Source of the DNA: a virus
DNA: 64,000 nucleotides
Direction: 5' to 3' (one strand)
Virus record (IMG/VR): IMGVR_UViG_3300027917_000046
Span: 3,078 to 67,077 of that record
This document shows positions 1 through 64,000 of this stretch, piece by piece; the first letter of the stretch is position 1; each line of letters starts with the position of its first letter. The notes below the pieces were generated by a model. It ran no database searches and was not told the DNA's origin. It saw only the letters and a program-made list of their open reading frames with translations. Position numbers and translations under genes: made by a program.

Positions 1-130
1 GGATCATGCTATTGGCAGATTTGCCAAGGAACTTGTTCGTAAACGACATGTTCCGAGCTTGTTTCCACAGATCGCGTGACCAGACCGTTTTCTGCTCGGT
101 AGTTAGCCGAGTAAAGTTTGTTGTAGCCAT
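1..130 (-). CDS. Major capsid protein, N-terminal part (runs off window edge)
   Basis: Manual translation MATTNFTRLTTEQKTVWSRDLWKQARNMSFTNKFLGKSANSMI resembles N4-gp56/DUF4043-type capsid N-termini; AAGGAG SD; strong promoter upstream; downstream of portal and scaffold. Confidence 0.8.
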   Translation of the reverse strand, partial: MATTNFTRLTTEQKTVWSRDLWKQARNMSFTNKFLGKSANSMI

Positions 131-263
131 AGTGGCTCCTTCACGGTTATTGATCTTGTTTTACCATTGTATCGCCATGGTGTAGCGAACGCTGGCGTTG
201 AAGGTGCCGCTACCTTCCGGAACTGTCGTGCCCGGAAACCGAGGTATTGCAATTTGAGCGCGT

Positions 264-292
264 ATTCTACCCTAAAAGGGCTTAAATGTCAA
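264..292 (-). promoter_or_regulatory. Sigma70-type promoter for capsid gene
   Basis: TTGACA-17 nt-TAGAAT on minus strand. Confidence 0.8.
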
Positions 293-704
293 GCTTTTCG
301 ATCTTTGACCGTTCTATCTCGTTTTCGCTTGGTATACCCGGCTTAAAGCGCTCCTTCTGGAGGGGCCCCTGCCGTCCGAGTTCGTCAATTAGGTAGTAAA
401 GATCTACAGCACCGGTTCCTACCTTGTTCATGATTGCGGGGTTTGCCCCATCGATATAACACAGCTTAGCGACCTTCCCGCTCACCAAATCCAAGGCCCG
501 ACCTTCCATAGCGGTGGACTTGATATCGTCTTGAAAACTATCCCTAATTTCTGTAATCGAGCAGGGATCTTTGGTCAAAACCACCAGAAGTTTATCATCG
601 CCATCTAGAATAGCGGACATAACCCTCTTGGGCTCGGGTGAAAGGCTGGCGACAGCGCACGCCGAGAGGGCGAGCATTGCGAGTGCGGCGATGAGTTTCT
701 TCAT
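282..704 (-). CDS. Lipoprotein of unknown function
   Basis: Likely start MKKLIAALAMLALSAC with lipobox and AGGAG SD. Confidence 0.7.
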   Translation of the reverse strand: MKKLIAALAMLALSACAVASLSPEPKRVMSAILDGDDKLLVVLTKDPCSITEIRDSFQDDIKSTAMEGRALDLVSGKVAKLCYIDGANPAIMNKVGTGAVDLYYLIDELGRQGPLQKERFKPGIPSENEIERSKIEKLDI

Positions 705-727
705 GGTGTCTCCTATTAGCTTCTGTT

Positions 728-1402
728 TTAAATTAACCCGTATACCCGTGCCACGCCTGCCGTCCACGTTCCGCTGCCTGTGATCAAACGTAAACCGCGT
801 ATAGAAGCGGTGTCTCCGCGATACACAGTGCCTAATACCTGGTGAGCAATGGGTGGACCAGTATTGGTTGAACCATACGAACACTTCCACATAGCGATGT
901 ATTCCTTACCTGACGCGTAGGCCGTCACCGGATCGAAGACATCGATGACCATATCCACTGGTTCGGAGTTGGCGAACCACGGTGAAGCACCGTAAGCCGG
1001 GGTAAAGGTCGCACCTGTAGCTCCGTCTACCGCCGTGACTGTCGTGCCGGAGTGATGAATTACCCACTGCCGAGAAGTGGAGACTACAGAGTCAGCGGCG
1101 TTGAGGAAAGAAGCCGTAACAGCCGCGTCCGCGGTGCCGTAGAAGCCGTGGTATTCGATCGCATACCTACGGTAGTCAGCAGAGAACACATTCGACAGAT
1201 TGAAGTTCGCCGACGCAGCTGGGACCACATTCTGTGTAAGAAGTAGTGTGCGCCCGGCGGTGGCTCCCGCGATGATAAACGCCCCCGGCCATCCGCCGAC
1301 CGTGCAAGTCCACTCCGTCCCGTCGGAGTCCGTTACTACGTCGCCTTTCAAGTAACGCCCACTAACCGGGGCGCCCGGTGTATTTTTTGTGTAAGCCGCC
1401 AT
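728..1402 (-). CDS. Putative virion fibre/decoration protein (paralog A)
   Basis: Beta-rich; first ~45 aa shared with 1415..2062; C-terminal 'IRGLRLITGSGTWTAGVARVYG' is typical of fibre tip domains. Confidence 0.55.
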   Translation of the reverse strand: MAAYTKNTPGAPVSGRYLKGDVVTDSDGTEWTCTVGGWPGAFIIAGATAGRTLLLTQNVVPAASANFNLSNVFSADYRRYAIEYHGFYGTADAAVTASFLNAADSVVSTSRQWVIHHSGTTVTAVDGATGATFTPAYGASPWFANSEPVDMVIDVFDPVTAYASGKEYIAMWKCSYGSTNTGPPIAHQVLGTVYRGDTASIRGLRLITGSGTWTAGVARVYGLI

Positions 1403-1414
1403 TATTGTCTCCTA

Positions 1415-2062
1415 TTAGCTTCCGTAGACTGCGATTGCGCCCGAACTAAAGTTCTGAGCAGAACAGACAAACGAGATACCTGCCCAAGATGGCGACCCGG
1501 CAAAGACCGCTGCCTGACTATACCTCCAAACTGGTTCACCAGCGTTGGTTCCGGGGAAACCGCACCACCAGTAGTGGACCGAATCGGCCAGTTGTGGTTT
1601 AATGATTAGGATTTCACCAGAAATAGCCTGAGATGTTGCGTGGTTGCTTACACTGCGCATAAGCGGCCAGGACGTTGTGAGGTTTGCGTTGAAACCTGCC
1701 AATGTCGTACCAGTCTGGGAATAACCCGTCTCCTTGCTCGTATAGCTTTGGGCCGCATCAGCTGCGTCCAAAGTAAACATACTGAAGAATGACTGGTTAA
1801 TGATGAGTCTCTCAAGGACAATCTTGAACCTCGTATAGTCCGGGTTATTCACAAACAGATTGCTGAATACTTCGGACGCCTGTCCTGACATAACACGCCG
1901 TTCTATTAGCGCGGATTCTCCGCCGGCTTGTAGGACAAACTCACCCGGAATACCACCATTCACGCATTCGTAAACCTTACCATACGAATCCGTTACTGTG
2001 TCCCCAGGAAAATATTGACCATTCGTGGGTTTACCAGGGGTACTTTTTGTGTATGCTGCCAT
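1415..2062 (-). CDS. Putative virion fibre/decoration protein (paralog B)
   Basis: MAAYTKSTPGKP...GDTVTDS.G..Y.C..GG.PG.F N-terminus; ends 'SSGAIAVYGS'. Confidence 0.55.
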   Translation of the reverse strand: MAAYTKSTPGKPTNGQYFPGDTVTDSYGKVYECVNGGIPGEFVLQAGGESALIERRVMSGQASEVFSNLFVNNPDYTRFKIVLERLIINQSFFSMFTLDAADAAQSYTSKETGYSQTGTTLAGFNANLTTSWPLMRSVSNHATSQAISGEILIIKPQLADSVHYWWCGFPGTNAGEPVWRYSQAAVFAGSPSWAGISFVCSAQNFSSGAIAVYGS

Positions 2063-2070
2063 AGTTTCTC

Positions 2071-2961
2071 CTAAATTCCAGCCATATAGGTAGCTATGGC
2101 ATTAGTCATAGCTGTTAGTTCGGTATCGTTCAGACTTGCTCCGAGCCATCCAGCGGATATTCTCTGGGACGAACCGGCCTGCCCATTTTGATACAAGAAA
2201 ACTATGACACCCGTCGCTTCTGGTGTTGCGGAGGTACTTCCAGTGGTGTCGATCTCTGTGCCGTTATGTACGAGTCGGATAAGTGTGCTGCTGTTCCGAT
2301 CAACCGCCACCAGCCCTGAAACCGTCGCTGGCGCGGGCACGAGTTGAATGAGCGTGCTATCTACACCGTGAATGTTCCCGCGAGCTTCGCCAGCGGGGAA
2401 CGTGAGCCTCGATATCATCGAGTTCTTAGCTGTGGTCGTAGATCCTATAACGTTGCCGTCATTAGCCGCTTGTGTGTTCTTGTAATACACACCCATACAC
2501 GCGCTGTTCTGCACGTAGTGGGTAAAGGAGTCTGGAGCAGTGTTTGTGCTAAGGTACGCCTGGTTGGATACGTGGCTTCCCGCCCATCCGTCGTCGGCCA
2601 CAAATGTAATCGTGCTACCCAGCACGCCGTTAACAGCTAGAATCTCGCTGGTGTTAACCCAATTGATCCGCGAGGGCTGGTTATCGTGCCCCGCAAACAT
2701 GCAGAACCAATCGAGTTTATCCCATACGCCCGCGGTTTTAAGACTGCCGACCACGTTATCGATCAGCATAGCGCGAGCTCCAGTCGGTTTGGGATCCATC
2801 GTAGCCACGATCGCCGTAGCTTCGGGATTCTGGAGTGCGCCGCCGCCCGCAGCGATCACTGGCGCATGAGCCCGTCCGATTGCTCGGGCTATCGCTCCTC
2901 GTCCCTGGTTACCCTTGGCTGCAGGTCTGTACGAAAACGGAATGTAGCGATCGTCGGCCAT
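2071..2961 (-). CDS. Putative virion protein with lectin/LamG-like C-terminal domain
   Basis: Start MADDRYI overlaps upstream stop; 'LKTAGVWDKLD...INW' motif seen in phage structural proteins. Confidence 0.5.
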   Translation of the reverse strand: MADDRYIPFSYRPAAKGNQGRGAIARAIGRAHAPVIAAGGGALQNPEATAIVATMDPKPTGARAMLIDNVVGSLKTAGVWDKLDWFCMFAGHDNQPSRINWVNTSEILAVNGVLGSTITFVADDGWAGSHVSNQAYLSTNTAPDSFTHYVQNSACMGVYYKNTQAANDGNVIGSTTTAKNSMISRLTFPAGEARGNIHGVDSTLIQLVPAPATVSGLVAVDRNSSTLIRLVHNGTEIDTTGSTSATPEATGVIVFLYQNGQAGSSQRISAGWLGASLNDTELTAMTNAIATYMAGI

Positions 2962-3593
2962 TACGCAGCTTCCCAAATGATCGCGCAAATATCTGTATCC
3001 ACAGCTAGTTTAACTGTGATACCCTTATCTAACAACGCACCGGCAAACAACTTGCCAGACTGTGCTACGCCAGCAGCCGCTGAATGGACCACGTTCGCAT
3101 TAGCCGATGACGAAACCGCTCCCGGACCGTCACCGGATACGTCATACGATGTTGATACCACGGTAAAGCCCGTAGCACCAGCTGCCACATTAAAGTAGCC
3201 ATCATAGACACCTGTCGCGACACCGACGTAAACTCTGAAACCAGCTGGAGTAGCGCCGGTCGTTGGAGCATCCCATGTAACCGCGACGCTGCCCGCACCT
3301 CCACCAGCTGTAACAGTATCGTTATCTTCTGTGCCTTCGGCTGAAATGTTTCCGTCCGCATCCACCGCAACCACATTGATGAAGTACTGGTCATCCGCCA
3401 GTGACCCACCAGAGGAAGAAGCCGTTGCACCGATGTTGCCGACAGTGTCCACAACGAGTGCGCCCCGCGCATTACGGACATCGATAACCCCAGTTGTGGT
3501 CAGCTCCGGCAGAACCAGTACGAGATACGCTGCCTTGTTGCTGATCACCTGCTCTTCCGTAGTCCCGGAGAGTCTTGTGATATTAATAGCCAT
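2961..3593 (-). CDS. Putative virion protein with Fn3/Ig-like domain
   Basis: 'YFINVVAVDADGNIS', 'VAVTWDAP...GFRVYVG' Fn3-like strands. Confidence 0.55.
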   Translation of the reverse strand: MAINITRLSGTTEEQVISNKAAYLVLVLPELTTTGVIDVRNARGALVVDTVGNIGATASSSGGSLADDQYFINVVAVDADGNISAEGTEDNDTVTAGGGAGSVAVTWDAPTTGATPAGFRVYVGVATGVYDGYFNVAAGATGFTVVSTSYDVSGDGPGAVSSSANANVVHSAAAGVAQSGKLFAGALLDKGITVKLAVDTDICAIIWEAA

Positions 3594-3602
3594 AGTTACC
3601 CC

Positions 3603-3917
3603 CTACTTTCTAAGTCTCAGTGTACCGGGGGCGCTTGGCTGGCCCGGTTTTACGAATACCAAAGGGACGCTTTTTACGCTCTCCTCCATGAATATTCCGT
3701 CGTCCACAATTGCCGTCATCTCGAACTTCTGCTGGCCGTTACTAATCCCGTCGATGTTCCAAACACATTCTTGGTTGGTCGATGGTACTATACCTACGTC
3801 CGCATCGTTATGATATACGCGGCAGTGTGTGACCTCGGGGGTAACATCACCGACCACTTCCACAGCGAATGCGTTCATAGAAAACAGAAGCAGTGCAGCT
3901 GCTAAAATAGCTTTCAT
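3603..3917 (-). CDS. Secreted Fn3-like small protein
   Basis: Signal peptide MKAILAAALLLFSMNAFA; 'ESVKSVP...PSAPGTLRL' Fn3-type end; GGAGG SD. Confidence 0.55.
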   Translation of the reverse strand: MKAILAAALLLFSMNAFAVEVVGDVTPEVTHCRVYHNDADVGIVPSTNQECVWNIDGISNGQQKFEMTAIVDDGIFMEESVKSVPLVFVKPGQPSAPGTLRLRK

Positions 3918-3918
3918 A

Positions 3919-4041
3919 TTACCTCCGAAATTTCTTGTTCGGTAAAACGGGCGAACCACGCAGTCCTTTCCGGGCTGCCCTTTTTTGTTTTTTACTCGGT
4001 CTCCCGACTTGAGAGCCGTAGGTTCCTGGTCCAAATGCCAT
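3919..4041 (-). CDS. 40-aa basic peptide (GxGTYGSxxGRP family)
   Basis: Manual translation MAFGPGTYGSQVGRPSKKQKRAARKGLRGSPVLPNKKFRR; AGGAGG SD; not in ORF track. Confidence 0.7.
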   Translation of the reverse strand: MAFGPGTYGSQVGRPSKKQKRAARKGLRGSPVLPNKKFRR

Positions 4042-4056
4042 GGTTCGCCTCCTAGG

Positions 4057-5082
4057 TTACAAAATATCGCCTCGCATGCGGGCTTTTTCTTCGTCGGTCA
4101 GCTTGTCCCATTCAGCTTCTGAGAGCTTGTCGGGATCTTTCAAGGAGCCTTTACGGCCTGCCTTGTCGCTGTCCAGTCCGGCCTTCTTACTGTCCGCCGG
4201 TTGCTGACCCTTTGCTTCGAGGCCTTTCTTCACTGCTTCTTCCTTCCGCTTCGCCGCGGCTTCCTCGGCCTTTCTCTTGGCCTCGGGGTCCTCACTTTTG
4301 TCATCTTTCGATTCATCAGCTTTCGGCTTTGCGGGAGCTCTTCCATAGACCGCCCTTACCGCCTTGCGTAGCGCTTCGGTCGATCCATGCCCTTTTGCTT
4401 CAAACGCCTCCTTGAGTTCCATGATCTCGCTGGCTGCGTCGTCGTCGTACGTATCCTCGTTTTCGGGATTCAACTCGGGATGCTGCACTTCGAGTTCCTT
4501 AACAAGAGCGTCGTACGTTACCTTCTCGATCGCTGCGGCTGTGGCTCGAGCAGCGTGCTGCGCTGCCTTGGCTTCTGCGATCTCCTGGTTCTTGCGACGG
4601 ATTTCCTTGCGGAGACGTTGCTTGGTCTCTGCGTTTCCATCCTTGATCGCCTCTTCCAGTTTATCTTCCAACGCATCGATTTCATTCTCAACCTTTTCCA
4701 GGTCGAGTATGCCTCGTTGCGCCTCCATCTCTTCCTCAAGTTCAGCCAACTTTTGCTGCGCTATTTCGGCTTCCTTTCGGGCCTTAGCTACAGCTTGGTC
4801 AAACCGCGACTTTGGAATCCGGGGTTCTTCCTTGTCGTCCTTTTTGTCCGACTTTTTGTCCCCTTCATCCCCTTGTTTATCATCAGCATCAGCGTCTTTG
4901 GACTTGTCATCCTTGTCGCCTTCGCTGTCCTTGTTAAGGTCGCCGGCGTCTTCGGATCTTACGTCCTTGTTCTGATCGTCCGTATCGCCGGATTCATCGC
5001 TGGCAGTGACTACGTCACCGCGATCTTCGTTGATGTCCTGGTCCTGGTTTTGGTCCTTGACATCCTTGTTGTCATCGCTCAT
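4057..5082 (-). CDS. Capsid scaffolding protein
   Basis: Acidic, coiled-coil, 'IPKSRFDQ' motif, C-terminal 'LSEAEWDKLTDEEKARMRGD'; follows portal. Confidence 0.8.
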   Translation of the reverse strand: MSDDNKDVKDQNQDQDINEDRGDVVTASDESGDTDDQNKDVRSEDAGDLNKDSEGDKDDKSKDADADDKQGDEGDKKSDKKDDKEEPRIPKSRFDQAVAKARKEAEIAQQKLAELEEEMEAQRGILDLEKVENEIDALEDKLEEAIKDGNAETKQRLRKEIRRKNQEIAEAKAAQHAARATAAAIEKVTYDALVKELEVQHPELNPENEDTYDDDAASEIMELKEAFEAKGHGSTEALRKAVRAVYGRAPAKPKADESKDDKSEDPEAKRKAEEAAAKRKEEAVKKGLEAKGQQPADSKKAGLDSDKAGRKGSLKDPDKLSEAEWDKLTDEEKARMRGDIL

Positions 5083-7244
5083 GCTGCTTTATCTCCTTGG
5101 TTGTCCTGCGGTTGGGCCATCTTTCCGGAGCGGATGGCGTCTGCCTTCGCGTCTCCTTCTTTGGCCATGTTTCGCGCCTTAATCATTTCCTGAGCGCGTT
5201 TGAGGCGGGCCTCCTCCTGCTTAATTTGAAGCTTGAGGCGAGCCATTTCTTCTTCGTGGCGCATCTTCTGCTGATGCTTCTCTTCGTCGAGTTGCATCTC
5301 CTGTTGCGCCTGTTGCATTTCCATTTGAACCTTAGCCTGCTCGCCCGGTTCTCCCTTGGCGAGCACGGCCGTCTCTGCGGTGGTCTTAGCGGCAGTAGCT
5401 TGCTCACGCAGCGTTACGGCCTCGAGACGCGCGGCCTCGGCCTTCATGTTGGCTAGTTCAAGTTCTTGCGCCATCAGCTGAATCTTCTTCTGCATCTCAG
5501 CCTCGGCTGACTTTGCCGCTTCGCGTAGCGCCTGAATCAGACGGGTCTTATCGACGAGATTCGAGTTCTGGATGAGGAATTCATTCGGGATCGGGATGCC
5601 CAACTTTTCTTTGAGCATGACCGCCTGTTCAAACTGCGACTCTTCCATTGTCTGACGCGCGGGTTGCGATATGATATTGATATCATAACGTCCCAGAGTA
5701 ATGTCATTCTGGATTTCTCCAGTCGTCGGATCCGGCCAGTTAATCTGAATGTCCTCTTGATCACCGGTCAACTCATCTTTCGTTAGCGTCATGATCCGAT
5801 GGTCAGTATAGTACTCCTGGACGAGGCTCAGAATGTTGCGGGCGAGCCAGTGGTCAGTCCGCTTCAAACTGTCCAACGCCGGGAGCAAACCGATCTCTCC
5901 ACGCACGTTGTTGGCTTCGATCTGATCCGCGGACACATCGGCCCGGGTCATACCCATCTGAGCGTCACCGCGCATCGACACCGACTTGATATAGTTCTCA
6001 CCCTTTCGTGACAACATATCCAGACCCTGAGGAACTTGGTTCGGTTGGATCTTCTCGGCGTCGTCAACATCATTTAGTTCAAGCACCAGACCGGTTTTTG
6101 AACCCTGCATCTCCAACTCGTCGGTCGTCATGTTCAGAAGCGATCCGCGCTTCACCTTCCAACCTGAGTTCGCAGTTGTGTTGATAACGTGTAGTTCTTG
6201 CGATGTTGACTTGTTCAACAAGTCTTGCGGGTCGAGTAGATTCTCGACCAATCCTACCGTGGCACCGTAACGGAAATACGGGAAGTAGGGAATGATAGTG
6301 AAGTGTCTGTATGGTGACCAATCATCATGCAGCACGAGGTCGTCAGCTGTCACCGTCCAACGAATGCGATGTCCGACGTCCTCTGTCAAAATTACGGGGA
6401 TGCCCGCTGCGCGCTGGTTCTGAACGTAGGCGGCAATTTGATCTGGGTTCCATGAGAACGGAACAACCATTCTGTCCCCCGTGCGGGGATTAACTACGCT
6501 GACGATCTTGGCGAGTTGTTTATATTGTCGTTCGATGGTACGAACGTACCGTGCGACCGACGGATCGTCGTCATGATCCTGCGCGAGCGAGCTCTGTCCG
6601 CCGAAGCGATCTGTTACAGTATCGATCGAGTCATACCCATACAGGAGCGAGGATCCGCGTGTGCGGAGTATGTCAGCGTCCGCTTTGTTATAGAGGATCT
6701 CAATATCGTCAGGCGTATACCAACGCGTGACGATAACATCGTTCCATGTGTCCGGGTCAGCCATATCGGCGTCCGGGTCTGGAAGGACATTACTCGGGTT
6801 AACGTTCTCGATCACTACATCGCCGGCGATGTTCTGTTCGAAGTTCATACGGACGTCAAGATACCCTCGTGAGGTAATTGTTCCGTCGATGAACATCTCT
6901 GTGCGTCTCCAGTTCAGCTGGTTGTCGTAACTGATCACTCTAAACAATTTGGTTAGAATGTCCGCATTACCCGGAGGCGCTCCGTATCTGGCTTTGAAAG
7001 CGGTCTCGTTGCGTAGCTCGATCTGTTCCCCGAAGATTGAGGAAAGCGTACCGAGGATCTTGTTAACCGTGATGGCAGGACGTTGCTGCGAGCGCAGAAG
7101 CGCGAGCACACCCTCCTCCCATTGGTTACCAATGAAGTAGGCGTTGCACTTCTTCGCCTTTTGAATGAACTCGAGGTGACCGCTATCCCGAGCGTAGGTG
7201 TAACGCTCCCATTGGTCCTGGCTCAACCTTGCGTTTCTCGGCAT
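5079..7244 (-). CDS. Portal protein (P22-like, long C-terminal coiled coil)
   Basis: 'YFIGNQW...RPAITVNKI', 'GLVENLLDPQDLLNK' motifs; ATG at 7244 has GGAGG SD. Confidence 0.88.
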   Translation of the reverse strand: MPRNARLSQDQWERYTYARDSGHLEFIQKAKKCNAYFIGNQWEEGVLALLRSQQRPAITVNKILGTLSSIFGEQIELRNETAFKARYGAPPGNADILTKLFRVISYDNQLNWRRTEMFIDGTITSRGYLDVRMNFEQNIAGDVVIENVNPSNVLPDPDADMADPDTWNDVIVTRWYTPDDIEILYNKADADILRTRGSSLLYGYDSIDTVTDRFGGQSSLAQDHDDDPSVARYVRTIERQYKQLAKIVSVVNPRTGDRMVVPFSWNPDQIAAYVQNQRAAGIPVILTEDVGHRIRWTVTADDLVLHDDWSPYRHFTIIPYFPYFRYGATVGLVENLLDPQDLLNKSTSQELHVINTTANSGWKVKRGSLLNMTTDELEMQGSKTGLVLELNDVDDAEKIQPNQVPQGLDMLSRKGENYIKSVSMRGDAQMGMTRADVSADQIEANNVRGEIGLLPALDSLKRTDHWLARNILSLVQEYYTDHRIMTLTKDELTGDQEDIQINWPDPTTGEIQNDITLGRYDINIISQPARQTMEESQFEQAVMLKEKLGIPIPNEFLIQNSNLVDKTRLIQALREAAKSAEAEMQKKIQLMAQELELANMKAEAARLEAVTLREQATAAKTTAETAVLAKGEPGEQAKVQMEMQQAQQEMQLDEEKHQQKMRHEEEMARLKLQIKQEEARLKRAQEMIKARNMAKEGDAKADAIRSGKMAQPQDNQGDKAA

Positions 7245-7268
7245 ACACACCTCCAGTTTAAGCCGCGT

Positions 7269-7304
7269 ATTATACACCCTTTTTGCGCGGGGCGCAAGCC
7301 CCGC
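7269..7304 (-). promoter_or_regulatory. Portal promoter overlapped by a GC-rich hairpin
   Basis: TTGCGC-17 nt-TATAAT; inverted repeat GCGGGGC-GCAA-GCCCCGC (7287-7304) covers the -35. Confidence 0.6.
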
Positions 7305-7312
7305 GGCCGTAT

Positions 7313-9469
7313 CTAAACCTTACCGACAAATGCGATCGGTGACCCAACAATATCGGCAAACCCCACCTGAGCCTTCAAGTCGTTATCCAGCAAGGTCACG
7401 CGGTTATCTGTTTGATCCGGTGGAGAAAGTTTCGAATCAGGAGCATTCAGGTTCCCGTGCATAGCGAGGACGTTCGACGTAGCCGTCGGCTTAGTTGTTG
7501 GGTTATAGTCCAAAAAGGTGCCGATATTGTAGTTATTCCACGCTTTCGATATATTGAACGTGGCCGTGTAATCCTGCTCATTGCTCCCTATATCCAGGTG
7601 AGCAGCCCCTGAAATAGTGTCCACATCGATCGTGACCCCGTTCTCAGCCGTGCCCTCATCCGGGGCAATATTACCCTGAATGAAGTTAATCGTGACGTCG
7701 TCCAACGGGCACAGGCCGAGGTCGACCTTGTACTCCCGAATATAGGGTCGAAACACCTTCCACTTGGTGATATTCTCGGATCCGGACTGGACGAGGCTGT
7801 CGTCGTTCACAATCAAGCTCGCCTCCCGATCCTCAGCGAACATAACGAACGCCGCGCGATGAACCCGGGTCTCGGTGAACCCTTGGAACCGCTGGCGGAA
7901 CCGATCCCACTGATAGTCGTTCCCGAATACGGACGAACATACCGTCACCAACAGCATCGTAGTCGGATCGATGTAGTAGCAGTCCGGGTGCAGTCCGTAG
8001 GGGTTGGGGAAAGTAATTGTAAAGAACTCCGAGTTCGACGGTCCTTCAGTTACCGCCAGCGAACGGGACCGGGACCCGTGGTTATTCCCCACGCTGGATC
8101 CTCGCCCGTTGGAATACCCGAATTCTATGTTCGTATATGACGGTGAATTCTCCCCCGTGCCACCGTACAGCCTGTTCGGGTAGTTCATCGTCCATATACC
8201 AGACGACGCGTAACAACTGAACCCCGGCACTACAGGTGGGATGTTCGCCACCCTTAGACCGTCCCAAGTAACCGTTCCACCGACTACTGTAACCGGGGGC
8301 GTCGTAAACGCAGCCACCGTCCCGTAGCTCAACGTCCACCGCGTCTCGACCGGGTCCTCCCCGTCGAAGTAGACGTAGATCGGAGCATCCTGGGTGGGAT
8401 ACTGCAGTACCTCCGGACCTGAGGGTGCGAAAGCGTCGAGACCAGCCCATTCAGCCGAGTCCGACGGAATCCACGTCTGGCCCGTTATAAGTGGGGTAAA
8501 GACCTTGTTACTGTCCAAGTTGACCAGGACCGCCTGCACCGTCGGTATGGCCTCGTTGTACGTAAGCGAAATCTCCCACTGGTTCATCTCATAGTGAGAT
8601 TCCGGCAAATTCTCTGCCCGGCCGAGCACGATCCGTACCTTCTGCCCTGATGCGCTGAACGCCCACCCATGGTCCGTGTACCACGGAGTCCCGGCATTGG
8701 CGCCTGTGTACGGCGGAGCCATGGCCGTGGCATCCAGGACCTCTATCACGTTCTCGCGCATGCCGTAGACTTTCGCCCACCACAGGCTGGTGGTGGTTCT
8801 ATACTGCTGCCAACCCGGGTTCTCAGCCAGCTCCGCGTCCGTGGGCTGGTATGTCGTTATCTGGTACGAATCACAGCAGTTCTTCTTCACCACAATCGGT
8901 GCAGCATACAACCCAAGCGATGAGATCTCAATCAGGAAGTGCTTGGTCTTGCCATCCGACAGGGTAAACTTGACGATCCCGTGCGTGCGACCGAAGCTGT
9001 GGTCGAAGGGTGCATTAGCCTCCGTGCTTGGGGGCCCTGCCACGTGGTAGCATCCTACCACCCTTCTCATTATCCCGGTGTACTTGCTGGCCTGGTTCCT
9101 TGTTATAACGGTCCCTGTGCTCAGGTCCGTGGGCGGTGTCCACTTCTTCAAGCGCTTCTGAACTGCTCCGCCAACCCTCTCGACTTCGCCGTCGTTGTAA
9201 TAGGCATCATAATCCGGGTTCAGAGCTGGTCCGCTCTTCACCAACAAGAAACCGCGCCGATCCTTACATCCTCCCTTGATCCGGATCATGCTCGAGAAGT
9301 CCGAATCATAGATGTCGATCGAGTGCCCGGCTACCTCCCGCCAACTCTTGCTGATAATAGGCAGGCCCAGGTTCTCGCGCAGAGTACGCTGAATCTCGTA
9401 CTGAAGTTCAGCCCACTTCTTGATCCCGGCCGGAGTTCCCGGGTCTATTTCCCGAATACGTCGTTTCAT
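7313..9469 (-). CDS. Hypothetical 718-aa protein, probably virion-associated
   Basis: Long beta-rich ORF between terminase and portal. Confidence 0.55.
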   Translation of the reverse strand: MKRRIREIDPGTPAGIKKWAELQYEIQRTLRENLGLPIISKSWREVAGHSIDIYDSDFSSMIRIKGGCKDRRGFLLVKSGPALNPDYDAYYNDGEVERVGGAVQKRLKKWTPPTDLSTGTVITRNQASKYTGIMRRVVGCYHVAGPPSTEANAPFDHSFGRTHGIVKFTLSDGKTKHFLIEISSLGLYAAPIVVKKNCCDSYQITTYQPTDAELAENPGWQQYRTTTSLWWAKVYGMRENVIEVLDATAMAPPYTGANAGTPWYTDHGWAFSASGQKVRIVLGRAENLPESHYEMNQWEISLTYNEAIPTVQAVLVNLDSNKVFTPLITGQTWIPSDSAEWAGLDAFAPSGPEVLQYPTQDAPIYVYFDGEDPVETRWTLSYGTVAAFTTPPVTVVGGTVTWDGLRVANIPPVVPGFSCYASSGIWTMNYPNRLYGGTGENSPSYTNIEFGYSNGRGSSVGNNHGSRSRSLAVTEGPSNSEFFTITFPNPYGLHPDCYYIDPTTMLLVTVCSSVFGNDYQWDRFRQRFQGFTETRVHRAAFVMFAEDREASLIVNDDSLVQSGSENITKWKVFRPYIREYKVDLGLCPLDDVTINFIQGNIAPDEGTAENGVTIDVDTISGAAHLDIGSNEQDYTATFNISKAWNNYNIGTFLDYNPTTKPTATSNVLAMHGNLNAPDSKLSPPDQTDNRVTLLDNDLKAQVGFADIVGSPIAFVGKV

Positions 9470-9654
9470 GAGGCCAGCATTCTTTTCGCCTTCGCACGGA
9501 TCCGTGCCTTCTCACTGGCCGACTTGGCATGCCGGATCAGGAGTAAGGCCGCTTTAGCATGGGCTTTGTCCGGAATCGGGTATGCCCGGCGCTCCGGGAC
9601 CGCGAACGTGGAACTGCGGAGACCACGTCTTTGTTTTGCTGAGAGTTTTGCCAT
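9466..9654 (-). CDS. Small basic protein (FAVPERRAYPIPDKAHAKAAL motif)
   Basis: AAAGGAG SD; motif common in phage head-region proteins. Confidence 0.7.
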   Translation of the reverse strand: MAKLSAKQRRGLRSSTFAVPERRAYPIPDKAHAKAALLLIRHAKSASEKARIRAKAKRMLAS

Positions 9655-9685
9655 GGTTCTCCTTTCCATAAGGGTTTTTTCGGTC

Positions 9686-10037
9686 TGTTACGATATGTTA
9701 CGATCTTGTTACGAAATTTGTTCTTTATAATCAACGAACTGTTACACATTACCACACTTTAACTTTCATCTGCAAGTGCTTGAATCTACAGGTTGCGTTT
9801 GGTTTTATGCGACGAAATTAGCCCTTTTCTATATTATATTTATATAAAAATAAAAAAAAATAATTTTTTTTATTTACAGTAAAAGGTACACAAAGATCGT
9901 AACATAAATTCCGAAAAATTGCATGATTCGTCTGTAGAATCAAGGTTTTAAGCCCGAAAAAAGATCGTAACAAGTCGTAACAGTTCGTTGATCTATAACG
10001 ACAATTTTCGTCACAAGATCGTAACAAGATCGTAACA
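9686..10037. repeat. Probable replication origin: inverted iteron arrays around an AT-rich core
   Basis: TGTTACGA x3 (9686, 9696, 9707) facing TCGTAACA x5 (~9897, 9965, 9975, 10019, 10030); nearly pure A/T tract ~9825-9875; IHF-like AATCAAGGTTTTA at 9938-9950. Confidence 0.7.
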
Positions 10038-10103
10038 TTTCGTCGCACTGTTGCAAAAATGAGACAGTGTGGTAAAAATACAACAGTAGAAACCTCCTAT
10101 GTA

Positions 10104-10136
10104 CCTAGTACATTCCTCCTAGTACATTCCTCCTAG
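10104..10136. repeat. 14-bp tandem repeat at terL stop
   Basis: CCTAGTACATTCCT x2 followed by CCTAG. Confidence 0.85.
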
Positions 10137-11977
10137 GCTCCCATGTGGGTCTTGCCTTTCCCAACGCTGTTATACCCCATCTGATACCGTTTGAGTTGTT
10201 CTGCGACCGTAAGTTCCCGTCCTTTTCCAAAAGTTGCTGGCCTCGGCCTCACCGGCGGGGTCTTGTTGACCGCCATCTGGACCGTCCAGGCGAGTGAGTC
10301 GATCGTGTCGTCGTGGGCCCCAGCCGGGAACCGCAAAGCTTCCCGCATGAGGTCGTCCACCCATACGGCCCCTTTCGGGAACGTGACCTTCCCCAACTGC
10401 ATTCTGGCCTGAAGCGGGCGTGCCCGAACCATCTTATCCCGAATCGGCTTGAGAATATTCTCTTCCGAGATCGAGATGTAGATGCGTGTTTCCTGCATCC
10501 GTTTCTCGAGCGCTGAACGCAGTGTTCGCCAGATCATGCCGTCTTCGGCACCGAACATGGCTTTCGGAAATTCTTTAGCCAGTTGCAAGATCTCGTCAAT
10601 GATCTTGTCAGTGCTGTTCGTCTTGAATCTTACCTGCTTTACGACGTGCAGGTTATCATCCCAGTCTTGGGCAATAACTGTACCAACAGTCCAGTCGTTC
10701 GTCTGTTTCTCGCTGATAGCGAAGTCCCATGCGATGTACTGGTTGCACCGATCGATAGTCTCCCTTGTGAGGGGTTTATCGCGGTACCGGAACATATCCT
10801 TGTTGAAGTACGCTCCTTCCTCGATAATCGGGGACTGTTGATACAGCGCTGCCCAAAACCTTAGGCCTAATGTCCGTTTAATCTTATTAAGTTGGGTAAT
10901 TCCGTACCGATCCGGGTGCAACGGTTCGCCTTTTGCACGATACTCCTCATCTTCTTCCGCGATCGCTGGATAGCGGATGATTTCAAATTGGTCGACGTCT
11001 GGATCGTCCGGATTGTCTTGCATCTCCTGCTGTAGTCGGCCCTGGAGGTCGTCATAATGCCAGCATGTCTGGATCACTAAGACGCCTCCCCCGGGCGCTA
11101 ATCTTGAATACGCAGTGGAACGATACCAGTCCCAGTGTTTGTTACGAATGTCTACTGAGTCGGCTTCTTCCGCGTTCTTGATCGGGTCGTCAATGATAAG
11201 GATGTGCGCACCTTTACCCGTGATCGGCCCTCCGACACCTGCCGCGTTGTAGCCTCCGCCTCCGAAGCCGCTTGGAGATTGAATGCGCCAAGATCCGGCA
11301 GCCATGAATTCTGGATTAAGCTTAGTAGCGGGAAAGATTCGGCCAAACTGTGTGGTGCGGACGAGGTCTCTACAGTCACGCGAGAAGTCGAGCGCAAGGG
11401 CTTCACCGTAGGAGCAGCAGATAAATTCATGTAGTGGATTATGTCCAAGATGCCAGGCCGGGAACATTTTTGACGCGATTTGCGATTTCCCATGACGCGG
11501 TGGAACCAGCAACATGAGTCGGGGTGATTTTCCTTCTTCGACATCCTTCGAAAACTTTTCAAGGCGCGTACAGATATCATGGTGAACCCATCCTGCTTTG
11601 TAGTTTGGATGAAAACCCTTGACAAATTCAATCAGTTTGCGACGTTGGAGCTCGCGGCGCGCAAGTTCGCGGGTGGCGGCGTCTGTTTCCAGTTTTGCGC
11701 CTTCTTCCACCACGTCTAGCTTCACGGCCGCGGCTCGCTTACGTGCCATCTTCTGATGTTTTTTATTCAGAAGACGTTGCTTCGCGATCTTTTTAAGTTC
11801 CTCGCGAAGCATTTTCTCTTGGCGACGATGCTCTACCTTCTGCTCGAGCGTTTGAGTAACAGAATTACTCTTCACGCATGAGCGGCACTCATCATGGTGC
11901 TTGTAGAAGACAGTAGCGGGTCTGTCCTTCTTACACGTCGGACAGAATCTTGTCTTCTTCTCTTCTTGGGGTAACAT
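10133..11977 (-). CDS. terL: Terminase large subunit with N-terminal Zn-finger extension
   Basis: Walker A 'VPPRHGKS', Walker B 'ILIIDDPIKN', nuclease 'AWDFA' and 'FPAGAHDDTIDS'. Confidence 0.95.
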   Translation of the reverse strand: MLPQEEKKTRFCPTCKKDRPATVFYKHHDECRSCVKSNSVTQTLEQKVEHRRQEKMLREELKKIAKQRLLNKKHQKMARKRAAAVKLDVVEEGAKLETDAATRELARRELQRRKLIEFVKGFHPNYKAGWVHHDICTRLEKFSKDVEEGKSPRLMLLVPPRHGKSQIASKMFPAWHLGHNPLHEFICCSYGEALALDFSRDCRDLVRTTQFGRIFPATKLNPEFMAAGSWRIQSPSGFGGGGYNAAGVGGPITGKGAHILIIDDPIKNAEEADSVDIRNKHWDWYRSTAYSRLAPGGGVLVIQTCWHYDDLQGRLQQEMQDNPDDPDVDQFEIIRYPAIAEEDEEYRAKGEPLHPDRYGITQLNKIKRTLGLRFWAALYQQSPIIEEGAYFNKDMFRYRDKPLTRETIDRCNQYIAWDFAISEKQTNDWTVGTVIAQDWDDNLHVVKQVRFKTNSTDKIIDEILQLAKEFPKAMFGAEDGMIWRTLRSALEKRMQETRIYISISEENILKPIRDKMVRARPLQARMQLGKVTFPKGAVWVDDLMREALRFPAGAHDDTIDSLAWTVQMAVNKTPPVRPRPATFGKGRELTVAEQLKRYQMGYNSVGKGKTHMGA

Positions 11978-12401
11978 CAATCACCTTGGCATTCGCCAAT
12001 CTCAACAATTCATCTTCAGTCAGCTCGGTAAGTAGCTTTTGGAGGTCCTGTTTGTTCATGTCCCGCGTGATTTTCTTTACTTCGGGGGCATAGAAGCCCA
12101 GCATCTTGCCCATTTCACGGGCGGCCTGCACGATTCCAGTCGGATCGGCCTGTAATTTGGCCAGATCAGCAGCTTCTCGCAGCATTTCGATGACCATTTC
12201 CTTCGTTATGCCTACGTTTGAAGCCGTTTCAGCCCGAACCCGAGCCAACTCCTGGCTGACTGTTTCGGATTTCTCGATTCTTTCAGCCACAGGATCCCCT
12301 CCGTTCTCGGAATATCCAGCCATGATCGCCGATTGCTCTCTCGAGAGACCCCGCGCGCGGTGCTGAACGTACTTCGCCTGCTTTTTGGTTAATTTAGCCA
12401 T
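11931..12401 (-). CDS. terS: Terminase small subunit
   Basis: 'LTKKQAKYV...SAIMAGYS' HTH pattern, 'EMGKMLGFY'; directly upstream of terL. Confidence 0.85.
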   Translation of the reverse strand: MAKLTKKQAKYVQHRARGLSREQSAIMAGYSENGGDPVAERIEKSETVSQELARVRAETASNVGITKEMVIEMLREAADLAKLQADPTGIVQAAREMGKMLGFYAPEVKKITRDMNKQDLQKLLTELTEDELLRLANAKVIDVTPRREEDKILSDV

Positions 12402-12411
12402 TTGGACGCGT

Positions 12412-12440
12412 ATTATACGCTAAAATTTTTGAAAAATCAA
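12412..12440 (-). promoter_or_regulatory. Sigma70-type promoter of terS (near-leaderless)
   Basis: TTGATT-17 nt-TATAAT, 10 nt before ATG, no SD. Confidence 0.75.
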
Positions 12441-12748
12441 GCGTAAATTGTTGCAAAAATACGACAAAAATTTTAAAGAAAAGGGTCCCCTATCAATAAT
12501 TTAGGATATCCAGATGTCGGTGGGTCCCCTCTCCCGCGCCGCCGAGGCCCGGGGTGCCCGGTTCGTTCGACCGGAGTCCCACGCTGTTGGGACCCCTGGC
12601 TCGTCGCTCTGCGCCTGCACAGGGCTCGTCGCTCCGCTCCTCGTGCTCCGTTCGCTTCCGCTCTCTCCGCTGCGCTCGGTCCTTCGTCCCTCGCGCTCCG
12701 TCTTACGGTTGTGTGTTCGCTCTGAACACACTACATAGGAGATGGACG

Positions 12749-12919
12749 ATGAGCGCAGCATGGGCTGGGCCTGATGTGTTTGACGTTGAGGCAGTTGGTA
12801 GCTTTGTCCCCGAGGATACGGGGTATGGCCCGCAGTACGATGTGGATGACCCTCGGGTCACCAAGATCGTCCTGCGGTTTGCTCGTTTCAGTGATGTTCT
12901 TGCGAAGGAGGTCGAGTAA
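12749..12919 (+). CDS. Early hypothetical protein
   Basis: AGGAG SD, start MSAAWAG; stop overlaps next start. Confidence 0.55.
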   Translation: MSAAWAGPDVFDVEAVGSFVPEDTGYGPQYDVDDPRVTKIVLRFARFSDVLAKEVE

Positions 12920-13137
12920 TGAAGCTCTTCGGTAAGGAGTACAAACTGGTGAAGTTCGAGGCGCATCATGAGGTGCGGGCTCTGTACAACGAGCAGTTTG
13001 CCAAGGGCATGCACGGTCGTGACGCAGTGCACCGTAAGCTGCGCCCTATCGGCAACGCCCTCAGTACAGTGAACGCTGCTGCTAAGGTCGCGGTCGTGAG
13101 TACCGTGGCCCGAGTGCATGGTTTCCTGCACTGGTAG
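12919..13137 (+). CDS. Early hypothetical protein
   Basis: AAGGAGG SD, TAATG coupling. Confidence 0.65.
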   Translation: MKLFGKEYKLVKFEAHHEVRALYNEQFAKGMHGRDAVHRKLRPIGNALSTVNAAAKVAVVSTVARVHGFLHW

Positions 13138-13217
13138 CAGAGGTCGGCGGTACCCTGTAGCATTGTTGCAACAATGTCGCTTTTTTACAACACCCTTTGG
13201 GGTATAAGGAGTTTATC

Positions 13218-13571
13218 ATGAGTTTCGCACGATATGGTAATGTTGAGCTGAAGAAGTACCTCTCGCACGGAGTGTCGCGGTACGAAGGGCCTCTGACCTT
13301 GGAAGATGGTGAGACTGAACTCCGTTTCGTGGGACTGTCTTACCCGGACAAGCCCTATGAGTTCGACATCGTTGATCCTAAGAACGGCTGGATGAAGCTC
13401 GACGAGTTCAAGCTCGAGCAGTTCGGAGATCAACGTCGTCAGGACATTCATGTCCCAAACCTCGGCCTGAGCTTGCGCGCTTGGATCGGAAAGACCCGTA
13501 AGGGTAAGTTCTGTATCAAGTTCGTAATCCTCGACGAGAAGGGCATGCCTCCGGCACCCCGTCCTCGGTAA
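13218..13571 (+). CDS. Early hypothetical protein
   Basis: TAAGGAG SD before MSFARYG. Confidence 0.7.
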   Translation: MSFARYGNVELKKYLSHGVSRYEGPLTLEDGETELRFVGLSYPDKPYEFDIVDPKNGWMKLDEFKLEQFGDQRRQDIHVPNLGLSLRAWIGKTRKGKFCIKFVILDEKGMPPAPRPR

Positions 13572-13603
13572 TTTGCGACCTGGTCGCATGGTAGTCGTTT
13601 ATC

Positions 13604-13679
13604 GGAGCTAGCTGCGGGGTAACCGCGGTGAAGGGGCGAGCGTTAAGCCACTGTGGCAACACGCTCCCCCGCTCCACCA
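13604..13679 (+). ncRNA. Candidate 76-nt structured RNA with acceptor-like stem and ACCA end
   Basis: GGAGC/GCTCC-ACCA; GCGG/CCGC hairpin; GGGG-c-GAGCGT/ACGCTC-CCCC arm capped by GCCA-CTG-TGGC; intergenic. Confidence 0.55.
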
Positions 13680-13694
13680 CTTAAGGAGACTTAT

Positions 13695-13955
13695 ATGAAG
13701 ATCATAGTTGACATCGAAGATCTGCAGGCTGATGAGCAAACGCTGAATCACTTGACGCATGTGCTTTATGGTGCTTTAACAGAGTTTGTCGCTGTCCGTT
13801 GTACAGAGTATGCTGGCAAAGACTACGTTGCACGCCGGTATCCGACTCTGGACGCCATGGACGCCCAAGCTATGCGTACTACAATCTGGCAACGCTGTAG
13901 GGTTGCCGATGAACTTCGCGCAGCTTGTGCCCATGGTGTTACTATTGAGGAGTAA
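13695..13955 (+). CDS. Early hypothetical protein
   Basis: TAAGGAG SD before MKIIVD. Confidence 0.65.
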   Translation: MKIIVDIEDLQADEQTLNHLTHVLYGALTEFVAVRCTEYAGKDYVARRYPTLDAMDAQAMRTTIWQRCRVADELRAACAHGVTIEE

Positions 13956-13960
13956 TAGCC

Positions 13961-14212
13961 ATGTTAGAGATCGTATTGTGGTTTGGCTTCATAACCGCGA
14001 TCGGTGAGTTCATATTGTTGAAAACACTGCCCTGTAGGCTACGAGCTTGGCTCGTAGGGCCAGGGCAGCATCTGACCCACTTTGGGTTTGCTGCATTCAA
14101 CTTATGGATTCATTGGGGCACAGTGACTGGTACGATGACTGCTGTTGTTGCATTCATTGTATCCACAGTCGTCTGTGATTTTGTGCGTCGCACGACAACG
14201 CGTAGCGCGTAA
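13961..14212 (+). CDS. Small multi-pass membrane protein
   Basis: GAGGAG SD; hydrophobic segments. Confidence 0.65.
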   Translation: MLEIVLWFGFITAIGEFILLKTLPCRLRAWLVGPGQHLTHFGFAAFNLWIHWGTVTGTMTAVVAFIVSTVVCDFVRRTTTRSA

Positions 14213-14284
14213 CGTCAGCACAAGAGCATAAGCCCTAATCCTTAACTACTTAAGATAAACGCCAACGTGTGAGAAAGGAGCAGC

Positions 14285-14617
14285 ATGGGGAAAAATATAA
14301 AGGTAGGCGATCTGGCCTATATATACCGCTCCGCTGCATGCTGCGGTGCGAACAACGACATTGGAAAGATCGGCCAGATAGCAGCCATCCATAGAGTAAC
14401 ACTGTGGTGTACTAAATGCTGGACAGCGTACACCGGAATGTATGCAACTTGGACTAGTAGTCCTGTCGATACTTATCCCATCTACATGCTCAAACCCATT
14501 GATGGACTGAGCCAGGATGAGAAGCTCGAAGAGTCCATATTTCATCCCTATGGAGAGCACGCTCGGGTAACAGAAGAGGCAGCAAAGCCCTCGCGTCCCG
14601 TCCCACAGAAGGTGTAG
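14285..14617 (+). CDS. Hypothetical protein with CxxC
   Basis: AAAGGAG SD. Confidence 0.6.
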   Translation: MGKNIKVGDLAYIYRSAACCGANNDIGKIGQIAAIHRVTLWCTKCWTAYTGMYATWTSSPVDTYPIYMLKPIDGLSQDEKLEESIFHPYGEHARVTEEAAKPSRPVPQKV

Positions 14618-14912
14618 TTTAGTTAGAGGAGTCGCATATGGTAATTATGAATGATAGACGTAGAGCCAAACTGCTGAGCAGGTTGTGGCAACACGACAGT
14701 GTCGCTGCCATACGGATCGCTGTGTGGTACTACGACGCAGATATTTTCTTTTATCTATGGTAGTCCACATGTGGAGACACAATTTATGTCGCTACTAAAG
14801 AAGGTCACAGTCCTAAGTCCTCTGGTTGAGGAGCTCGGTGTATTCATCGTGCCCGAGAACTCAGTTGCTTGTAATCTGTTGTTATACCTGCTTGAGGAGA
14901 AAGAGATTGCCT

Positions 14913-15206
14913 ATGACATCGAATCCATCCAAAGACCGGGGTCGCGTAGTTCACTGCAAGAAAGAGAAGTTTGATGTATATATCGGACGGCCTGGGTACT
15001 TCGGTAATCCGTTCGTACTACATCGAGAACAAGATCGTGAGTCTGTCGTTCATCGTTACGAGCTCTATGCTCGGAAGCGCATGATCGAGGACATCGAGTT
15101 CGAGAAAAAGATCAAAGACCTGTACGGCAAAACGCTTGGATGCTATTGTGCTCCAAGACTTTGTCATGGAGATATCTTGTTAAAAATCGCAGAGGAGCTA
15201 CAGTAA
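14913..15206 (+). CDS. DUF4326-family protein
   Basis: 'VVHCKKEKFDVYIGRPGYFGNPF' and 'LYGKTLGCYCAPRLCHGDIL'. Confidence 0.85.
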   Translation: MTSNPSKDRGRVVHCKKEKFDVYIGRPGYFGNPFVLHREQDRESVVHRYELYARKRMIEDIEFEKKIKDLYGKTLGCYCAPRLCHGDILLKIAEELQ

Positions 15207-15215
15207 TTAACCAAT

Positions 15216-15302
15216 GGATGAGACGCCCAAATGGTAGGGCACCGGGCTGTAAACCCGTGGTCGGCTAGTTCCGTGTAGGTTCGAATCCTACCTCATCCAC
15301 CA
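15216..15302 (+). tRNA. tRNA-Tyr(GTA)
   Basis: GGATGAG/CTCATCC acceptor, loop CTGTAAA, long variable arm, GTAGG-TTCGAAT-CCTAC T arm, ACCA end. Confidence 0.93.
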
Positions 15303-15323
15303 AATTTGCACTATGGAGCCGCT

Positions 15324-15518
15324 ATGAAAACCTTCTTAGTAGACTACAAATACAGAGTCAAAGCAGTCAATGATGTAGATGCGCAAGAACGCACGCTATT
15401 GTACATCTATAACTCTGATTACCGTAATGCGTGCAAAGCATCGAGTAATCCAGTCGTCAAGGAAGAGATCACCATCAGACAAGTAACTGAATCAGACGGA
15501 TGGGAGATAGCACCATGA
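15324..15518 (+). CDS. Hypothetical protein
   Basis: GGAG SD before MKTFLVD. Confidence 0.5.
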   Translation: MKTFLVDYKYRVKAVNDVDAQERTLLYIYNSDYRNACKASSNPVVKEEITIRQVTESDGWEIAP

Positions 15519-15856
15519 AAATACGTAAGATAGTAACTGTCGAAACAAGAATGTTCAGAATCATCGTTATGTGCGGCATAGTTATATTCTTGTTCTCAGT
15601 TATTTGTTTGTTAGCCGCCATTATGGCAGAACAAGAGTTGCGTTACCTGCAGAAACGCAGCTCATATCCAATACGTGTTGAGAAGGAGATCTTCGATGTT
15701 GGAACCTACAGGTGTCAAAAACAGCTCGATTACGTCATCTTCCCACGGAAAGGTCAAACGTACGTATTCGCATGTAGTGACGGCAACAAATACAAAGACA
15801 CCATCACCCTTACAACGACAGTGGATAAGCCAGCAGTCGACTATGCATTGGACTAA
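15515..15856 (+). CDS. Membrane-anchored hypothetical protein
   Basis: One strong TM segment; ATGA coupling. Confidence 0.55.
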   Translation: MKIRKIVTVETRMFRIIVMCGIVIFLFSVICLLAAIMAEQELRYLQKRSSYPIRVEKEIFDVGTYRCQKQLDYVIFPRKGQTYVFACSDGNKYKDTITLTTTVDKPAVDYALD

Positions 15857-16319
15857 CTGGCTACTGACCGTTTTCATATTACTACTCTTGTCTTTCGCTT
15901 ATAGTAATGTTGATGGTGCTGATTTATCTTTGAAGGATAAAGTAGGGTCAGTACTTATTTTGCATGACAGTAAGTGTGATAGTAAGAAAGTACTTTATGT
16001 CATGACATATAGAAAGCTTCCAACGAAAGGAATGAAAAATGCTGAGTTCTTCTCAGTCAGTAAAGGAGCAACAAAAGGATGCTGGGATGCGAACCCGAAA
16101 ACAGGACAAATCTTCCTCCTCTTCGAAAACGGCATGTGGTCAACCAGTTTCTATCTACACCAGTTTGGAGAAGAAGGCAAAGAGCTCAGACCTCGTAGCG
16201 GCCAACAGAGTAAACACCATACTAACAAGAAACAGTTCTTCGCCGAATTGGCCAGAGACACAGCTAATGATGGCTATATTACATCAAACAGTAATGGATC
16301 TAATAAGCCCGGAAGATGA
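15843..16319 (+). CDS. Exported protein, probable paralog of 282..704
   Basis: Signal peptide MHWTNWLLTVFILLLLSFA; 'LILHDSKC...KGCW...IFLLFENG'. Confidence 0.55.
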   Translation: MHWTNWLLTVFILLLLSFAYSNVDGADLSLKDKVGSVLILHDSKCDSKKVLYVMTYRKLPTKGMKNAEFFSVSKGATKGCWDANPKTGQIFLLFENGMWSTSFYLHQFGEEGKELRPRSGQQSKHHTNKKQFFAELARDTANDGYITSNSNGSNKPGR

Positions 16320-16603
16320 ATACATTGAAGCAAATGCAAGAAGGTTTCTAAGAATGAAATGGTTCACAATGGTTTGTGACTATTGTGGTTTAGATCCACA
16401 ATTTGCTCGCGAACTGATAAGAGGAGCTCATGAAATCAAGAGACAACGAAAAACCCATTGAAGTAGCAATCGACTCAAGTTCACCTTTATGGCGCCTGCT
16501 TGAGCCGATAGATCCAAACGGTGATCCTCTCGACCTGTTAATCAGGGCTGAGGATGGCGACGAAATCGCAATTTCAATCTTAAGACCATGGAAAGGAAAC
16601 ACA

Positions 16604-17524
16604 ATGAACTACCTGAATCATCTTGTAAACGAATGCGACGAGAACCGCATCAGTCAGTCTGCCCTCGTCACGGCGATTCGTTCCATCGCTAACCTCTGTC
16701 ACGGAAATCTGCAAACCATCAGCAGCGTACGTCTCGCCAACATCGAGAAACGCGGCGATGCTGATTTGACCCGTGCAATGGTGGAAGGCACGATGGATCA
16801 TCCCGCCGGCGAACCAGGCGACGAAGGAGCTGAAATCGAACGTTCAGCAGAGCTTGGTTTTGCACATCGTCTGACCGTAACGCAACGTGGTGATTGCTTT
16901 GCTTCAATCAGGGAAGCATGTTTCAATCTGGCTGCAGAACGCGGCTTTACTGGGTTCGATGCACCCCGTAACTTCAAGGATTACCTCGAAGGTAGGGTCG
17001 CCCGCCTTCGTACCGGCGCTGTCAGTGAAGCTGATATTGCTGTGATCCAGAAGAAGATGCTGGGTTATGATCGTGACCAAGCAAAGGCTTTTGCCCTGAA
17101 GAGCAACAAAGCTCGTGCAGAAGAGCTCGAGAAGAACGCAGACGCAGTAATCGCTGAAGACAGTTCGTACGAAACTGACATCGACTTTGAGGAAGCCTGT
17201 GGTTCGCTGGGTTGGCTATTCCAGCAACGCATGCGCGTCAAGGTTATCGACGGTATCATGTATGAAGTCAAGCGAATCGACAAGGTTCTGGAGAATCACA
17301 CAACGTTTGAAGCACTCATCGCAAAAAGGAACGATCTGTCCCTTGATGCGCTCGTCCTCGAGAATGAGCTCAAACAATTCGAGAGGACCTACCGTACCTC
17401 CATCAACAAAGAAATGGGTGAGACTGGTTGGACGCCCTCGGTAGTTGATCCTGAACATCAGAGCAAGATGAACTACACCAGGAAGTTGATTGCACTGCAG
17501 GCGCAAGAGCAGCAAGCTGCTTAG
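16604..17524 (+). CDS. Helical early protein of unknown function (in-frame extension from 16430)
   Basis: AAAGGA SD before MNYLNH; followed by terminator. Confidence 0.7.
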   Translation: MNYLNHLVNECDENRISQSALVTAIRSIANLCHGNLQTISSVRLANIEKRGDADLTRAMVEGTMDHPAGEPGDEGAEIERSAELGFAHRLTVTQRGDCFASIREACFNLAAERGFTGFDAPRNFKDYLEGRVARLRTGAVSEADIAVIQKKMLGYDRDQAKAFALKSNKARAEELEKNADAVIAEDSSYETDIDFEEACGSLGWLFQQRMRVKVIDGIMYEVKRIDKVLENHTTFEALIAKRNDLSLDALVLENELKQFERTYRTSINKEMGETGWTPSVVDPEHQSKMNYTRKLIALQAQEQQAA

Positions 17525-17554
17525 TCTGTCTCCTCAGCGGCTCCTCGCTGATTA

Positions 17555-17590
17555 CCCCGCCGGTGGCAACCCCACTGGCGGGGGTTTTTT
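17555..17590 (+). terminator. Rho-independent terminator
   Basis: CCCCGCCGGTGG-loop-CCACTGGCGGGG followed by T-run. Confidence 0.9.
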
Positions 17591-17621
17591 ATTTGAATAA
17601 CTACTCTATATGGGGACTAAT

Positions 17622-18212
17622 ATGAAACGTCCATTTTGGTTTATGTACGCAGTCATACTGGGTACACTTTTGTTGTTTGGCAACGGTAACGCAGCTCCTC
17701 CAGTGTTTGAAGGTGGTCTCGGTTTCGGTAAGGGGCAGGGAGTAGCCTGTAATGGCCCCGCTGCGCTCATGAATCCGTTCTGTAGAGGCGTAACACCACC
17801 GTCTCCTCCGCCTCCGCCCGTAACACCTCCGCCCGTAACACCTCCTCCTGTGACGCCTCCTCCTGTGACGCCTCCGCCCGTAACACCTCCGCCCGTAACA
17901 CCTCCGCCCACGGTAACACCGCCTGTAGCACCGCCACCGCCTAGTACTACGCCGCCGGCTACAACGCCACCGAGTACAGCAGCGCCGTCATCGCAAGGTG
18001 GAAGTAATGCAACGCAGAATGCGGGCCATAGTGGCAAATCTACATTTGCCAAGGTTGTAGAAATTGGCATCGCTGCAATTACGGCCTACATCATTATCTG
18101 TATGATCGTTGAGCAGAACGATGATGTCTCCCAGGAAGATAAAGACTACTGGTGTGGTCGAGACGAAGAGTGGGAAGGTACTCCATTCCCAGTTGACAAC
18201 TCAATCGATTAG
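17622..18212 (+). CDS. Proline-rich type I membrane protein with PPPVT repeats
   Basis: Signal peptide, Cys pair, tandem PPPVT, TM 'IGIAAITAYIIICMIV', acidic tail. Confidence 0.75.
   Translation: MKRPFWFMYAVILGTLLLFGNGNAAPPVFEGGLGFGKGQGVACNGPAALMNPFCRGVTPPSPPPPPVTPPPVTPPPVTPPPVTPPPVTPPPVTPPPTVTPPVAPPPPSTTPPATTPPSTAAPSSQGGSNATQNAGHSGKSTFAKVVEIGIAAITAYIIICMIVEQNDDVSQEDKDYWCGRDEEWEGTPFPVDNSID
17789..17945 (+). repeat. 15-bp coding tandem repeat (CCTCCGCCCGTAACA and variants)
   Basis: Directly visible; encodes PPPVT. Confidence 0.9.
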
Positions 18213-18219
18213 TTTTGAA

Positions 18220-18281
18220 TGGGAACTGGTGGTACCCAATGGCGGGTTTAAATGGAATGCCCCTCCAGCCACCAGAGCCCA
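18220..18281 (+). ncRNA. Candidate three-way-junction RNA element
   Basis: TGGG/CCCA, CTGGTGGT/GCCACCAG, ACCC/GGGT and TGGA/TCCA stems; loops AATGGC and ATGCCCC share GGC/GCC complementarity. Confidence 0.45.
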
Positions 18282-18296
18282 AGTGAAAGAGAAGAA

Positions 18297-19617
18297 ATGA
18301 GCGAGACGACTATCCTTGTTGTGCTGTGGGCCATAACGAGTGTAATTTACATAGGTGTATTCCTACACGCTTATTACAGGATGGGGGAGGGTTTTATGAA
18401 AACGAATACTTTGGGCGACATTATTCGCAAGGCAGAGCTTAAGCAAGATCGAATTGACGCCTATCGACGCGGCGAATATGTCATTGGTCATCACGCGTTT
18501 GATGGTTGCACTGGGTTATGGACCAAGGCGGATTGGATCAAGGCCGTCACGTTCAATGATCCGCGTTTGGAAAAGGAAAAGTTTGATGACTAACCTGCCT
18601 CAGCTTATGAGCGAGACGCCGAGAACGGATGCCCTTACCGGAACATTTTATTTGCGATGCGATGAATGCCCGCAACCTGATAGATGCGAGCGTATGAAAT
18701 CCGTGCATCCTGACGACGTGAAAGCCCTTGAACGCGAACTAGCCGCTGTCGAGGCGAAGCTGCGGGAGTGCGAGAAAGATGCGGAACGGTGGCGGATTTT
18801 GGTCGATAAATCTTTAGGCCCGGTTCCTACGTTTTCTATTCACTATTGCATAGGGCACGATTGGTGCCGAGCGGTCTGGCGCGGGGAGCTGCAATCCGTC
18901 ATCGACGCAGCGAGGGAGGAAAAATGAGCGAGACACCTAGAACAGATGCGAATAGTTGGATTAGTCCAGAAAGCGATTCGGGACGTGTTTGTGATGCGCG
19001 TTTTGCCGCCGAACTAGAACTTCAGTTGGCCGTCGCTAAGGCCACGTTCAAGAAAGCAACAGGCTATACACTGGAGGAATACGCAAAGATGAGACAGGAG
19101 ATCGCAAATGAGCGATGAATGTATGTACCCCGGCTGTCATCGCAGATCGAGCGGCTATTATGACATTACGATTACCGGCATCGGGGACTTCATCTTCCAT
19201 TGCGATGACGTAATTCATAAAGAATGGGCCTTTGCAAAAGAAAGGATGATTAGTGAAAGGCGAAAAAAAGAGCGCGAGGAAAAGAAAATGAGCCACTACA
19301 TAGAACGATGGTGCCAAGAGCATAAGGAATGGGACGACGATGTAGATTGCCCATCAGAAGGATGTCCGAAGTGTATCGAGGAAGGGAAATTCAAGACGCG
19401 GGCTATGCTGAAAGCGGAAGTCGAGCGGCTGACGCGGGAGCGGGATGAGGCGCAGGAGGATGCGGAGCGATATCGTAAAAAACGCGATATTGATGCCGGA
19501 GCATATGTCAGGTCCGATGCTTATCGGAACAATCCACCGAGGGTTCGTGATTCATTGTTAGCCGCTTGGTGGGAGGCATACAACGCCGCCATTGACGCAG
19601 CACGGGAGGAGAAATGA
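18297..19617 (+). other. Array of short modular ORFs (18297-18593, 18586-18927, 18924-19118, 19108-19617)
   Basis: Recurring MSETPRTDA starts, DAER motif, IDAAREEK ends, overlapping stop/start codons. Confidence 0.7.
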
Positions 19618-20645
19618 GTGAACAAGTAGCCCTGTTTCTCGGACGCTTTGCCCCGTTTCATAATGGACATCTGTATGTGCTGAAACGAGCAATGCAGAAA
19701 TACGATCATGTGATCATGGGCGTTTGCGGATATAACAGATCCTGTGATCCAAAAACCCCGTTCTCTCCATATGATAGAATTTGGATGATTCAAAATGCTA
19801 TAGAAGGAAATTTCAAAGTTTCGTATATCTACGTAAACGATTACCCGGATAGCGATCACGAATGGGCTACTGAAATCATCAAGAGCCTAGAATTCAAGAT
19901 GCCTAAAGCAAAAGTAACTATCATTGGCGCACCAAAAGATACAGATACGGACTACTATTTGAACTATCTCTCCGAAGTAACGGGTTGGCCTTTGGACCTT
20001 ATACCTTATACCACCGTCAACATTCTCCCTAGTTCTACGCTTGTCCGCGAATTACTCTTTCACGGATCGCTTAAAGGCGAATATGTCACGGATCCTTTTG
20101 CATTTATATCTTATCTTGTTCCCCCTTCTACTTTGAAGTTTCTTCATTCTTATATCAATACATCAGAATATAAACTCATAGTTAATTGGATTGAACAAAA
20201 CAGAGCTTTACGCAGTTTTCAACGTGCAGGAGAACCTATTTTTGTAACCACAGACGCCATATTAAGAAATATCGATAGACAAATTCTTATAATTAAACGC
20301 GGTGGAGCGACGGGCCATGGGTTGTGGGCTTTACCAGGAGGATTCGCTGAACCTGACTTAACGTTAGTAGAAAACATGCGTAAGGAATTACGCGAAGAAG
20401 TAGGTGTTGATCTAAAGAATCAGAATCCAATCCATTCGTGGGTCGAAGACAAAGTTGACCGGAGTACTAGAGGACGCACCATCACGCATGTTTTCGTGTG
20501 GGAAGTAGGGGCACCAAATGTATTCCGATCAAATGAGGCTTTAGAGTTTCGTTGGGTTTCTTTTAAGAATTTTCCAAAAGCACAGGAGTGGTTTGAAGAC
20601 CATTATTTCCTTGCTCAAAAAGGACTAATTTATGATAATAAATGA
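19614..20645 (+). CDS. nadM: Bifunctional NMN adenylyltransferase / NUDIX hydrolase (NadM-NUDIX, NatV-like)
   Basis: 'GRFAPFHNGH' HxGH motif; 'WALPGGF...KELREEVG' NUDIX box; 'FEDHY'. Confidence 0.93.
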   Translation: MSEQVALFLGRFAPFHNGHLYVLKRAMQKYDHVIMGVCGYNRSCDPKTPFSPYDRIWMIQNAIEGNFKVSYIYVNDYPDSDHEWATEIIKSLEFKMPKAKVTIIGAPKDTDTDYYLNYLSEVTGWPLDLIPYTTVNILPSSTLVRELLFHGSLKGEYVTDPFAFISYLVPPSTLKFLHSYINTSEYKLIVNWIEQNRALRSFQRAGEPIFVTTDAILRNIDRQILIIKRGGATGHGLWALPGGFAEPDLTLVENMRKELREEVGVDLKNQNPIHSWVEDKVDRSTRGRTITHVFVWEVGAPNVFRSNEALEFRWVSFKNFPKAQEWFEDHYFLAQKGLIYDNK

Positions 20646-22038
20646 AGATACTACATTGAACCCACTGTTTAGGTCGGACTCCTACAAGCACAGTCACGCA
20701 CCATTATACCCTCCAGGCATTACAGGCATGGATGCGTATATTACCGCAAGGAAGAAAGGTGCGCGTGTCATGTTGTTTGGCTTGCAGATGCACCTGCGTA
20801 AATGGCTCGAAAATATTTGGCCTATTCAACCGTATGATGTAGCAGAGACCGCTGAATTTCTCGCAAGTCATGGAGAACCATTCGATGAAAAACCTTGGAT
20901 GTACCTCATTGAAAAATACGGCGGCTATCCGCCCGTCACCATTAAAGCCATACCTGAAGGTCTTCTCGTCCCGGCTCAATGCCCACTGGTACGTATCACA
21001 TGTACTGATCCGAAGCTCTTCTGGTTACCTATGTTCCTTGAGACGGATCTCCAAAGAGCCGTTTGGTACCCCTCAAGTGTCGCCAGCCAAGACCACGAAC
21101 ACTACCTTGCTATCAAGCGGTGGTGGGGTCTCACTTGTGATTCCTTCGCAGGAATGGAATTCGCACTACACGACTTTGGAGGGCGAGGCGTCACGTGTGG
21201 AGAACAGGCCCAAATCGGAGGCGCTGCTCACCTTGTGCACTTTAGCGGATCTGACACGTTAGAAGGAGTGTGGGCTGCAAATAAATACTACGACGCACAA
21301 ATGGCCGGATTTAGCGTCCCCGCGTCCGAGCACAGTATCCAGTGCGCTTGGGGCCCCTTACGGCAAAAAGAATACTTAGAGCACGTCTTGCACACGTACG
21401 CCAAAGAAGGAACGATCGTTAGTATTGTATTGGATGGATACGATACACTTCGGGAGGTCACTACATTATGCACTGTCCTTAAAGACAAAATCGTTGGATC
21501 TAAGGCTCTCAAGGTGGTATTCAGGCCTGACAGCGGAGACGCGATCAAGTTGGTCGGAGAAATTCTCCAGATACAAGCAGCAGTGTTTGGAACCACTCGT
21601 AATCAACGTGGTTATAAGGAGCTTAATGGTGTGGGCGTTATCCAAGGCGACGGTGTCGACAAAACTGCGATTGAAGCGATATTGGCCAGGGCGGAGGCCT
21701 TGGGCTTCGCGTCAAACAATATTGTATTTGGCTCCGGCGGCGCACTCCTCCAAAAACTTAATCGCGACACGTATGGTTTCGCGCAGAAAGCTTCCGCTGT
21801 GGAGGAAATCCACCGTTGGAAAGGAATATACAAAGATCCGGTTACAGATCCCGACAAGCGATCGGCGGCTGGCAAATTGGAGACGTTCCGCTCATTGCTC
21901 ACCAGCGAGTATGTATGCCTGGACACAATCGAAAAAATATCCGACGAGTTTGTGCCTGTCATGAGAGTTGTGTACGATAAGGGCATTTTACATAACCTAG
22001 AATCGCTTGACCTGATACGAAAAAGAGCTCGCACATGA
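20632..22038 (+). CDS. nadV: Nicotinamide phosphoribosyltransferase (Nampt)
   Basis: 'DSYKHSH', 'LHDFGGRG', 'SVPASEHS', 'RPDSGD', 'IQGDGV', 'FGSGGALLQ'. Confidence 0.95.
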   Translation: MIINEDTTLNPLFRSDSYKHSHAPLYPPGITGMDAYITARKKGARVMLFGLQMHLRKWLENIWPIQPYDVAETAEFLASHGEPFDEKPWMYLIEKYGGYPPVTIKAIPEGLLVPAQCPLVRITCTDPKLFWLPMFLETDLQRAVWYPSSVASQDHEHYLAIKRWWGLTCDSFAGMEFALHDFGGRGVTCGEQAQIGGAAHLVHFSGSDTLEGVWAANKYYDAQMAGFSVPASEHSIQCAWGPLRQKEYLEHVLHTYAKEGTIVSIVLDGYDTLREVTTLCTVLKDKIVGSKALKVVFRPDSGDAIKLVGEILQIQAAVFGTTRNQRGYKELNGVGVIQGDGVDKTAIEAILARAEALGFASNNIVFGSGGALLQKLNRDTYGFAQKASAVEEIHRWKGIYKDPVTDPDKRSAAGKLETFRSLLTSEYVCLDTIEKISDEFVPVMRVVYDKGILHNLESLDLIRKRART

Positions 22039-22205
22039 ACACATGGACAGCTATGATAGCTCTATGGCCTGCGTGTGGCCACTCAAAACACCCAGAAAAT
22101 AGTACTCGTTCGGGAAAGTGGCCACGCTGTAGAACTTGTCATATAAGCTACATGAAGAAATACCGCAAACGAATTAAAAAATCGCTCTCGAAAGGACAAA
22201 AGTAA
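22035..22205 (+). CDS. 56-aa Zn-finger peptide
   Basis: Manual translation has CGH...EN...RCRTC and a basic tail; coupled to both neighbours (ATGA, TAATG). Confidence 0.6.
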   Translation: MNTWTAMIALWPACGHSKHPENSTRSGKWPRCRTCHISYMKKYRKRIKKSLSKGQK

Positions 22206-23392
22206 TGAAGGTAATCCATGAAGAGGGCAGTCGACCAATTAAACTTTGGACCGATGATGTTGAAGAGAGCGCACTTGAACAACTCAAAAACATCGCTAAA
22301 CTACCATTCATCGCCCCCAACGGCGTGGCGGGCATGCCAGATGTCCACTGGGGTATTGGCGCTACCGTTGGTAGCGTCATTGCCACTCGAGGCGCTATCA
22401 TTCCTGCCGCAGTCGGAGTCGATATTGGATGCGGAATGGTTGCGGGTAAAACAAGTATTAAGCTGTCCCAGCTTCCCGATTCGTTGGCATCCCTACGTGA
22501 CAGCATCGAGAGGGCCGTGCCCCTTGGTCCCGGAGGCGCCCACCGCGGTGATAGGCAATCAGGTTATCTTCCTCGAATACCATCATCCAGATTTGCTGAC
22601 ACGCTTTGTCACTTGGGCTACACAAATCTTACGAAAGCTGAATCACAGATCGGTACCCTTGGATCTGGAAACCACTTCATCGAAATATGTGGAGACCAAG
22701 ATCAGAACGTCTGGATTATGCTCCATTCAGGGTCGCGCGGAGTTGGAAATCGACTTGGGAGTCACTTTATTGCTGCGGCAAAAGAAGAAATGCGACGATA
22801 TTTCATTAATCTCCCCGACAACAATCTCGCCTATCTCCCCGAAGGAACACCGTTATTCGAAGAATATAGGGAAGCTGTTCTCTGGGCGCAGGATTACGCA
22901 CGGATAAACCGTAATATAATGTTCGATACCGTATTGGCTCAACTTCAATTTGAGGTATTTGAGGAACCCGTTTTCATTATCGGGAAAGCAATTAATTGTC
23001 ACCATAATTACGTGGAACGGGAGAGCCATTTCAATGATAACTACTGGGTCACTCGAAAGGGAGCAATCCGTGCACGAGATGGAGATCTCGGCATTATACC
23101 AGGTTCCATGGGTCAGCGTTCGTACATTGTCCGTGGACGAGGAGTTGCCGAAAGCTTTCATTCCTGTTCTCATGGAGCAGGTCGGAGAATGGGTCGCAAA
23201 CAAGCACGAGCAACCTTTACTGTTGACGATTTACGAAAGCAAACCGAAGGTGTGGAATGCAGGAAAGACGACGCTGTACTTGATGAAATTCCTGGAGCTT
23301 ACAAGGACATCGACACAGTCATGGAGAACCAGAAAGATCTGGTCGAGATTATTGCAACCCTGAAACAAGTTCTTTGCGTGAAAGGAGCGTAA
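22205..23392 (+). CDS. rtcB: RtcB RNA ligase
   Basis: 'MPDVH', 'VGVDIGCGM', 'GTLGSGNHF', 'HSGSRG', 'HHNY', 'SHGAGR', 'DEIPGAYK'. Confidence 0.97.
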   Translation: MKVIHEEGSRPIKLWTDDVEESALEQLKNIAKLPFIAPNGVAGMPDVHWGIGATVGSVIATRGAIIPAAVGVDIGCGMVAGKTSIKLSQLPDSLASLRDSIERAVPLGPGGAHRGDRQSGYLPRIPSSRFADTLCHLGYTNLTKAESQIGTLGSGNHFIEICGDQDQNVWIMLHSGSRGVGNRLGSHFIAAAKEEMRRYFINLPDNNLAYLPEGTPLFEEYREAVLWAQDYARINRNIMFDTVLAQLQFEVFEEPVFIIGKAINCHHNYVERESHFNDNYWVTRKGAIRARDGDLGIIPGSMGQRSYIVRGRGVAESFHSCSHGAGRRMGRKQARATFTVDDLRKQTEGVECRKDDAVLDEIPGAYKDIDTVMENQKDLVEIIATLKQVLCVKGA

Positions 23393-23668
23393 ATGAGGTT
23401 CATTCCCTGGTACGTTTTCGGCCTATTGGCCGCGGTGGGCATTGCGGTGACTGCTCCACAGCAACTGCCCATCGTCATATATAAGCTGTCGCTTGTGACC
23501 ATTGGTCTGGTCGGCGGCTATTGGGCAGATAAAACGTTGTTTAAGAATCTTCCAAATAGACTCAAGATCACGGATCAGTTGGATCTTAATACAAATGGAG
23601 GTCTTCGGATCCTGGCACGAGCCATCATCGTCTTGGCTGTCATTCTTGGTGTCACGCGTGGCCTATGA
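23393..23668 (+). CDS. Putative holin (2/3-TM family of Mu-like phages)
   Basis: 'PQQLPIVIYKLSLV...GYWADKTLF...RAIIVLAVILGV'. Confidence 0.85.
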   Translation: MRFIPWYVFGLLAAVGIAVTAPQQLPIVIYKLSLVTIGLVGGYWADKTLFKNLPNRLKITDQLDLNTNGGLRILARAIIVLAVILGVTRGL

Positions 23669-24324
23669 AGAAAGAACGGTCCATATGGACTGACATAGAT
23701 AATGCATTGTTCAAGCTTTTGTCTGGAATATTCGTAGTATTTATAATTCTAGCTATGCTTGTTGATTGTTCAGCCCAAGCACAAGGATACCCACCATATG
23801 AATCTCTCAAATATCGTGACGACCTCATTCGTAACGCTCGAGTCATCGGTGGACTTGGGGCGCCTATTGCACTATTTGCTGGTCAAATCCAGCAAGAGTC
23901 GGCTTGGCGACCAGATGTCTCCTCTAAGTATGCTCACGGGCTGGCACAATTCACCCCCGATACAAGCGAATGGATCTCTGGAATGTTCCCAGAGCTTCGC
24001 GAAAACCAGCCTTTTAACCCCTCTTGGGCTCTTCGAGCCCTCGTCCGCTATGACTATTGGTTAAGAGAGAGAATCCGTGGGGATGTTGATTGTGATCGAT
24101 GGGCAATGGTGCTGTCAGCTTATAACGGAGGGCTTGGTTGGCTCTTACGAGATAAGAATCTTGCCAGATCAAATGGAAATAATCCCTACTTATGGTGGGG
24201 ACACGTTGAGCTGTATTCAACAAGAGCTGCATGGGCTTTTAAGGAGAATCGAGAATATCCACGTAGGATTTTCCGATGGCAACATCGTTATGAAACATGG
24301 GGACAAGGAATAGAGTGTAAATAG
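23665..24324 (+). CDS. SLT-family lytic transglycosylase endolysin with N-terminal signal/anchor
   Basis: 'QIQQESAW', 'GLAQFTP', 'SAYNGGLGW', 'ENREYPRRI'. Confidence 0.92.
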   Translation: MKKERSIWTDIDNALFKLLSGIFVVFIILAMLVDCSAQAQGYPPYESLKYRDDLIRNARVIGGLGAPIALFAGQIQQESAWRPDVSSKYAHGLAQFTPDTSEWISGMFPELRENQPFNPSWALRALVRYDYWLRERIRGDVDCDRWAMVLSAYNGGLGWLLRDKNLARSNGNNPYLWWGHVELYSTRAAWAFKENREYPRRIFRWQHRYETWGQGIECK

Positions 24325-24333
24325 GAGATATTT

Positions 24334-24534
24334 ATGGTTCGAGGAGGCTCACCTGACTGGATCGGCTACGGAGTTTTGGGCGGCTGGATCTTAGCCCTAC
24401 TTTTCTGCGTTGGCTGGCTTATCAACATCTACAAGCTAGTTGGATTAATCGGAGGCGATATCACAACGTGGTTTATTGCCCGGCTTGTAGGTATTTTCGT
24501 GTTACCATTAGGAGGAATACTTGGATACTTCTAA
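24334..24534 (+). CDS. Small membrane protein
   Basis: AGGAG SD; 'GWLINIYKL...RLVGIFVLPLGGILGYF'. Confidence 0.7.
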   Translation: MVRGGSPDWIGYGVLGGWILALLFCVGWLINIYKLVGLIGGDITTWFIARLVGIFVLPLGGILGYF

Positions 24535-24694
24535 CAGACATTGGAACGTAGTCGCTGGCGGCACCATCATGGTAACGCTGACATATCTGGCCATCCTTGC
24601 CATTCAAGGATCGGACAATTACATTCGTGACGCGCTACCTGTGGTAACGCCGTGGTTCACGCTTATGGGCGTGTTCCTCAAAGATAAGATTTGA
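24521..24694 (+). CDS. 57-aa two-TM protein (TTG start)
   Basis: AGGAGG SD; manual translation MDTSNRHWNVVAGGTIMVTLTYLAILAI... Confidence 0.55.
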   Translation: MDTSNRHWNVVAGGTIMVTLTYLAILAIQGSDNYIRDALPVVTPWFTLMGVFLKDKI

Positions 24695-24700
24695 TCAATA

Positions 24701-24796
24701 GCGCGGGGTGCCTCTTGTTAAGATAAACCCTAACCACGAAAGGAGAAAGCCGACGAGTTCGTGTGTAACGAAGGAGGGCCGTCACCCTGCGCCACC
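24701..24796 (+). ncRNA. Candidate rod-shaped structured RNA
   Basis: Nested stems GCGCGGGGTG/CACCCTGCGC, CCTCTT/AAGGAGG, GTTA/TAAC, CACGAA/TTCGTG; intergenic. Confidence 0.5.
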
Positions 24797-24813
24797 CTCT
24801 ATTAAGGATTACC

Positions 24814-24924
24814 GTGAGACTTTGGCCTTTTGAATTGGATGCATTTGTTGAACTCCTATTATGGATATTGGTAATGATAATCATAATTTTATCACTGCCC
24901 AAAGAACCTCCCGACTGGTGGTAG
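24814..24924 (+). CDS. 36-aa single-TM peptide
   Basis: TAAGGA SD, GTG start; MRLWPFELDAFVELLLWILVMIIIILSLPKEPPDWW. Confidence 0.5.
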   Translation: MRLWPFELDAFVELLLWILVMIIIILSLPKEPPDWW

Positions 24925-24954
24925 AGTAGTTGGTGAAACACAAGATGTTGTGCG

Positions 24955-24983
24955 TTGAAATTTTCCAAGGAAAGGAGTATAAT
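24955..24983 (+). promoter_or_regulatory. Sigma70-type promoter for primase operon
   Basis: TTGAAA-17 nt-TATAAT. Confidence 0.75.
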
Positions 24984-25011
24984 GCACCGCTCTTACCAGA
25001 ATAGGTGACCA

Positions 25012-27351
25012 ATGAAAATAACTTTCCTTGAAGCTGAAGTACCTCTAACAAAAACTTTTACCATTGAAAATGGGCAACTCACAAAAACCGGCCATCCGAG
25101 GATAATCGATGTCACTAGCCACACGGAGAACTACGAAACGATCGAAGAACTCCACGAACATCTTATCCGTCACGCAGATGCTGGACACAGCATGCTCAAA
25201 GGAAACGTCACTCGCCCGCTCGTTAAGGAATCTCGAGCGGGATCCACGGATCCGAATGCTCCGACGCAGATCCTATTACTTGATATGGACGGTGTGAAAG
25301 ATGTCAAAGATGTTGACCACTTTACGCGTCTTGTCGGCTTTCATGATGTGGACTACATTGCTCAGTTCAGCTGCTCTAGTGGTATTGTTGGTGATCGTGG
25401 GCTTTCTGCTCATGTCATGATGCTGTTGTCGAAGCCTACATCACCGGCCATTCTTAAACAATGGTTGATGAACAAGAACTTGACTATCCCGCAACTTCGA
25501 AACAACATCGACTTGACGAGGACTAACAATGCTCTCAGATGGACCCTTGATGTTTCGACTTGTCAAAACGATAAGCTCATCTACATTGCTCCGCCCATCC
25601 TTGGCACAAATGTCAAAGATAATTTCCAAGGAGATCGGATCCAACTGGTCAAGAAGTCTAAGCGGACAGTGGGAGATCTTGGTGCTGTGCCGTCCGCTGA
25701 AGCAAATAAAATCAAAGCGGAGAAAATGCTCAATGATCTACGAGACAAAGCAGGGCTCCCGAAAAGGAAGAAAACATCTTTCAAGAGTCACGGATCGATA
25801 GAATATCAAGCGAATCCAGATCAAGCCTCAGTCACGGGCATTAAGACCGAGAGAGGCTTTACGTATTTGAATTTGAATGGCGGCGACTCATGGGGATATT
25901 ACCACCCGGAGAACAATCCAACGTTCATTTTCAACTTCAAAGGCGAGTCGATTTACAGAACACAAGACCTACTGCCCGAATACTGGAAGGATGTTCGTGG
26001 GAAGATCAACGAGATACATCCTGATGCCAAAGGCAAGCTTTATCTCGCGGTTAGGGATTTCCGTACGGCAGGTTACTGGAACGGGACTTGGGAACCGAAA
26101 GCGCAGAGGTTGGACCTGGCTCAAGCGAAGTCCAAAGACCAACTAAAGGACTTTCTCAAGCAACATGGTCAGCCCGTGGGCGAGTTCATTCCGGATTGGG
26201 AAATTTATTTCCTTCCGAATGAAGAGTTCATTGTGGACGTTGAAAAGCATATTATCAATACCTTCCTCCCGTCTGACTATATGCGCAATGCGCGGAAAGT
26301 AAGTCACGAAGGATTACGCGTACCGCCTGCTATTAAACGCCTGATCATGCACGCCGTCGGTGACGATGAGGAGTGTTTTGATCACATGATGAACTGGCTG
26401 GCATGTATCTTCCAGTTCAAAACAAGGAGCGAGACGTGCTGGATTCTCCAGGGAGTCGAAGGGACCGGGAAAGGGCTCTTCTTAAATCGGATTTTAAGGC
26501 CTTTGTTCAAGTATGTAGTAAGCAAGCGTATGAGCGAACTGGACAGCCAATTCAATGGATACATGGAGCGCTGCCTTATCTTATGGATCGACGAAATGCA
26601 GTTGTCAGCTATGAAGTCCAGAGCAGATTCTATCGAGTCCGACTTAAAGAACTACATCGTCGAGCCAAAGCTTTCTATCAGACGTATGCACACGATGCCT
26701 TACGAGGCAGATAATTATTGCAATCTAATCATTCCGGGGAACAAAGATGACGTCATGCACATATCTCCAACAGATCGTAGGTTCAATGTATGTCCCTACC
26801 AAGAAAATAAGTTCATTACGTCTGACGAAGAGCTTGATCAAGTGGAACGAGAGCTCCCCGCTTTTGCAGACTACCTTGCAAGCTATTCCGCGTCTAAACA
26901 GAGAGCGCGTACCGCTTTGCATAACGAGGCCAAGAGCCGAATGACCCACATCACGGCTACTGGCCTCGAGGAGGTATGTAAGGAACTTCGTTTGGGCAAT
27001 CTCCAGTTCTTCTGGGATCAACGCCCAGGTTCCGCTGTAACACAAACCAATACATCGCAGGATATAGCTGCAGGGGCGTACCTTAGATTAATGACCCAAG
27101 CAGCAAAAGGGGAATTGGAAATAGTGTCAAGAGAAGAGCTACAAGCTATCTTGGGATACACCTTGGGCCAAATACCTAATTCACCGCATAAGTTCACTTC
27201 GCTATTGAAGCATCACAAGCTGTTTATAAAATCACTTAGACGAAGAGAACAAAGCATACGCGGAGTCAGGGTTAACTGGCAGGTTTCAGACGAAATTAAG
27301 AATGAAATCCTTGGTCTCACAAAGGATATTCAGGCAATAGGTGAAGCATGA
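25012..27351 (+). CDS. Primase-helicase (primase-like N-terminus, SF3/DUF5906 NTPase)
   Basis: 'LLLDMDG' DxD; Walker A 'GVEGTGKG', 'LWIDEM', 'DRRFNV'. Confidence 0.88.
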   Translation: MKITFLEAEVPLTKTFTIENGQLTKTGHPRIIDVTSHTENYETIEELHEHLIRHADAGHSMLKGNVTRPLVKESRAGSTDPNAPTQILLLDMDGVKDVKDVDHFTRLVGFHDVDYIAQFSCSSGIVGDRGLSAHVMMLLSKPTSPAILKQWLMNKNLTIPQLRNNIDLTRTNNALRWTLDVSTCQNDKLIYIAPPILGTNVKDNFQGDRIQLVKKSKRTVGDLGAVPSAEANKIKAEKMLNDLRDKAGLPKRKKTSFKSHGSIEYQANPDQASVTGIKTERGFTYLNLNGGDSWGYYHPENNPTFIFNFKGESIYRTQDLLPEYWKDVRGKINEIHPDAKGKLYLAVRDFRTAGYWNGTWEPKAQRLDLAQAKSKDQLKDFLKQHGQPVGEFIPDWEIYFLPNEEFIVDVEKHIINTFLPSDYMRNARKVSHEGLRVPPAIKRLIMHAVGDDEECFDHMMNWLACIFQFKTRSETCWILQGVEGTGKGLFLNRILRPLFKYVVSKRMSELDSQFNGYMERCLILWIDEMQLSAMKSRADSIESDLKNYIVEPKLSIRRMHTMPYEADNYCNLIIPGNKDDVMHISPTDRRFNVCPYQENKFITSDEELDQVERELPAFADYLASYSASKQRARTALHNEAKSRMTHITATGLEEVCKELRLGNLQFFWDQRPGSAVTQTNTSQDIAAGAYLRLMTQAAKGELEIVSREELQAILGYTLGQIPNSPHKFTSLLKHHKLFIKSLRRREQSIRGVRVNWQVSDEIKNEILGLTKDIQAIGEA

Positions 27352-27584
27352 CAGACTGGAAAGCAATGCAGGTAACAACGAGCATGGACCCACGTACTAA
27401 GCATCTTACAGTCTTGGTGCCTGGCGGTTTAAAACCGAAGTATGTAGCAATGGCGTCATGGACGCCGAAACACCTTCGCCGGGTCGCCGGCGGCGCTGGC
27501 AAAACCAGCGGAAGAGGTAAACGTAAACTCCAGCAGTTGCCGACGACGGTCCCAACTGACAATAAAGGATGGGTTATTAAATGA
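27348..27584 (+). CDS. Small basic hypothetical protein
   Basis: Coupled between primase and rIIA. Confidence 0.5.
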   Translation: MTDWKAMQVTTSMDPRTKHLTVLVPGGLKPKYVAMASWTPKHLRRVAGGAGKTSGRGKRKLQQLPTTVPTDNKGWVIK

Positions 27585-29851
27585 AGGTAGCGTACGCAGA
27601 GCTAGGTAGAACAGAGGAATCACAAGGTGTACAGCGAAGCAAAACATTCCAAATTAGAACCAACGGCCACGCATTCAAGATGCTTTCTTCCGGCCTTTAT
27701 TCGGATAAGATTACGGCCGTGCTCCGAGAGATTGGTTGTAATGCGCAGGATGCGCATATTGCAGCAGGGCAAAAAAGACCGTTTTTGGTCAAGCTTCCGA
27801 CCCGGCTAGACAACCAGTTCTATATCAAGGACTGGGGCATCGGGATGGACTCGAATGAGGTCGAAGATCTTTATTCGACTTACTTCGCTTCCAGTAAACA
27901 AGACTCGAACGACTACACCGGTGCGTTCGGTCTTGGATCAAAATCCCCCTTTTCGTACACAGACGCGTTCATGGTGACAGCTGTCAAGGATGGCGTCAAA
28001 CGCGTATACACACTACACGTCGATAAGGTGGGCTCTCCTGTTGTATCTCTGATGCATGAAGGGCCAGCCGATGCCGATTGGCAGAGCGGGGTACAAGTAG
28101 GCTTTCAAGTAAAACCAGAGGACTTTGAAAGTTTCCGTACTAAAGCAGAACGCGTATTCCGCGTATTTTCTCCATTCCCAGAAATACAGGGCGTTAAACT
28201 CAAGCCACTTGAATTCACGGAAGACTTGGGTAAGTACGCCATGTTGACCGACGAGTGCGCACACGAACTAGACAGCGGATCATATAATTACAGACTGATA
28301 AATGCTAATTTTGTACTTATGGGTAGCGTTCTCTATCCATTAAAAATCGAGCAGCTCACACGGATTACAGGCTCCGTTGGACAATTCATAGAAGCTGCGC
28401 GTAAAATGAGCGGGCTTATGCTCCGGGTTCCAATCGGTTCAGTACAGGTCGCTGGTAGTCGGGAAGAACTACAATATGATGACGATACCAAGAAGTACCT
28501 AGCGGATATAATTGCCGAAATCCCGAAAAAGGCACTCGAAAAATTAATCAAAGAATACCGAAGTATAAAAACGTATAAAGAAACTTTTACTTTCCGTGCA
28601 AAAGCTGATCAACTTAATAACAATATCCCCTACTCCACGGATATGTTAAAACATTGTGGTGCTACGGATTCGGAAGCTAATGATATTTTTACCGCATCTC
28701 GCTATGGCTGTACATGGAAGATGCCTAGGTGGGATAGTGGAAAGCGAGGCTCAACAATTCGGTTCGTACGAAGCGCAGGCAGCTCAGAATTCCGGCTTAG
28801 AATCGATACAGCTAGTAAAGACCACGAACATAGTGTGCAACCGACTCTTGAAACTAAACTAGTTGTCGGTGATTGTCTAAATCCATACGGCCGTACACGG
28901 TTGGCAATAAAAACCGACAAATTGTCGACTTGCTTCCTTGTTACTAAGCACGAGACAGCCTTGGACGATCAAGGCGTAGAGGATGCGGTAAAAGAACTAC
29001 AAAAAATGTTTAAAGATATAGAGATTATTAAGACCAGCAATTTAGACAAACCAGCCAAGATAAAGAAGGTAGCGGCGCGAGCTAACGAATACCACAATAT
29101 AGACGGACAACAGGTGAAGTTAGACGACATACCGGCTGACCGTAAGCTTTACGTAAAGGTCAAACGCCGTAGCACATGGGGCAACATGCGTACCGACTAC
29201 CATCTCAAGAACAGTAAGATTGGCAGGTACGAACTGTGGCAGCTTAAACGGAATCTCGATAGTATGGAAAGTATTATCGGAGAATTCCACTGGCCGTTGG
29301 AATTCACAGAACGCCAGATTAAACGGTATGGACTGGAAGATGACCCGGATTGGACGGAGTGGGAAGACTATATCAAGGAGAAGCTCGAGAAACAAACAGC
29401 AAAAGATGAACTTAAAAAGCTTCTCGGTAAGAATAAGTTGACCGTAGATATGGCCTACAGTGGACTGTACGCCAAGGACATATTGACCATATTGTGCTGT
29501 TTCAAGAAAGAACATCCGCAGTTTTTTAAGGTGATAGAACCGGTACTGAAAAACCACGGGCTTCTCAACACGGTAGAAACAGTATACAATGACAGTATCG
29601 CAAAAACATCAGGAAAAAGTCAAGTGTACAGTGCCGGTCAGATATCTGAGATATTTAGTACGTATGCTGAACTATGCACTAAGTTCGGCGCCAATGCTTC
29701 GGTTCCACAAGCTCCAAAGACATCGGCGGTTAATGCCTTCGCAAATTACAAGAAGGCAGCAAAGCTTGGGTGGAGCACGTTCATGACGCTCTGCCAGATT
29801 GATCCAGAGTATCTTAAACACGTGTTAGACAGTGAACTAAAGAAAGGTTAA
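27581..29851 (+). CDS. rIIA: rIIA-like protein
   Basis: GHKL-type N-terminus 'LYSDKITAVLREIGCNAQDAH', 'DWGIGM', 'GAFGLGSKSPFSYTD', 'SREELQYD'. Confidence 0.92.
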   Translation: MKVAYAELGRTEESQGVQRSKTFQIRTNGHAFKMLSSGLYSDKITAVLREIGCNAQDAHIAAGQKRPFLVKLPTRLDNQFYIKDWGIGMDSNEVEDLYSTYFASSKQDSNDYTGAFGLGSKSPFSYTDAFMVTAVKDGVKRVYTLHVDKVGSPVVSLMHEGPADADWQSGVQVGFQVKPEDFESFRTKAERVFRVFSPFPEIQGVKLKPLEFTEDLGKYAMLTDECAHELDSGSYNYRLINANFVLMGSVLYPLKIEQLTRITGSVGQFIEAARKMSGLMLRVPIGSVQVAGSREELQYDDDTKKYLADIIAEIPKKALEKLIKEYRSIKTYKETFTFRAKADQLNNNIPYSTDMLKHCGATDSEANDIFTASRYGCTWKMPRWDSGKRGSTIRFVRSAGSSEFRLRIDTASKDHEHSVQPTLETKLVVGDCLNPYGRTRLAIKTDKLSTCFLVTKHETALDDQGVEDAVKELQKMFKDIEIIKTSNLDKPAKIKKVAARANEYHNIDGQQVKLDDIPADRKLYVKVKRRSTWGNMRTDYHLKNSKIGRYELWQLKRNLDSMESIIGEFHWPLEFTERQIKRYGLEDDPDWTEWEDYIKEKLEKQTAKDELKKLLGKNKLTVDMAYSGLYAKDILTILCCFKKEHPQFFKVIEPVLKNHGLLNTVETVYNDSIAKTSGKSQVYSAGQISEIFSTYAELCTKFGANASVPQAPKTSAVNAFANYKKAAKLGWSTFMTLCQIDPEYLKHVLDSELKKG

Positions 29852-29853
29852 CC

Positions 29854-30903
29854 ATGATTCCTATGATTGTAACAAAAGACGGCATTAACTTCATGCTTGG
29901 CTCTAAGCCGTACCATGTAGCGCGAACTGATCCGCATTTTGAAGATGTGTATAATGCGGTGAAGAACGATGCTGATGACTGGGAGATTGAGGAAATTCTC
30001 AATCGTGTCAAGAACCAGCTAGGCAAACTTCAGGATCTGTCACCGCGTCTGTCGTTCGATGGCGCAGTAATTTGGTTCAATGGAGAAATACTGCGTAATT
30101 ACGCAGCTGATCGTCTGCTCGCTATGCTCGCCAGCGGCGATCCGATCGATCCGGTTGTCAACTTCCTAGAGAACCTGCTCGAGAACCCGAGTAAAACGGT
30201 GGTCGATAACTTGTACAGCTTCCTGGAACACGGCAGGATCCCGTTGACGCAGGATGGACACTTTCTGGTGTACAAGGCGATCAACAAAGACTGGACCGAT
30301 ATCTATACCGGAAAGTTCGACAACAGTATCGGGGCTAAACCCGAAATGGTGCGAAACAAAGTCGACGAGGATCGGAACCGTACGTGTTCGACGGGATTTC
30401 ACGTTTGCAGTTACGACTACTTGCCGCATTTTGCGCACGCGGATGGGCACGTGGTTGTCTGTAAGGTAAATCCGGCAGACGTGGTAGCTATCCCGAACGA
30501 CTACAACGATACCAAGATGCGCGTATGCAGGTACGAGGTTATCAGTGAGGTCGACGAATACTACCGCAATGAAGAGAACATCCTGACCACGCAGCCTCTG
30601 TTCCACGTCGGCGGAGTCGATCCGGATTCATATGGATTCGATGACGACGAAGAGGAAGAGGAAGAGGAAGATGATGAAGAAGCATCGGCAGAAGCTGGTG
30701 ATACGTACGCTATTCGCGCTCGCCGCCACGGCTGTCAAGTCTCCGAGGTTGTTGAAGATGGGATAGAAGGCTACAAGAACGCGCACACATCTGCTCGTGA
30801 GAAGTTTATTGCAGGTACTTCGCGTGGTGGTGTGGTAGCAGTAGCCGTGGTCAATGAAAATACGGGTGAGTTGATGTACACCTGGGGCCTATGGACCGCC
30901 TAA
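29854..30903 (+). CDS. rIIB: rIIB-like protein
   Basis: 'NFLENLLENPS', 'TQDGHFLVYK', 'CSTGFHVCS', 'VNPADVVAIPNDYNDTKMRVCRYEV'. Confidence 0.93.
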   Translation: MIPMIVTKDGINFMLGSKPYHVARTDPHFEDVYNAVKNDADDWEIEEILNRVKNQLGKLQDLSPRLSFDGAVIWFNGEILRNYAADRLLAMLASGDPIDPVVNFLENLLENPSKTVVDNLYSFLEHGRIPLTQDGHFLVYKAINKDWTDIYTGKFDNSIGAKPEMVRNKVDEDRNRTCSTGFHVCSYDYLPHFAHADGHVVVCKVNPADVVAIPNDYNDTKMRVCRYEVISEVDEYYRNEENILTTQPLFHVGGVDPDSYGFDDDEEEEEEEDDEEASAEAGDTYAIRARRHGCQVSEVVEDGIEGYKNAHTSAREKFIAGTSRGGVVAVAVVNENTGELMYTWGLWTA

Positions 30904-31209
30904 CCCCAGAACTAGCTCGCATCCTGCAGAAACGCATTCGTCGGGTCATAGAGAAAGCTCGCTATGACCCGGCGAGCGTTCATGATATGGAAGCGGCGGC
31001 CTACGAAGTAATCAGACCGTACTTACCATTGGAGAAGAAAGATGACACGCAGTCAGTTGATAGCAGGACTAGCAAGCATGCAGGGCAAGGACACAGGAAT
31101 CGTCGTCAAGAATCAGCAGACGGAACAGGTCATGCCCATCAAGACAGTGGGTGTGGAAAAGAACCCGTTTGGACGTGAGGACGAATTCTTAACGGTATTA
31201 TACGTATAA

Positions 31210-31267
31210 AATCAAGGATTTATGTGATATATAGAGACTTGATTTCCGCCGAGGAACGTGGTATCAT
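31210..31267 (+). promoter_or_regulatory. Promoter with upstream IHF-like site
   Basis: AATCAAGGATTTA (31210-31222); TTGATT-17 nt-TATCAT with extended -10 TG. Confidence 0.65.
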
Positions 31268-31301
31268 CGGGGCTTTCTCAAATAACGAAGAAAGCCTAGA
31301 G

Positions 31302-32015
31302 ATGAAGTTTAAAGCGTGGAGTCATTCTCGTATTACGACGTTTCAGCAATGCAAGTTCAGGGCCAAATTGGCCTACATCGATCGAATCCCCGAACCGGAG
31401 CGTCCGCTACCGCCGGGTAAAACGGAGCACGCAAATGAACGGGGTGAAAGACTTCATATCGGCGCCGAAGCGTACATCCGCGGAGGCGTGGAACTGCTAC
31501 CTGAACTATCGGCGTACTACGAAGCCGAGTTTAAACGAGCTCGAGAACTGTTCAAGCAAGGAAAACTCTCCCTCGAAGGGGAGTGGGCATTCACTAAAGA
31601 CTGGGAATCCACAGCCTGGAAATCAAGCGACGCTTGGTGTAGAATAAAGGCTGACATGGTAGCGTTCATGACCGACGATTACGCAGTAGTCGTGGATTAT
31701 AAGTCGGGCAAGAGCTATGGAAACGAACTGAAGCACACGGAGCAGTTGCGGTTGTACGCAATCGCTGCACTCCTGAAATACCCGAACATTAAGAAAGTGC
31801 GCACGGAAGCGTGGTACCTCGACCAAGATGAACTTCTATCGATGGACTACACGAGAGCACAAGCCTTGAGGTTCCTGAATAACTTTGAAACGCGTGGCAA
31901 GGAAATGACGGAGTGCGAAGAATTCCCTGCCAATCCGAATCAATACAGCTGCAAGTGGTGCCCGTATAAACCCGAGGCACTCGGCGGCACAGGACACTGC
32001 GATGTAGGCGTATAA
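31302..32015 (+). CDS. PD-(D/E)XK Cas4/RecB-like exonuclease
   Basis: 'WSHSRITTFQQC', 'KADMV...VVDYKSGK', 'QLRLYA', 'CKWCPY...C'. Confidence 0.88.
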   Translation: MKFKAWSHSRITTFQQCKFRAKLAYIDRIPEPERPLPPGKTEHANERGERLHIGAEAYIRGGVELLPELSAYYEAEFKRARELFKQGKLSLEGEWAFTKDWESTAWKSSDAWCRIKADMVAFMTDDYAVVVDYKSGKSYGNELKHTEQLRLYAIAALLKYPNIKKVRTEAWYLDQDELLSMDYTRAQALRFLNNFETRGKEMTECEEFPANPNQYSCKWCPYKPEALGGTGHCDVGV

Positions 32016-32017
32016 CA

Positions 32018-32093
32018 GCCCTGTAAGTGTAGACAGCGACATCCCTGCCTTGTAAGCAGGAGAGGACCGTGCAAATCGTGTCACAGGGCTCCA
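32018..32093 (+). tRNA. tRNA-Thr(TGT), atypical
   Basis: GCCCTGT/ACAGGGC acceptor then T-CCA; CCTGC-CTTGTAA-GCAGG anticodon arm; bulged T stem with TGCAAAT loop; D loop lacks GG. Confidence 0.75.
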
Positions 32094-32112
32094 GATTATT
32101 GTGAGGTGAGTT

Positions 32113-32445
32113 ATGAAACATCAACCAGCTACGCCGCTGCCGTGGAGCTATGTCCCGATTTCTGACTTTGACGAGGACGATGACGGCAACAAGGGGCATT
32201 GGAAAGATGGGCAATTTTTCCCCGTGACCGATGACGAATTAACGCAACAATTAACAGATCACGATTTCGCCGCCCACGCCGCCAACGCCTACCCTCGCTT
32301 GATCGAACAAGTGAAGGTATTTGCCTTCGCGGATTGGGCTTGTGACTGCGTAGATCAAGGCTGGCATGGCGAGGAGGGTCACACCCTAAGCTGCCCGCAG
32401 GGTGACGCGCAAACTTTACTCCGCGACCTCGGAGAATTGTCTTAA
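32113..32445 (+). CDS. Hypothetical protein
   Basis: GAGGTG SD; 'TPLPW...FAAHAANAYPRL' motif common in phage accessory genes. Confidence 0.65.
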   Translation: MKHQPATPLPWSYVPISDFDEDDDGNKGHWKDGQFFPVTDDELTQQLTDHDFAAHAANAYPRLIEQVKVFAFADWACDCVDQGWHGEEGHTLSCPQGDAQTLLRDLGELS

Positions 32446-32447
32446 TT

Positions 32448-32523
32448 TGCACGGTAGTATTCACGGTGAGTACACCCGGCTGTTAACCGGAGGAGCTTGG
32501 TTCGATTCCAAGCCGTGCAGCCA
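32448..32523 (+). tRNA. tRNA-Asn(GTT)
   Basis: TGCACGG/CCGTGCA acceptor, CTGTTAA loop, CTTGG-TTCGATT-CCAAG T arm, GCCA end. Confidence 0.92.
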
Positions 32524-33052
32524 GAACAGGAGGCAAAATGAGAGATTTCCGACTGAAAGTTCCTGCGTTCATCGCGGTGATCCTCACCGCTGTTGTCCTG
32601 TTCATCGCTGCGCTATTCCTGACAAGCTAGGAGACAAAATGATATGAGACTACATACTGAATGCCAAGCTGCCGGAAAATGCCTAAACGAGACAGGAAAT
32701 CACGCGCCGTGTGAGGGTGAGTGTGACCTCCAAGTAATAGAAGATTTTGAAAGGGAAGAGCGATGGGATTGTCCCTTACACGGATTGCAAGATGGACCGG
32801 AGTGTCCGCGTTGTTGATTCTAGGACTGACCGGGTTCCATAATTGGGAGCCACATGCAAACCCATGGCAAGGAGTAGTCATGACGTTCCCGAAGTCAGGT
32901 ACAGGTATATTCACTGGAGTGGCTCGCACATTTAAGACCGAAAAAGAATGTAAGAAATGGGAAATAGACACAAGAGTTAGAACAGGTAAAGTGCATTTCA
33001 TATATGCACCACAGCAGTTTGACGTAACAGGTGGTTGTAAGAAGGTGGGCTG

Positions 33053-33343
33053 ATGGCTATTAGACATTTAATTGCTGTAAATTGTCTGCAAACAAACGAT
33101 CTGTTTCAGCTATCAGAGATGCTGAAGGACGCAGTCAAAAATGCAATTGACGATAAATCGGACCCAATCAGGGATCCAGCCATCAATATAATCTGCCATC
33201 AAGTAGCATTTGCAGGAAACGGAGATCATCCCTTCCTGAAGTATTACAAAGAGTCATATGACTATTGTATGGCGCAAATACAACGTGATCAACACGGTTT
33301 ACCGGAGAAAGATGATGAAAAGCCGATTTATTCGGGTTCCTAG
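33053..33343 (+). CDS. Hypothetical protein
   Basis: TGATG coupling; ORF track. Confidence 0.55.
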   Translation: MAIRHLIAVNCLQTNDLFQLSEMLKDAVKNAIDDKSDPIRDPAINIICHQVAFAGNGDHPFLKYYKESYDYCMAQIQRDQHGLPEKDDEKPIYSGS

Positions 33344-33557
33344 TACCAGAGCAATTTTCGCAGTTGAAAACCTAGTCGCGGTTATTCCGCAGGATATAAA
33401 TGCCTATGGTTTAATCATCAAGGGCTTACCCACGGTCATGGGTGCCCTTAAAGCCGACGGTAGCGATGTCGACTTCATCGTCGAACAACTCGGCGGTGAG
33501 CTGGCCCAAACTGAGGGTACGGCTGAACAAAAGTTGGTAGATACGAATGCAGAGTAG
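33312..33557 (+). CDS. Hypothetical protein
   Basis: GGAG SD; overlaps helicase start. Confidence 0.5.
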   Translation: MMKSRFIRVPSTRAIFAVENLVAVIPQDINAYGLIIKGLPTVMGALKADGSDVDFIVEQLGGELAQTEGTAEQKLVDTNAE

Positions 33558-34938
33558 CGTCCCGCCGCTCTTCGAGCATCAGAAGGGCGATATTGAGTTC
33601 GAGCTCAATAATGACCGGGTCTATGATGCCTCCGATCCTGGAACCGGAAAGACCCGGACAAGACTCGAAGTGTTCTCGCAGCGTCGCGCCAAAGGCGCGA
33701 ACTGTATGCTAGTGATCGCCCCCAAGTCGTTGTTGTACTCGGCTTGGGTGGTCGATTGCCAGAAGTTCACGCCGTGGCTGAAGGTCGTTACGGCGTACGC
33801 GGAAAATCGAGAGAAGGCTTTCAAGCAGCAGGCGGACATCTATGTTACCAACCACGACGCTGTTAAGTGGCTCGCAAAAAAGCCAGCGTCTTTCTTTGAT
33901 AAGTTCTCTGATCTTGTTGTTGACGAAAGTGGTGCGTTCAAACACCGCACGTCCCAACGTTCCAAAGCACTAGGCAAGATCAAGGGCTATTTTCCTAGAA
34001 GGGTGTGCATGAATGGTACTCCTAACCCTAACACGATCACCGACATCTGGAACCAGATTAATATACTTGATGACGGGAGGAGACTCGGGCGATCCTTCTT
34101 TGCTTTTCGGGCCGCTACCCAGCTACCCGAACAAGTCGGTCCAAAGCCGAATATGGTCAAATGGTCGGATCGTGCTGGTGCTGAAGAGTCTGTCTCCGAC
34201 CTAATCAAGGATATCACTATACGCCACGTGTTCGAGGAATGTCACGACATTCCACCGAACCACAACTACATCATGCCGTTCCAACTTACCAGTAAGCTGG
34301 AGAAAGCTTATGAGGAAATGGAGTCGAAAGCAGTATTGGCACTACGGACCGGAACCGTTACCGCTATCAACGCAGCTGCAGTCGTTACAAAACTACTTCA
34401 GATTGCGTCAGGTGCTGTATACGAAAACGAAGACACCTACCACATCCTTGACGAAGCCCGATACGAACTCGTAGCTGATCTAGCTGACGCACGAAAGTTC
34501 AGCGTGGTATTCTTCAATTGGAAGCATCAACGAGATCTACTCCAAAAGGTGTTCGATGAAAGAGAAATCACATACACGGTCATTGATGGGTCAGTCACGA
34601 AAGGCAAGAGGGACAAAGCGGTTGAGTACTTTCAGAACGGCTTTTATCGTGTTCTCCTCGCGCACCCTAAGTCAGCAGCTCATGGACTCACTCTTACAAA
34701 GGGCACGTCAACTATTTGGACCAGTCCGACTTACAACTTGGAGCATTGGCTCCAAGGGAACCGCCGTATCTATCGTGCCGGTCAAACAGAGAAAACAGAA
34801 ACAATCAACATCATCGCGGAAGGCACGTTAGAGGAGCATGTATATTCGGTCCTCGTAAACAAGGGCGTCAAGATGATGGACCTGCTGACATTGCTTAAGG
34901 ACATGGGAAATGCCCCAGCCGACGGAGGAAAAGAATAG
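33547..34938 (+). CDS. SNF2-like SF2 helicase
   Basis: 'DPGTGKT', 'VVDES', 'NGTP', 'HGLTL', 'QGNRRIYRAGQ'. Confidence 0.93.
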   Translation: MQSSVPPLFEHQKGDIEFELNNDRVYDASDPGTGKTRTRLEVFSQRRAKGANCMLVIAPKSLLYSAWVVDCQKFTPWLKVVTAYAENREKAFKQQADIYVTNHDAVKWLAKKPASFFDKFSDLVVDESGAFKHRTSQRSKALGKIKGYFPRRVCMNGTPNPNTITDIWNQINILDDGRRLGRSFFAFRAATQLPEQVGPKPNMVKWSDRAGAEESVSDLIKDITIRHVFEECHDIPPNHNYIMPFQLTSKLEKAYEEMESKAVLALRTGTVTAINAAAVVTKLLQIASGAVYENEDTYHILDEARYELVADLADARKFSVVFFNWKHQRDLLQKVFDEREITYTVIDGSVTKGKRDKAVEYFQNGFYRVLLAHPKSAAHGLTLTKGTSTIWTSPTYNLEHWLQGNRRIYRAGQTEKTETINIIAEGTLEEHVYSVLVNKGVKMMDLLTLLKDMGNAPADGGKE

Positions 34939-35097
34939 TCCGTGGCTCGTGTACATCGATACCCAGACATTCCTATATGCAAGATACCAAAGGAATAAAA
35001 ACGATGTGCGAGCCACAGCACCACGACTTCTCAGGCCCGACGAGGTCGAGAGGTTCCGAATAAATCCGCAGTCTGTGATAGACGAAGGAATAAATAA

Positions 35098-36963
35098 ATG
35101 AATTTAGTTACACTTGACTTTGAAACTTACCACGACGACGATTATACGCTTTCTAAACTTGCTACTTCTGAGTATGTCCGTGATCCAAGGTTTGAAGCAA
35201 TTAGTTGCGCAATCAAGATCGACGACAACCCAACGGAAGTATACTTCGGACAGGATATCCGGCGGGGACTCAAGACGGTTGACTGGGCAAACACGATCTT
35301 GCTCTGCCACCACACCCAGTTCGACGGACTCATCCTCAGCCATCACTACAACATCGTACCCGCTAAGTACGCGGACACCCTATCGATGGCACGAGGACTT
35401 CACCCCAAAGGGAAATCCGCATCGCTGGAAGAAGTGGCAAAGAAGTACGGCAAAACCAACAAATTAAAAATGCCAGATTTCAAGGGGAAACATGAATGTC
35501 AACTTACTGATGAGGAAAGGCAGGCTATTACTGCCTACAACGGTGTCGACGTCGACGCGTGCCGGGAGATCTACGATGAAATGGTCAAGAGCTTTCCTGA
35601 GGCGGAGCTCGACCTCGTTGACGTTACGGTACGTATGTTCTGCGACCCGGTACTCAAGGTGGATCTGGTTAGCGCGCAGACCGAGCTGGACAGGGAGGTT
35701 GCGGCGAAAGAAAAGGCCATTGGTGACAGTGGGTGTGATGCGAAAACCCTCTCTTCTAACAAACAATTTGTGGCGAAGCTCGAAGAACTCGGGATCGATG
35801 TCCCCAAGAAACCCAGCCCTACCGTTTCAGGTAAGATGATTCCAGCTGTCGCCAAGAGCGACGAAGCACTAACTGCGCTACTGGCTCATCCGGACGAACA
35901 AGTAGTAAAGCTGGTGGAAGGCCGATTGGCAGCAAAGTCAACGATCGGTGAATCAAGAGCCCTGCGTCTGATTAAGTATGGCACAGGTATGAATCTTCCG
36001 ATATACTTGTCATACTGTGGCGCACATACGATGAGGTGGTCAGGCGGCGACAAGCTTAACCCGCAGAACTTCAAACAAGCGCAGAAGCTCGGAGGAGCGC
36101 TGCGATCGTGCATTATGGCTCCGGACGGCCACGTCTTGGTGGTTGTGGACGCCTCTCAGATCGAGGCAAGATTCACAGCTTGGCTTGCTGGTGAGGAAGA
36201 ACTTCTCGAAGATTTCCGGCTTAAGCGCGACCCATATTGTGCGTTTGCCTCCAAAGCGTACGGTCGACCGGTCACGAAGGCCGACAAGGAAGAGCGGTTC
36301 GTAGGAAAGACCTGTGTGCTTGGCCTCGGCTACGGAATGGGCGGTGCGAAACTGCAGACAACCATCTTGGCTCAGTCGACGAACCAAGGGCTAGACCCTG
36401 TACGGCTACCACTTGACGTGTGCTACACACTTGTGTCAGTATACCGGCAAATGAATTCTAAGATTGCTAGGATGTGGGGTTGGTTGAACGACTACGGTAT
36501 CCGATACATGATCGAAGGCGAGAATGTAGAGTGGAAATGCCTCAAATTTATGCAAGATGCGGTAGAAATGCCCAATGGATTGAAGTTGCAATATCCTGGG
36601 CTTGACGGACATATCACAGAGAAGGAAGGCACAGGTTTCTTCGCAGATATGGGGCGCCACGCCGCTGTTATGGACGCATCCTATCTAACGTTCAAAGGAC
36701 GCAGTAAGATCTACGGAGGCCTGTTCCTCGAGAACATAATCCAATGTCTCGCCCGGATCAAGATCGGTGAATCAATGCGTAAAATCGCCAAGCGCTACCG
36801 CGTGGTGATGTCGTCACACGATGAAATTGTATCAGTAGTGCCAATAGCAGAAGCACAAGAAGGGCTCTATTGGATGCTCGAGCAAGTATCAACCCCACCA
36901 GTTTGGGCGCCAGACATACCACTAGCGGCCGAAGGTGGATTCGACCAGAGGTATTCAAAATGA
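35098..36963 (+). CDS. Family A DNA polymerase with 3'-5' exonuclease
   Basis: ExoI 'LDFET'; motif A 'DASQIEAR'; motif B 'RFVGKTCVLGLGYG'; motif C 'HDEIV'. Confidence 0.95.
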   Translation: MNLVTLDFETYHDDDYTLSKLATSEYVRDPRFEAISCAIKIDDNPTEVYFGQDIRRGLKTVDWANTILLCHHTQFDGLILSHHYNIVPAKYADTLSMARGLHPKGKSASLEEVAKKYGKTNKLKMPDFKGKHECQLTDEERQAITAYNGVDVDACREIYDEMVKSFPEAELDLVDVTVRMFCDPVLKVDLVSAQTELDREVAAKEKAIGDSGCDAKTLSSNKQFVAKLEELGIDVPKKPSPTVSGKMIPAVAKSDEALTALLAHPDEQVVKLVEGRLAAKSTIGESRALRLIKYGTGMNLPIYLSYCGAHTMRWSGGDKLNPQNFKQAQKLGGALRSCIMAPDGHVLVVVDASQIEARFTAWLAGEEELLEDFRLKRDPYCAFASKAYGRPVTKADKEERFVGKTCVLGLGYGMGGAKLQTTILAQSTNQGLDPVRLPLDVCYTLVSVYRQMNSKIARMWGWLNDYGIRYMIEGENVEWKCLKFMQDAVEMPNGLKLQYPGLDGHITEKEGTGFFADMGRHAAVMDASYLTFKGRSKIYGGLFLENIIQCLARIKIGESMRKIAKRYRVVMSSHDEIVSVVPIAEAQEGLYWMLEQVSTPPVWAPDIPLAAEGGFDQRYSK

Positions 36964-37334
36964 GCAGGACAGTCGCGGACCTTTCAGACGAGATTTTGGC
37001 TATTAAGAACGATATCCAAATGCATGAGCAAGAGATAACAGAACTCAAAAAACAAAAGGAGGAACTGGAAAGGGAACTTATCGCGGAAGCAGAAAAGCAG
37101 CAACTTAAATCGGGCGCGGGAACATCATCCTCGTTCTCGATTAAGGAAGAAACAGTACCACAAGCATCAGACTGGGATGAAGTTTGGAAATTCATCAAAG
37201 AGAATGATTACTTCCACATGGTTCAGAAGCGACTGTCTTCTACAGCCTGTAGAGAATTGTGGGAGCTTGGAACGACAATTCCTGGAGTAAACAAGTATAC
37301 AAGTCACAAAGTCAACGTTAAAGGAGTGGATTAA
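36960..37334 (+). CDS. Coiled-coil replication-region protein
   Basis: 'DWDEVWKFIKEN...VQKRLS...IPGV' pattern; ATGA coupling. Confidence 0.7.
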   Translation: MSRTVADLSDEILAIKNDIQMHEQEITELKKQKEELERELIAEAEKQQLKSGAGTSSSFSIKEETVPQASDWDEVWKFIKENDYFHMVQKRLSSTACRELWELGTTIPGVNKYTSHKVNVKGVD

Positions 37335-38029
37335 TGAATCCAGGTACTGAAGTATTAGACATCAACAAAGTGCTGGCTGAGGAAGCTGCTCAGATCAGCA
37401 AGCGCATCGCAGCTGGTGCGCCGTTCATCAAGTGTACGCAAGACAAGAAGTTCATGATGCCCGATAAGACGGAATCTGCTGGCCCGTTGTCGGCGGTCAT
37501 CATTGACTTCATCGCAGCGAACTATTTCTTCGATCGCGAGTATGAGAAGGGAGCCATAGTGCCCCCGGCGTGCTTCGCGCTGGCCGTGGAACCGCGCAGC
37601 ATGGTACCCCACGAGACAGCTCCTGCGAAGGAGGCGGAGGCCTGCAACGGTTGCCCGAACAACGAGTTCGGCTCGAAAGGCAAAGGAAAGGCTTGCCAGA
37701 ATACGCGGCTTCTAGCCGTGGTAAGCCCGGATGAGAAAGATCCGCAGATCTATCTGCTTAAGGTCAGCGCAACCGGCGTAAAGCCGTTCGATAACTACGT
37801 TCAGTCGATTAAGACTCAATTCAACGCCCCGCCGTTGGCGGTTGTGACCGACATCTTCTTCGACAAGAACGCACGTTACGGCTCGCTGCGGTTCGGTAAT
37901 CCGCGACCGAACCCGAAGCTCAGGGATCATTTCGAGCTCCGTGGTCAGGCTCGGGATATTCTCCTAGCACCACCGGACGTCTCGCAATATGAGCCGATCA
38001 ACGAGACCAAAGCTGCCAAGAAAAAGTAG
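37334..38029 (+). CDS. Putative ssDNA-binding/annealing protein
   Basis: 'PPACFA...CNGCPNNEFGS...KACQNTRLLAV' Cys motif; position beside polymerase. Confidence 0.6.
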   Translation: MNPGTEVLDINKVLAEEAAQISKRIAAGAPFIKCTQDKKFMMPDKTESAGPLSAVIIDFIAANYFFDREYEKGAIVPPACFALAVEPRSMVPHETAPAKEAEACNGCPNNEFGSKGKGKACQNTRLLAVVSPDEKDPQIYLLKVSATGVKPFDNYVQSIKTQFNAPPLAVVTDIFFDKNARYGSLRFGNPRPNPKLRDHFELRGQARDILLAPPDVSQYEPINETKAAKKK

Positions 38030-38215
38030 TGCGATAATGGAAGACGTCTCCCAAGCGGATTGGGAGAAGGATCACCAAGAAGCACGCAAAGCCTTTGAAC
38101 AGGCGAAAGAGCGCTTGGAAGAGGTCGAAGCAAGGAATCCGTCGCCTGCCCCCGGGTCGGGGGAACAGACCTCAGGCGAGTAAGCTGTGTGCCCTCGAGT
38201 CCCCCGCCTGATACG

Positions 38216-38344
38216 CGGGGTGTAGCCATACAGTGGTGGATCAGGGGACAGGGAGGAGAGACTCCCACCGAACAATGGCGCACGTGCGTGTCCGCCGAGC
38301 TACCAGCGATAGCGGATCGTAGGTTCAACTCCTACGGCGCCTCC
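38216..38344 (+). ncRNA. tRNA-like RNA without an anticodon loop, with expanded D-loop
   Basis: CGGGGTG/CGCCTCC acceptor-like stem, T8-A9, GCCAT/ATGGC D stem, CCGC/GCGG arm, canonical GTAGG-TTCAACT-CCTAC T arm; intergenic. Confidence 0.65.
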
Positions 38345-38358
38345 TTTAAGGAGTATGT

Positions 38359-38613
38359 ATGGAAGACTGCCCAGATTGTGGTAGACTGCAAGAAATTGAA
38401 GACAGGTTGAAAGCTGGTGTTCTCCATACGGAAGATACCAAGTGGATGATCGCCCAGATTCGTAACTATCAACAATGGGCGGTCAAGGTCATCGACCTAA
38501 TAGACCCGATCCACGCACTGCATGTAGCATACGACGGGTTGTTTAAACCAGTAAAAAAGGAAGTCAATGGACAACTTAATGATCGACCTGGAGACACTGG
38601 ACATCAAACCTAG
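38359..38613 (+). CDS. Hypothetical protein with N-terminal CxxC
   Basis: TAAGGAG SD. Confidence 0.6.
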   Translation: MEDCPDCGRLQEIEDRLKAGVLHTEDTKWMIAQIRNYQQWAVKVIDLIDPIHALHVAYDGLFKPVKKEVNGQLNDRPGDTGHQT

Positions 38614-39091
38614 TGCGGTGGTCGTAAGTATCGGAGCAGTATGGTTTGACGGCGTCGATCGCCTAGGTGCAGAGTTCTACGAAGTCTGTGACCTTAATGA
38701 TCAGTTCAAGTATGGTCGTACCATGTCGCCAAGTACGGTGAAATGGTGGATGCAACAATCTGCCGCAGCTCGGGAAGTGTTCCTCAAACCCCCGACCAAG
38801 ACTTCTCAGGTCTTGGCAGACTTTGTCGACTTCCTTGGTGAAGGGAACAAATGGGCGAAGATCTGGGGTAACGGCGCCGATTTTGATAATATCATTCTCG
38901 GCGGCCTATACGAAACCTACGGTGTAGCTCGTCCGTGGAGCTACGGTAATAATCGGTGTTTCCGCACGTTGAAGAACTTGGCGAATGTAATTCCGCCCAA
39001 TAGGGTCGGCACTCACCACAACGCGCTGGATGACGCCAAATACCAAGCGGAGTGGGCAAATGCAATCTTTACCAGCATCAGAAGCTCGTAA
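38567..39091 (+). CDS. DEDDh 3'-5' exonuclease (DUF5051/Rv2179c-like)
   Basis: 'MIDLETL', 'WGNGADFD', 'RCFRTL', 'HNALDDA'. Confidence 0.9.
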   Translation: MDNLMIDLETLDIKPSAVVVSIGAVWFDGVDRLGAEFYEVCDLNDQFKYGRTMSPSTVKWWMQQSAAAREVFLKPPTKTSQVLADFVDFLGEGNKWAKIWGNGADFDNIILGGLYETYGVARPWSYGNNRCFRTLKNLANVIPPNRVGTHHNALDDAKYQAEWANAIFTSIRSS

Positions 39092-39135
39092 TTACTGGGT
39101 TCTGCGGCCGATCAAAAGAATAGGAGATTATTTCA

Positions 39136-39792
39136 GTGACCTCTCAGAAACAGACAAGCTTATCGTTCGAAAGCTTACCCGACGGGCCGGAACCTACACC
39201 GGAATCCAATGTCAGCGGATATACTGGTTCTTCAAGGACCGCGCCGCAGAAAACGCAAGACGGATCCTACACAGAAAACACACCAGAGAACGAACCATCG
39301 TCGAACTGGAAACATACCAATCCGAAGGACGCAGTTGGCTCGGGGAAGCTTCCATTGGAGCTGGTCCCGGACACAATCGAAGTTGAAGTAGCTCTGGCGT
39401 ACTTGGAGGGTGCTTTGAAGTACGGGCGTTACAACTGGAGGATCAGTGGGGTCAGAGCATCAATCTACCGCGCCGCTTTAAGGAGACATCTCGCTAGGTG
39501 GTGGAATGGGGAAGATAGAGACCAAATTACTCATATTAAGCATCTCGCTAGCATCATTGCCTGTGCTGGGATTCTCCTTGATGCCGAGCTTTGCGGCAAG
39601 CTTATGGATGATCGTCCTCCTCGTACGCCTATCGGGAAGATCATTGACGTTGAACCCCATATAGAGCATCTAAAGCAACTTTTTAAGCAGTATTCTCCCA
39701 AGCAATACACAATAAATGATGGAGTAAAGAGTGAAGACGATATATCTCGTGGGGAGTCTGAGAAACCCCAAAGTCCCACTGCTGGCGAATAA
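39136..39792 (+). CDS. dATP/dGTP diphosphohydrolase-domain protein (DUF5664)
   Basis: 'TNPKDAVGSGKLPLELVP', 'GALKYGRYNWR', 'RHLARWWNGED', 'HLASIIAC'. Confidence 0.88.
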   Translation: MTSQKQTSLSFESLPDGPEPTPESNVSGYTGSSRTAPQKTQDGSYTENTPENEPSSNWKHTNPKDAVGSGKLPLELVPDTIEVEVALAYLEGALKYGRYNWRISGVRASIYRAALRRHLARWWNGEDRDQITHIKHLASIIACAGILLDAELCGKLMDDRPPRTPIGKIIDVEPHIEHLKQLFKQYSPKQYTINDGVKSEDDISRGESEKPQSPTAGE

Positions 39793-40165
39793 TCTCCGCT
39801 TAATGGGGTTCGACGTCTTTGATGATTGGTTTGCGGCTGGACCGGAAGCTGATGACTACTGGATGAAGTACGAAAAGAACCGAGGACACGATTTCAAAGC
39901 AGCACTGAAAGGTTATGCCGCGAATCACGTGTTCAACTATGACCATTTCCATCTTGATCGGGCTGATATCGGCGTTCTTATGATGCCGGCCGGGAAGTCA
40001 GGGCACCTAGAACTCGGATATCTAAGTGGTCAGAAGAAGCCCTGTTACATCCTTCTGGATGGGGAACCGGAGAGGTTCGACGTTATGTATTTACACGCCA
40101 ATAAAGGCGTGTATTACACGGCGCAGGAGTTAATGGATGCTTTGCATAAGGACTTCCCTGCATGA
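39731..40165 (+). CDS. Nucleoside 2-deoxyribosyltransferase (NDT)-like protein 1
   Basis: 'IYLVGS', 'D...LDRAD', 'GKSGHLELGY' with catalytic Glu. Confidence 0.78.
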   Translation: MKTIYLVGSLRNPKVPLLANNLRLMGFDVFDDWFAAGPEADDYWMKYEKNRGHDFKAALKGYAANHVFNYDHFHLDRADIGVLMMPAGKSGHLELGYLSGQKKPCYILLDGEPERFDVMYLHANKGVYYTAQELMDALHKDFPA

Positions 40166-40554
40166 AAATATACATCAGCGGATCGATGAAGGACCAAGAG
40201 CACCTGCGCCAGGAAGCCCACCGCTTATGGTTTGCGGGGCATGAGATAACTAGCTCGTGGCTAAACGAAACTATTGAGCCTATCGGTATAATGTGGCGCG
40301 GTGTCGCCATTACAGACATTGCTGAGGTCTATAAGGCCGACTGCATCATAATGGACAACAACGGAGCTTCTTCTACGGGTGGTCGATACGTCGAATGGGG
40401 ACTTGCGTTAGCTCCTGGAGCGAACAAAATAAAAATTCTCGTGGCACACGATAAACCGGTTAAAGCGTTTTTAACCTTAGCAGATCATATCTGCGTGACA
40501 TGGCAAGACGTACACAATTTATTGGAGAGTCACTATGCCGTACATAAAGCCTGA
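40162..40554 (+). CDS. NDT-like protein 2
   Basis: 'IYISGS', 'DIAEVYKAD', 'GGRYVEWGLA'. Confidence 0.78.
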   Translation: MKIYISGSMKDQEHLRQEAHRLWFAGHEITSSWLNETIEPIGIMWRGVAITDIAEVYKADCIIMDNNGASSTGGRYVEWGLALAPGANKIKILVAHDKPVKAFLTLADHICVTWQDVHNLLESHYAVHKA

Positions 40555-40972
40555 AAATCGGGAACCAGTAATTCGAGGCGAACACTGCCCAAAGGATGCA
40601 GGTGAGTTGAATTTCATGGTCACTTTTATGTTGCTCAGAGCAATCGAAGGTAAATATATAAACTACAAGATGCTCGTAGAAGACTTGTTGCAGCTAGCCA
40701 AAGAATACGCTGCGGATCAAGAACTAAAATATCAACGTATTAACGATGTCATTGGCGCCTTTACAGGGGCTTGGATGGAGTTTGTGCGTCGTAAAACCAA
40801 TCGCACGTATGACTACTCGATGTTCGATGTCGACACGGCGGAGCTGTATGATTGCTGCGGCGAGGCTGTCGGAGAAGCTCTCGATACGTTTTATAAGGTT
40901 ATAGTCGGCCCCTACGAAGACACGAAGATTAAGGAAAACGGAGATGTCTATACCGATGCCCGAAGCAGTTGA
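40535..40972 (+). CDS. Conserved phage protein (MPYI...GELN...PYEDxKIxENGDV, DUF6899-like)
   Basis: Recognisable motifs at both ends. Confidence 0.7.
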   Translation: MPYIKPENREPVIRGEHCPKDAGELNFMVTFMLLRAIEGKYINYKMLVEDLLQLAKEYAADQELKYQRINDVIGAFTGAWMEFVRRKTNRTYDYSMFDVDTAELYDCCGEAVGEALDTFYKVIVGPYEDTKIKENGDVYTDARSS

Positions 40973-41122
40973 TGTATCATATTACGCGACCTGGGGCAGT
41001 GCTGCGCTGTTCCTGATCGCAGCAGGGTTTATGGGAATGGAAAGTAAGTGGCTCGGCGTAATGCTGTACGGCGGGCTATTCTGCGCCAACGGCGCCATCG
41101 CACTTATCTCGATCCAGACCCT

Positions 41123-41650
41123 ATGAGCCGCGGCCCCGAAAACAGGTTTATTGATTCTATGCATCGCCTGTTGAAAGGCAAATGTCATTTTGAAAAGATG
41201 CACAACCCTTATCGCGGTGGCACCGCCGACGTATGGTACTCAGGCAAGTCGGGAGACTGCTGGGTAGAATACAAATGGCTAAATAGAGTCCCTAAGAGGG
41301 GTGCAGTCAAGCCTAAGCTTGAACCACTCCAACGCGAATGGCTACGGGGTCGATGGAACGAAGGCCGGTGTGTCTTCGTCATAGTAGGCTGCCCCGCAGG
41401 CGCGATGCTCTTCCCGGAACCCAAGGACTGGGAAAATGGAATCGCTGTCAGCCAAATAAAACAAGAGCCGAAGGAAAACATGGCGAAAGAGATCCTTCTC
41501 TACGTCAACACTTCGGAGACAACAAATGAGAAAGGTAGTAAGAGGAGCACTAGACGCACAAACGCTGGTAAGCGCGCTATACAAAGTAGTGATAACCTCA
41601 TTTCTGCTGTACGAGTTGCTAAGGTTTCAAATAAGGAGAGCAAGTGTTAA
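41123..41650 (+). CDS. VRR-NUC-like nuclease / putative Holliday junction resolvase
   Basis: 'PENRF...GTADVWY...WVEYK...LEPLQREWL'. Confidence 0.78.
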   Translation: MSRGPENRFIDSMHRLLKGKCHFEKMHNPYRGGTADVWYSGKSGDCWVEYKWLNRVPKRGAVKPKLEPLQREWLRGRWNEGRCVFVIVGCPAGAMLFPEPKDWENGIAVSQIKQEPKENMAKEILLYVNTSETTNEKGSKRSTRRTNAGKRAIQSSDNLISAVRVAKVSNKESKC

Positions 41651-42330
41651 AGGACAGTCACCCTGCCGTCAAGAAGAGGACAACCATATACTTAAAAACG
41701 GTTAAGGATGCGGAAGACGTCAAGCGACTGATCCAACCTGCGACAACAAACGCAAAGTTGGCCGGCGGAAAGGGCATAGTCACAAAAGGCAGGTTCAAAG
41801 GACTGCCAATGTACTCATTAACCCTAGAGGAACGAAAAACGTGTCCAAGATCATGTCAGCAGTGGAATTCCTGCTACGGCAACAATATGCCGTTTGCAAA
41901 CAGAATCGACCATACGTCAACCGAGTTCGAGTCGAGACTGAAGGAGGAGGTCAACTTACTGTGTACCAAGAAACACCCGCAGGGCATTCTGCTACGCTTG
42001 CACGTGCTGGGAGATTTCTACTCCGTGACATACGTGAACTTCTGGATAAAATTGAAAAAGAAATACCCGAACCTCCAGATCTTCGGCTACACTCACCAGG
42101 CGTCATCATCGAATATTGGGCGGGCAATAAGGAAGTTGAACAGGCTGGGCGCATGGATAAGGTGGAGCGATCGAAAGGGCCCGATGGGCGCGACCGTTAT
42201 TCATGCGGATGCGAAATCGGTCCGGAAGAATGGGATAATCTGCCCTGAGCAGACCGGTAAGACAGCGGGGTGTACAACGTGCGGACTGTGTTGGTCCGTG
42301 AAGAAAGAAATCTTCTTTTTGGAACACTAA
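41644..42330 (+). CDS. GP88-like Cys-rich (putative Fe-S) protein
   Basis: 'NAKL', 'TCPRSCQQWNSCY', 'RLHVLGDF', 'FGYT', 'CPEQ...CTTCGLCW'. Confidence 0.75.
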   Translation: MLKDSHPAVKKRTTIYLKTVKDAEDVKRLIQPATTNAKLAGGKGIVTKGRFKGLPMYSLTLEERKTCPRSCQQWNSCYGNNMPFANRIDHTSTEFESRLKEEVNLLCTKKHPQGILLRLHVLGDFYSVTYVNFWIKLKKKYPNLQIFGYTHQASSSNIGRAIRKLNRLGAWIRWSDRKGPMGATVIHADAKSVRKNGIICPEQTGKTAGCTTCGLCWSVKKEIFFLEH

Positions 42331-42508
42331 TGAAAACCAAATTTCTAGTTGATTTTGAGTTCGACAATGGTGCACGCTACGGGGTAGAGTTGACAGCTTT
42401 TGACACGGATCTTCGGGATCTGTTCGAAAAACAAAAGCTGACGGCCGTTGACGTGCGAGTTTCAGAGGAACGGTTCGTTCAGCTCTTTAACAAACGGAAC
42501 GAGCTCCA

Positions 42509-43201
42509 ATGAACAACGACGTTAGGACAGCATTCAGCAAGATGAACGCCAGTAAGCTGCACAGTTATTACAAGTATTGGGGTAGCTTAACAGCAAATAG
42601 CGACGAAGAATACTTCAGGCGGTTCTTGTTCGCGTTCTGTTCGGTACATACAACCTGGAAAGGTAACGTGTACGGCTATGAAGCAATCAAAGACTTCCAC
42701 CCTGATCGATGGACTAAGAAGCAGTTATGGAGTGCATTGGCCGGGAGCGGATGCGGTTTGTACAACGATCGAACTGAGCACATTTGGTTATTCGGAACCA
42801 AGTTCTGGAATGACCCCTCGCAATATAGACCCTTGCCTGGCGAGTCACTGTACTTCCTCCGAAATCGACTGGTTCCGGCTATTAAAGGTCTCGGAGTCGC
42901 TAAGGTAAGTTTCGCACTAGAGATGGCCTACCCCACGGATAAGACCCTAGATATAACCTGCCTTGACGTCCACATGCTTAGGCTGTATGGTAATGCCAAG
43001 ATGAGCGCCCAGAGCCGAAAAGGACGTACGGAGTACGAGAAGTACGAGGCCGACTGGGTAGGCCGATGCGCAAACCTGCCTACTGGACCCTACGTGGCCC
43101 GTATGGTATACTGGGACAGTATTCAAGATAAGGACAGCTCCCGCTACTGGAGTTACGTCCTAGAGAGGCAGAATGAGAGTCTTAGTGGCATGCGAGTATA
43201 G
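42509..43201 (+). CDS. HhH-superfamily DNA glycosylase-like protein
   Basis: 'IKGLGVAKVSFAL' hairpin, 'CLDVHMLR' Asp-x-His, 'YEKYE'; resembles OGG2-type N-glycosylases. Confidence 0.72.
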   Translation: MNNDVRTAFSKMNASKLHSYYKYWGSLTANSDEEYFRRFLFAFCSVHTTWKGNVYGYEAIKDFHPDRWTKKQLWSALAGSGCGLYNDRTEHIWLFGTKFWNDPSQYRPLPGESLYFLRNRLVPAIKGLGVAKVSFALEMAYPTDKTLDITCLDVHMLRLYGNAKMSAQSRKGRTEYEKYEADWVGRCANLPTGPYVARMVYWDSIQDKDSSRYWSYVLERQNESLSGMRV

Positions 43202-43745
43202 CGGCACGGTTAGAGACGCTTTCAAACGGCAGGGACACGACGCGTGGTCGTGCGATATTCTACCCACCGAGAGGAAAGGCCAGCATTACCAAGGCGATGT
43301 TCGTGATGTGCTGGATGAGGACTGGGATCAGATCATAGCTCATCCGCCCTGTACTAGGCTGTGCAACAGCGGAGTACGGTGGCTGAACGAACGAAATCTG
43401 TGGGCCGAACTAGAGGCAGCGGCAGAATTCTTTAAACTGTTCCTCAATAACAAGTGCCCGCGCATCGCCATAGAGAACCCTATACCGCATCGCTATGCGG
43501 TGAGGCTAATAGGACGACAGTACGATCAGGTGATTCAACCGTGGCAGTTTGGCCACCCTGAGTCCAAGGCAGTGTGCCTATGGCTCAAGGGGCTGCCTAA
43601 GCTGGTGCCTACAAGGATTGTAACCAAAGGCATCAAGCAGAAAGTGTGGCGTATGGGACCGAGCGAGGACCGGGCAAAAGAACGGTCTCGGTTCTATAAC
43701 GGCATCGCCAACGCAATGGCCAAACAGTGGGGTACAAATGATTAG
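43173..43745 (+). CDS. Short phage DNA cytosine-methyltransferase-like protein
   Basis: 'VLVACEYSG', 'IAHPPCT', 'IENP', 'QPWQFGH'. Confidence 0.82.
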   Translation: MRVLVACEYSGTVRDAFKRQGHDAWSCDILPTERKGQHYQGDVRDVLDEDWDQIIAHPPCTRLCNSGVRWLNERNLWAELEAAAEFFKLFLNNKCPRIAIENPIPHRYAVRLIGRQYDQVIQPWQFGHPESKAVCLWLKGLPKLVPTRIVTKGIKQKVWRMGPSEDRAKERSRFYNGIANAMAKQWGTND

Positions 43746-44109
43746 CAAGAAGGATATGAAGCAGATGGTGGATGCGTGGACGGTATCATATCTGGAACGG
43801 ACCCAAGCGCATTTGACGATAGTGGACATGAAGCCGAGGCATACACAAAAGGATGTGCTCAAGATGAAGAATTACATCGGCGAGAGAATAACAAAAATGA
43901 GGGGGACGTATGATAAAAAGTAAACCATGCCTAAGCGCGAAGTGCAAGAATCGACATAAAAGTGACGGCGATTATTGCGCTGAGCATGCTCATCTCGAGC
44001 GGAAACAGACGATGGCTTGGCCTAGAATCCGAGCCTGTTCTGATCCACATTTAGCAGAAGAGTATGACGCACATGTTGGCTACGCGTGGTCGTTAAAAAG
44101 GAATGTCCT

Positions 44110-44523
44110 GTGATCCGCCACGCGGGGTCCCGAACACGAACCCTGTATCGATGGGAATCTCGTCTTATCAACAGAAAGGCTACCGGTGGTAACCGGAAGG
44201 TTCGCTCGGCAGCAGAAGGTCGGCTCATCATCGATCGTATCTGGCAACTAGAAGGGCGGAAGGGCCCAGTGCCAACGCTCGAGATCAAGAAGATGCGCGG
44301 TTATCCGTACTACGAGGACGCGAAGCACGCGATCGTCCTCACGAGCGAAGATCACTCTGTTCAGACGCTGGTGCACGAGATTACGCACGCCCTCGGAGTA
44401 GGCCGGAGCGACAATCACCACAGCGAAGGATTCGTGAAGAAGTACTGCAAGCTGCTGGCGTTCCAGTTTGGTTGGAGCGAAGAACAACTGTTGTGTGAAG
44501 CAAAGGATATAAAACTTTTATGA
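44110..44523 (+). CDS. SprT-like zinc metalloprotein
   Basis: 'VHEITHAL...HSEGF'. Confidence 0.65.
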   Translation: MIRHAGSRTRTLYRWESRLINRKATGGNRKVRSAAEGRLIIDRIWQLEGRKGPVPTLEIKKMRGYPYYEDAKHAIVLTSEDHSVQTLVHEITHALGVGRSDNHHSEGFVKKYCKLLAFQFGWSEEQLLCEAKDIKLL

Positions 44524-44882
44524 GACTCGTATACACAAAGAAGCAAATCGTCGAAGGCCTAAATCTTGATCAATTCACTCCTGAGAAGGTACTCGTCAGG
44601 GAGATCGCACGTATTATGAAACCCGGCGAAGAGCAAGCACCTTGGTATAAGGTGGATATGCAACGCAAGCCGCATATCTACGTGAGTAAAGCCCATTACG
44701 ACGAACCTAATTTGTTCGTTCTAGAACTAGAAGGTTCACCGCCGCGCATGACCACAGTTGTGTGGGATTTGCATTACTCGTTCCCATACGTTATGTTTGC
44801 TGGTAAGCGCCTTGAGAACCGCGGAAAACGCTCGGAGGCTATAGTCAACGCCGTTAGGACTTATCTGGAAGACATTAAATGA
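44520..44882 (+). CDS. Hypothetical protein
   Basis: Coupled to both neighbours. Confidence 0.55.
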   Translation: MRLVYTKKQIVEGLNLDQFTPEKVLVREIARIMKPGEEQAPWYKVDMQRKPHIYVSKAHYDEPNLFVLELEGSPPRMTTVVWDLHYSFPYVMFAGKRLENRGKRSEAIVNAVRTYLEDIK

Positions 44883-45766
44883 AACCCATGCTCGCGGCAC
44901 CAGTCAAGATTGACCAAGTACAATTCCCTGTGTATGCGTCGGCCAAGCTCGACGGGGTCCGAGCCGTTGTGATGGAAGGGACCGTATTCGCGAGGTCCCT
45001 CAAAGAACTACCCAATGAGAACATCCAAAAGATGTTCGGACAAAGAAGCCTGGAAGGGTTGGACGGTGAGCTGGTTTTCGGACCACCATACGCCAAAGAC
45101 GTATATCTCAGGACTGTGTCCATATGCAATAGTAAGGCAAAACCAATACCAGACATAGCATTCTGGGTATTCGACTTCATTACTGAGCCGGATGTTCCAT
45201 TCTCCGATAGACTAAGGTCTGTTAATCTCGTATGTCGGCAGGCGCAAAAACAGAAACTCCCCGTGTATATGCTGCCACAGGTTCGGATCAACAACGAAAA
45301 GGAACTTCGTGAATATGAAAGATACAGACTGGTGGAGGGGTACGAAGGTGTTATTCTTAGATCTCCGGACGGGACGTACAAGTACGGACGTTCGACGGTT
45401 AAGGAAGGCGGCATGCTCAAACTCAAGCGTTTTGTGGACGCCGAAGCAGAGATCTTGGAGGTCTACGAAGAGTTCGCTAATGAGAACGAGGCCACGACAA
45501 ATGCGCTTGGCCGCACGGAACGTAGCTCTGCAAAAGCAGGTCTTGTTGCAAAAGGCACAGCTGGAGGCCTACATGTTCGAAGTAAAGAATTTACAGAAAC
45601 GTTTAGAATTGGAACGGGCTTCACGGCCGAACAGAGGGAGTGGTTCTGGGCAAATCGCAGCGCTGTTGTCGGTAAGCAAGTTAAATTCAAATTCTTCGAC
45701 CACGGAGTGAAAGATAGGCCGCGTCACCCCGTTTACTTAGGCCCTAGAGAGGACTGGGATCTATGA
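44879..45766 (+). CDS. ATP-dependent DNA ligase
   Basis: 'KLDGVR', 'LDGEL', 'VFD', 'EGVILR', 'LKLKR', 'IGTGF', 'PRHPVY'. Confidence 0.95.
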   Translation: MKPMLAAPVKIDQVQFPVYASAKLDGVRAVVMEGTVFARSLKELPNENIQKMFGQRSLEGLDGELVFGPPYAKDVYLRTVSICNSKAKPIPDIAFWVFDFITEPDVPFSDRLRSVNLVCRQAQKQKLPVYMLPQVRINNEKELREYERYRLVEGYEGVILRSPDGTYKYGRSTVKEGGMLKLKRFVDAEAEILEVYEEFANENEATTNALGRTERSSAKAGLVAKGTAGGLHVRSKEFTETFRIGTGFTAEQREWFWANRSAVVGKQVKFKFFDHGVKDRPRHPVYLGPREDWDL

Positions 45767-46131
45767 CCGCAACCATTTCGATGGGCGAGCTTCTCGGCGA
45801 GGAGCCACAAAAACCGAAGCGCCCACCGCGCAGCCCCAAGCAACTGAAACTTACCGGACGCAAATTCCGGGTAGGCCAGTGGCGTTGTATTGACCGTACC
45901 AAGCTGATCGTCAACAAAGCTGGTAAGGAAGTTCAGCGTTCAGTTCATGAGCGCATGAACTACGACGCGTCCAAGAAGTACCCACACAGTTCTACCCGGC
46001 AAAGACTACGTGAATTGAGACGTATTGGATCTTTATGACTGCCAAATTTGAAAAGCGCAAATTCACCGTATCGCTGGGCGATAGTCAGGCTTACAAGGAC
46101 AACTACGATGCAATCTTCAGAAAGGACAAGG

Positions 46132-46338
46132 ATGGATCCGTTCAGAAAAACATACCGAGTACTCAGCCAGAAGGAGAAGGAAGATCTCCATCGGATGAAG
46201 ATGAAGGCCGAGGAACTGTATGAGTTGTTCAAAGGCTTGGCAGGGGAACAGGACAACCATCATGCCAGTCGTGAATGGTCACTGGCTGTCACCAATCTGG
46301 AGCAATCAGTAATGTGGGCTACGAAGGCGCTAACATGA
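46132..46338 (+). CDS. Acb2/Tad1-like helical hairpin protein (putative immune-signal sponge)
   Basis: 'YRVLSQKEKEDLHRMK...REWSLAVTNLEQSVMWATKA' matches the Acb2 pattern YRxLSxxE..K...R..A.A.T.L.....W..KA. Confidence 0.7.
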   Translation: MDPFRKTYRVLSQKEKEDLHRMKMKAEELYELFKGLAGEQDNHHASREWSLAVTNLEQSVMWATKALT

Positions 46339-46805
46339 AATGGGATTTATTCTTCCTTAACATGTGCGATCTCGTATCAGGTCTTTCGAAAGACCCCAGC
46401 ACTAAGACCGGAGCTATCATAGTCCGTCCAGACAAAACTGTGGCGAGCACTGGGTTCAACGGGTTCCCGAAACCCATGAACGATGATTCTAGCCTGTATA
46501 ACGACAGACCCACGAAGTATAGTAGAATCATCCACAGTGAGATGAATGCCTTGCTACATGCACGAGAACCAGTAAAAGGGTACACATTGTACACGACCGG
46601 TTGTTGCTGCGACCGGTGTTTCGTCCATATGGTGCAGGCTGGAATCAAGCGGTTCGTATACTGGGAAGACACCGAGGATATGAAATCCCGGTGGGGAGAC
46701 CAGTTCGGTAAAGTCTCATCATACGCCCTCGAAGCCGACGTCGATCTCGTTCAATACCCTTTAACCTTAAGAGAACGTAAACGTTATAGCGGGCAAAACA
46801 AATGA
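46335..46805 (+). CDS. dCMP deaminase
   Basis: 'SKDPSTKTGA', 'GFNGFP', 'HSEMNA', 'CDRC...QAGIKR'. Confidence 0.9.
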   Translation: MKWDLFFLNMCDLVSGLSKDPSTKTGAIIVRPDKTVASTGFNGFPKPMNDDSSLYNDRPTKYSRIIHSEMNALLHAREPVKGYTLYTTGCCCDRCFVHMVQAGIKRFVYWEDTEDMKSRWGDQFGKVSSYALEADVDLVQYPLTLRERKRYSGQNK

Positions 46806-47125
46806 GAACTGTTTTTGTTGCACTTATGAGCGTAGTTCTATTCTGCATGGGCGGCCTTGGCGTGATCGCTGCTCAAGAAGGGTATGTTCCGTACAAGGTA
46901 ATGAGTCCGCCGACCACCGATCGTGTTAAGCTCGTCGTGAAGTTCATGCCACAGGAAGAAGTAGAGATGTACTGTGGCCCTCGTGCAGAGGGGTGTTATC
47001 TCAAGAACGTTGCCGGCTACGATGACTGGCTTGTGATGATACCCATTAAGGACTTCAATGACGAGCGCAGTCTCTTCATACTAGGGCACGAAATATTCCA
47101 CGCCTTAGGAGCGGAGCATGACTAA
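46802..47125 (+). CDS. Exported protein with HExxH
   Basis: Signal peptide; 'LGHEIFHALGAEH'. Confidence 0.65.
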   Translation: MRTVFVALMSVVLFCMGGLGVIAAQEGYVPYKVMSPPTTDRVKLVVKFMPQEEVEMYCGPRAEGCYLKNVAGYDDWLVMIPIKDFNDERSLFILGHEIFHALGAEHD

Positions 47126-47388
47126 CGTTTATCCCTTGCCTTGCGAAGAGCGATGCAAGCATACGTCCCCGAGAATGCGCCTAACGCTACAGGGATCAAC
47201 ATCCACGGATTTGATACATAGCTCAACACTACTCCGCCGTTGATCACCATCAGGACGGAGGCCATAGACGACGCCTTCCAAATATCATCATGGGCTACCC
47301 ATTTGATATAGGCTGCCCATGCAAAGTCAAGCGCGAACATTAGCCAGAACGTCCAAAAGGCTTGCAGAAGCACTATTCTCTCCCGCAA
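47122..47388 (-). CDS. Small membrane protein
   Basis: Three hydrophobic segments; converges with the plus-strand arm. Confidence 0.6.
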   Translation of the reverse strand: MRERIVLLQAFWTFWLMFALDFAWAAYIKWVAHDDIWKASSMASVLMVINGGVVLSYVSNPWMLIPVALGAFSGTYACIALRKARDKR

Positions 47389-47720
47389 TGCTTGCAGTCG
47401 ATAGGTTCGAGCATGTTCTTGCAGATCCAGTCCGCTGCTTTATATCTCCAGCCTGTGCGGCTGCGCAGGTACCTACGTAGACGATTTGTAATTGTCAACT
47501 CCCTCGGATAATCCAGAAACAAAACGCTGAACAGCAGGACGTTCAGGACAATGTCCAGCACCCATCCTGCCGCAGCGATAGAAACCATGAACCAATAAAG
47601 GAACGGGCTTCTATTTTTAATCTCTTTGGATTTGGGCTTTGTGCTGAAAACGGCGATATATATGAACCATGAGAGCGCTAGAAGCCCCACCAGGTACAAC
47701 GGTGTATGAAGTAGCCACAT
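47373..47720 (-). CDS. Membrane protein
   Basis: AGGAGG SD; 'LDIVLNV...ELTITNRLRRY...HC'. Confidence 0.7.
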   Translation of the reverse strand: MWLLHTPLYLVGLLALSWFIYIAVFSTKPKSKEIKNRSPFLYWFMVSIAAAGWVLDIVLNVLLFSVLFLDYPRELTITNRLRRYLRSRTGWRYKAADWICKNMLEPIDCKHCGRE

Positions 47721-47732
47721 CTTGTTAGCCTC

Positions 47733-50700
47733 CTAGAAGTAGCGAACGCCCGGCGTCGCGCGTTGGAAGTCTTTTAGAAGACCTGCTGTGTCGCCCTGGA
47801 AAGCGTTGACAGTGAGGTTCATCAGCTGTTCAGCTGACGGACCCAGCAGGGACAGACCGCCACCATACTTCATATCCTGTCCCGTGTCAAGTGCTATTTG
47901 CCCCGGACCGTAGATTCCGGCACGTTGGACGCCCCTCATGAGCCAATCTGCTCCATCCCAATCATCGTGGTCGTCGCCCGCGTTGGGCGTCAGGATCGAC
48001 CGCAGCATGTCAGACATAATGATTACAGGCACATAGGAGATCAAACCTAGAGCCGGGGTGTAGTTCCCGTGGCCGAGTTCGCCCGCCATGCGGTTGATGA
48101 TGGTTTGCTGGAATAGGTAGGTGTATTGCTTCAAGTGGGACACCAGAATCCAGTTCGGATCACTCATGTAGATAGGACGGAGAGCCGCGTTCGGACGCAG
48201 GATGGCCTGGTCAACCCACAGGTTGATGGCCGCTCGCATGTTGTCGTTGAGGATAAGGCTTCCGTCCGGATGGGTTTGGACGTCTTCCTTGGTCAGATTC
48301 AGCTCTTTCAGGAACCGTTCGCTGTGCTCATTCACGCCTTTCGCATGCCGAAGGATGAACTGCTGCGCAGCGGCGGAGGCTGAGATACGCATGCTCTTGT
48401 TCCAGTTCTCCATACCGTTATACTTGAAGAAGAGCTCGTTGATCTTCTTCAGAGTCGGTGACATGAACTGGCTCGAATACATGTCCGTAACCACCTGGAC
48501 GTCGTTGGCCGTATTGATGGCGCCGACGAGGGCCGCAAGACCGGCCTTGTCGTCTTTCATCGTCCCTACCAACTCGCGGATCCCACGGAAGAAGGCTTTG
48601 GTGGCCTCGCCAAAGGTACCACCTCTCACCACAATTCCGAGCGGATCCACGATAGACGAGAACAGCGCCAGCGGGAGTAGGCGGATGTTCTGGTAGGTCG
48701 TGACAGCGCCAAACGCAGCACGTAGCTGCGGCGACATATCAGCACCGAGAGTTCCCTCCATCGCCTTCACGGCGTTGTCGAAGGTCTCGAGCTGTCGCTC
48801 AGTCGCACCCTGTTCTTTAGCCTCCTGACGGGCTTTGAGAATCTCCTCGCCGGAATTGCCGAACCGGCTAGTATATTCCCCACGTCGCGCCGCACGGGCT
48901 GTATATTGGGACATAATCCCAAACAGGTTGTTCTCTAGGAACGGGGCCAGCTCTGCCTCCGGGATGGCCGTCATTGTCCGTTCCTGCGTAAAGGGGGCGT
49001 AGAACGTCAAGTTTAGAGTCTCGTCGCCCTGTGAGTTCCCCAGCATGTTGATGTCTCCCACGATGTTGCTGTAGATCTGTTCTGCGTGGGCGATGTTGTA
49101 CTTCTTGAGCAGGTCGAGGAACGCCTGACGGTTGTCGCGCACGTATTGCAAGTTGAACACACGCGGGAAGTAGTTCTTGACCTTCTGCAGATCCTTGTAG
49201 ATCGGGTTGTCGAACTCATCGCGCTTCACCCTTCCTTCTTCGCGGACGATGGTCTTAACCCCGGACTCTTGCAGGTAGTCATACAGTTCATCGAGCACCT
49301 TGCGAACCTCCGCACGTGCAGATTCGAGATCCGGCCGTGTCGGACGGTTTTCGCGCATAGCGCTCACGATCTCCTGCTGATCAGCCTCGGACATAGTCGC
49401 GATGGCCTTGGCCACGCGGTTCAGGAAGCTGTTGTAGACCGTGTGCTTCTCCTGCAAGAACCCCGGACGCTGTCCTTGGGTCCCGGTCTTGATGTGGAAA
49501 TCGTCCATGACCTTGGTCAGCGGTTCGTAGCCGTAGTCCCGCACCGCTCCCGTGGCTGTGTATAGCCACTTATCAAGGAAGCTTCCTAGCGCCGGCCAGA
49601 CGCGGTCCGCAGCCTCACGAGAGGCCATGGGCTTCTCGTTGTTCAGGACTTGCGCGAACGTGTTGCGGTCGGCGAAGCGGCCTTCATGGAAGGCGTGCAT
49701 CAGCTCGCTGGCACCGATGGCGGTGTCGAGCTGGACGTCGTCGGTCCAGATAGCCGTGATCTTACGGAACACGGTCTTGACCTTGTCGAACCAAGTAAGT
49801 GTCTCCGGCCCTACCGGCATCTTGATCTGTCCAGAGGCCCAGAACTGATACATATAAGCCAGCCGTTCAACCGGGTCGTCCAGCTGGTTCAGCGCATCCG
49901 GTTCATCCTTTAGCAGTTCGCGTAGTCGTGCTACCATCGGGGTAGCGTTAGCGGCGTTCTTAAGCACGCGTGCAGCCTTGGCGTCATGGGCCAGCAGCCG
50001 CTTGAAGAAGGCGTGCATAGCCTCGTGGCGAGCCACGCTCATCGGGTCGGCTGCGTTCATAGAGATACGCAGCATCTCGATCGCATCGGTGCCGATGAAC
50101 TCACCCGCTTCCTCCATCTTGGAGAACACGACGATAGCCATGTCTTTGCCGAGGACCTTCTCCACGTATTCCCTCACGTCTTTCTTCTGCTGCTCCGTTA
50201 CGGTGTCCGTTCCGAGCTTGACCTTGGAGAAGATACCACGCATAGCGGCGCCCTCTTCCTGGCCCCACAGGCTCTTCCCGAACTCCTCAATGGATCTGCG
50301 GACCTCTGCTGAAGCGTGGTAAGCTCCGGCCATTATCACAAGCTTCCGCATTTCCGGGTCCTTCACGTCCTTTGCGTATTTATCAACCAGCTCGGGATTC
50401 TCTTTTTCTAATATAGCGGAGAATTCGTCCCGGGAGTAGATCAGACCAGTGAACTCTTCGTATTGTCTTCCGGTCAAGATCGACTGAACCGCGTCTATGA
50501 CCGTATTCGGTAGCTTACCGAACTGCTTCTCCAACCGGTCTACAAGTCTTCCACGCATGATGGCTAGTTCCGGTCCGTCCTCCACACCTACTAGAAGGAA
50601 TCTCGGGTCCTGGATCCGATCGCGATAGTCGATCGGCTTGGCTTCCCGGAAGTGCCCTTCGTGGATCTTCTCGAACATGTAGCTGAGTTTCTCCCCGGCG

Positions 50701-53700
50701 GGCGCCACGAATCCCAGGAACTCCAGGATGCTGCTGAACACGCGTTTCAACTTGGATGACTTCGGTAGAACAAGTTCGCCCGTTGCCCACATAGCGTAGG
50801 CCTGCACGAACAGTTCTTCCGGTGCTTCCAACCAGTGCGACCACATCTCGCTCGAGTAGTTCTTTTTAATAGTCTCGATGATCTTCTTCTGACGGGCCAG
50901 CTCAAGGATCTTAGCTGTGTGATCCTTTCCATACTTACCAGTCATACGGCCCACGATGGCGTGCCCGATCTCGTGGTGCAGCGTGTGCATCCACGTTCTA
51001 CCGAAGCCTTCAGCCCCGTTAGCGTAGATTGAGATGACGTCGTAGATCTGGTTCTGAATGGCTGAGTGCTCGGTAATGAAGATTCCCTCACCAGGATGTG
51101 TATCCGGTTCCAGCTTGAGGATTGTATTGATCTTGCCCAGAACACGTTCAACCTCGTCGTTCATCTGTTTGATGTTGGCTTCACCGAAGACCGCATTTTG
51201 TAGTTCCAACTCCAACGAAGACTGGAAGGTTTGGTATTCCTTCTTCGCCTTGTTGTATTCCGCCATAGCGTCGGCCATGCCGTGTCCGCGATCGGCGGCG
51301 GCTTTTTTTACTGCTTCGCGTTTGAGGTTCAGATCGTCGAGCAGCTCGCGTGCCCGCGCTACGTGCTTCTTCCCTACCTTCTTGCGGATATCCTCAACCT
51401 GGGATTCCCAATTGTTCTTAATCCAGCGCTTCAGCTTCTTCTTGATGTCAGTCAGGAATATGCCCACGGCTTCACGCGGCTTAGCTGTCAGCCCTTCGTC
51501 CTTGCGTAGCTTTCTCGCCTCATTAATCTCGTCCAATTGGTCCTGTTCAAGCACTTCATCGGCTCTTACGATGCCGTGTCCGCCACCAGGTGATAGCTCC
51601 ATCGGGTAAACTAGGGTGTCGCGCGTAGCCCCGCCTAGCTGTCTCTCGATAGCCTTCTGCGACTCCTCGTAGATCTCTTGGTCGGCGGTTTCCTGCTTCT
51701 TGGCCGTGCGGCGTTCTTGCCCAACCGGCAATCTTGTTTCTTCCTCTACGATACGCGCACCTTTTCTGTCCTGCGAGCGACGTGTTGTTCCCAGTTCCTC
51801 GCGCTCAACTTGCAGCGCCTCTGTCGCGTCGGCTTCCTCAGCGCGGGCCATGACATACTCGATGGCACGTTGCAGACGCCGCCATTCCGGGTCTCCCGGA
51901 ACAAGCTGCTGCTTCCCGCCTTCCCTGGTGGGCTTGATTATCTCGTCAGCGACGAAGCGGGCCTGCATGTCGATCAACGGCTCTAGGGCTTCCGCCAACG
52001 AAGCACCTTCGGCCAGATCATCCAGAGCTCCCTCAACGAGAGGCTGTGTAATGTCTGCAGCCTGCTGTTCGCGTTCGTAGTATTCGCCCAGCGCATCTAG
52101 GGCCTTTTCGCGTTGCGGCGTTCCCTTCTTGGTCTTGCGGATGCCCTTACGGAGCTCACGGGCTGTCTTGTTCTGCGGGAACTCAGCATTACGGATCATG
52201 CCGTAGGTGATCTTACGCCCGCCAAACGTTCCGAGATACAGGTTATCCGAGAACTCCGGCACCTTCAATCCCTTGAACTCCGGCATGCTCATAAGGGCCG
52301 AAATACCACGGCCGAACATATCCGATACGAACTTGAGTGTTCCCTCGCGTGATTGCTGGCGCTGGGTCTTCATCATCAGCTTGACCAAACGCGGGGCACT
52401 CAGCTTGTTCTGGTAACCACCTTCGCGCTTGATCGTGAAGACACCTTGTTCCGGCGTGTGGTCACCGAACTGCTTAGGCTCCTTGATGGACTCGAAATCC
52501 ACCTTGCCCAGCTTGAATGTATCCGGGTCTTCGACCTCGATCGTGTATTCGTTATCGCCGTGGCGCTGCACAACGAAGCGGGCCAAGTGCGGCGGGTATG
52601 AGGTTCTCAGCCCTTCGAGGGCGTCCTCGGCCTCGCCACGGTGCTCGTATCTCTTGTCCAGACGCGGGTCGCCCTGGAACTCCGGTGTGGGCGCCAAGTC
52701 CTTCTCGAGGATGGACTGCGGGCCCTCTTCGCGCAACGCGTCCAGCTGGTCCAGCACGTTTTCAGTTTTCTCACCGAACACTTCCTGCATAGCCGCAACG
52801 AAGCGCTTGTTGTATTCACCTTGGCCTTCGATGAAGTCCATCATCTGCGGCGCAAGTTCTTCGTCGATGATCCGGCGTAGATTCGGATCAGCCAAGAACT
52901 GGGCACCCAGGTTTTGGCGCAGAACTCTCTGGACCTGCTGCATACGAGCATTGCCAAAGCGCGTGGACTCGCCAGTCGCACTCTTGATGGTGCTTATAGC
53001 CTGACGACGCCCCTCTCGGTTGCTGAACACTCTACCGGCCGCTGCCTCCAAGAAGGCGTCTGTCTTGTCCCCAAATACCTTACGCAGCCCGCGCAGCACG
53101 CCGGGGTTCTTGAAGCCGCTGGGCTCCTGTAGGAGCTGCCGGATAGACTGGGACATGGCCAGCAGTGACTCCGGAGAAGCGGTGTTCTTGAACTCCGGCA
53201 GGACGTGCTCCATCATAACCTTATGGACCTCGTCGTCCATAGGTGTCCGTTCTTCTATCTCGGTCTTCTGGACGGATCTCAGCCCTTCGTCAAAACGCTT
53301 GCCGAAGACCTTCCGTCGCTCAGACGCTACGAACTGAGACCGGATCTCCGGGTCCGTCGTGTAGCCTCTAAATTGCTCGTTTTCCGGTAGTTGAGCCGCT
53401 TCGGCCAGAATGTCGTCGGTTACCCCGTCGCTCTCACTAAGCACGCGAGAAAGCTCCTCAGCGTCCGTGGTGCCCTCGGAACCCGGGGGTACGTCATTCT
53501 CCCCTGTGGGCACCCGATCCTTCGCCATACGGTCCCTGAACGCGCTCAGGCTGACGTTTGCGCCTACCCCGATCCCCCCGAGGGCCAGACCGCCGATACC
53601 ACCGACGATGGCCGACTCCCGTAGCTGGGCGGTGTCGATCTCATGTTCCGGGTTGACGATCTGACGCCCGAACTCCCCAGCACCTTGCTGCAAGGTTTCT

Positions 53701-54413
53701 GTGACGCTTTCGCCTACCCCTGACTTCAGAAGCTCCTTCGGAGCCTCCTTAACTGTCTCTTTGAAGCCCTTATCGGCTGCGCGGCGGAGCCCCTGCTTGC
53801 TCAGACCTCGGGCCAAACGACCAGCCCCTGACCCTACTTCCAGCAGGCCGCCCACGGCGCCTTTGGCAGCAGCGTGCCCTAGGAGCTCTCCGGCCCCTAG
53901 TTTCTTACCCTCCGGGTCCTCGCGCAACGTCTGAACCTGTTCCCCACCCTCAGCGATACCTGATAGGGCCGCTGTGGCGAATACCGGGTGCTTTGTAAGC
54001 AGAGATGCGCCCACTAGCGGGAGCGTCGAGCCAAAAGCCTGCCCAACACTTTGGGAGACGAACTGAGTCAGATCTGCGAAATCCCGGACCGCCGTCGAGT
54101 CTTTGATCGGCATCCCGATCTTTTGGGAGTCCTCGATATACTTTTCGGCTTCTGCGAACCGACGTTGGGCGAACTCGTCCATACCCATCGCCAGCCCCGT
54201 CTGTCCGACGAAGCTCTCGAAGGTGCTGGCAAGCCCTAGGGCCCCGCCGCGCAGCCCTCTACGGAATGGGCCAGCGGCTTGCGCCTCAGCTTCAAGGGGA
54301 TCGGTAACTGGAGCCTGTTGCCCCAACTCTGCCGTTGCTTCGTCTACAGCTCGACCTTCCGACAGCCCCAACTCAGTTGTGGCGTCTAGAATACGGTCTC
54401 TGCTACGCGCCAT
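47733..54413 (-). CDS. Large internal virion (ejection) polyvalent protein
   Basis: 2226 aa; G/A-rich hydrophobic N-terminus; two HExxH motifs; last of the large virion genes. Confidence 0.8.
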   Translation of the reverse strand: MARSRDRILDATTELGLSEGRAVDEATAELGQQAPVTDPLEAEAQAAGPFRRGLRGGALGLASTFESFVGQTGLAMGMDEFAQRRFAEAEKYIEDSQKIGMPIKDSTAVRDFADLTQFVSQSVGQAFGSTLPLVGASLLTKHPVFATAALSGIAEGGEQVQTLREDPEGKKLGAGELLGHAAAKGAVGGLLEVGSGAGRLARGLSKQGLRRAADKGFKETVKEAPKELLKSGVGESVTETLQQGAGEFGRQIVNPEHEIDTAQLRESAIVGGIGGLALGGIGVGANVSLSAFRDRMAKDRVPTGENDVPPGSEGTTDAEELSRVLSESDGVTDDILAEAAQLPENEQFRGYTTDPEIRSQFVASERRKVFGKRFDEGLRSVQKTEIEERTPMDDEVHKVMMEHVLPEFKNTASPESLLAMSQSIRQLLQEPSGFKNPGVLRGLRKVFGDKTDAFLEAAAGRVFSNREGRRQAISTIKSATGESTRFGNARMQQVQRVLRQNLGAQFLADPNLRRIIDEELAPQMMDFIEGQGEYNKRFVAAMQEVFGEKTENVLDQLDALREEGPQSILEKDLAPTPEFQGDPRLDKRYEHRGEAEDALEGLRTSYPPHLARFVVQRHGDNEYTIEVEDPDTFKLGKVDFESIKEPKQFGDHTPEQGVFTIKREGGYQNKLSAPRLVKLMMKTQRQQSREGTLKFVSDMFGRGISALMSMPEFKGLKVPEFSDNLYLGTFGGRKITYGMIRNAEFPQNKTARELRKGIRKTKKGTPQREKALDALGEYYEREQQAADITQPLVEGALDDLAEGASLAEALEPLIDMQARFVADEIIKPTREGGKQQLVPGDPEWRRLQRAIEYVMARAEEADATEALQVEREELGTTRRSQDRKGARIVEEETRLPVGQERRTAKKQETADQEIYEESQKAIERQLGGATRDTLVYPMELSPGGGHGIVRADEVLEQDQLDEINEARKLRKDEGLTAKPREAVGIFLTDIKKKLKRWIKNNWESQVEDIRKKVGKKHVARARELLDDLNLKREAVKKAAADRGHGMADAMAEYNKAKKEYQTFQSSLELELQNAVFGEANIKQMNDEVERVLGKINTILKLEPDTHPGEGIFITEHSAIQNQIYDVISIYANGAEGFGRTWMHTLHHEIGHAIVGRMTGKYGKDHTAKILELARQKKIIETIKKNYSSEMWSHWLEAPEELFVQAYAMWATGELVLPKSSKLKRVFSSILEFLGFVAPAGEKLSYMFEKIHEGHFREAKPIDYRDRIQDPRFLLVGVEDGPELAIMRGRLVDRLEKQFGKLPNTVIDAVQSILTGRQYEEFTGLIYSRDEFSAILEKENPELVDKYAKDVKDPEMRKLVIMAGAYHASAEVRRSIEEFGKSLWGQEEGAAMRGIFSKVKLGTDTVTEQQKKDVREYVEKVLGKDMAIVVFSKMEEAGEFIGTDAIEMLRISMNAADPMSVARHEAMHAFFKRLLAHDAKAARVLKNAANATPMVARLRELLKDEPDALNQLDDPVERLAYMYQFWASGQIKMPVGPETLTWFDKVKTVFRKITAIWTDDVQLDTAIGASELMHAFHEGRFADRNTFAQVLNNEKPMASREAADRVWPALGSFLDKWLYTATGAVRDYGYEPLTKVMDDFHIKTGTQGQRPGFLQEKHTVYNSFLNRVAKAIATMSEADQQEIVSAMRENRPTRPDLESARAEVRKVLDELYDYLQESGVKTIVREEGRVKRDEFDNPIYKDLQKVKNYFPRVFNLQYVRDNRQAFLDLLKKYNIAHAEQIYSNIVGDINMLGNSQGDETLNLTFYAPFTQERTMTAIPEAELAPFLENNLFGIMSQYTARAARRGEYTSRFGNSGEEILKARQEAKEQGATERQLETFDNAVKAMEGTLGADMSPQLRAAFGAVTTYQNIRLLPLALFSSIVDPLGIVVRGGTFGEATKAFFRGIRELVGTMKDDKAGLAALVGAINTANDVQVVTDMYSSQFMSPTLKKINELFFKYNGMENWNKSMRISASAAAQQFILRHAKGVNEHSERFLKELNLTKEDVQTHPDGSLILNDNMRAAINLWVDQAILRPNAALRPIYMSDPNWILVSHLKQYTYLFQQTIINRMAGELGHGNYTPALGLISYVPVIIMSDMLRSILTPNAGDDHDDWDGADWLMRGVQRAGIYGPGQIALDTGQDMKYGGGLSLLGPSAEQLMNLTVNAFQGDTAGLLKDFQRATPGVRYF

Positions 54414-54422
54414 GAATTACTC

Positions 54423-56054
54423 CTACTTTCTCTGTGACTTCTCGAATTTAGCGATCATGCTGCCATAGACGTTCTGAATGTCCCTGTCCACAGGTGCATT
54501 CGGGCCAAGAAGATTGAACCCTCCACCTGCAAGCTCTCTAACGGTGATAGTATTACCGTTCTTGAGATGGACCAAGTAGCCCCCACCGCCCAGCGTTGTG
54601 CGTTCCACCTTCTTCGGGAGATAAGATGTCAAGTCACGCGACGTGAACCGCTTGATACCGAAGTAATCGCGCAGCGCCTGCATCGCCGACGGGTTGTTCT
54701 TTACGGCCTGTTTAAAACGAGCAGCTGTGAACAAAGCCTCGCGCTGAGGCCCTTTCAGGTTCTTTACTCCAAGTTGAGCCATCGTATGACGGATATCGCC
54801 GGCCAATTCTGAACGACGCTGCGATAGCCGCCCTTCATATGCTTCCTTGGATTCGCCGGCGAAAGGAATGATTGATGTCGATTGCGGCCCTTCACCGCGT
54901 CTGACTTCATCATCAATAGCTTTATCCAACTCTTCTTGGCTTGCTTTCTCCTCAGATAGTTCAAGTTGACGACGAGCTGTTTCGGCGTTGAACGCACCAC
55001 GCAGCCCTTTGGCCTCAGCTACCTCACGGTCGACGATGTTCTTCTCGCGTGCGACATTCGCTTCTTCTTGGTTCTTAGCCAGACGGCTCGTAGCACCATA
55101 CGCGCCGAGCGCTGCCAGCGAACCAAACGCTCCGCCGCCGAAACGACCAACATCCGGTAGCGACGTGCGACCACCTCTGAGACCCTGCACGGTGTTACCC
55201 TGCACGGTGTTCCGATCGCTCAGGGCTCTCAATTCGTCTTGGGTGTATGTTCTGCCCTCGGTGGGACTGCGGCCGATAAACCCTTCCCCCGGTTGCACGC
55301 TGTCCAGCTGCGATCTTACACCTGATGGCGTAGCCGGTGAAGCCGTATCCACAGCCGGTGCCTGCTCCTGCGGGAAAGCATCATTGTTAGGCAATGTGGG
55401 AGTGCCATCACGTAGAGCATTTCTACGTTGGGTCTTCTGAACCAATGCGGTATTTGCGGTAGTAGCGCCGCCTTCGAGCCCGGTAATTGGGCTGTTCAGA
55501 TCGGGCGCCGGGCGACCCGGAACCTGATCCGCAGCTGCTGCCGAAGGGATCAATGCATCTGCGATCGTGCGCAGCGGGTTGAACGACGAAGTCTTTGCAG
55601 GCGCGGTTCGCAGACTTTCTTCCTTCTGCTCACGGCGCTTTGGAGAGAACGCATCGCGGATACTTTTCTTGGCTCTGTCAAAGAACCCCGGCTCTTCCTG
55701 TGCGGGAGCTTCTCCCGCCGGTTTCACCGTTGTGTCCTTTTGATCTGGAATATTGTATTTCTTGCGTAACGCGCGTTCAGCTTCAATGTCTGCCTGTGTG
55801 GGAGGTAGAAGTCCGCCCTCGATGGTAGCATCACTAAGTGGTGCCCCACCTACGCTGTTTGTCTTACCGGTAGCCGGTCTGCCAGAAGAATCCAGATGCC
55901 CGGTACCTTTTAGGAAATCCTCAGCACCAGCGAGCCGCACAGGCGGTGAACCCTCACGCAATCCGCGTGCTGTCCCCCTTCCAGCGGTTCCAGGCGTCTG
56001 ATCAATCAGCTTCGCCTTGCGCTGCAGTTCATCGTCCATGTCGAAAATTGCCAT
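54423..56054 (-). CDS. Putative internal virion protein
   Basis: AAGGAG SD before MAIFD; low-complexity and charged; precedes large ejection protein. Confidence 0.65.
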   Translation of the reverse strand: MAIFDMDDELQRKAKLIDQTPGTAGRGTARGLREGSPPVRLAGAEDFLKGTGHLDSSGRPATGKTNSVGGAPLSDATIEGGLLPPTQADIEAERALRKKYNIPDQKDTTVKPAGEAPAQEEPGFFDRAKKSIRDAFSPKRREQKEESLRTAPAKTSSFNPLRTIADALIPSAAAADQVPGRPAPDLNSPITGLEGGATTANTALVQKTQRRNALRDGTPTLPNNDAFPQEQAPAVDTASPATPSGVRSQLDSVQPGEGFIGRSPTEGRTYTQDELRALSDRNTVQGNTVQGLRGGRTSLPDVGRFGGGAFGSLAALGAYGATSRLAKNQEEANVAREKNIVDREVAEAKGLRGAFNAETARRQLELSEEKASQEELDKAIDDEVRRGEGPQSTSIIPFAGESKEAYEGRLSQRRSELAGDIRHTMAQLGVKNLKGPQREALFTAARFKQAVKNNPSAMQALRDYFGIKRFTSRDLTSYLPKKVERTTLGGGGYLVHLKNGNTITVRELAGGGFNLLGPNAPVDRDIQNVYGSMIAKFEKSQRK

Positions 56055-56064
56055 ATTATTCTCC

Positions 56065-57186
56065 TTATGTGGCATCGACTTCTGCTGTATTCACAGCTAG
56101 TCCATTTATTCCATTCATCGCCGAACCCAGTCCGGTTCTGAAGAAGTCTGACAACCACTTAGCGATATCCCGTCTGTTATCAGTTGTGGCGACAAGCTGC
56201 GACAACTTGTCGCGAGTAACCTGTACTTGCGACGCCCAAATATTACGCGCATGCTCTGCAGCGTTTCTCGAGTTCTCCATATCTATGCGAGCCGACTGGA
56301 TAATCGCGTTCGTTTTCGCCACGAATGCATTTACCTCAGCGGAGTGGATCACTGCCAAAGCCTGGTTCACCGACAGATATGTATCAGCCTGCGCCTTTAG
56401 GGCCTCAAGTTTTGATGTAAACAGCCGAACCGCTGCGTCGTATAGAAATACAGCCATCTCGACCTCTGTCCGCGCTGCGAGTAGTAGTCTATTCTGAATA
56501 GCATTGTAAAGTGCATAATGCTGTTCCTCAGACCGAAGAGCTTGGTCGATGGTCCGAGCCCGATTTTCTACATACAGCCTTGCCCGCTCAAGTGTGATGT
56601 CTCTATTGGTGTCGGACAGTTTCGAAACATAGGCGGACCGCGCTCTGTCCAGCTGCTTAGATAGAATTCCTTGCGGAAGCGGGAACCCAGTAGCGGCATT
56701 TTGCCGCATTACATTCATCTCATTCTCGGATAGTAGCTGCGCTTCACGATCTCGCGTACGGTCGAACAGAGCCTGCTCGTCATTGATATCGATCCCGTAG
56801 CCACCATTAATCAAGTCGTAGAGCAGCTTATCCTGAATCGTAGACATCAAAACGCCTGTATACCCCGGCTCAACATAATTGAATGACACTGTTGGCGCAT
56901 TGGGTGGAGTAAGCAGTTTGATCTGATTGATGATGTCGATAAGCGGGACTTCTGCCAAGGTCGGCGCTGCGGGCGCATTACCGATTCCGGCCGCGAAAGT
57001 GTACCATTGAGTCCCGTTATACAGCGGCGTGGTCCCCACTGATGAAAAATCCACATCAACTAGGTCCTGCAAGGTGCTCAGTGCAGAATTGCCTTCCTCG
57101 ACAATAGCACTAGAGGCCTGCGCCAACCAGTCGGCCACCGCGCCGAAATCGGCGTTTGTTGCCAGAACAGGTAGAGAAAGAGCCAT
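56065..57186 (-). CDS. Putative virion protein (helical)
   Basis: 'EQALFDRTRDRE...AATGFPLPQG' pattern; position in virion module. Confidence 0.6.
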   Translation of the reverse strand: MALSLPVLATNADFGAVADWLAQASSAIVEEGNSALSTLQDLVDVDFSSVGTTPLYNGTQWYTFAAGIGNAPAAPTLAEVPLIDIINQIKLLTPPNAPTVSFNYVEPGYTGVLMSTIQDKLLYDLINGGYGIDINDEQALFDRTRDREAQLLSENEMNVMRQNAATGFPLPQGILSKQLDRARSAYVSKLSDTNRDITLERARLYVENRARTIDQALRSEEQHYALYNAIQNRLLLAARTEVEMAVFLYDAAVRLFTSKLEALKAQADTYLSVNQALAVIHSAEVNAFVAKTNAIIQSARIDMENSRNAAEHARNIWASQVQVTRDKLSQLVATTDNRRDIAKWLSDFFRTGLGSAMNGINGLAVNTAEVDAT

Positions 57187-57189
57187 ATG

Positions 57190-58764
57190 TTACCCCAATC
57201 TGCGAGTTGTTTTTGTAAAGTTCACCTGCATCGAATCCAGTTCCAAGGTGGCGTTGTTCTTCCCACGCAAACCCACCGCATAGTAACGAGAACGCATTCC
57301 TTTGCCAGGTGTAACTCTGTGCTGGTGGATCGTCGTCTTTTTCACCACCGGCAGGTTGTAATCATAGCTGGTTACATCGTTCGGGTGGATCGTAACCACC
57401 ACTCTCTCATTCGAACGTAGCCCCAGCAGCACTTCTGGTAGTCGTTTAAGATCGGGATTCTTATCGTCCATCTGCCCCGTCTTAATCTGCCAATCAATGT
57501 TCGTGGTATTCGGGTCTATGGTTCCTGATAGGCGGACCAGCCCTGCCGGCCCTGCCGCATAGTATTCCGTCCCGATTCGCGCAAAGCTGTTGTAACGGTG
57601 ATTCGTGAACTCAGTAACTGCGCCTGTCCGTAGGTTCACGACTTTGATATCATATACTTCCGATTCCTCTTCCTGACCTAGACCTGCGGCCACCAGCGGC
57701 ATGAACGACGCATAACCTGCGTTCGCCTCCACAACAAGAGGCTCGAATGAAGCCGCCCCCACACCTGCTGCGACCGCAACACCGCTGGCTGTCAACGCTT
57801 CAAACAGGCCTGCTCCAGAGTTAGGCCCGTATCCAGCGCCAAACATCGGCTCGAATTCTGCTGCGCCTTCGCCAACGAACGGAACATCAGCCGTTCCTTC
57901 CGCGGTCATCGCCTCGAAATAGCCGCGCCCATGGGCTGTCGGACTATGCTCGCCCGTACCAAGCGCAACCATCGGTCCAAATGAAGCTGCACCCGGTCCA
58001 CCCTGAATCAGGGTTACTGGCGGTGAGTCCGCCGTTCCGGTTCCCTCACCAGCGCCTGATCCTGTCTGCGCAAAGCCGGTCAAACCGACAGTCGAAGTAA
58101 CAGTAGCTGCGCCTGTCCCTTCACCAGCGCCTGATCCTGTTGCACTGAAATCGACACCGTGCGAGAACGAGATCGCGCCAATCGCCCAGTCCGCGCTGGA
58201 CTGAGTGAAGTCCACCGCCCGCGCCCCCGCCGTGCTGCCATCCAGATCATAGAGCGCCGGGTAAGTGGCGTCAGTTCCGTCCAGCCCTGTATACGCCCCA
58301 CCCGGCGTTATCGGACTACCCTGTGCTTCCGCGATCGCCCAAATAAATGAGTTGTCTCGCGGAGTCGTCAAACTTACCGTGGCCGACGTGCTGGTGCCTG
58401 ATGCATCTACTTCGTTAGAGTCGTAGGTTACAATCCCTACGTCCGGCGTCAACGCCATCGCACGAAGACCCAGCGTAGTTACTGTGCCGTCAAGCGTGAC
58501 AGTGATGGTCTTATTACCGCCCGTTGAGACATTCAGCAGGTAACCGAACCAATACCGGTCAGTGCTGTTCGTCTCAAACGTCTGAACAGTTGTGGCGTCC
58601 GACTCGCTAGTGATAGTGACCGACGTAATACCACGCAACGTGCCGATACCGTAAATGCCGATGACGATTAGGTCACCAGCACTTACGCTCGTCAGCGTTA
58701 CGTTCGTAGTAGCTGTCGAACTGGCGAAGCTATTCTGCTCGCCTACACTAACTGTAAACGCCAC
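57190..58764 (-). CDS. Tail-associated protein with internal repeats
   Basis: GGAGG SD, GTG start; six GxAxFxP/AM/L-type repeats; exact 20-bp repeat at 58046-58065 and 58121-58140. Confidence 0.65.
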   Translation of the reverse strand: MAFTVSVGEQNSFASSTATTNVTLTSVSAGDLIVIGIYGIGTLRGITSVTITSESDATTVQTFETNSTDRYWFGYLLNVSTGGNKTITVTLDGTVTTLGLRAMALTPDVGIVTYDSNEVDASGTSTSATVSLTTPRDNSFIWAIAEAQGSPITPGGAYTGLDGTDATYPALYDLDGSTAGARAVDFTQSSADWAIGAISFSHGVDFSATGSGAGEGTGAATVTSTVGLTGFAQTGSGAGEGTGTADSPPVTLIQGGPGAASFGPMVALGTGEHSPTAHGRGYFEAMTAEGTADVPFVGEGAAEFEPMFGAGYGPNSGAGLFEALTASGVAVAAGVGAASFEPLVVEANAGYASFMPLVAAGLGQEEESEVYDIKVVNLRTGAVTEFTNHRYNSFARIGTEYYAAGPAGLVRLSGTIDPNTTNIDWQIKTGQMDDKNPDLKRLPEVLLGLRSNERVVVTIHPNDVTSYDYNLPVVKKTTIHQHRVTPGKGMRSRYYAVGLRGKNNATLELDSMQVNFTKTTRRLG

Positions 58765-58779
58765 AGTATCCTCCTACAA

Positions 58780-59208
58780 TTACAGATCGCTCAACGTAGC
58801 GAATTCGATCTGCGGAGTTACTTTAATTTCACCACCATATGTTGCCGGAACCACAATCGGAGCGCCTGAGAATCTCTCGACCCATAGCAGAGCACCCGAA
58901 GTATTGTCGGTTAGGTAGTAACCATACACGTTTGTCGCACCACCGGTTCCGTCGAATACATACGTCTGCTCGGCATAAGTAGCCCGCGACTGAACACCGA
59001 CGTCGGATACTGACCAGCTCGTATTTGTGAGCGTCTTGGCTGCGTACCCCTGCGTCGTCATTTCTGTCAAGCTGCCGAGGACCGTAGCCCCTGTGGGAGT
59101 GTGGTCGTTCACGTAGAGCCGCAGAGTCCAGTTCGCGTTCGGTGTATCATCACCGACCATGAACTGAAGTAGCAGCGTTTCCCCTACGTCAGGGATGACG
59201 ATAGCCAT
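58780..59208 (-). CDS. Putative tail protein
   Basis: 'LRLYVNDHTP...GYAAKTL...VYGYYL...LLWVERF'. Confidence 0.65.
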   Translation of the reverse strand: MAIVIPDVGETLLLQFMVGDDTPNANWTLRLYVNDHTPTGATVLGSLTEMTTQGYAAKTLTNTSWSVSDVGVQSRATYAEQTYVFDGTGGATNVYGYYLTDNTSGALLWVERFSGAPIVVPATYGGEIKVTPQIEFATLSDL

Positions 59209-59219
59209 AGAGCCTCCTA

Positions 59220-59999
59220 TTAAGAAGTCGGGAACGTCAACGCGAAGCTAGTGATAACTTGCGGGACCGTGTCGACAAACGAAAGGTTGGTCAAGTTAAG
59301 TTCCGCGCCCGACGTTCCAACTGCTCCGTCCAAACGGGGATACAACTCGCTCGAATCGAGGGTGCCCGGATCCGCAGTAGCCGCTGTAAAGCGGAACCAT
59401 CCAGCTGTGCCCGTAGCCACCGCGTCGCCTTCCCATACCTCTGCTGCGGCCTTAGTAATCACGCCAGCTGCTGTGACATCCCAATTCAGGCCGTTGACGG
59501 CATCTACACCCGCGACTGCGGTGCCGATGTTTACATCCGTCCCAACCATAGTTGTGGTCGCGGACACGACAGCCAGACCGTTTGCATCTGTGCCGAAACC
59601 GCGTTGCGCTGTAAGCGTAACTACCGCACCAGAAGCTGACGCTGTCACGATCTTGTGGTCGTGGTAGTAGTTGATCTGTGTAGCGACGTCGAGCGCTGTT
59701 TGCGTCAGGTCGCTGTTAAAGGGGATAACTGCGCCTAGGATCTCGATCCCAGCCACTGTTACGCTATCGACAGAACCTGATCCGCCAGATAGTGTGATCG
59801 TTCCCGCCGCGCGAACTTCGTTCACGAATGCGACCCCGCCGTTAGTATAAGTGCAAAGCAGCGTGCCTGTGACAGCTGCGTCAGCCGATGCCGGTTGCGA
59901 CCCCGTGTATACATTCAGAACACAGTCCGTCATAAGTTGACGGAACGCCGCAGTCGCCAGCATGCCGTTGCGAAGAGCTTTGGATGCTTTTAGAGCCAT
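59220..59999 (-). CDS. Putative tail/virion protein
   Basis: 'YTGSQPASADAAVTGTLL', 'ATGTAGWFRF', 'RLDGAVGTSGAEL'. Confidence 0.65.
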   Translation of the reverse strand: MALKASKALRNGMLATAAFRQLMTDCVLNVYTGSQPASADAAVTGTLLCTYTNGGVAFVNEVRAAGTITLSGGSGSVDSVTVAGIEILGAVIPFNSDLTQTALDVATQINYYHDHKIVTASASGAVVTLTAQRGFGTDANGLAVVSATTTMVGTDVNIGTAVAGVDAVNGLNWDVTAAGVITKAAAEVWEGDAVATGTAGWFRFTAATADPGTLDSSELYPRLDGAVGTSGAELNLTNLSFVDTVPQVITSFALTFPTS

Positions 60000-60011
60000 G
60001 ATTGCCTCCTG

Positions 60012-61259
60012 TTACGATTGATTGTTCGCGGAACCTGTTCCTCTGAGGACATTCAAATACTGAACGAATCCTCTGTGCTGCCGCACAATTCCCGCTCCGC
60101 GTTGTGCATAGGGAAAAGAGTATCGTGACTCAGTGATATTATTCGCTGAGCCACCGTTGTAACCTACGCAGACACCGTGCCTGCTAGTCCATATAACTGC
60201 TTCTCCGACCTTTTCTGTTTCACCCTGTTCCGGGGATGTTATAAGAGCAGCGGTGCACTTAGCAGCAGTATTCGGAATAGCCCCATAGTCAAACACTACT
60301 GAACTATCAAAATCTGCTGGTGACCCACCTGCCAAATACCACGTCATAGAAGTCGTTTCCGGGTCGTCACCTTCAACATCAGCTGTCGCTACGAAGATTC
60401 CGTTCTTCACGCACTCAAACATAGCAATCTGACCGGGGAACCGAAGGAAGTTTTCCCCGATACGGAACAGCTCCGGGTTGTACGGATCAGAGAAGTAAAC
60501 CACATCCCCCGCGACCACATACATAATCCCGTTGAAATACCGCACGATATTACCAGCGGGCGGCGGACATGCGTGCTGAGTTCGCAGCGCCACTTTCAAA
60601 TCTTTTGCGTTGCTGCTATATACGTATGTTGTAACATAATTGGGTATTACAGCCGCCCGATACAAAGTCTCTCCATTCGTCCCACTCATGTAGAGTATCT
60701 TGTCCGTCACATCAGGATCCGAAGAGACTTCGATGTTCGAGAAATTGATCCCACCATTCGCGCCTACTTCAATCAGTCCTTCGACCCCGGTGCCGGATTC
60801 GTGGCCATCTGAACGCAGGAATGTCAGAGCATATAGATACCGTCCAGCGGGGAGACCGCCTACCGAAACCGTAGCTGTCGGTTGCCCCACCGGGGGAGTT
60901 ACACCCCACAACTTTGAGGTAGCTCCAACCACTCGGCCGGAGTCGGTTCCGTTGGACCAGTAAACTGTGCCTGCGTAATTATCATAACTCACACGGGCGT
61001 CAGTCGTCAGAGTCCGTAGCGGCGTGAACGTAAAATCGGACTCAATCCGACTCAATACATTACCGTGCATGATCAGAGAGACGGCCTTGCTGGAATAAAG
61101 GCTATGCGCGGGGGTCGCACTTACCACGGTCTGCCCCATACGGGACAGTAGCTTTCCTGTGTCGTCAATCTCTACGTCGGACGCAATCTCGAGCTCCCCG
61201 GTGCGAAAACGCTCCGTGGAAGTTGTATTACGTAGTCCGCGCCACCCTTTAATTTCCAT
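60012..61259 (-). CDS. Putative tail nozzle/tubular protein
   Basis: 'GWRGLRN...DVEIDDTGKLLSRMG' N-terminus; beta-propeller-like composition. Confidence 0.6.
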   Translation of the reverse strand: MEIKGWRGLRNTTSTERFRTGELEIASDVEIDDTGKLLSRMGQTVVSATPAHSLYSSKAVSLIMHGNVLSRIESDFTFTPLRTLTTDARVSYDNYAGTVYWSNGTDSGRVVGATSKLWGVTPPVGQPTATVSVGGLPAGRYLYALTFLRSDGHESGTGVEGLIEVGANGGINFSNIEVSSDPDVTDKILYMSGTNGETLYRAAVIPNYVTTYVYSSNAKDLKVALRTQHACPPPAGNIVRYFNGIMYVVAGDVVYFSDPYNPELFRIGENFLRFPGQIAMFECVKNGIFVATADVEGDDPETTSMTWYLAGGSPADFDSSVVFDYGAIPNTAAKCTAALITSPEQGETEKVGEAVIWTSRHGVCVGYNGGSANNITESRYSFPYAQRGAGIVRQHRGFVQYLNVLRGTGSANNQS

Positions 61260-61848
61260 TACAGACCTCTACATACTTACGGATCAAGGACTGGGCTGCG
61301 GTGAGTTTGTCGACGACGGCGTCGGCTCGGTTGGCTTCGGAGAGAAGAAATTCAGTAGCCTCTCTCGAAAGTTCCGCTCCTCGGGGGCCATTACCGCTGC
61401 TGGCGGTGCCGGTAGCCGCGCTGACGGCGTCTCGATCACGGTCGGCGGCGCAGCTGAGGGCTTCGTCACGCCATCTGTCGCGCAAGACGAGAGCGCCACT
61501 ACGAGCAGCAGCAGCATCATGCTTTGCTTGGTTCTTAGCACGTTCTATCTCCTTCTGATGATCGGCGTCGAGCTTAGCCACGTCCTTCGCGGCCTGTTCC
61601 TCGATCGCCCTGATCTGGATACCTAGCTCCGCAATCCTTTTGTTGGCAGCTGCCAGGGCCTCGTTGTCCCGCTTCTGATATGCCGCCACCGCCTCGACGC
61701 GTCCCCGTTCGAAGGCCTTGGAATCCACGCCATCGATATACGACTTTGCGCCAAAGAACACGGACATACCGATAGCGGCCAATGCGAGAACCGCACCTAC
61801 GTAGATAAGTGCCGAGACGCCTAATTGCTTCCATCTAATTCTTCGCAT
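61249..61848 (-). CDS. Rz: i-spanin
   Basis: N-terminal TM, coiled coil, 'AELS...FLLSEANRAD...LTAAQ'. Confidence 0.85.
   Translation of the reverse strand: MRRIRWKQLGVSALIYVGAVLALAAIGMSVFFGAKSYIDGVDSKAFERGRVEAVAAYQKRDNEALAAANKRIAELGIQIRAIEEQAAKDVAKLDADHQKEIERAKNQAKHDAAAARSGALVLRDRWRDEALSCAADRDRDAVSAATGTASSGNGPRGAELSREATEFLLSEANRADAVVDKLTAAQSLIRKYVEVCNGN
61284..61520 (-). CDS. Rz1: o-spanin embedded in Rz
   Basis: Alternate frame; MMLLLLVVALSSC lipobox; Pro-rich. Confidence 0.8.
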   Translation of the reverse strand: MMLLLLVVALSSCATDGVTKPSAAPPTVIETPSARLPAPPAAVMAPEERNFRERLLNFFSPKPTEPTPSSTNSPQPSP

Positions 61849-62156
61849 GCGAGTGGCTCCATTCCTGTTACCGTGAGACCTAAGTCAGCGGTATGTTCGT
61901 AAATGATCTCCAAAGTCTCCGGATCGGACACTACCCGACCGTGGCGCAGAATGTAGAACTCAAAACCACGGCCTTTGGTTATAGCATCACTCCATTTACC
62001 ACCCAGCTCCTCCTGCTGCGCCTGTTCTCGCTTTGTGCACGTCAGGATGATAGAGATACCGCGTTTCTTAAGACGGAGGTCCCGGCGGCACCGGTCGTGG
62101 AGTTTATTCCACTTGACCTGTACCTCCGGGGTTAGGTCTCTTACTTCTCTGCTCAT
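61821..62156 (-). CDS. Degenerate M15 peptidase-like protein
   Basis: 'SREVRDLTPEV...GISIILTCTKREQAQQEEL' resembles M15C endolysin N-termini; Zn-binding His residues absent. Confidence 0.55.
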   Translation of the reverse strand: MSREVRDLTPEVQVKWNKLHDRCRRDLRLKKRGISIILTCTKREQAQQEELGGKWSDAITKGRGFEFYILRHGRVVSDPETLEIIYEHTADLGLTVTGMEPLACEELDGSN

Positions 62157-62896
62157 GCTCCTGCCTTCGTCATATTTGGCTTGCTGACTTTGACTCTGCT
62201 ACGTGCCCATGCTCCGCAATCTCCGCACTGGAATCGCTGGTAGCGAGTTCCGTGTTGGTTCGGAGGGGTGACACCGCGGCGCTGTAACTTAACGCTGCTG
62301 CAACTCGGGCACCCGTCGATTGCGTCATAAGCTGCTACGTTCGGATGATTGCGAATCCACGGACGGAACCGGTAATACACCTTCTCCAAAAGAGTCACGT
62401 CACCTTTGTTATACTTCTCCATCAAAATCCACGCGCTCTTGACTCCGGCCATGCAGTCGATCCATAGCTGGAATCCAGGGTGCTTTACCTTCGTCCCTTC
62501 ACCGATCGTGTGCCCTACATAATCCAGTTTGTTCGATTGGAACTTGAAGGTCCCTCGGCTAACTTTAAGAAGGTCGATCTGCTTGTATGGTGAGGGCGGC
62601 GCAATTTTGTGAGTCAGGAATTCCTTGTTAAGTGTTGGGATGTCAAACTTGCTACCGTTGTAGTGGATGATAACGTCTGCTTCATCCAACAATTTATGGA
62701 TGCCTTTTAGCATCGTTGTGTGATTCGACCGATGAACAGAATCGAACATTACTTTCTTTTCACCTAGCCACTTTGCAGACCAGCAGAGGACGTATCCCGC
62801 GTCTGCGATTTGATTGATTGCTATGTTCTGCTCCCACAGTCCCCAGACATAAGCCAAATTCGGAGCTGTTTCGATATCCAGCAGTAGGATTTTCAC
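62153..62896 (-). CDS. DEDDy RNase H-like exonuclease with C-terminal Zn ribbon
   Basis: 'LLDIET', 'HYNGSKFD', 'KLDYV', 'YNKGDV', CPSC...CGDC. Confidence 0.88.
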   Translation of the reverse strand: MKILLLDIETAPNLAYVWGLWEQNIAINQIADAGYVLCWSAKWLGEKKVMFDSVHRSNHTTMLKGIHKLLDEADVIIHYNGSKFDIPTLNKEFLTHKIAPPSPYKQIDLLKVSRGTFKFQSNKLDYVGHTIGEGTKVKHPGFQLWIDCMAGVKSAWILMEKYNKGDVTLLEKVYYRFRPWIRNHPNVAAYDAIDGCPSCSSVKLQRRGVTPPNQHGTRYQRFQCGDCGAWARSRVKVSKPNMTKAGA

Positions 62897-63136
62897 TTAC
62901 TCTCCTTTATTCCGTTTGAAATAAGAAACCATTTTCTTCACCGACTCACACGCTTTCGGCAAGTGGATAATCATCTGCATTCCCAACCACAGAACCGTGA
63001 AGATCCCGACTATGGTTGGAATGTGTTCTGCCCACACAGCAAAACCGGTGAGAACAGCAGCTGCATCTATGCCCATTCCGGCCTTCGATTGCGCGACTGC
63101 TTGCGTTTTTTGTACAGCTTGTGTCCATGTAACCAT
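62897..63136 (-). CDS. Putative holin
   Basis: Small, two hydrophobic segments, basic C-terminus, first gene after promoter. Confidence 0.5.
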   Translation of the reverse strand: MVTWTQAVQKTQAVAQSKAGMGIDAAAVLTGFAVWAEHIPTIVGIFTVLWLGMQMIIHLPKACESVKKMVSYFKRNKGE

Positions 63137-63191
63137 GTCGCCTCCACCTTATTGTTTTTGTTGGGCAGACAACCCATTGAAAAGAAGTCGC

Positions 63192-63220
63192 ATTATACCG
63201 TAAAAGAGGCCACTAGTCAA
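63192..63220 (-). promoter_or_regulatory. Sigma70-type promoter for lysis/tail operon
   Basis: TTGACT-17 nt-TATAAT. Confidence 0.78.
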
Positions 63221-63374
63221 CCTTAGCTCCGACCCTGTCAGAGAGCGTTTTATCTTCTAACTCCTTGACTCGCTGAGTTAATTTGGCGATTTCTTGCTTT
63301 AGAACTATGTTCTCCACTTCCTTCTGACCTATAATCATCAGAAGGTCTTCTATAGATAACTGCTTTTGTGCCAT
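63213..63374 (-). CDS. 53-aa coiled-coil protein (possible fibre chaperone)
   Basis: Manual translation MAQKQLSIEDLLMIIGQKEVENIVLKQEIAKLTQRVKELE...; AGGAG SD. Confidence 0.6.
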   Translation of the reverse strand: MAQKQLSIEDLLMIIGQKEVENIVLKQEIAKLTQRVKELEDKTLSDRVGAKVD

Positions 63375-63385
63375 TGTCTCTCCTG

Positions 63386-64000
63386 TTAGGTTACGATAGC
63401 GCGGTCTTGAACCCTACGCCAGTTGGTGCCGTCCGAGAAGGCGAGGGTGGGCCCGCCCGTCTCGTCGGACACATAAATAACGCCAGCGGCTGTTGTCGCC
63501 GACGGCAAACCAGATACTGTGAAACTCGGTACCCGCCACGTCGAGCCTCCGACCGTGGGCGTGTTTGTAAAATTCACTACGTGGGTGGCCCCACTTATTG
63601 TCCAGACGGGGGTGGTCCCCGGCATATCGTTGTGCCATAACCCAAGGGTCTCCAATGACGCGGAAGCGTCGATCCCCATTGACCACGGTAGCCCCGTAGC
63701 TGAGGAGTGGTCTATTCTTATGTAGCTGTCATTGAGGGTACCATGAGCCAGAACCTCGTAGTAGGCACCAAACCCGCGCAAACTGTGATACACCGCGTTG
63801 ACTGTGCCGGAGTCTTGGTTGTTTATCATGGTGCCCCACAGCGTGTTGCCGGAGGCTTTGAACTGGGCTACTGGTAGCGCAGAAGTTTCACGAGCATAGA
63901 GGTTGATTTGGCCTGACGTGCCTGTGGTGTTGGCATAGATGTTGAGGTTCTCAGCAACGCCCGTGCCGCCCCTCATGGACTGCCCACCGGCGCGGCCGGC
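63386..64000 (-). CDS. Tail fibre, C-terminal part (runs off window edge)
   Basis: Ends 'TVSGLPSA...IYVSDETGGPTLAFSDGTNWRRV', a common fibre C-terminal module. Confidence 0.75.
   Translation of the reverse strand, partial: AGRAGGQSMRGGTGVAENLNIYANTTGTSGQINLYARETSALPVAQFKASGNTLWGTMINNQDSGTVNAVYHSLRGFGAYYEVLAHGTLNDSYIRIDHSSATGLPWSMGIDASASLETLGLWHNDMPGTTPVWTISGATHVVNFTNTPTVGGSTWRVPSFTVSGLPSATTAAGVIYVSDETGGPTLAFSDGTNWRRVQDRAIVT

Follow-up and report, generated by a model that had tools for sequence, protein, structure and literature searches.

Structured intercistronic elements in the early/middle arm of an uncultured 67-kb phage and the tRNA-like features of two of them

Introduction

tRNA genes are found embedded in phage operons, and "tRNA punctuation" is an established principle in mitochondria. 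T7-like phages carry intercistronic RNase III sites, which typically span about two helical turns, and bacterial mRNAs carry stabilizer hairpins at their 5' or 3' ends. The C4 RNA consists of two hairpins plus a closing stem.

Non-tRNA substrates of RNase P described in PMC11143913 include phage M3 RNA, the precursor of the phage C4 antisense RNA, and operon mRNAs. YrlA-type Y RNAs are described by Chen et al. (2014; PMC4201824) as tRNA mimics encoded beside Ro60 (Rsr) and often RtcB, with the 5'-end motif GNCGAAN0-1G. Here, we analyzed four structured elements (E1–E4) of an uncultured 67-kb lytic phage. A sequence-only reading had joined them with tRNAs, RtcB, and an exonuclease into one tRNA-mimicking system for counter-defence or mRNA punctuation.

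Results

The window, that is, the whole stretch of 64,000 nt that was analyzed, comprises bases 3078–67077 of a 67,077-bp phage record. Its early/middle arm runs on the + strand from approximately 12.7 to 47.1 kb and contains the features listed in Table 1. All four elements lay in non-coding gaps where the sequence-only reading had placed them, and the RtcB and exonuclease genes that it had named were confirmed by Pfam. It had also claimed three tRNAs; ARAGORN and Rfam agreed on two canonical ones only. NAD-salvage genes were located in the same arm as RtcB, tRNA-Tyr, and tRNA-Asn. The putative promoter upstream of the primase gene was the best match of a promoter scan in the arm, and the product of the small ORF after E3 had no match in PHROG.

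Table 1. Features of the early/middle arm, in window coordinates.
Feature	Position	Strand	Evidence or remarks
E1, predicted 76-nt three-way-junction RNA	13604..13679	+	MFE fold identical to centroid fold
tRNA-Tyr (GTA), CCA encoded	15216..15302	+	ARAGORN and Rfam
Strong intrinsic terminator	17555..17583	+	12-bp stem plus U tract; z -5.2
E2, hairpin-type fold	18220..18281	+	8-bp helix plus 4-bp outer helix, two small inner hairpins
RtcB RNA ligase gene	22205..23392	+	PF01139, E 1.9e-123
E3, 10-bp GC-rich closing helix, poorly defined 72-nt interior	24701..24792	+	
Small ORF, 36 aa, hydrophobic core, using the SD after E3	24814..24924	+	Putative coding status; start GTG
Sigma-70-like promoter upstream of primase gene (25012–27351)	24955..24983	+	TTGAAA, 17 nt, TATAAT; 11/12
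tRNA-Asn (GTT), CCA encoded	32448..32523	+	ARAGORN and Rfam
E4, composite GC-rich gap	38184..38344	+	T-loop motif and T-arm hairpin outside called tRNAs
Rv2179c-like 3'-5' exonuclease gene, two genes past E4	38567..39091	+	PF16473, E 2e-48; phrog_255

The sequence TTAAGGA had 17 occurrences in the window, where 6.35 were expected, and served other genes besides those following the elements; it is therefore the general Shine–Dalgarno sequence (SD) of this phage. The tRNA-Tyr gene is separated from the preceding stop codon by 9 nt and from the SD of the next gene by 12 nt, and the corresponding distances for tRNA-Asn are 2 and 4 nt. E1, E3, and E4 share this slot between stop codon and next SD with both real tRNAs. 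The CCA of E1 ends 1 nt before a TTAAGGA at 13681, followed by an ATG at 13695 (gene 13695–13955). E3 begins 6 nt past the stop codon of gene 24521–24694, and its helix ends 9 nt before the TTAAGGA at 24802, whereas the E4 helix lies 4 nt from the TTAAGGA at 38346 (ATG at 38359). The proposal that base-paired ends shortly precede a TTAAGGA thus held for these three elements, with the helix 4–9 nt upstream. E2, flanked by a gene for a Pro-rich membrane protein (17610–18212) and a gene with a probable start at ATG 18297, has closing helices and no TTAAGGA. We regard placement as the best clue.

Fold stability was compared with 300 dinucleotide shuffles per element, and the best window of each feature was ranked against 1408 arm windows, each 100 nt long. 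The terminator at 17555, which ranked 4, was the positive control for these statistics; it was also the one strong intrinsic terminator in a scan of the arm on both strands, and none of the 35 sites that the scan returned coincided with E1, E2, E3, or E4. The E1 core folded with a z of -4.30, with 0 of 300 shuffles as good and a rank of 7, far better than expected by chance; of the four structures, we regard this one as clearly real. E2 gave z -2.25 for the gap (6/300) and -0.61 for the core (74/300) at rank 120, E3 -1.57 for the core (18/300) at rank 393, and E4 -1.48 for the core (20/300) at rank 75, an unexceptional fold; for none of these three did the fold convincingly surpass the shuffles. 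The two real tRNAs ranked only 273 and 339, and the window ranking is therefore insensitive to tRNA-like folds. Coding windows reached z values similar to that of E1 (e.g., at 22325, 30900, and 27800). The 35-kb arm contained 49 inverted-repeat pairs (at least 9 nt, within 130 nt), and a closing helix alone is therefore unremarkable.

The predicted E1 structure has 26 base pairs and loops of 3–5 nt. A 5-bp closing helix (13604–13608/13671–13675, GGAGC/GCUCC) is joined to a 7-bp hairpin and to a second, long hairpin, which is interrupted and stacks on the closing helix. Its 3' end reads GCUCC-A-CCA, the ACCA tail being encoded, and we estimated the chance of CCA directly following a helix as approximately 1 in 64 per element. 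G at +1, the stacked helices, and A-CCA are candidate determinants for RNase P. E1 contains no T loop, T arm, anticodon arm, or U tract. A 26-bp three-way junction at z -4.3 is hard to obtain without selection, and in our favored reading E1 is a selected structure. The E1 body was unchanged across three metagenome runs; in one strain-variant contig, the linker that follows the CCA was longer by an insertion of 4 bases, and three SNPs lay just downstream, at the start of the next gene. tRNA content also differed between strains of the phage represented by metagenome contigs. On one strain contig, the apparent start of a further tRNA followed tRNA-Tyr (loose end at 15312).

In E4, a 6-bp hairpin (38202–38207/38215–38220) is followed by a D-arm-like stretch, a middle domain, and a tRNA-like 3' module (38276–38344). 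Within this module, a 5-bp acceptor-like helix (38277–38281/38337–38341) adjoins a canonical T arm (38319–38335). The T-loop motif GGTTCRANYCC was found three times in the window, in the two tRNAs and E4, against 0.55 expected, making E4 the only site with a T-arm motif outside real tRNAs; a 5-bp stem with this loop was present in none of E1, E2, and E3. In blastn-short searches, the stretch matched real phage tRNAs in their T arms, at equivalent positions of the tRNA. We read the 3' module as a T arm of tRNA origin to which a short acceptor-like helix is added. A proper D loop, U33, and a 7-bp acceptor stem are lacking, and the Rfam tRNA model gave E4 no score. A cloverleaf was drawn only with a 112-nt "intron" at a lowered ARAGORN threshold or by the ARAGORN mitochondrial model, a permissive model that made 14 further "tRNA" calls across the 67-kb genome, of which just two corresponded to the real tRNAs. 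In a 175-nt E4 context, the MFE fold paired CUCCU (38341–38345) with the SD AGGAG (38349–38353).

None of the four elements reached 29 bits with Rfam RF00005 or was called by ARAGORN at default settings, and no tRNA row was obtained even at E ≤ 10 with the elements alone. Instead of a 7-bp acceptor stem followed by a discriminator and 3' CCA, the terminal helices and tails were 5 bp, A, and CCA in E1, 10 bp and CACC in E3, and 5 bp and UCC in E4. The description "tRNA-mimic" suits the ends of E1 and the T arm of E4, and not E2 or E3, which are indistinguishable from ordinary UTR hairpins. E2 and E3 are most likely plain stabilizing or incidental UTR hairpins. In the closest relative (L085), the region preceding the primase gene contained no E3.

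The view that the elements belong to no described family was borne out by the searches. No credible Rfam match was obtained for E1–E4 at E ≤ 10, and no homologue turned up among 50,697 phage records, in the five nearest relatives, or at 80 phage loci that encode RtcB. Gaps of the relative KPP25 hold ordinary hairpin terminators. Self-cleaving ribozymes in Rfam (hammerhead, twister, HDV-like, and others) gave no row at E ≤ 10 on any element, and the C4 antisense RNA family, which we take to be RF01695, was absent from the eight Rfam rows listed for 13560–13700 at the same threshold. We also considered the E4 hairpin as a CRISPR-repeat mimic, a solitary repeat acting as an RNA anti-CRISPR, and rejected this idea because no array occurred among the matches listed when GTDB genomes were searched for the arm pattern with a free loop. 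At least 120 stretches were matched, and each of the 80 listed contained the pattern just once. Rfam gave E4 no credible row for a CRISPR direct repeat.

YrlA-type RNAs were present in two of the RtcB phage loci analyzed, L044 (three copies) and L010. A covariance model built from these four copies, and hence narrow, found nothing in the window at E ≤ 1. The N1 form of the YrlA motif, GNCGAANG, occurred 44 times in the window against 43.65 expected and in none of E1–E4. YrlA-type RNAs are expected to have a Ro60/TROVE gene on the same strand at a distance of up to about 4 kb; Ro60/TROVE (PF05731) and DUF2828 (PF11443) had no match in the 67-kb genome at E ≤ 1. In controls, PF05731 exceeded its cut-off in 2 of 14 genomes, and PF11443 gave matches in two genomes, none over the cut-off, making the PF11443 negative weaker. 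A YrlA-type Y RNA was rejected, as the arm order of E4 differs, no element carries the N1 motif, the genome gave no TROVE match at E ≤ 1, and the narrow model found nothing in the window.

Discussion

We tentatively favor the reading that E1 and the E4 3' module are lineage-specific tRNA-end mimics or tRNA relics acting as processing and stability punctuation in polycistronic mRNA, and that all four elements are unrelated. The elements would be separate lineage-specific RNA structures within polycistronic early/middle transcripts, two of them borrowing tRNA features. In E1, the 5-bp terminal helix stacked on the long hairpin and ending in A-CCA would resemble an acceptor/T-type minihelix with G at +1. 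Host tRNA-end enzymes (RNase P on the 5' side; 3' trimming and CCA machinery on the other) or other endonucleases could cut the message at E1 and E4. Such a cut would punctuate the message, giving the neighboring mRNAs a stable structured end and leaving the next SD single-stranded. We infer that these RNAs are transcribed and cleaved and that message stability or translation is affected. The "mRNA punctuation" proposed earlier fits the layout, with E1, E3, and E4 placed between stop codon and next SD like the tRNAs; a four-element system is unproven. The elements had also been taken as one set, and this did not hold: they share no common sequence or fold, and two are statistically ordinary. 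What we see is a single strong fold, a tRNA relic, and a pair of ordinary hairpins, and these do not add up to a system.

It is quite possible that nothing tRNA-specific is involved, the E4 3' module being a roleless pseudo-tRNA and the ACCA of E1 coincidental. E1–E3 would then be ordinary mRNA hairpins that protect the 3' end of the upstream message, serve as weak or U-less terminators, or arose by chance. The shuffle results for E2, E3, and E4, the comparable inverted repeats in the arm, and the coding windows with similar z values all agree with this explanation, as do the plain hairpin terminators in the gaps of KPP25 and the finding that no element is kept in any relative. Because tRNA content varies between strains, tRNA gain and decay are plausible. 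However, a decaying tRNA is not expected to keep a perfect T arm with an adjoining 5-bp helix, the E1 three-way junction combines its z value with the lack of a U tract, and the placement is identical to that of real tRNAs. An unlikely explanation is that the elements are cis-regulatory 5'-UTR structures in which SD accessibility or binding of a phage protein tunes the downstream gene, or that E1 is a C4/CI-like antisense RNA cut from the leader and repressing the next gene. The distance of 1–9 nt to the SD and the pairing of the E4 SD in the MFE fold are in line with it, and E1 is similar to C4 RNA both in size and in its architecture of two hairpins and a closing stem. Against it, the E1 loops are very short, inspection revealed no complementary target nearby, the C4 family was not among the Rfam matches at E ≤ 10, and the 4-base linker insertion in the strain variant suggests that spacing between E1 and the SD is not critical.

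A single counter-defence layer made up of the elements, both tRNAs, RtcB, and the exonuclease, with excised tRNA-like decoys occupying tRNA-targeting nucleases and RtcB repairing the damage, is unsupported and in our view very improbable. An anti-defence flavor is plausible for an arm that combines RtcB, tRNA-Tyr, tRNA-Asn, and NAD-salvage genes, and RtcB-linked tRNA mimics exist in other phages, namely the YrlA-type RNAs of L044 and L010. However, distances of 2 to 15 kb separate the elements from rtcB, and no relationship links one element to another. Anticodon nucleases recognize the anticodon loop, and no element appears to have an anticodon-loop mimic. The proposed link to RtcB found no backing either: an E1 covariance model matched 0 of 86 other loci, of which 80 encode RtcB, and the YrlA-type model and the Ro60/TROVE and DUF2828 searches were negative as described above. 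Equally remote is a stronger form of the tRNA-end reading, in which E1 and the E4 3' module would be a new kind of phage tRNA-end mimic, excised from early/middle mRNAs by host RNase P and CCA machinery and accumulating as stable small RNAs. In addition to punctuating the message, they would then titrate or divert host factors that act on tRNAs, such as defence nucleases or the regulators that sense tRNA ends and activate RNA-repair operons, alongside tRNA-Tyr, tRNA-Asn, and RtcB.

The main lesson is that orphan RNA structures allow few conclusions when the phage has no close relatives. If E1 and E4 are truly cut by tRNA-processing enzymes, as the punctuation reading predicts, phage mRNAs would be punctuated by minimal tRNA-end mimics in addition to true tRNAs. 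The phage could in this way define the ends and the stability of its mRNAs compactly, with no nuclease of its own, and a route by which tRNA genes may evolve into processing signals would be suggested.

Compared with known systems, E4 resembles YrlA-type RNAs in being non-coding, in having both a T arm and a D-like arm, and in occurring in an RtcB-encoding phage. The arm order differs, being T, acceptor-like hairpin, D, and long end helix in the YrlA type, and hairpin, D-like arm, and then T in E4. Like RNase III sites and stabilizer hairpins, the elements are intercistronic structures just upstream of the next ribosome-binding site and would leave protective structures on processed mRNAs, although their helices are shorter and more interrupted than two helical turns. 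E1 shares with the C4 precursor of P1/P7 and phage M3 RNA the character of a small structured leader or intercistronic RNA with paired ends and a CCA-type tail; its loops are too short for C4-style loop-target pairing. As in pseudo-tRNAs, a T arm and a portion of the acceptor stem are retained in the E4 3' module, in a phage with strain-variable tRNA content, but E4 stands alone, with the nearest tRNA gene 5.8 kb away, and is joined to approximately 90 nt of other GC-rich structure. In comparison with tRNA punctuation, no element scores as a tRNA, whereas E1, E3, and E4 occupy the same slot as the tRNAs of the phage, with E1 encoding CCA and E4 a canonical T arm.

Structure and placement of the intergenic elements

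The plus-strand genes of the window occupied approximately 12.7–47.1 kb, with minus-strand structural and packaging arms on both sides, and the source record, of which the window covers bases 3078–67077, has 67,077 bp and was estimated to be complete. The sequence-only reading had placed four structured RNA elements (E1 to E4) in intergenic gaps of this early/middle arm, three of them with paired ends followed closely by TTAAGGA, the Shine-Dalgarno (SD) sequence of this phage. All four proved to lie in true non-coding gaps, and the three with paired ends and a nearby TTAAGGA were E1, E3, and E4.

E1 folded into a three-way junction. Its terminal helix had 5 bp and its shorter hairpin 7 bp; the other hairpin, long and interrupted, was continuous with the terminal helix along the 3' strand of the latter. 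The MFE fold was the same as the centroid fold. The element was 76 nt long, ended in A-CCA, and was followed by one base, TTAAGGAG, and the ATG at 13695. Its putative likeness to tRNA rests on its ends, namely a G at position +1, a GGAGC/GCUCC helix stacked on a second helix, and a discriminator A followed by CCA. A blastn-short search found a 10-nt match at its 3' end.

The gap containing E4 was 175 nt long. Its final 69 nt carried a canonical T arm beside a 5-bp helix, and 4 nt separated this helix from TTAAGGAG. The T arm matched those of real phage tRNAs at equivalent positions in blastn-short searches, which detected no such similarity in E1, E2, and E3 apart from the 10-nt match of E1. 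ARAGORN folded the last 69 nt into a cloverleaf in its mitochondrial model only; the D stem had 3 bp, the D loop was tiny, and U33 was missing. We regard E4 as a curiosity derived from a tRNA. Three other identities of E4 were rejected. A tRNA-Val with a 112-nt intron (38140–38344), called by ARAGORN at a lowered threshold, had a poor acceptor and a 5' half within an ORF; of the 18 calls made at this threshold, 16 appeared spurious. The T arm and 3' strand as an attP-like host tRNA end gave no exact match to a 23-base pattern in GTDB genomes and IMG/VR, and the hairpin as a CRISPR-repeat mimic gave one match per stretch and no arrays among the 80 stretches listed.

E2 consisted of an 8-bp helix with small inner hairpins and lacked TTAAGGA; the ATG at 18297 is the most likely start of the following gene. 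The 10-bp closing helix of E3 was followed, after 9 nt, by TTAAGGA and the GTG at 24814, which opens a hydrophobic ORF of 36 codons. Of the sigma-70-like promoters in the arm, the best was located 3' of E3, before the primase gene. Nothing about E2 and E3 calls for a special explanation.

Two canonical tRNAs were found in the window, one fewer than the three originally claimed for the arm. Both encode CCA and occupy the same slot as E1 and E4: the distances from the preceding stop codon and to the next SD are 9 and 12 nt for tRNA-Tyr and 2 and 4 nt for tRNA-Asn. It is this common slot that argues most strongly for a tRNA-like treatment of E1 and E4, and perhaps also of E3, in the transcript. 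The T-loop motif GGTTCRANYCC occurred three times in the window (the two tRNAs and E4) versus 0.55 expected. The description of the elements as tRNA mimics was upheld for E1 by its ends and for E4 by its T arm. The Rfam tRNA model scored none of E1 to E4 even when each was searched alone at E ≤ 10. In metagenome run X1, one contig diverged from the reference at 15312, 10 nt past tRNA-Tyr, and its next 16 bases resembled the acceptor and the start of the D arm of another tRNA. tRNA content seems to vary among strains of the phage. Alternative sequence was also seen in the metagenome runs near 18730–18950 and 14761–14927.

Coordinates of the features described in the text (positions in the window unless a locus of another phage or contig is named)
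Feature	Location	Strand	Description
E1	13604–13679	+	Three-way junction
Hairpin pair	17527–17591	+	Two hairpins, including the one strong terminator of the arm; two CUCCUC-like words
Proline-rich protein gene	17610–18212	+	200 aa; directly before E2, early arm
E2	18220–18281	+	8-bp helix
NMNAT to RtcB block	19614–23392	+	NMNAT-Nudix fusion (PF01467 + PF00293), NAMPT (PF04095 + PF18127), 56-codon ORF, and RtcB, tightly arranged
E3 closing helix	24701–24710/24783–24792	+	10 bp
Promoter	24955–24983		Sigma-70-like
E4 T arm	38319–38335	+	Canonical
MazZ-like gene	39136–39792	+	dATP/dGTP diphosphohydrolase domain (PF18909, E 1.2e-24)
Virion protein gene	47733–54413	−	2226 aa
L044 units	L044:8160–8665	+	Three tandem T-arm/hairpin/D-arm units, ~1.4 kb upstream of rtcB
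L010 unit	L010:1822–1979	−	One unit, before a DUF2828/DUF7788 protein gene
Group I intron	L064:15578–15876	+	Rfam RF00028, 53 bits; RtcB-encoding jumbo-phage contig
GOLLD RNA	L055:14783–15251	+	Rfam RF02032, 192 bits; among densely clustered tRNAs on an RtcB-encoding phage contig

Comparison with chance

Fold stability was compared with 300 dinucleotide-preserving shuffles per region. No shuffle folded as well as the E1 core (z −4.30), as was also the case for a terminator control (17525–17609; z −5.20, 0/300). The cores of E3 (z −1.57, 18/300) and E4 (z −1.48, 20/300) were less distinct, and E2 gave z −2.25 (6/300) for its gap and z −0.61 (74/300) for its core. Among 1408 overlapping 100-nt windows of the arm, the best windows ranked 4 (terminator), 7 (E1), 75 (E4), 120 (E2), and 393 (E3), and windows in coding sequence attained z values like that of E1. 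Because the genuine tRNAs ranked 273 and 339, this statistic cannot rule out a tRNA-like RNA.

TTAAGGA occurred 17 times in the window versus 6.35 expected, including before several other genes; it is the general ribosome-binding site of the phage and no mark of E1 to E4. In the arm, 49 inverted repeats (≥9 nt, within 130 nt) were counted, so that a closing helix alone means little. The word GCGGGGT was common to E1, E3, and E4 and was also found 12 nt into gene 44110, and GTGGCAAC was common to E1, the gap at 14618, and the terminator; with approximately 2000 words tested after the fact, these were not significant despite raw p values of ~4e-5 to 9e-5. The hairpin pair that includes the terminator matched Rfam RF02278 (Betaproteobacteria toxic small RNA) over its full length but below threshold (30.5 bits versus a gathering score of 50, E 0.016); it may encode a small RNA or simply serve as a terminator.

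Gene content and relatives of the phage

The plus-strand arm encoded RtcB and an Rv2179c-like exonuclease, in agreement with the sequence-only reading, together with an NMNAT-Nudix fusion, NAMPT, an SLT lysozyme, a DUF5906/VapE-type primase, rIIA, rIIB, a PD-(D/E)XK nuclease, an SNF2 helicase, a family A DNA polymerase, a MazZ-like dATP/dGTP diphosphohydrolase, and an ATP-dependent DNA ligase. No integrase was detected among the proteins scanned. The NAMPT and NMNAT/Nudix pair is similar to the NAD-reconstitution route with which phages counter NAD-depleting defence. No PurZ-type adenylosuccinate synthetase (PF00709) was matched in the whole genome, so that a 2-aminoadenine genome is not indicated. 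The protein encoded directly before E2 had hydrophobic segments at both termini and ~70 residues of PPVTPP-type proline repeats, with no Pfam or PHROG match, and the 2226-aa virion protein matched phrog_30152 (E 2e-142) across its C-terminal 780 residues and no Pfam domain.

The nearest named relatives were KPP25-type Pseudomonas phages (41% amino-acid identity of the primase). Primase identity was 37–43% in four IMG/VR contigs, and an identity of 51% was found in one 4-kb metagenome contig. No closer relatives were found: a megablast search of 20 kb against phages gave no match, and a search with rIIA returned one 4-kb metagenome contig (L085) and none in IMG/VR. DNA of the phage was present in three marine-sediment DNA metagenome runs from two studies, with no RNA run among them.

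Homologue searches and strain variation

A covariance model was built for E1, and E2, E3, and E4 were searched by sequence. The search set (1.51 Mb) comprised the window, 80 RtcB-encoding IMG/VR loci, five loci of relatives, and KPP25. At E ≤ 10, the E1 model matched only itself and none of the 86 other loci, 80 of them RtcB-encoding, which gives no support to a co-occurrence of E1 with rtcB, and it found nothing in the five whole records of the nearest relatives. Searches of the four gaps against the 86 loci (nhmmer and blastn) gave no significant match and one marginal match, between E4 and L071 (54 nt, 78% identity; blastn E 1e-3, nhmmer E 0.27), which was taken as chance because it excluded the T arm and lay under long ORFs. 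Blastn searches of 50,697 phage records gave no match to E1, E2, or E4; the E3 gap matched two records (E 0.3) outside E3 itself. Upstream of the primase gene in L085, the closest relative with such sequence, small ORFs were found instead of an E3-like fold. Gaps of KPP25 were mostly plain terminators and provided no analogue of E1.

Contigs of the three runs aligned on 13500–33499 showed 27 listed differences from the window in 20 kb, with none inside E1, E2, or E3; they therefore carried no covariation information. One metagenome contig had a 4-base insertion in the linker past the CCA of E1 and three SNPs within 30 nt downstream, with the E1 body and ACCA unaltered. The variant fits a view of E1 as a module distinct from the SD, but such sparse variation falls far short of what a covariation test requires.

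Possible roles of the elements

We tentatively prefer, at somewhat below even probability, a reading in which the elements punctuate the processing and stability of messages, with mimicry of tRNA ends by E1 and by the 3' module of E4. It builds on observed folds, motifs, and placement. The arm would be transcribed as long messages, these would be cleaved at helix boundaries, and the new ends might alter mRNA stability or translation. RNase P is known to cut RNAs other than tRNAs, among them phage M3 RNA, the precursor of the C4 antisense RNA, and mRNAs of operons (PMC11143913). The main alternative, in which E4 represents a tRNA gene in decay and the others are ordinary hairpins, could well be true, although we lean against it: the many inverted repeats of the arm and the unexceptional cores of E2, E3, and E4 fit it, and the E1 fold and the slot that E1 shares with the tRNAs fit it less readily.

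A cis-regulatory role on the downstream gene is unlikely. In its favour, the SD sites lie close behind E1, E3, and E4; against it, the linker insertion suggests that the distance between E1 and its SD is not critical. The counter-defence system of decoy RNAs acting with RtcB is very unlikely. RtcB is indeed encoded in the arm, and E1 was absent from every other RtcB-encoding locus searched. Of the original interpretation, punctuation and the lack of a described family were retained, but not a single coordinated counter-defence system with RtcB, and the observation was partly confirmed. E1 is well suited to a test at the bench.

Comparison with YrlA-type RNAs

Across the 1.51 Mb, 176 T-arm hairpins were found, of which 138 were in ARAGORN-called tRNAs and 38 were orphans, versus ~4 expected by our own rough estimate. 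Some orphans were tRNAs called by Rfam and missed by ARAGORN, and some looked like chance occurrences in coding sequence. In the RtcB-encoding contig L064, a group I intron lay directly 5' of an orphan T arm, which is thus probably part of an intron-containing tRNA gene; a separate contig, L055, carried a GOLLD RNA. A distinct group of orphans, in loci L044 and L010, had a T arm, a short hairpin of acceptor-like strands, and a canonical D arm in this order. The aligned units folded with a long helix that joins the 5' and 3' flanks, and 11 of the 25 predicted pairs had changes on both sides.

YrlA-type Y RNAs are described by Chen et al. (2014; PMC4201824) as tRNA mimics with the order T arm, acceptor-like stem-loop, and D arm, encoded within 4 kb of a Ro60 gene and reported in 254 bacterial species and 22 phages; for one of them, cutting by RNase P and attachment of a CCA are reported. 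On the basis of this description and the long end-to-end helix, an assignment of the L044 arrays to circularly permuted tRNA genes was replaced by YrlA-type Y RNA, and the predicted architecture of the L044 and L010 units is of this type. Rfam gave nothing at the gathering score for the L044 units, and the published GNCGAA motif was not obvious, so that the units may represent an uncatalogued YrlA subtype. A model from the four L044/L010 copies was narrow, with strong full-length matches to its own training copies only (2/86 loci), and gave no match to the window at E ≤ 1.

No YrlA-type RNA is present in the window. Unlike YrlA, E4 has its arms in a different order, the GNCGAANG motif is absent from E1 to E4, and neither a TROVE nor a DUF2828 gene was found in the genome. 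Taken with the published account, the YrlA-like units of L044 and L010 indicate that tRNA mimics beside RNA-repair genes in phages are of a known kind.
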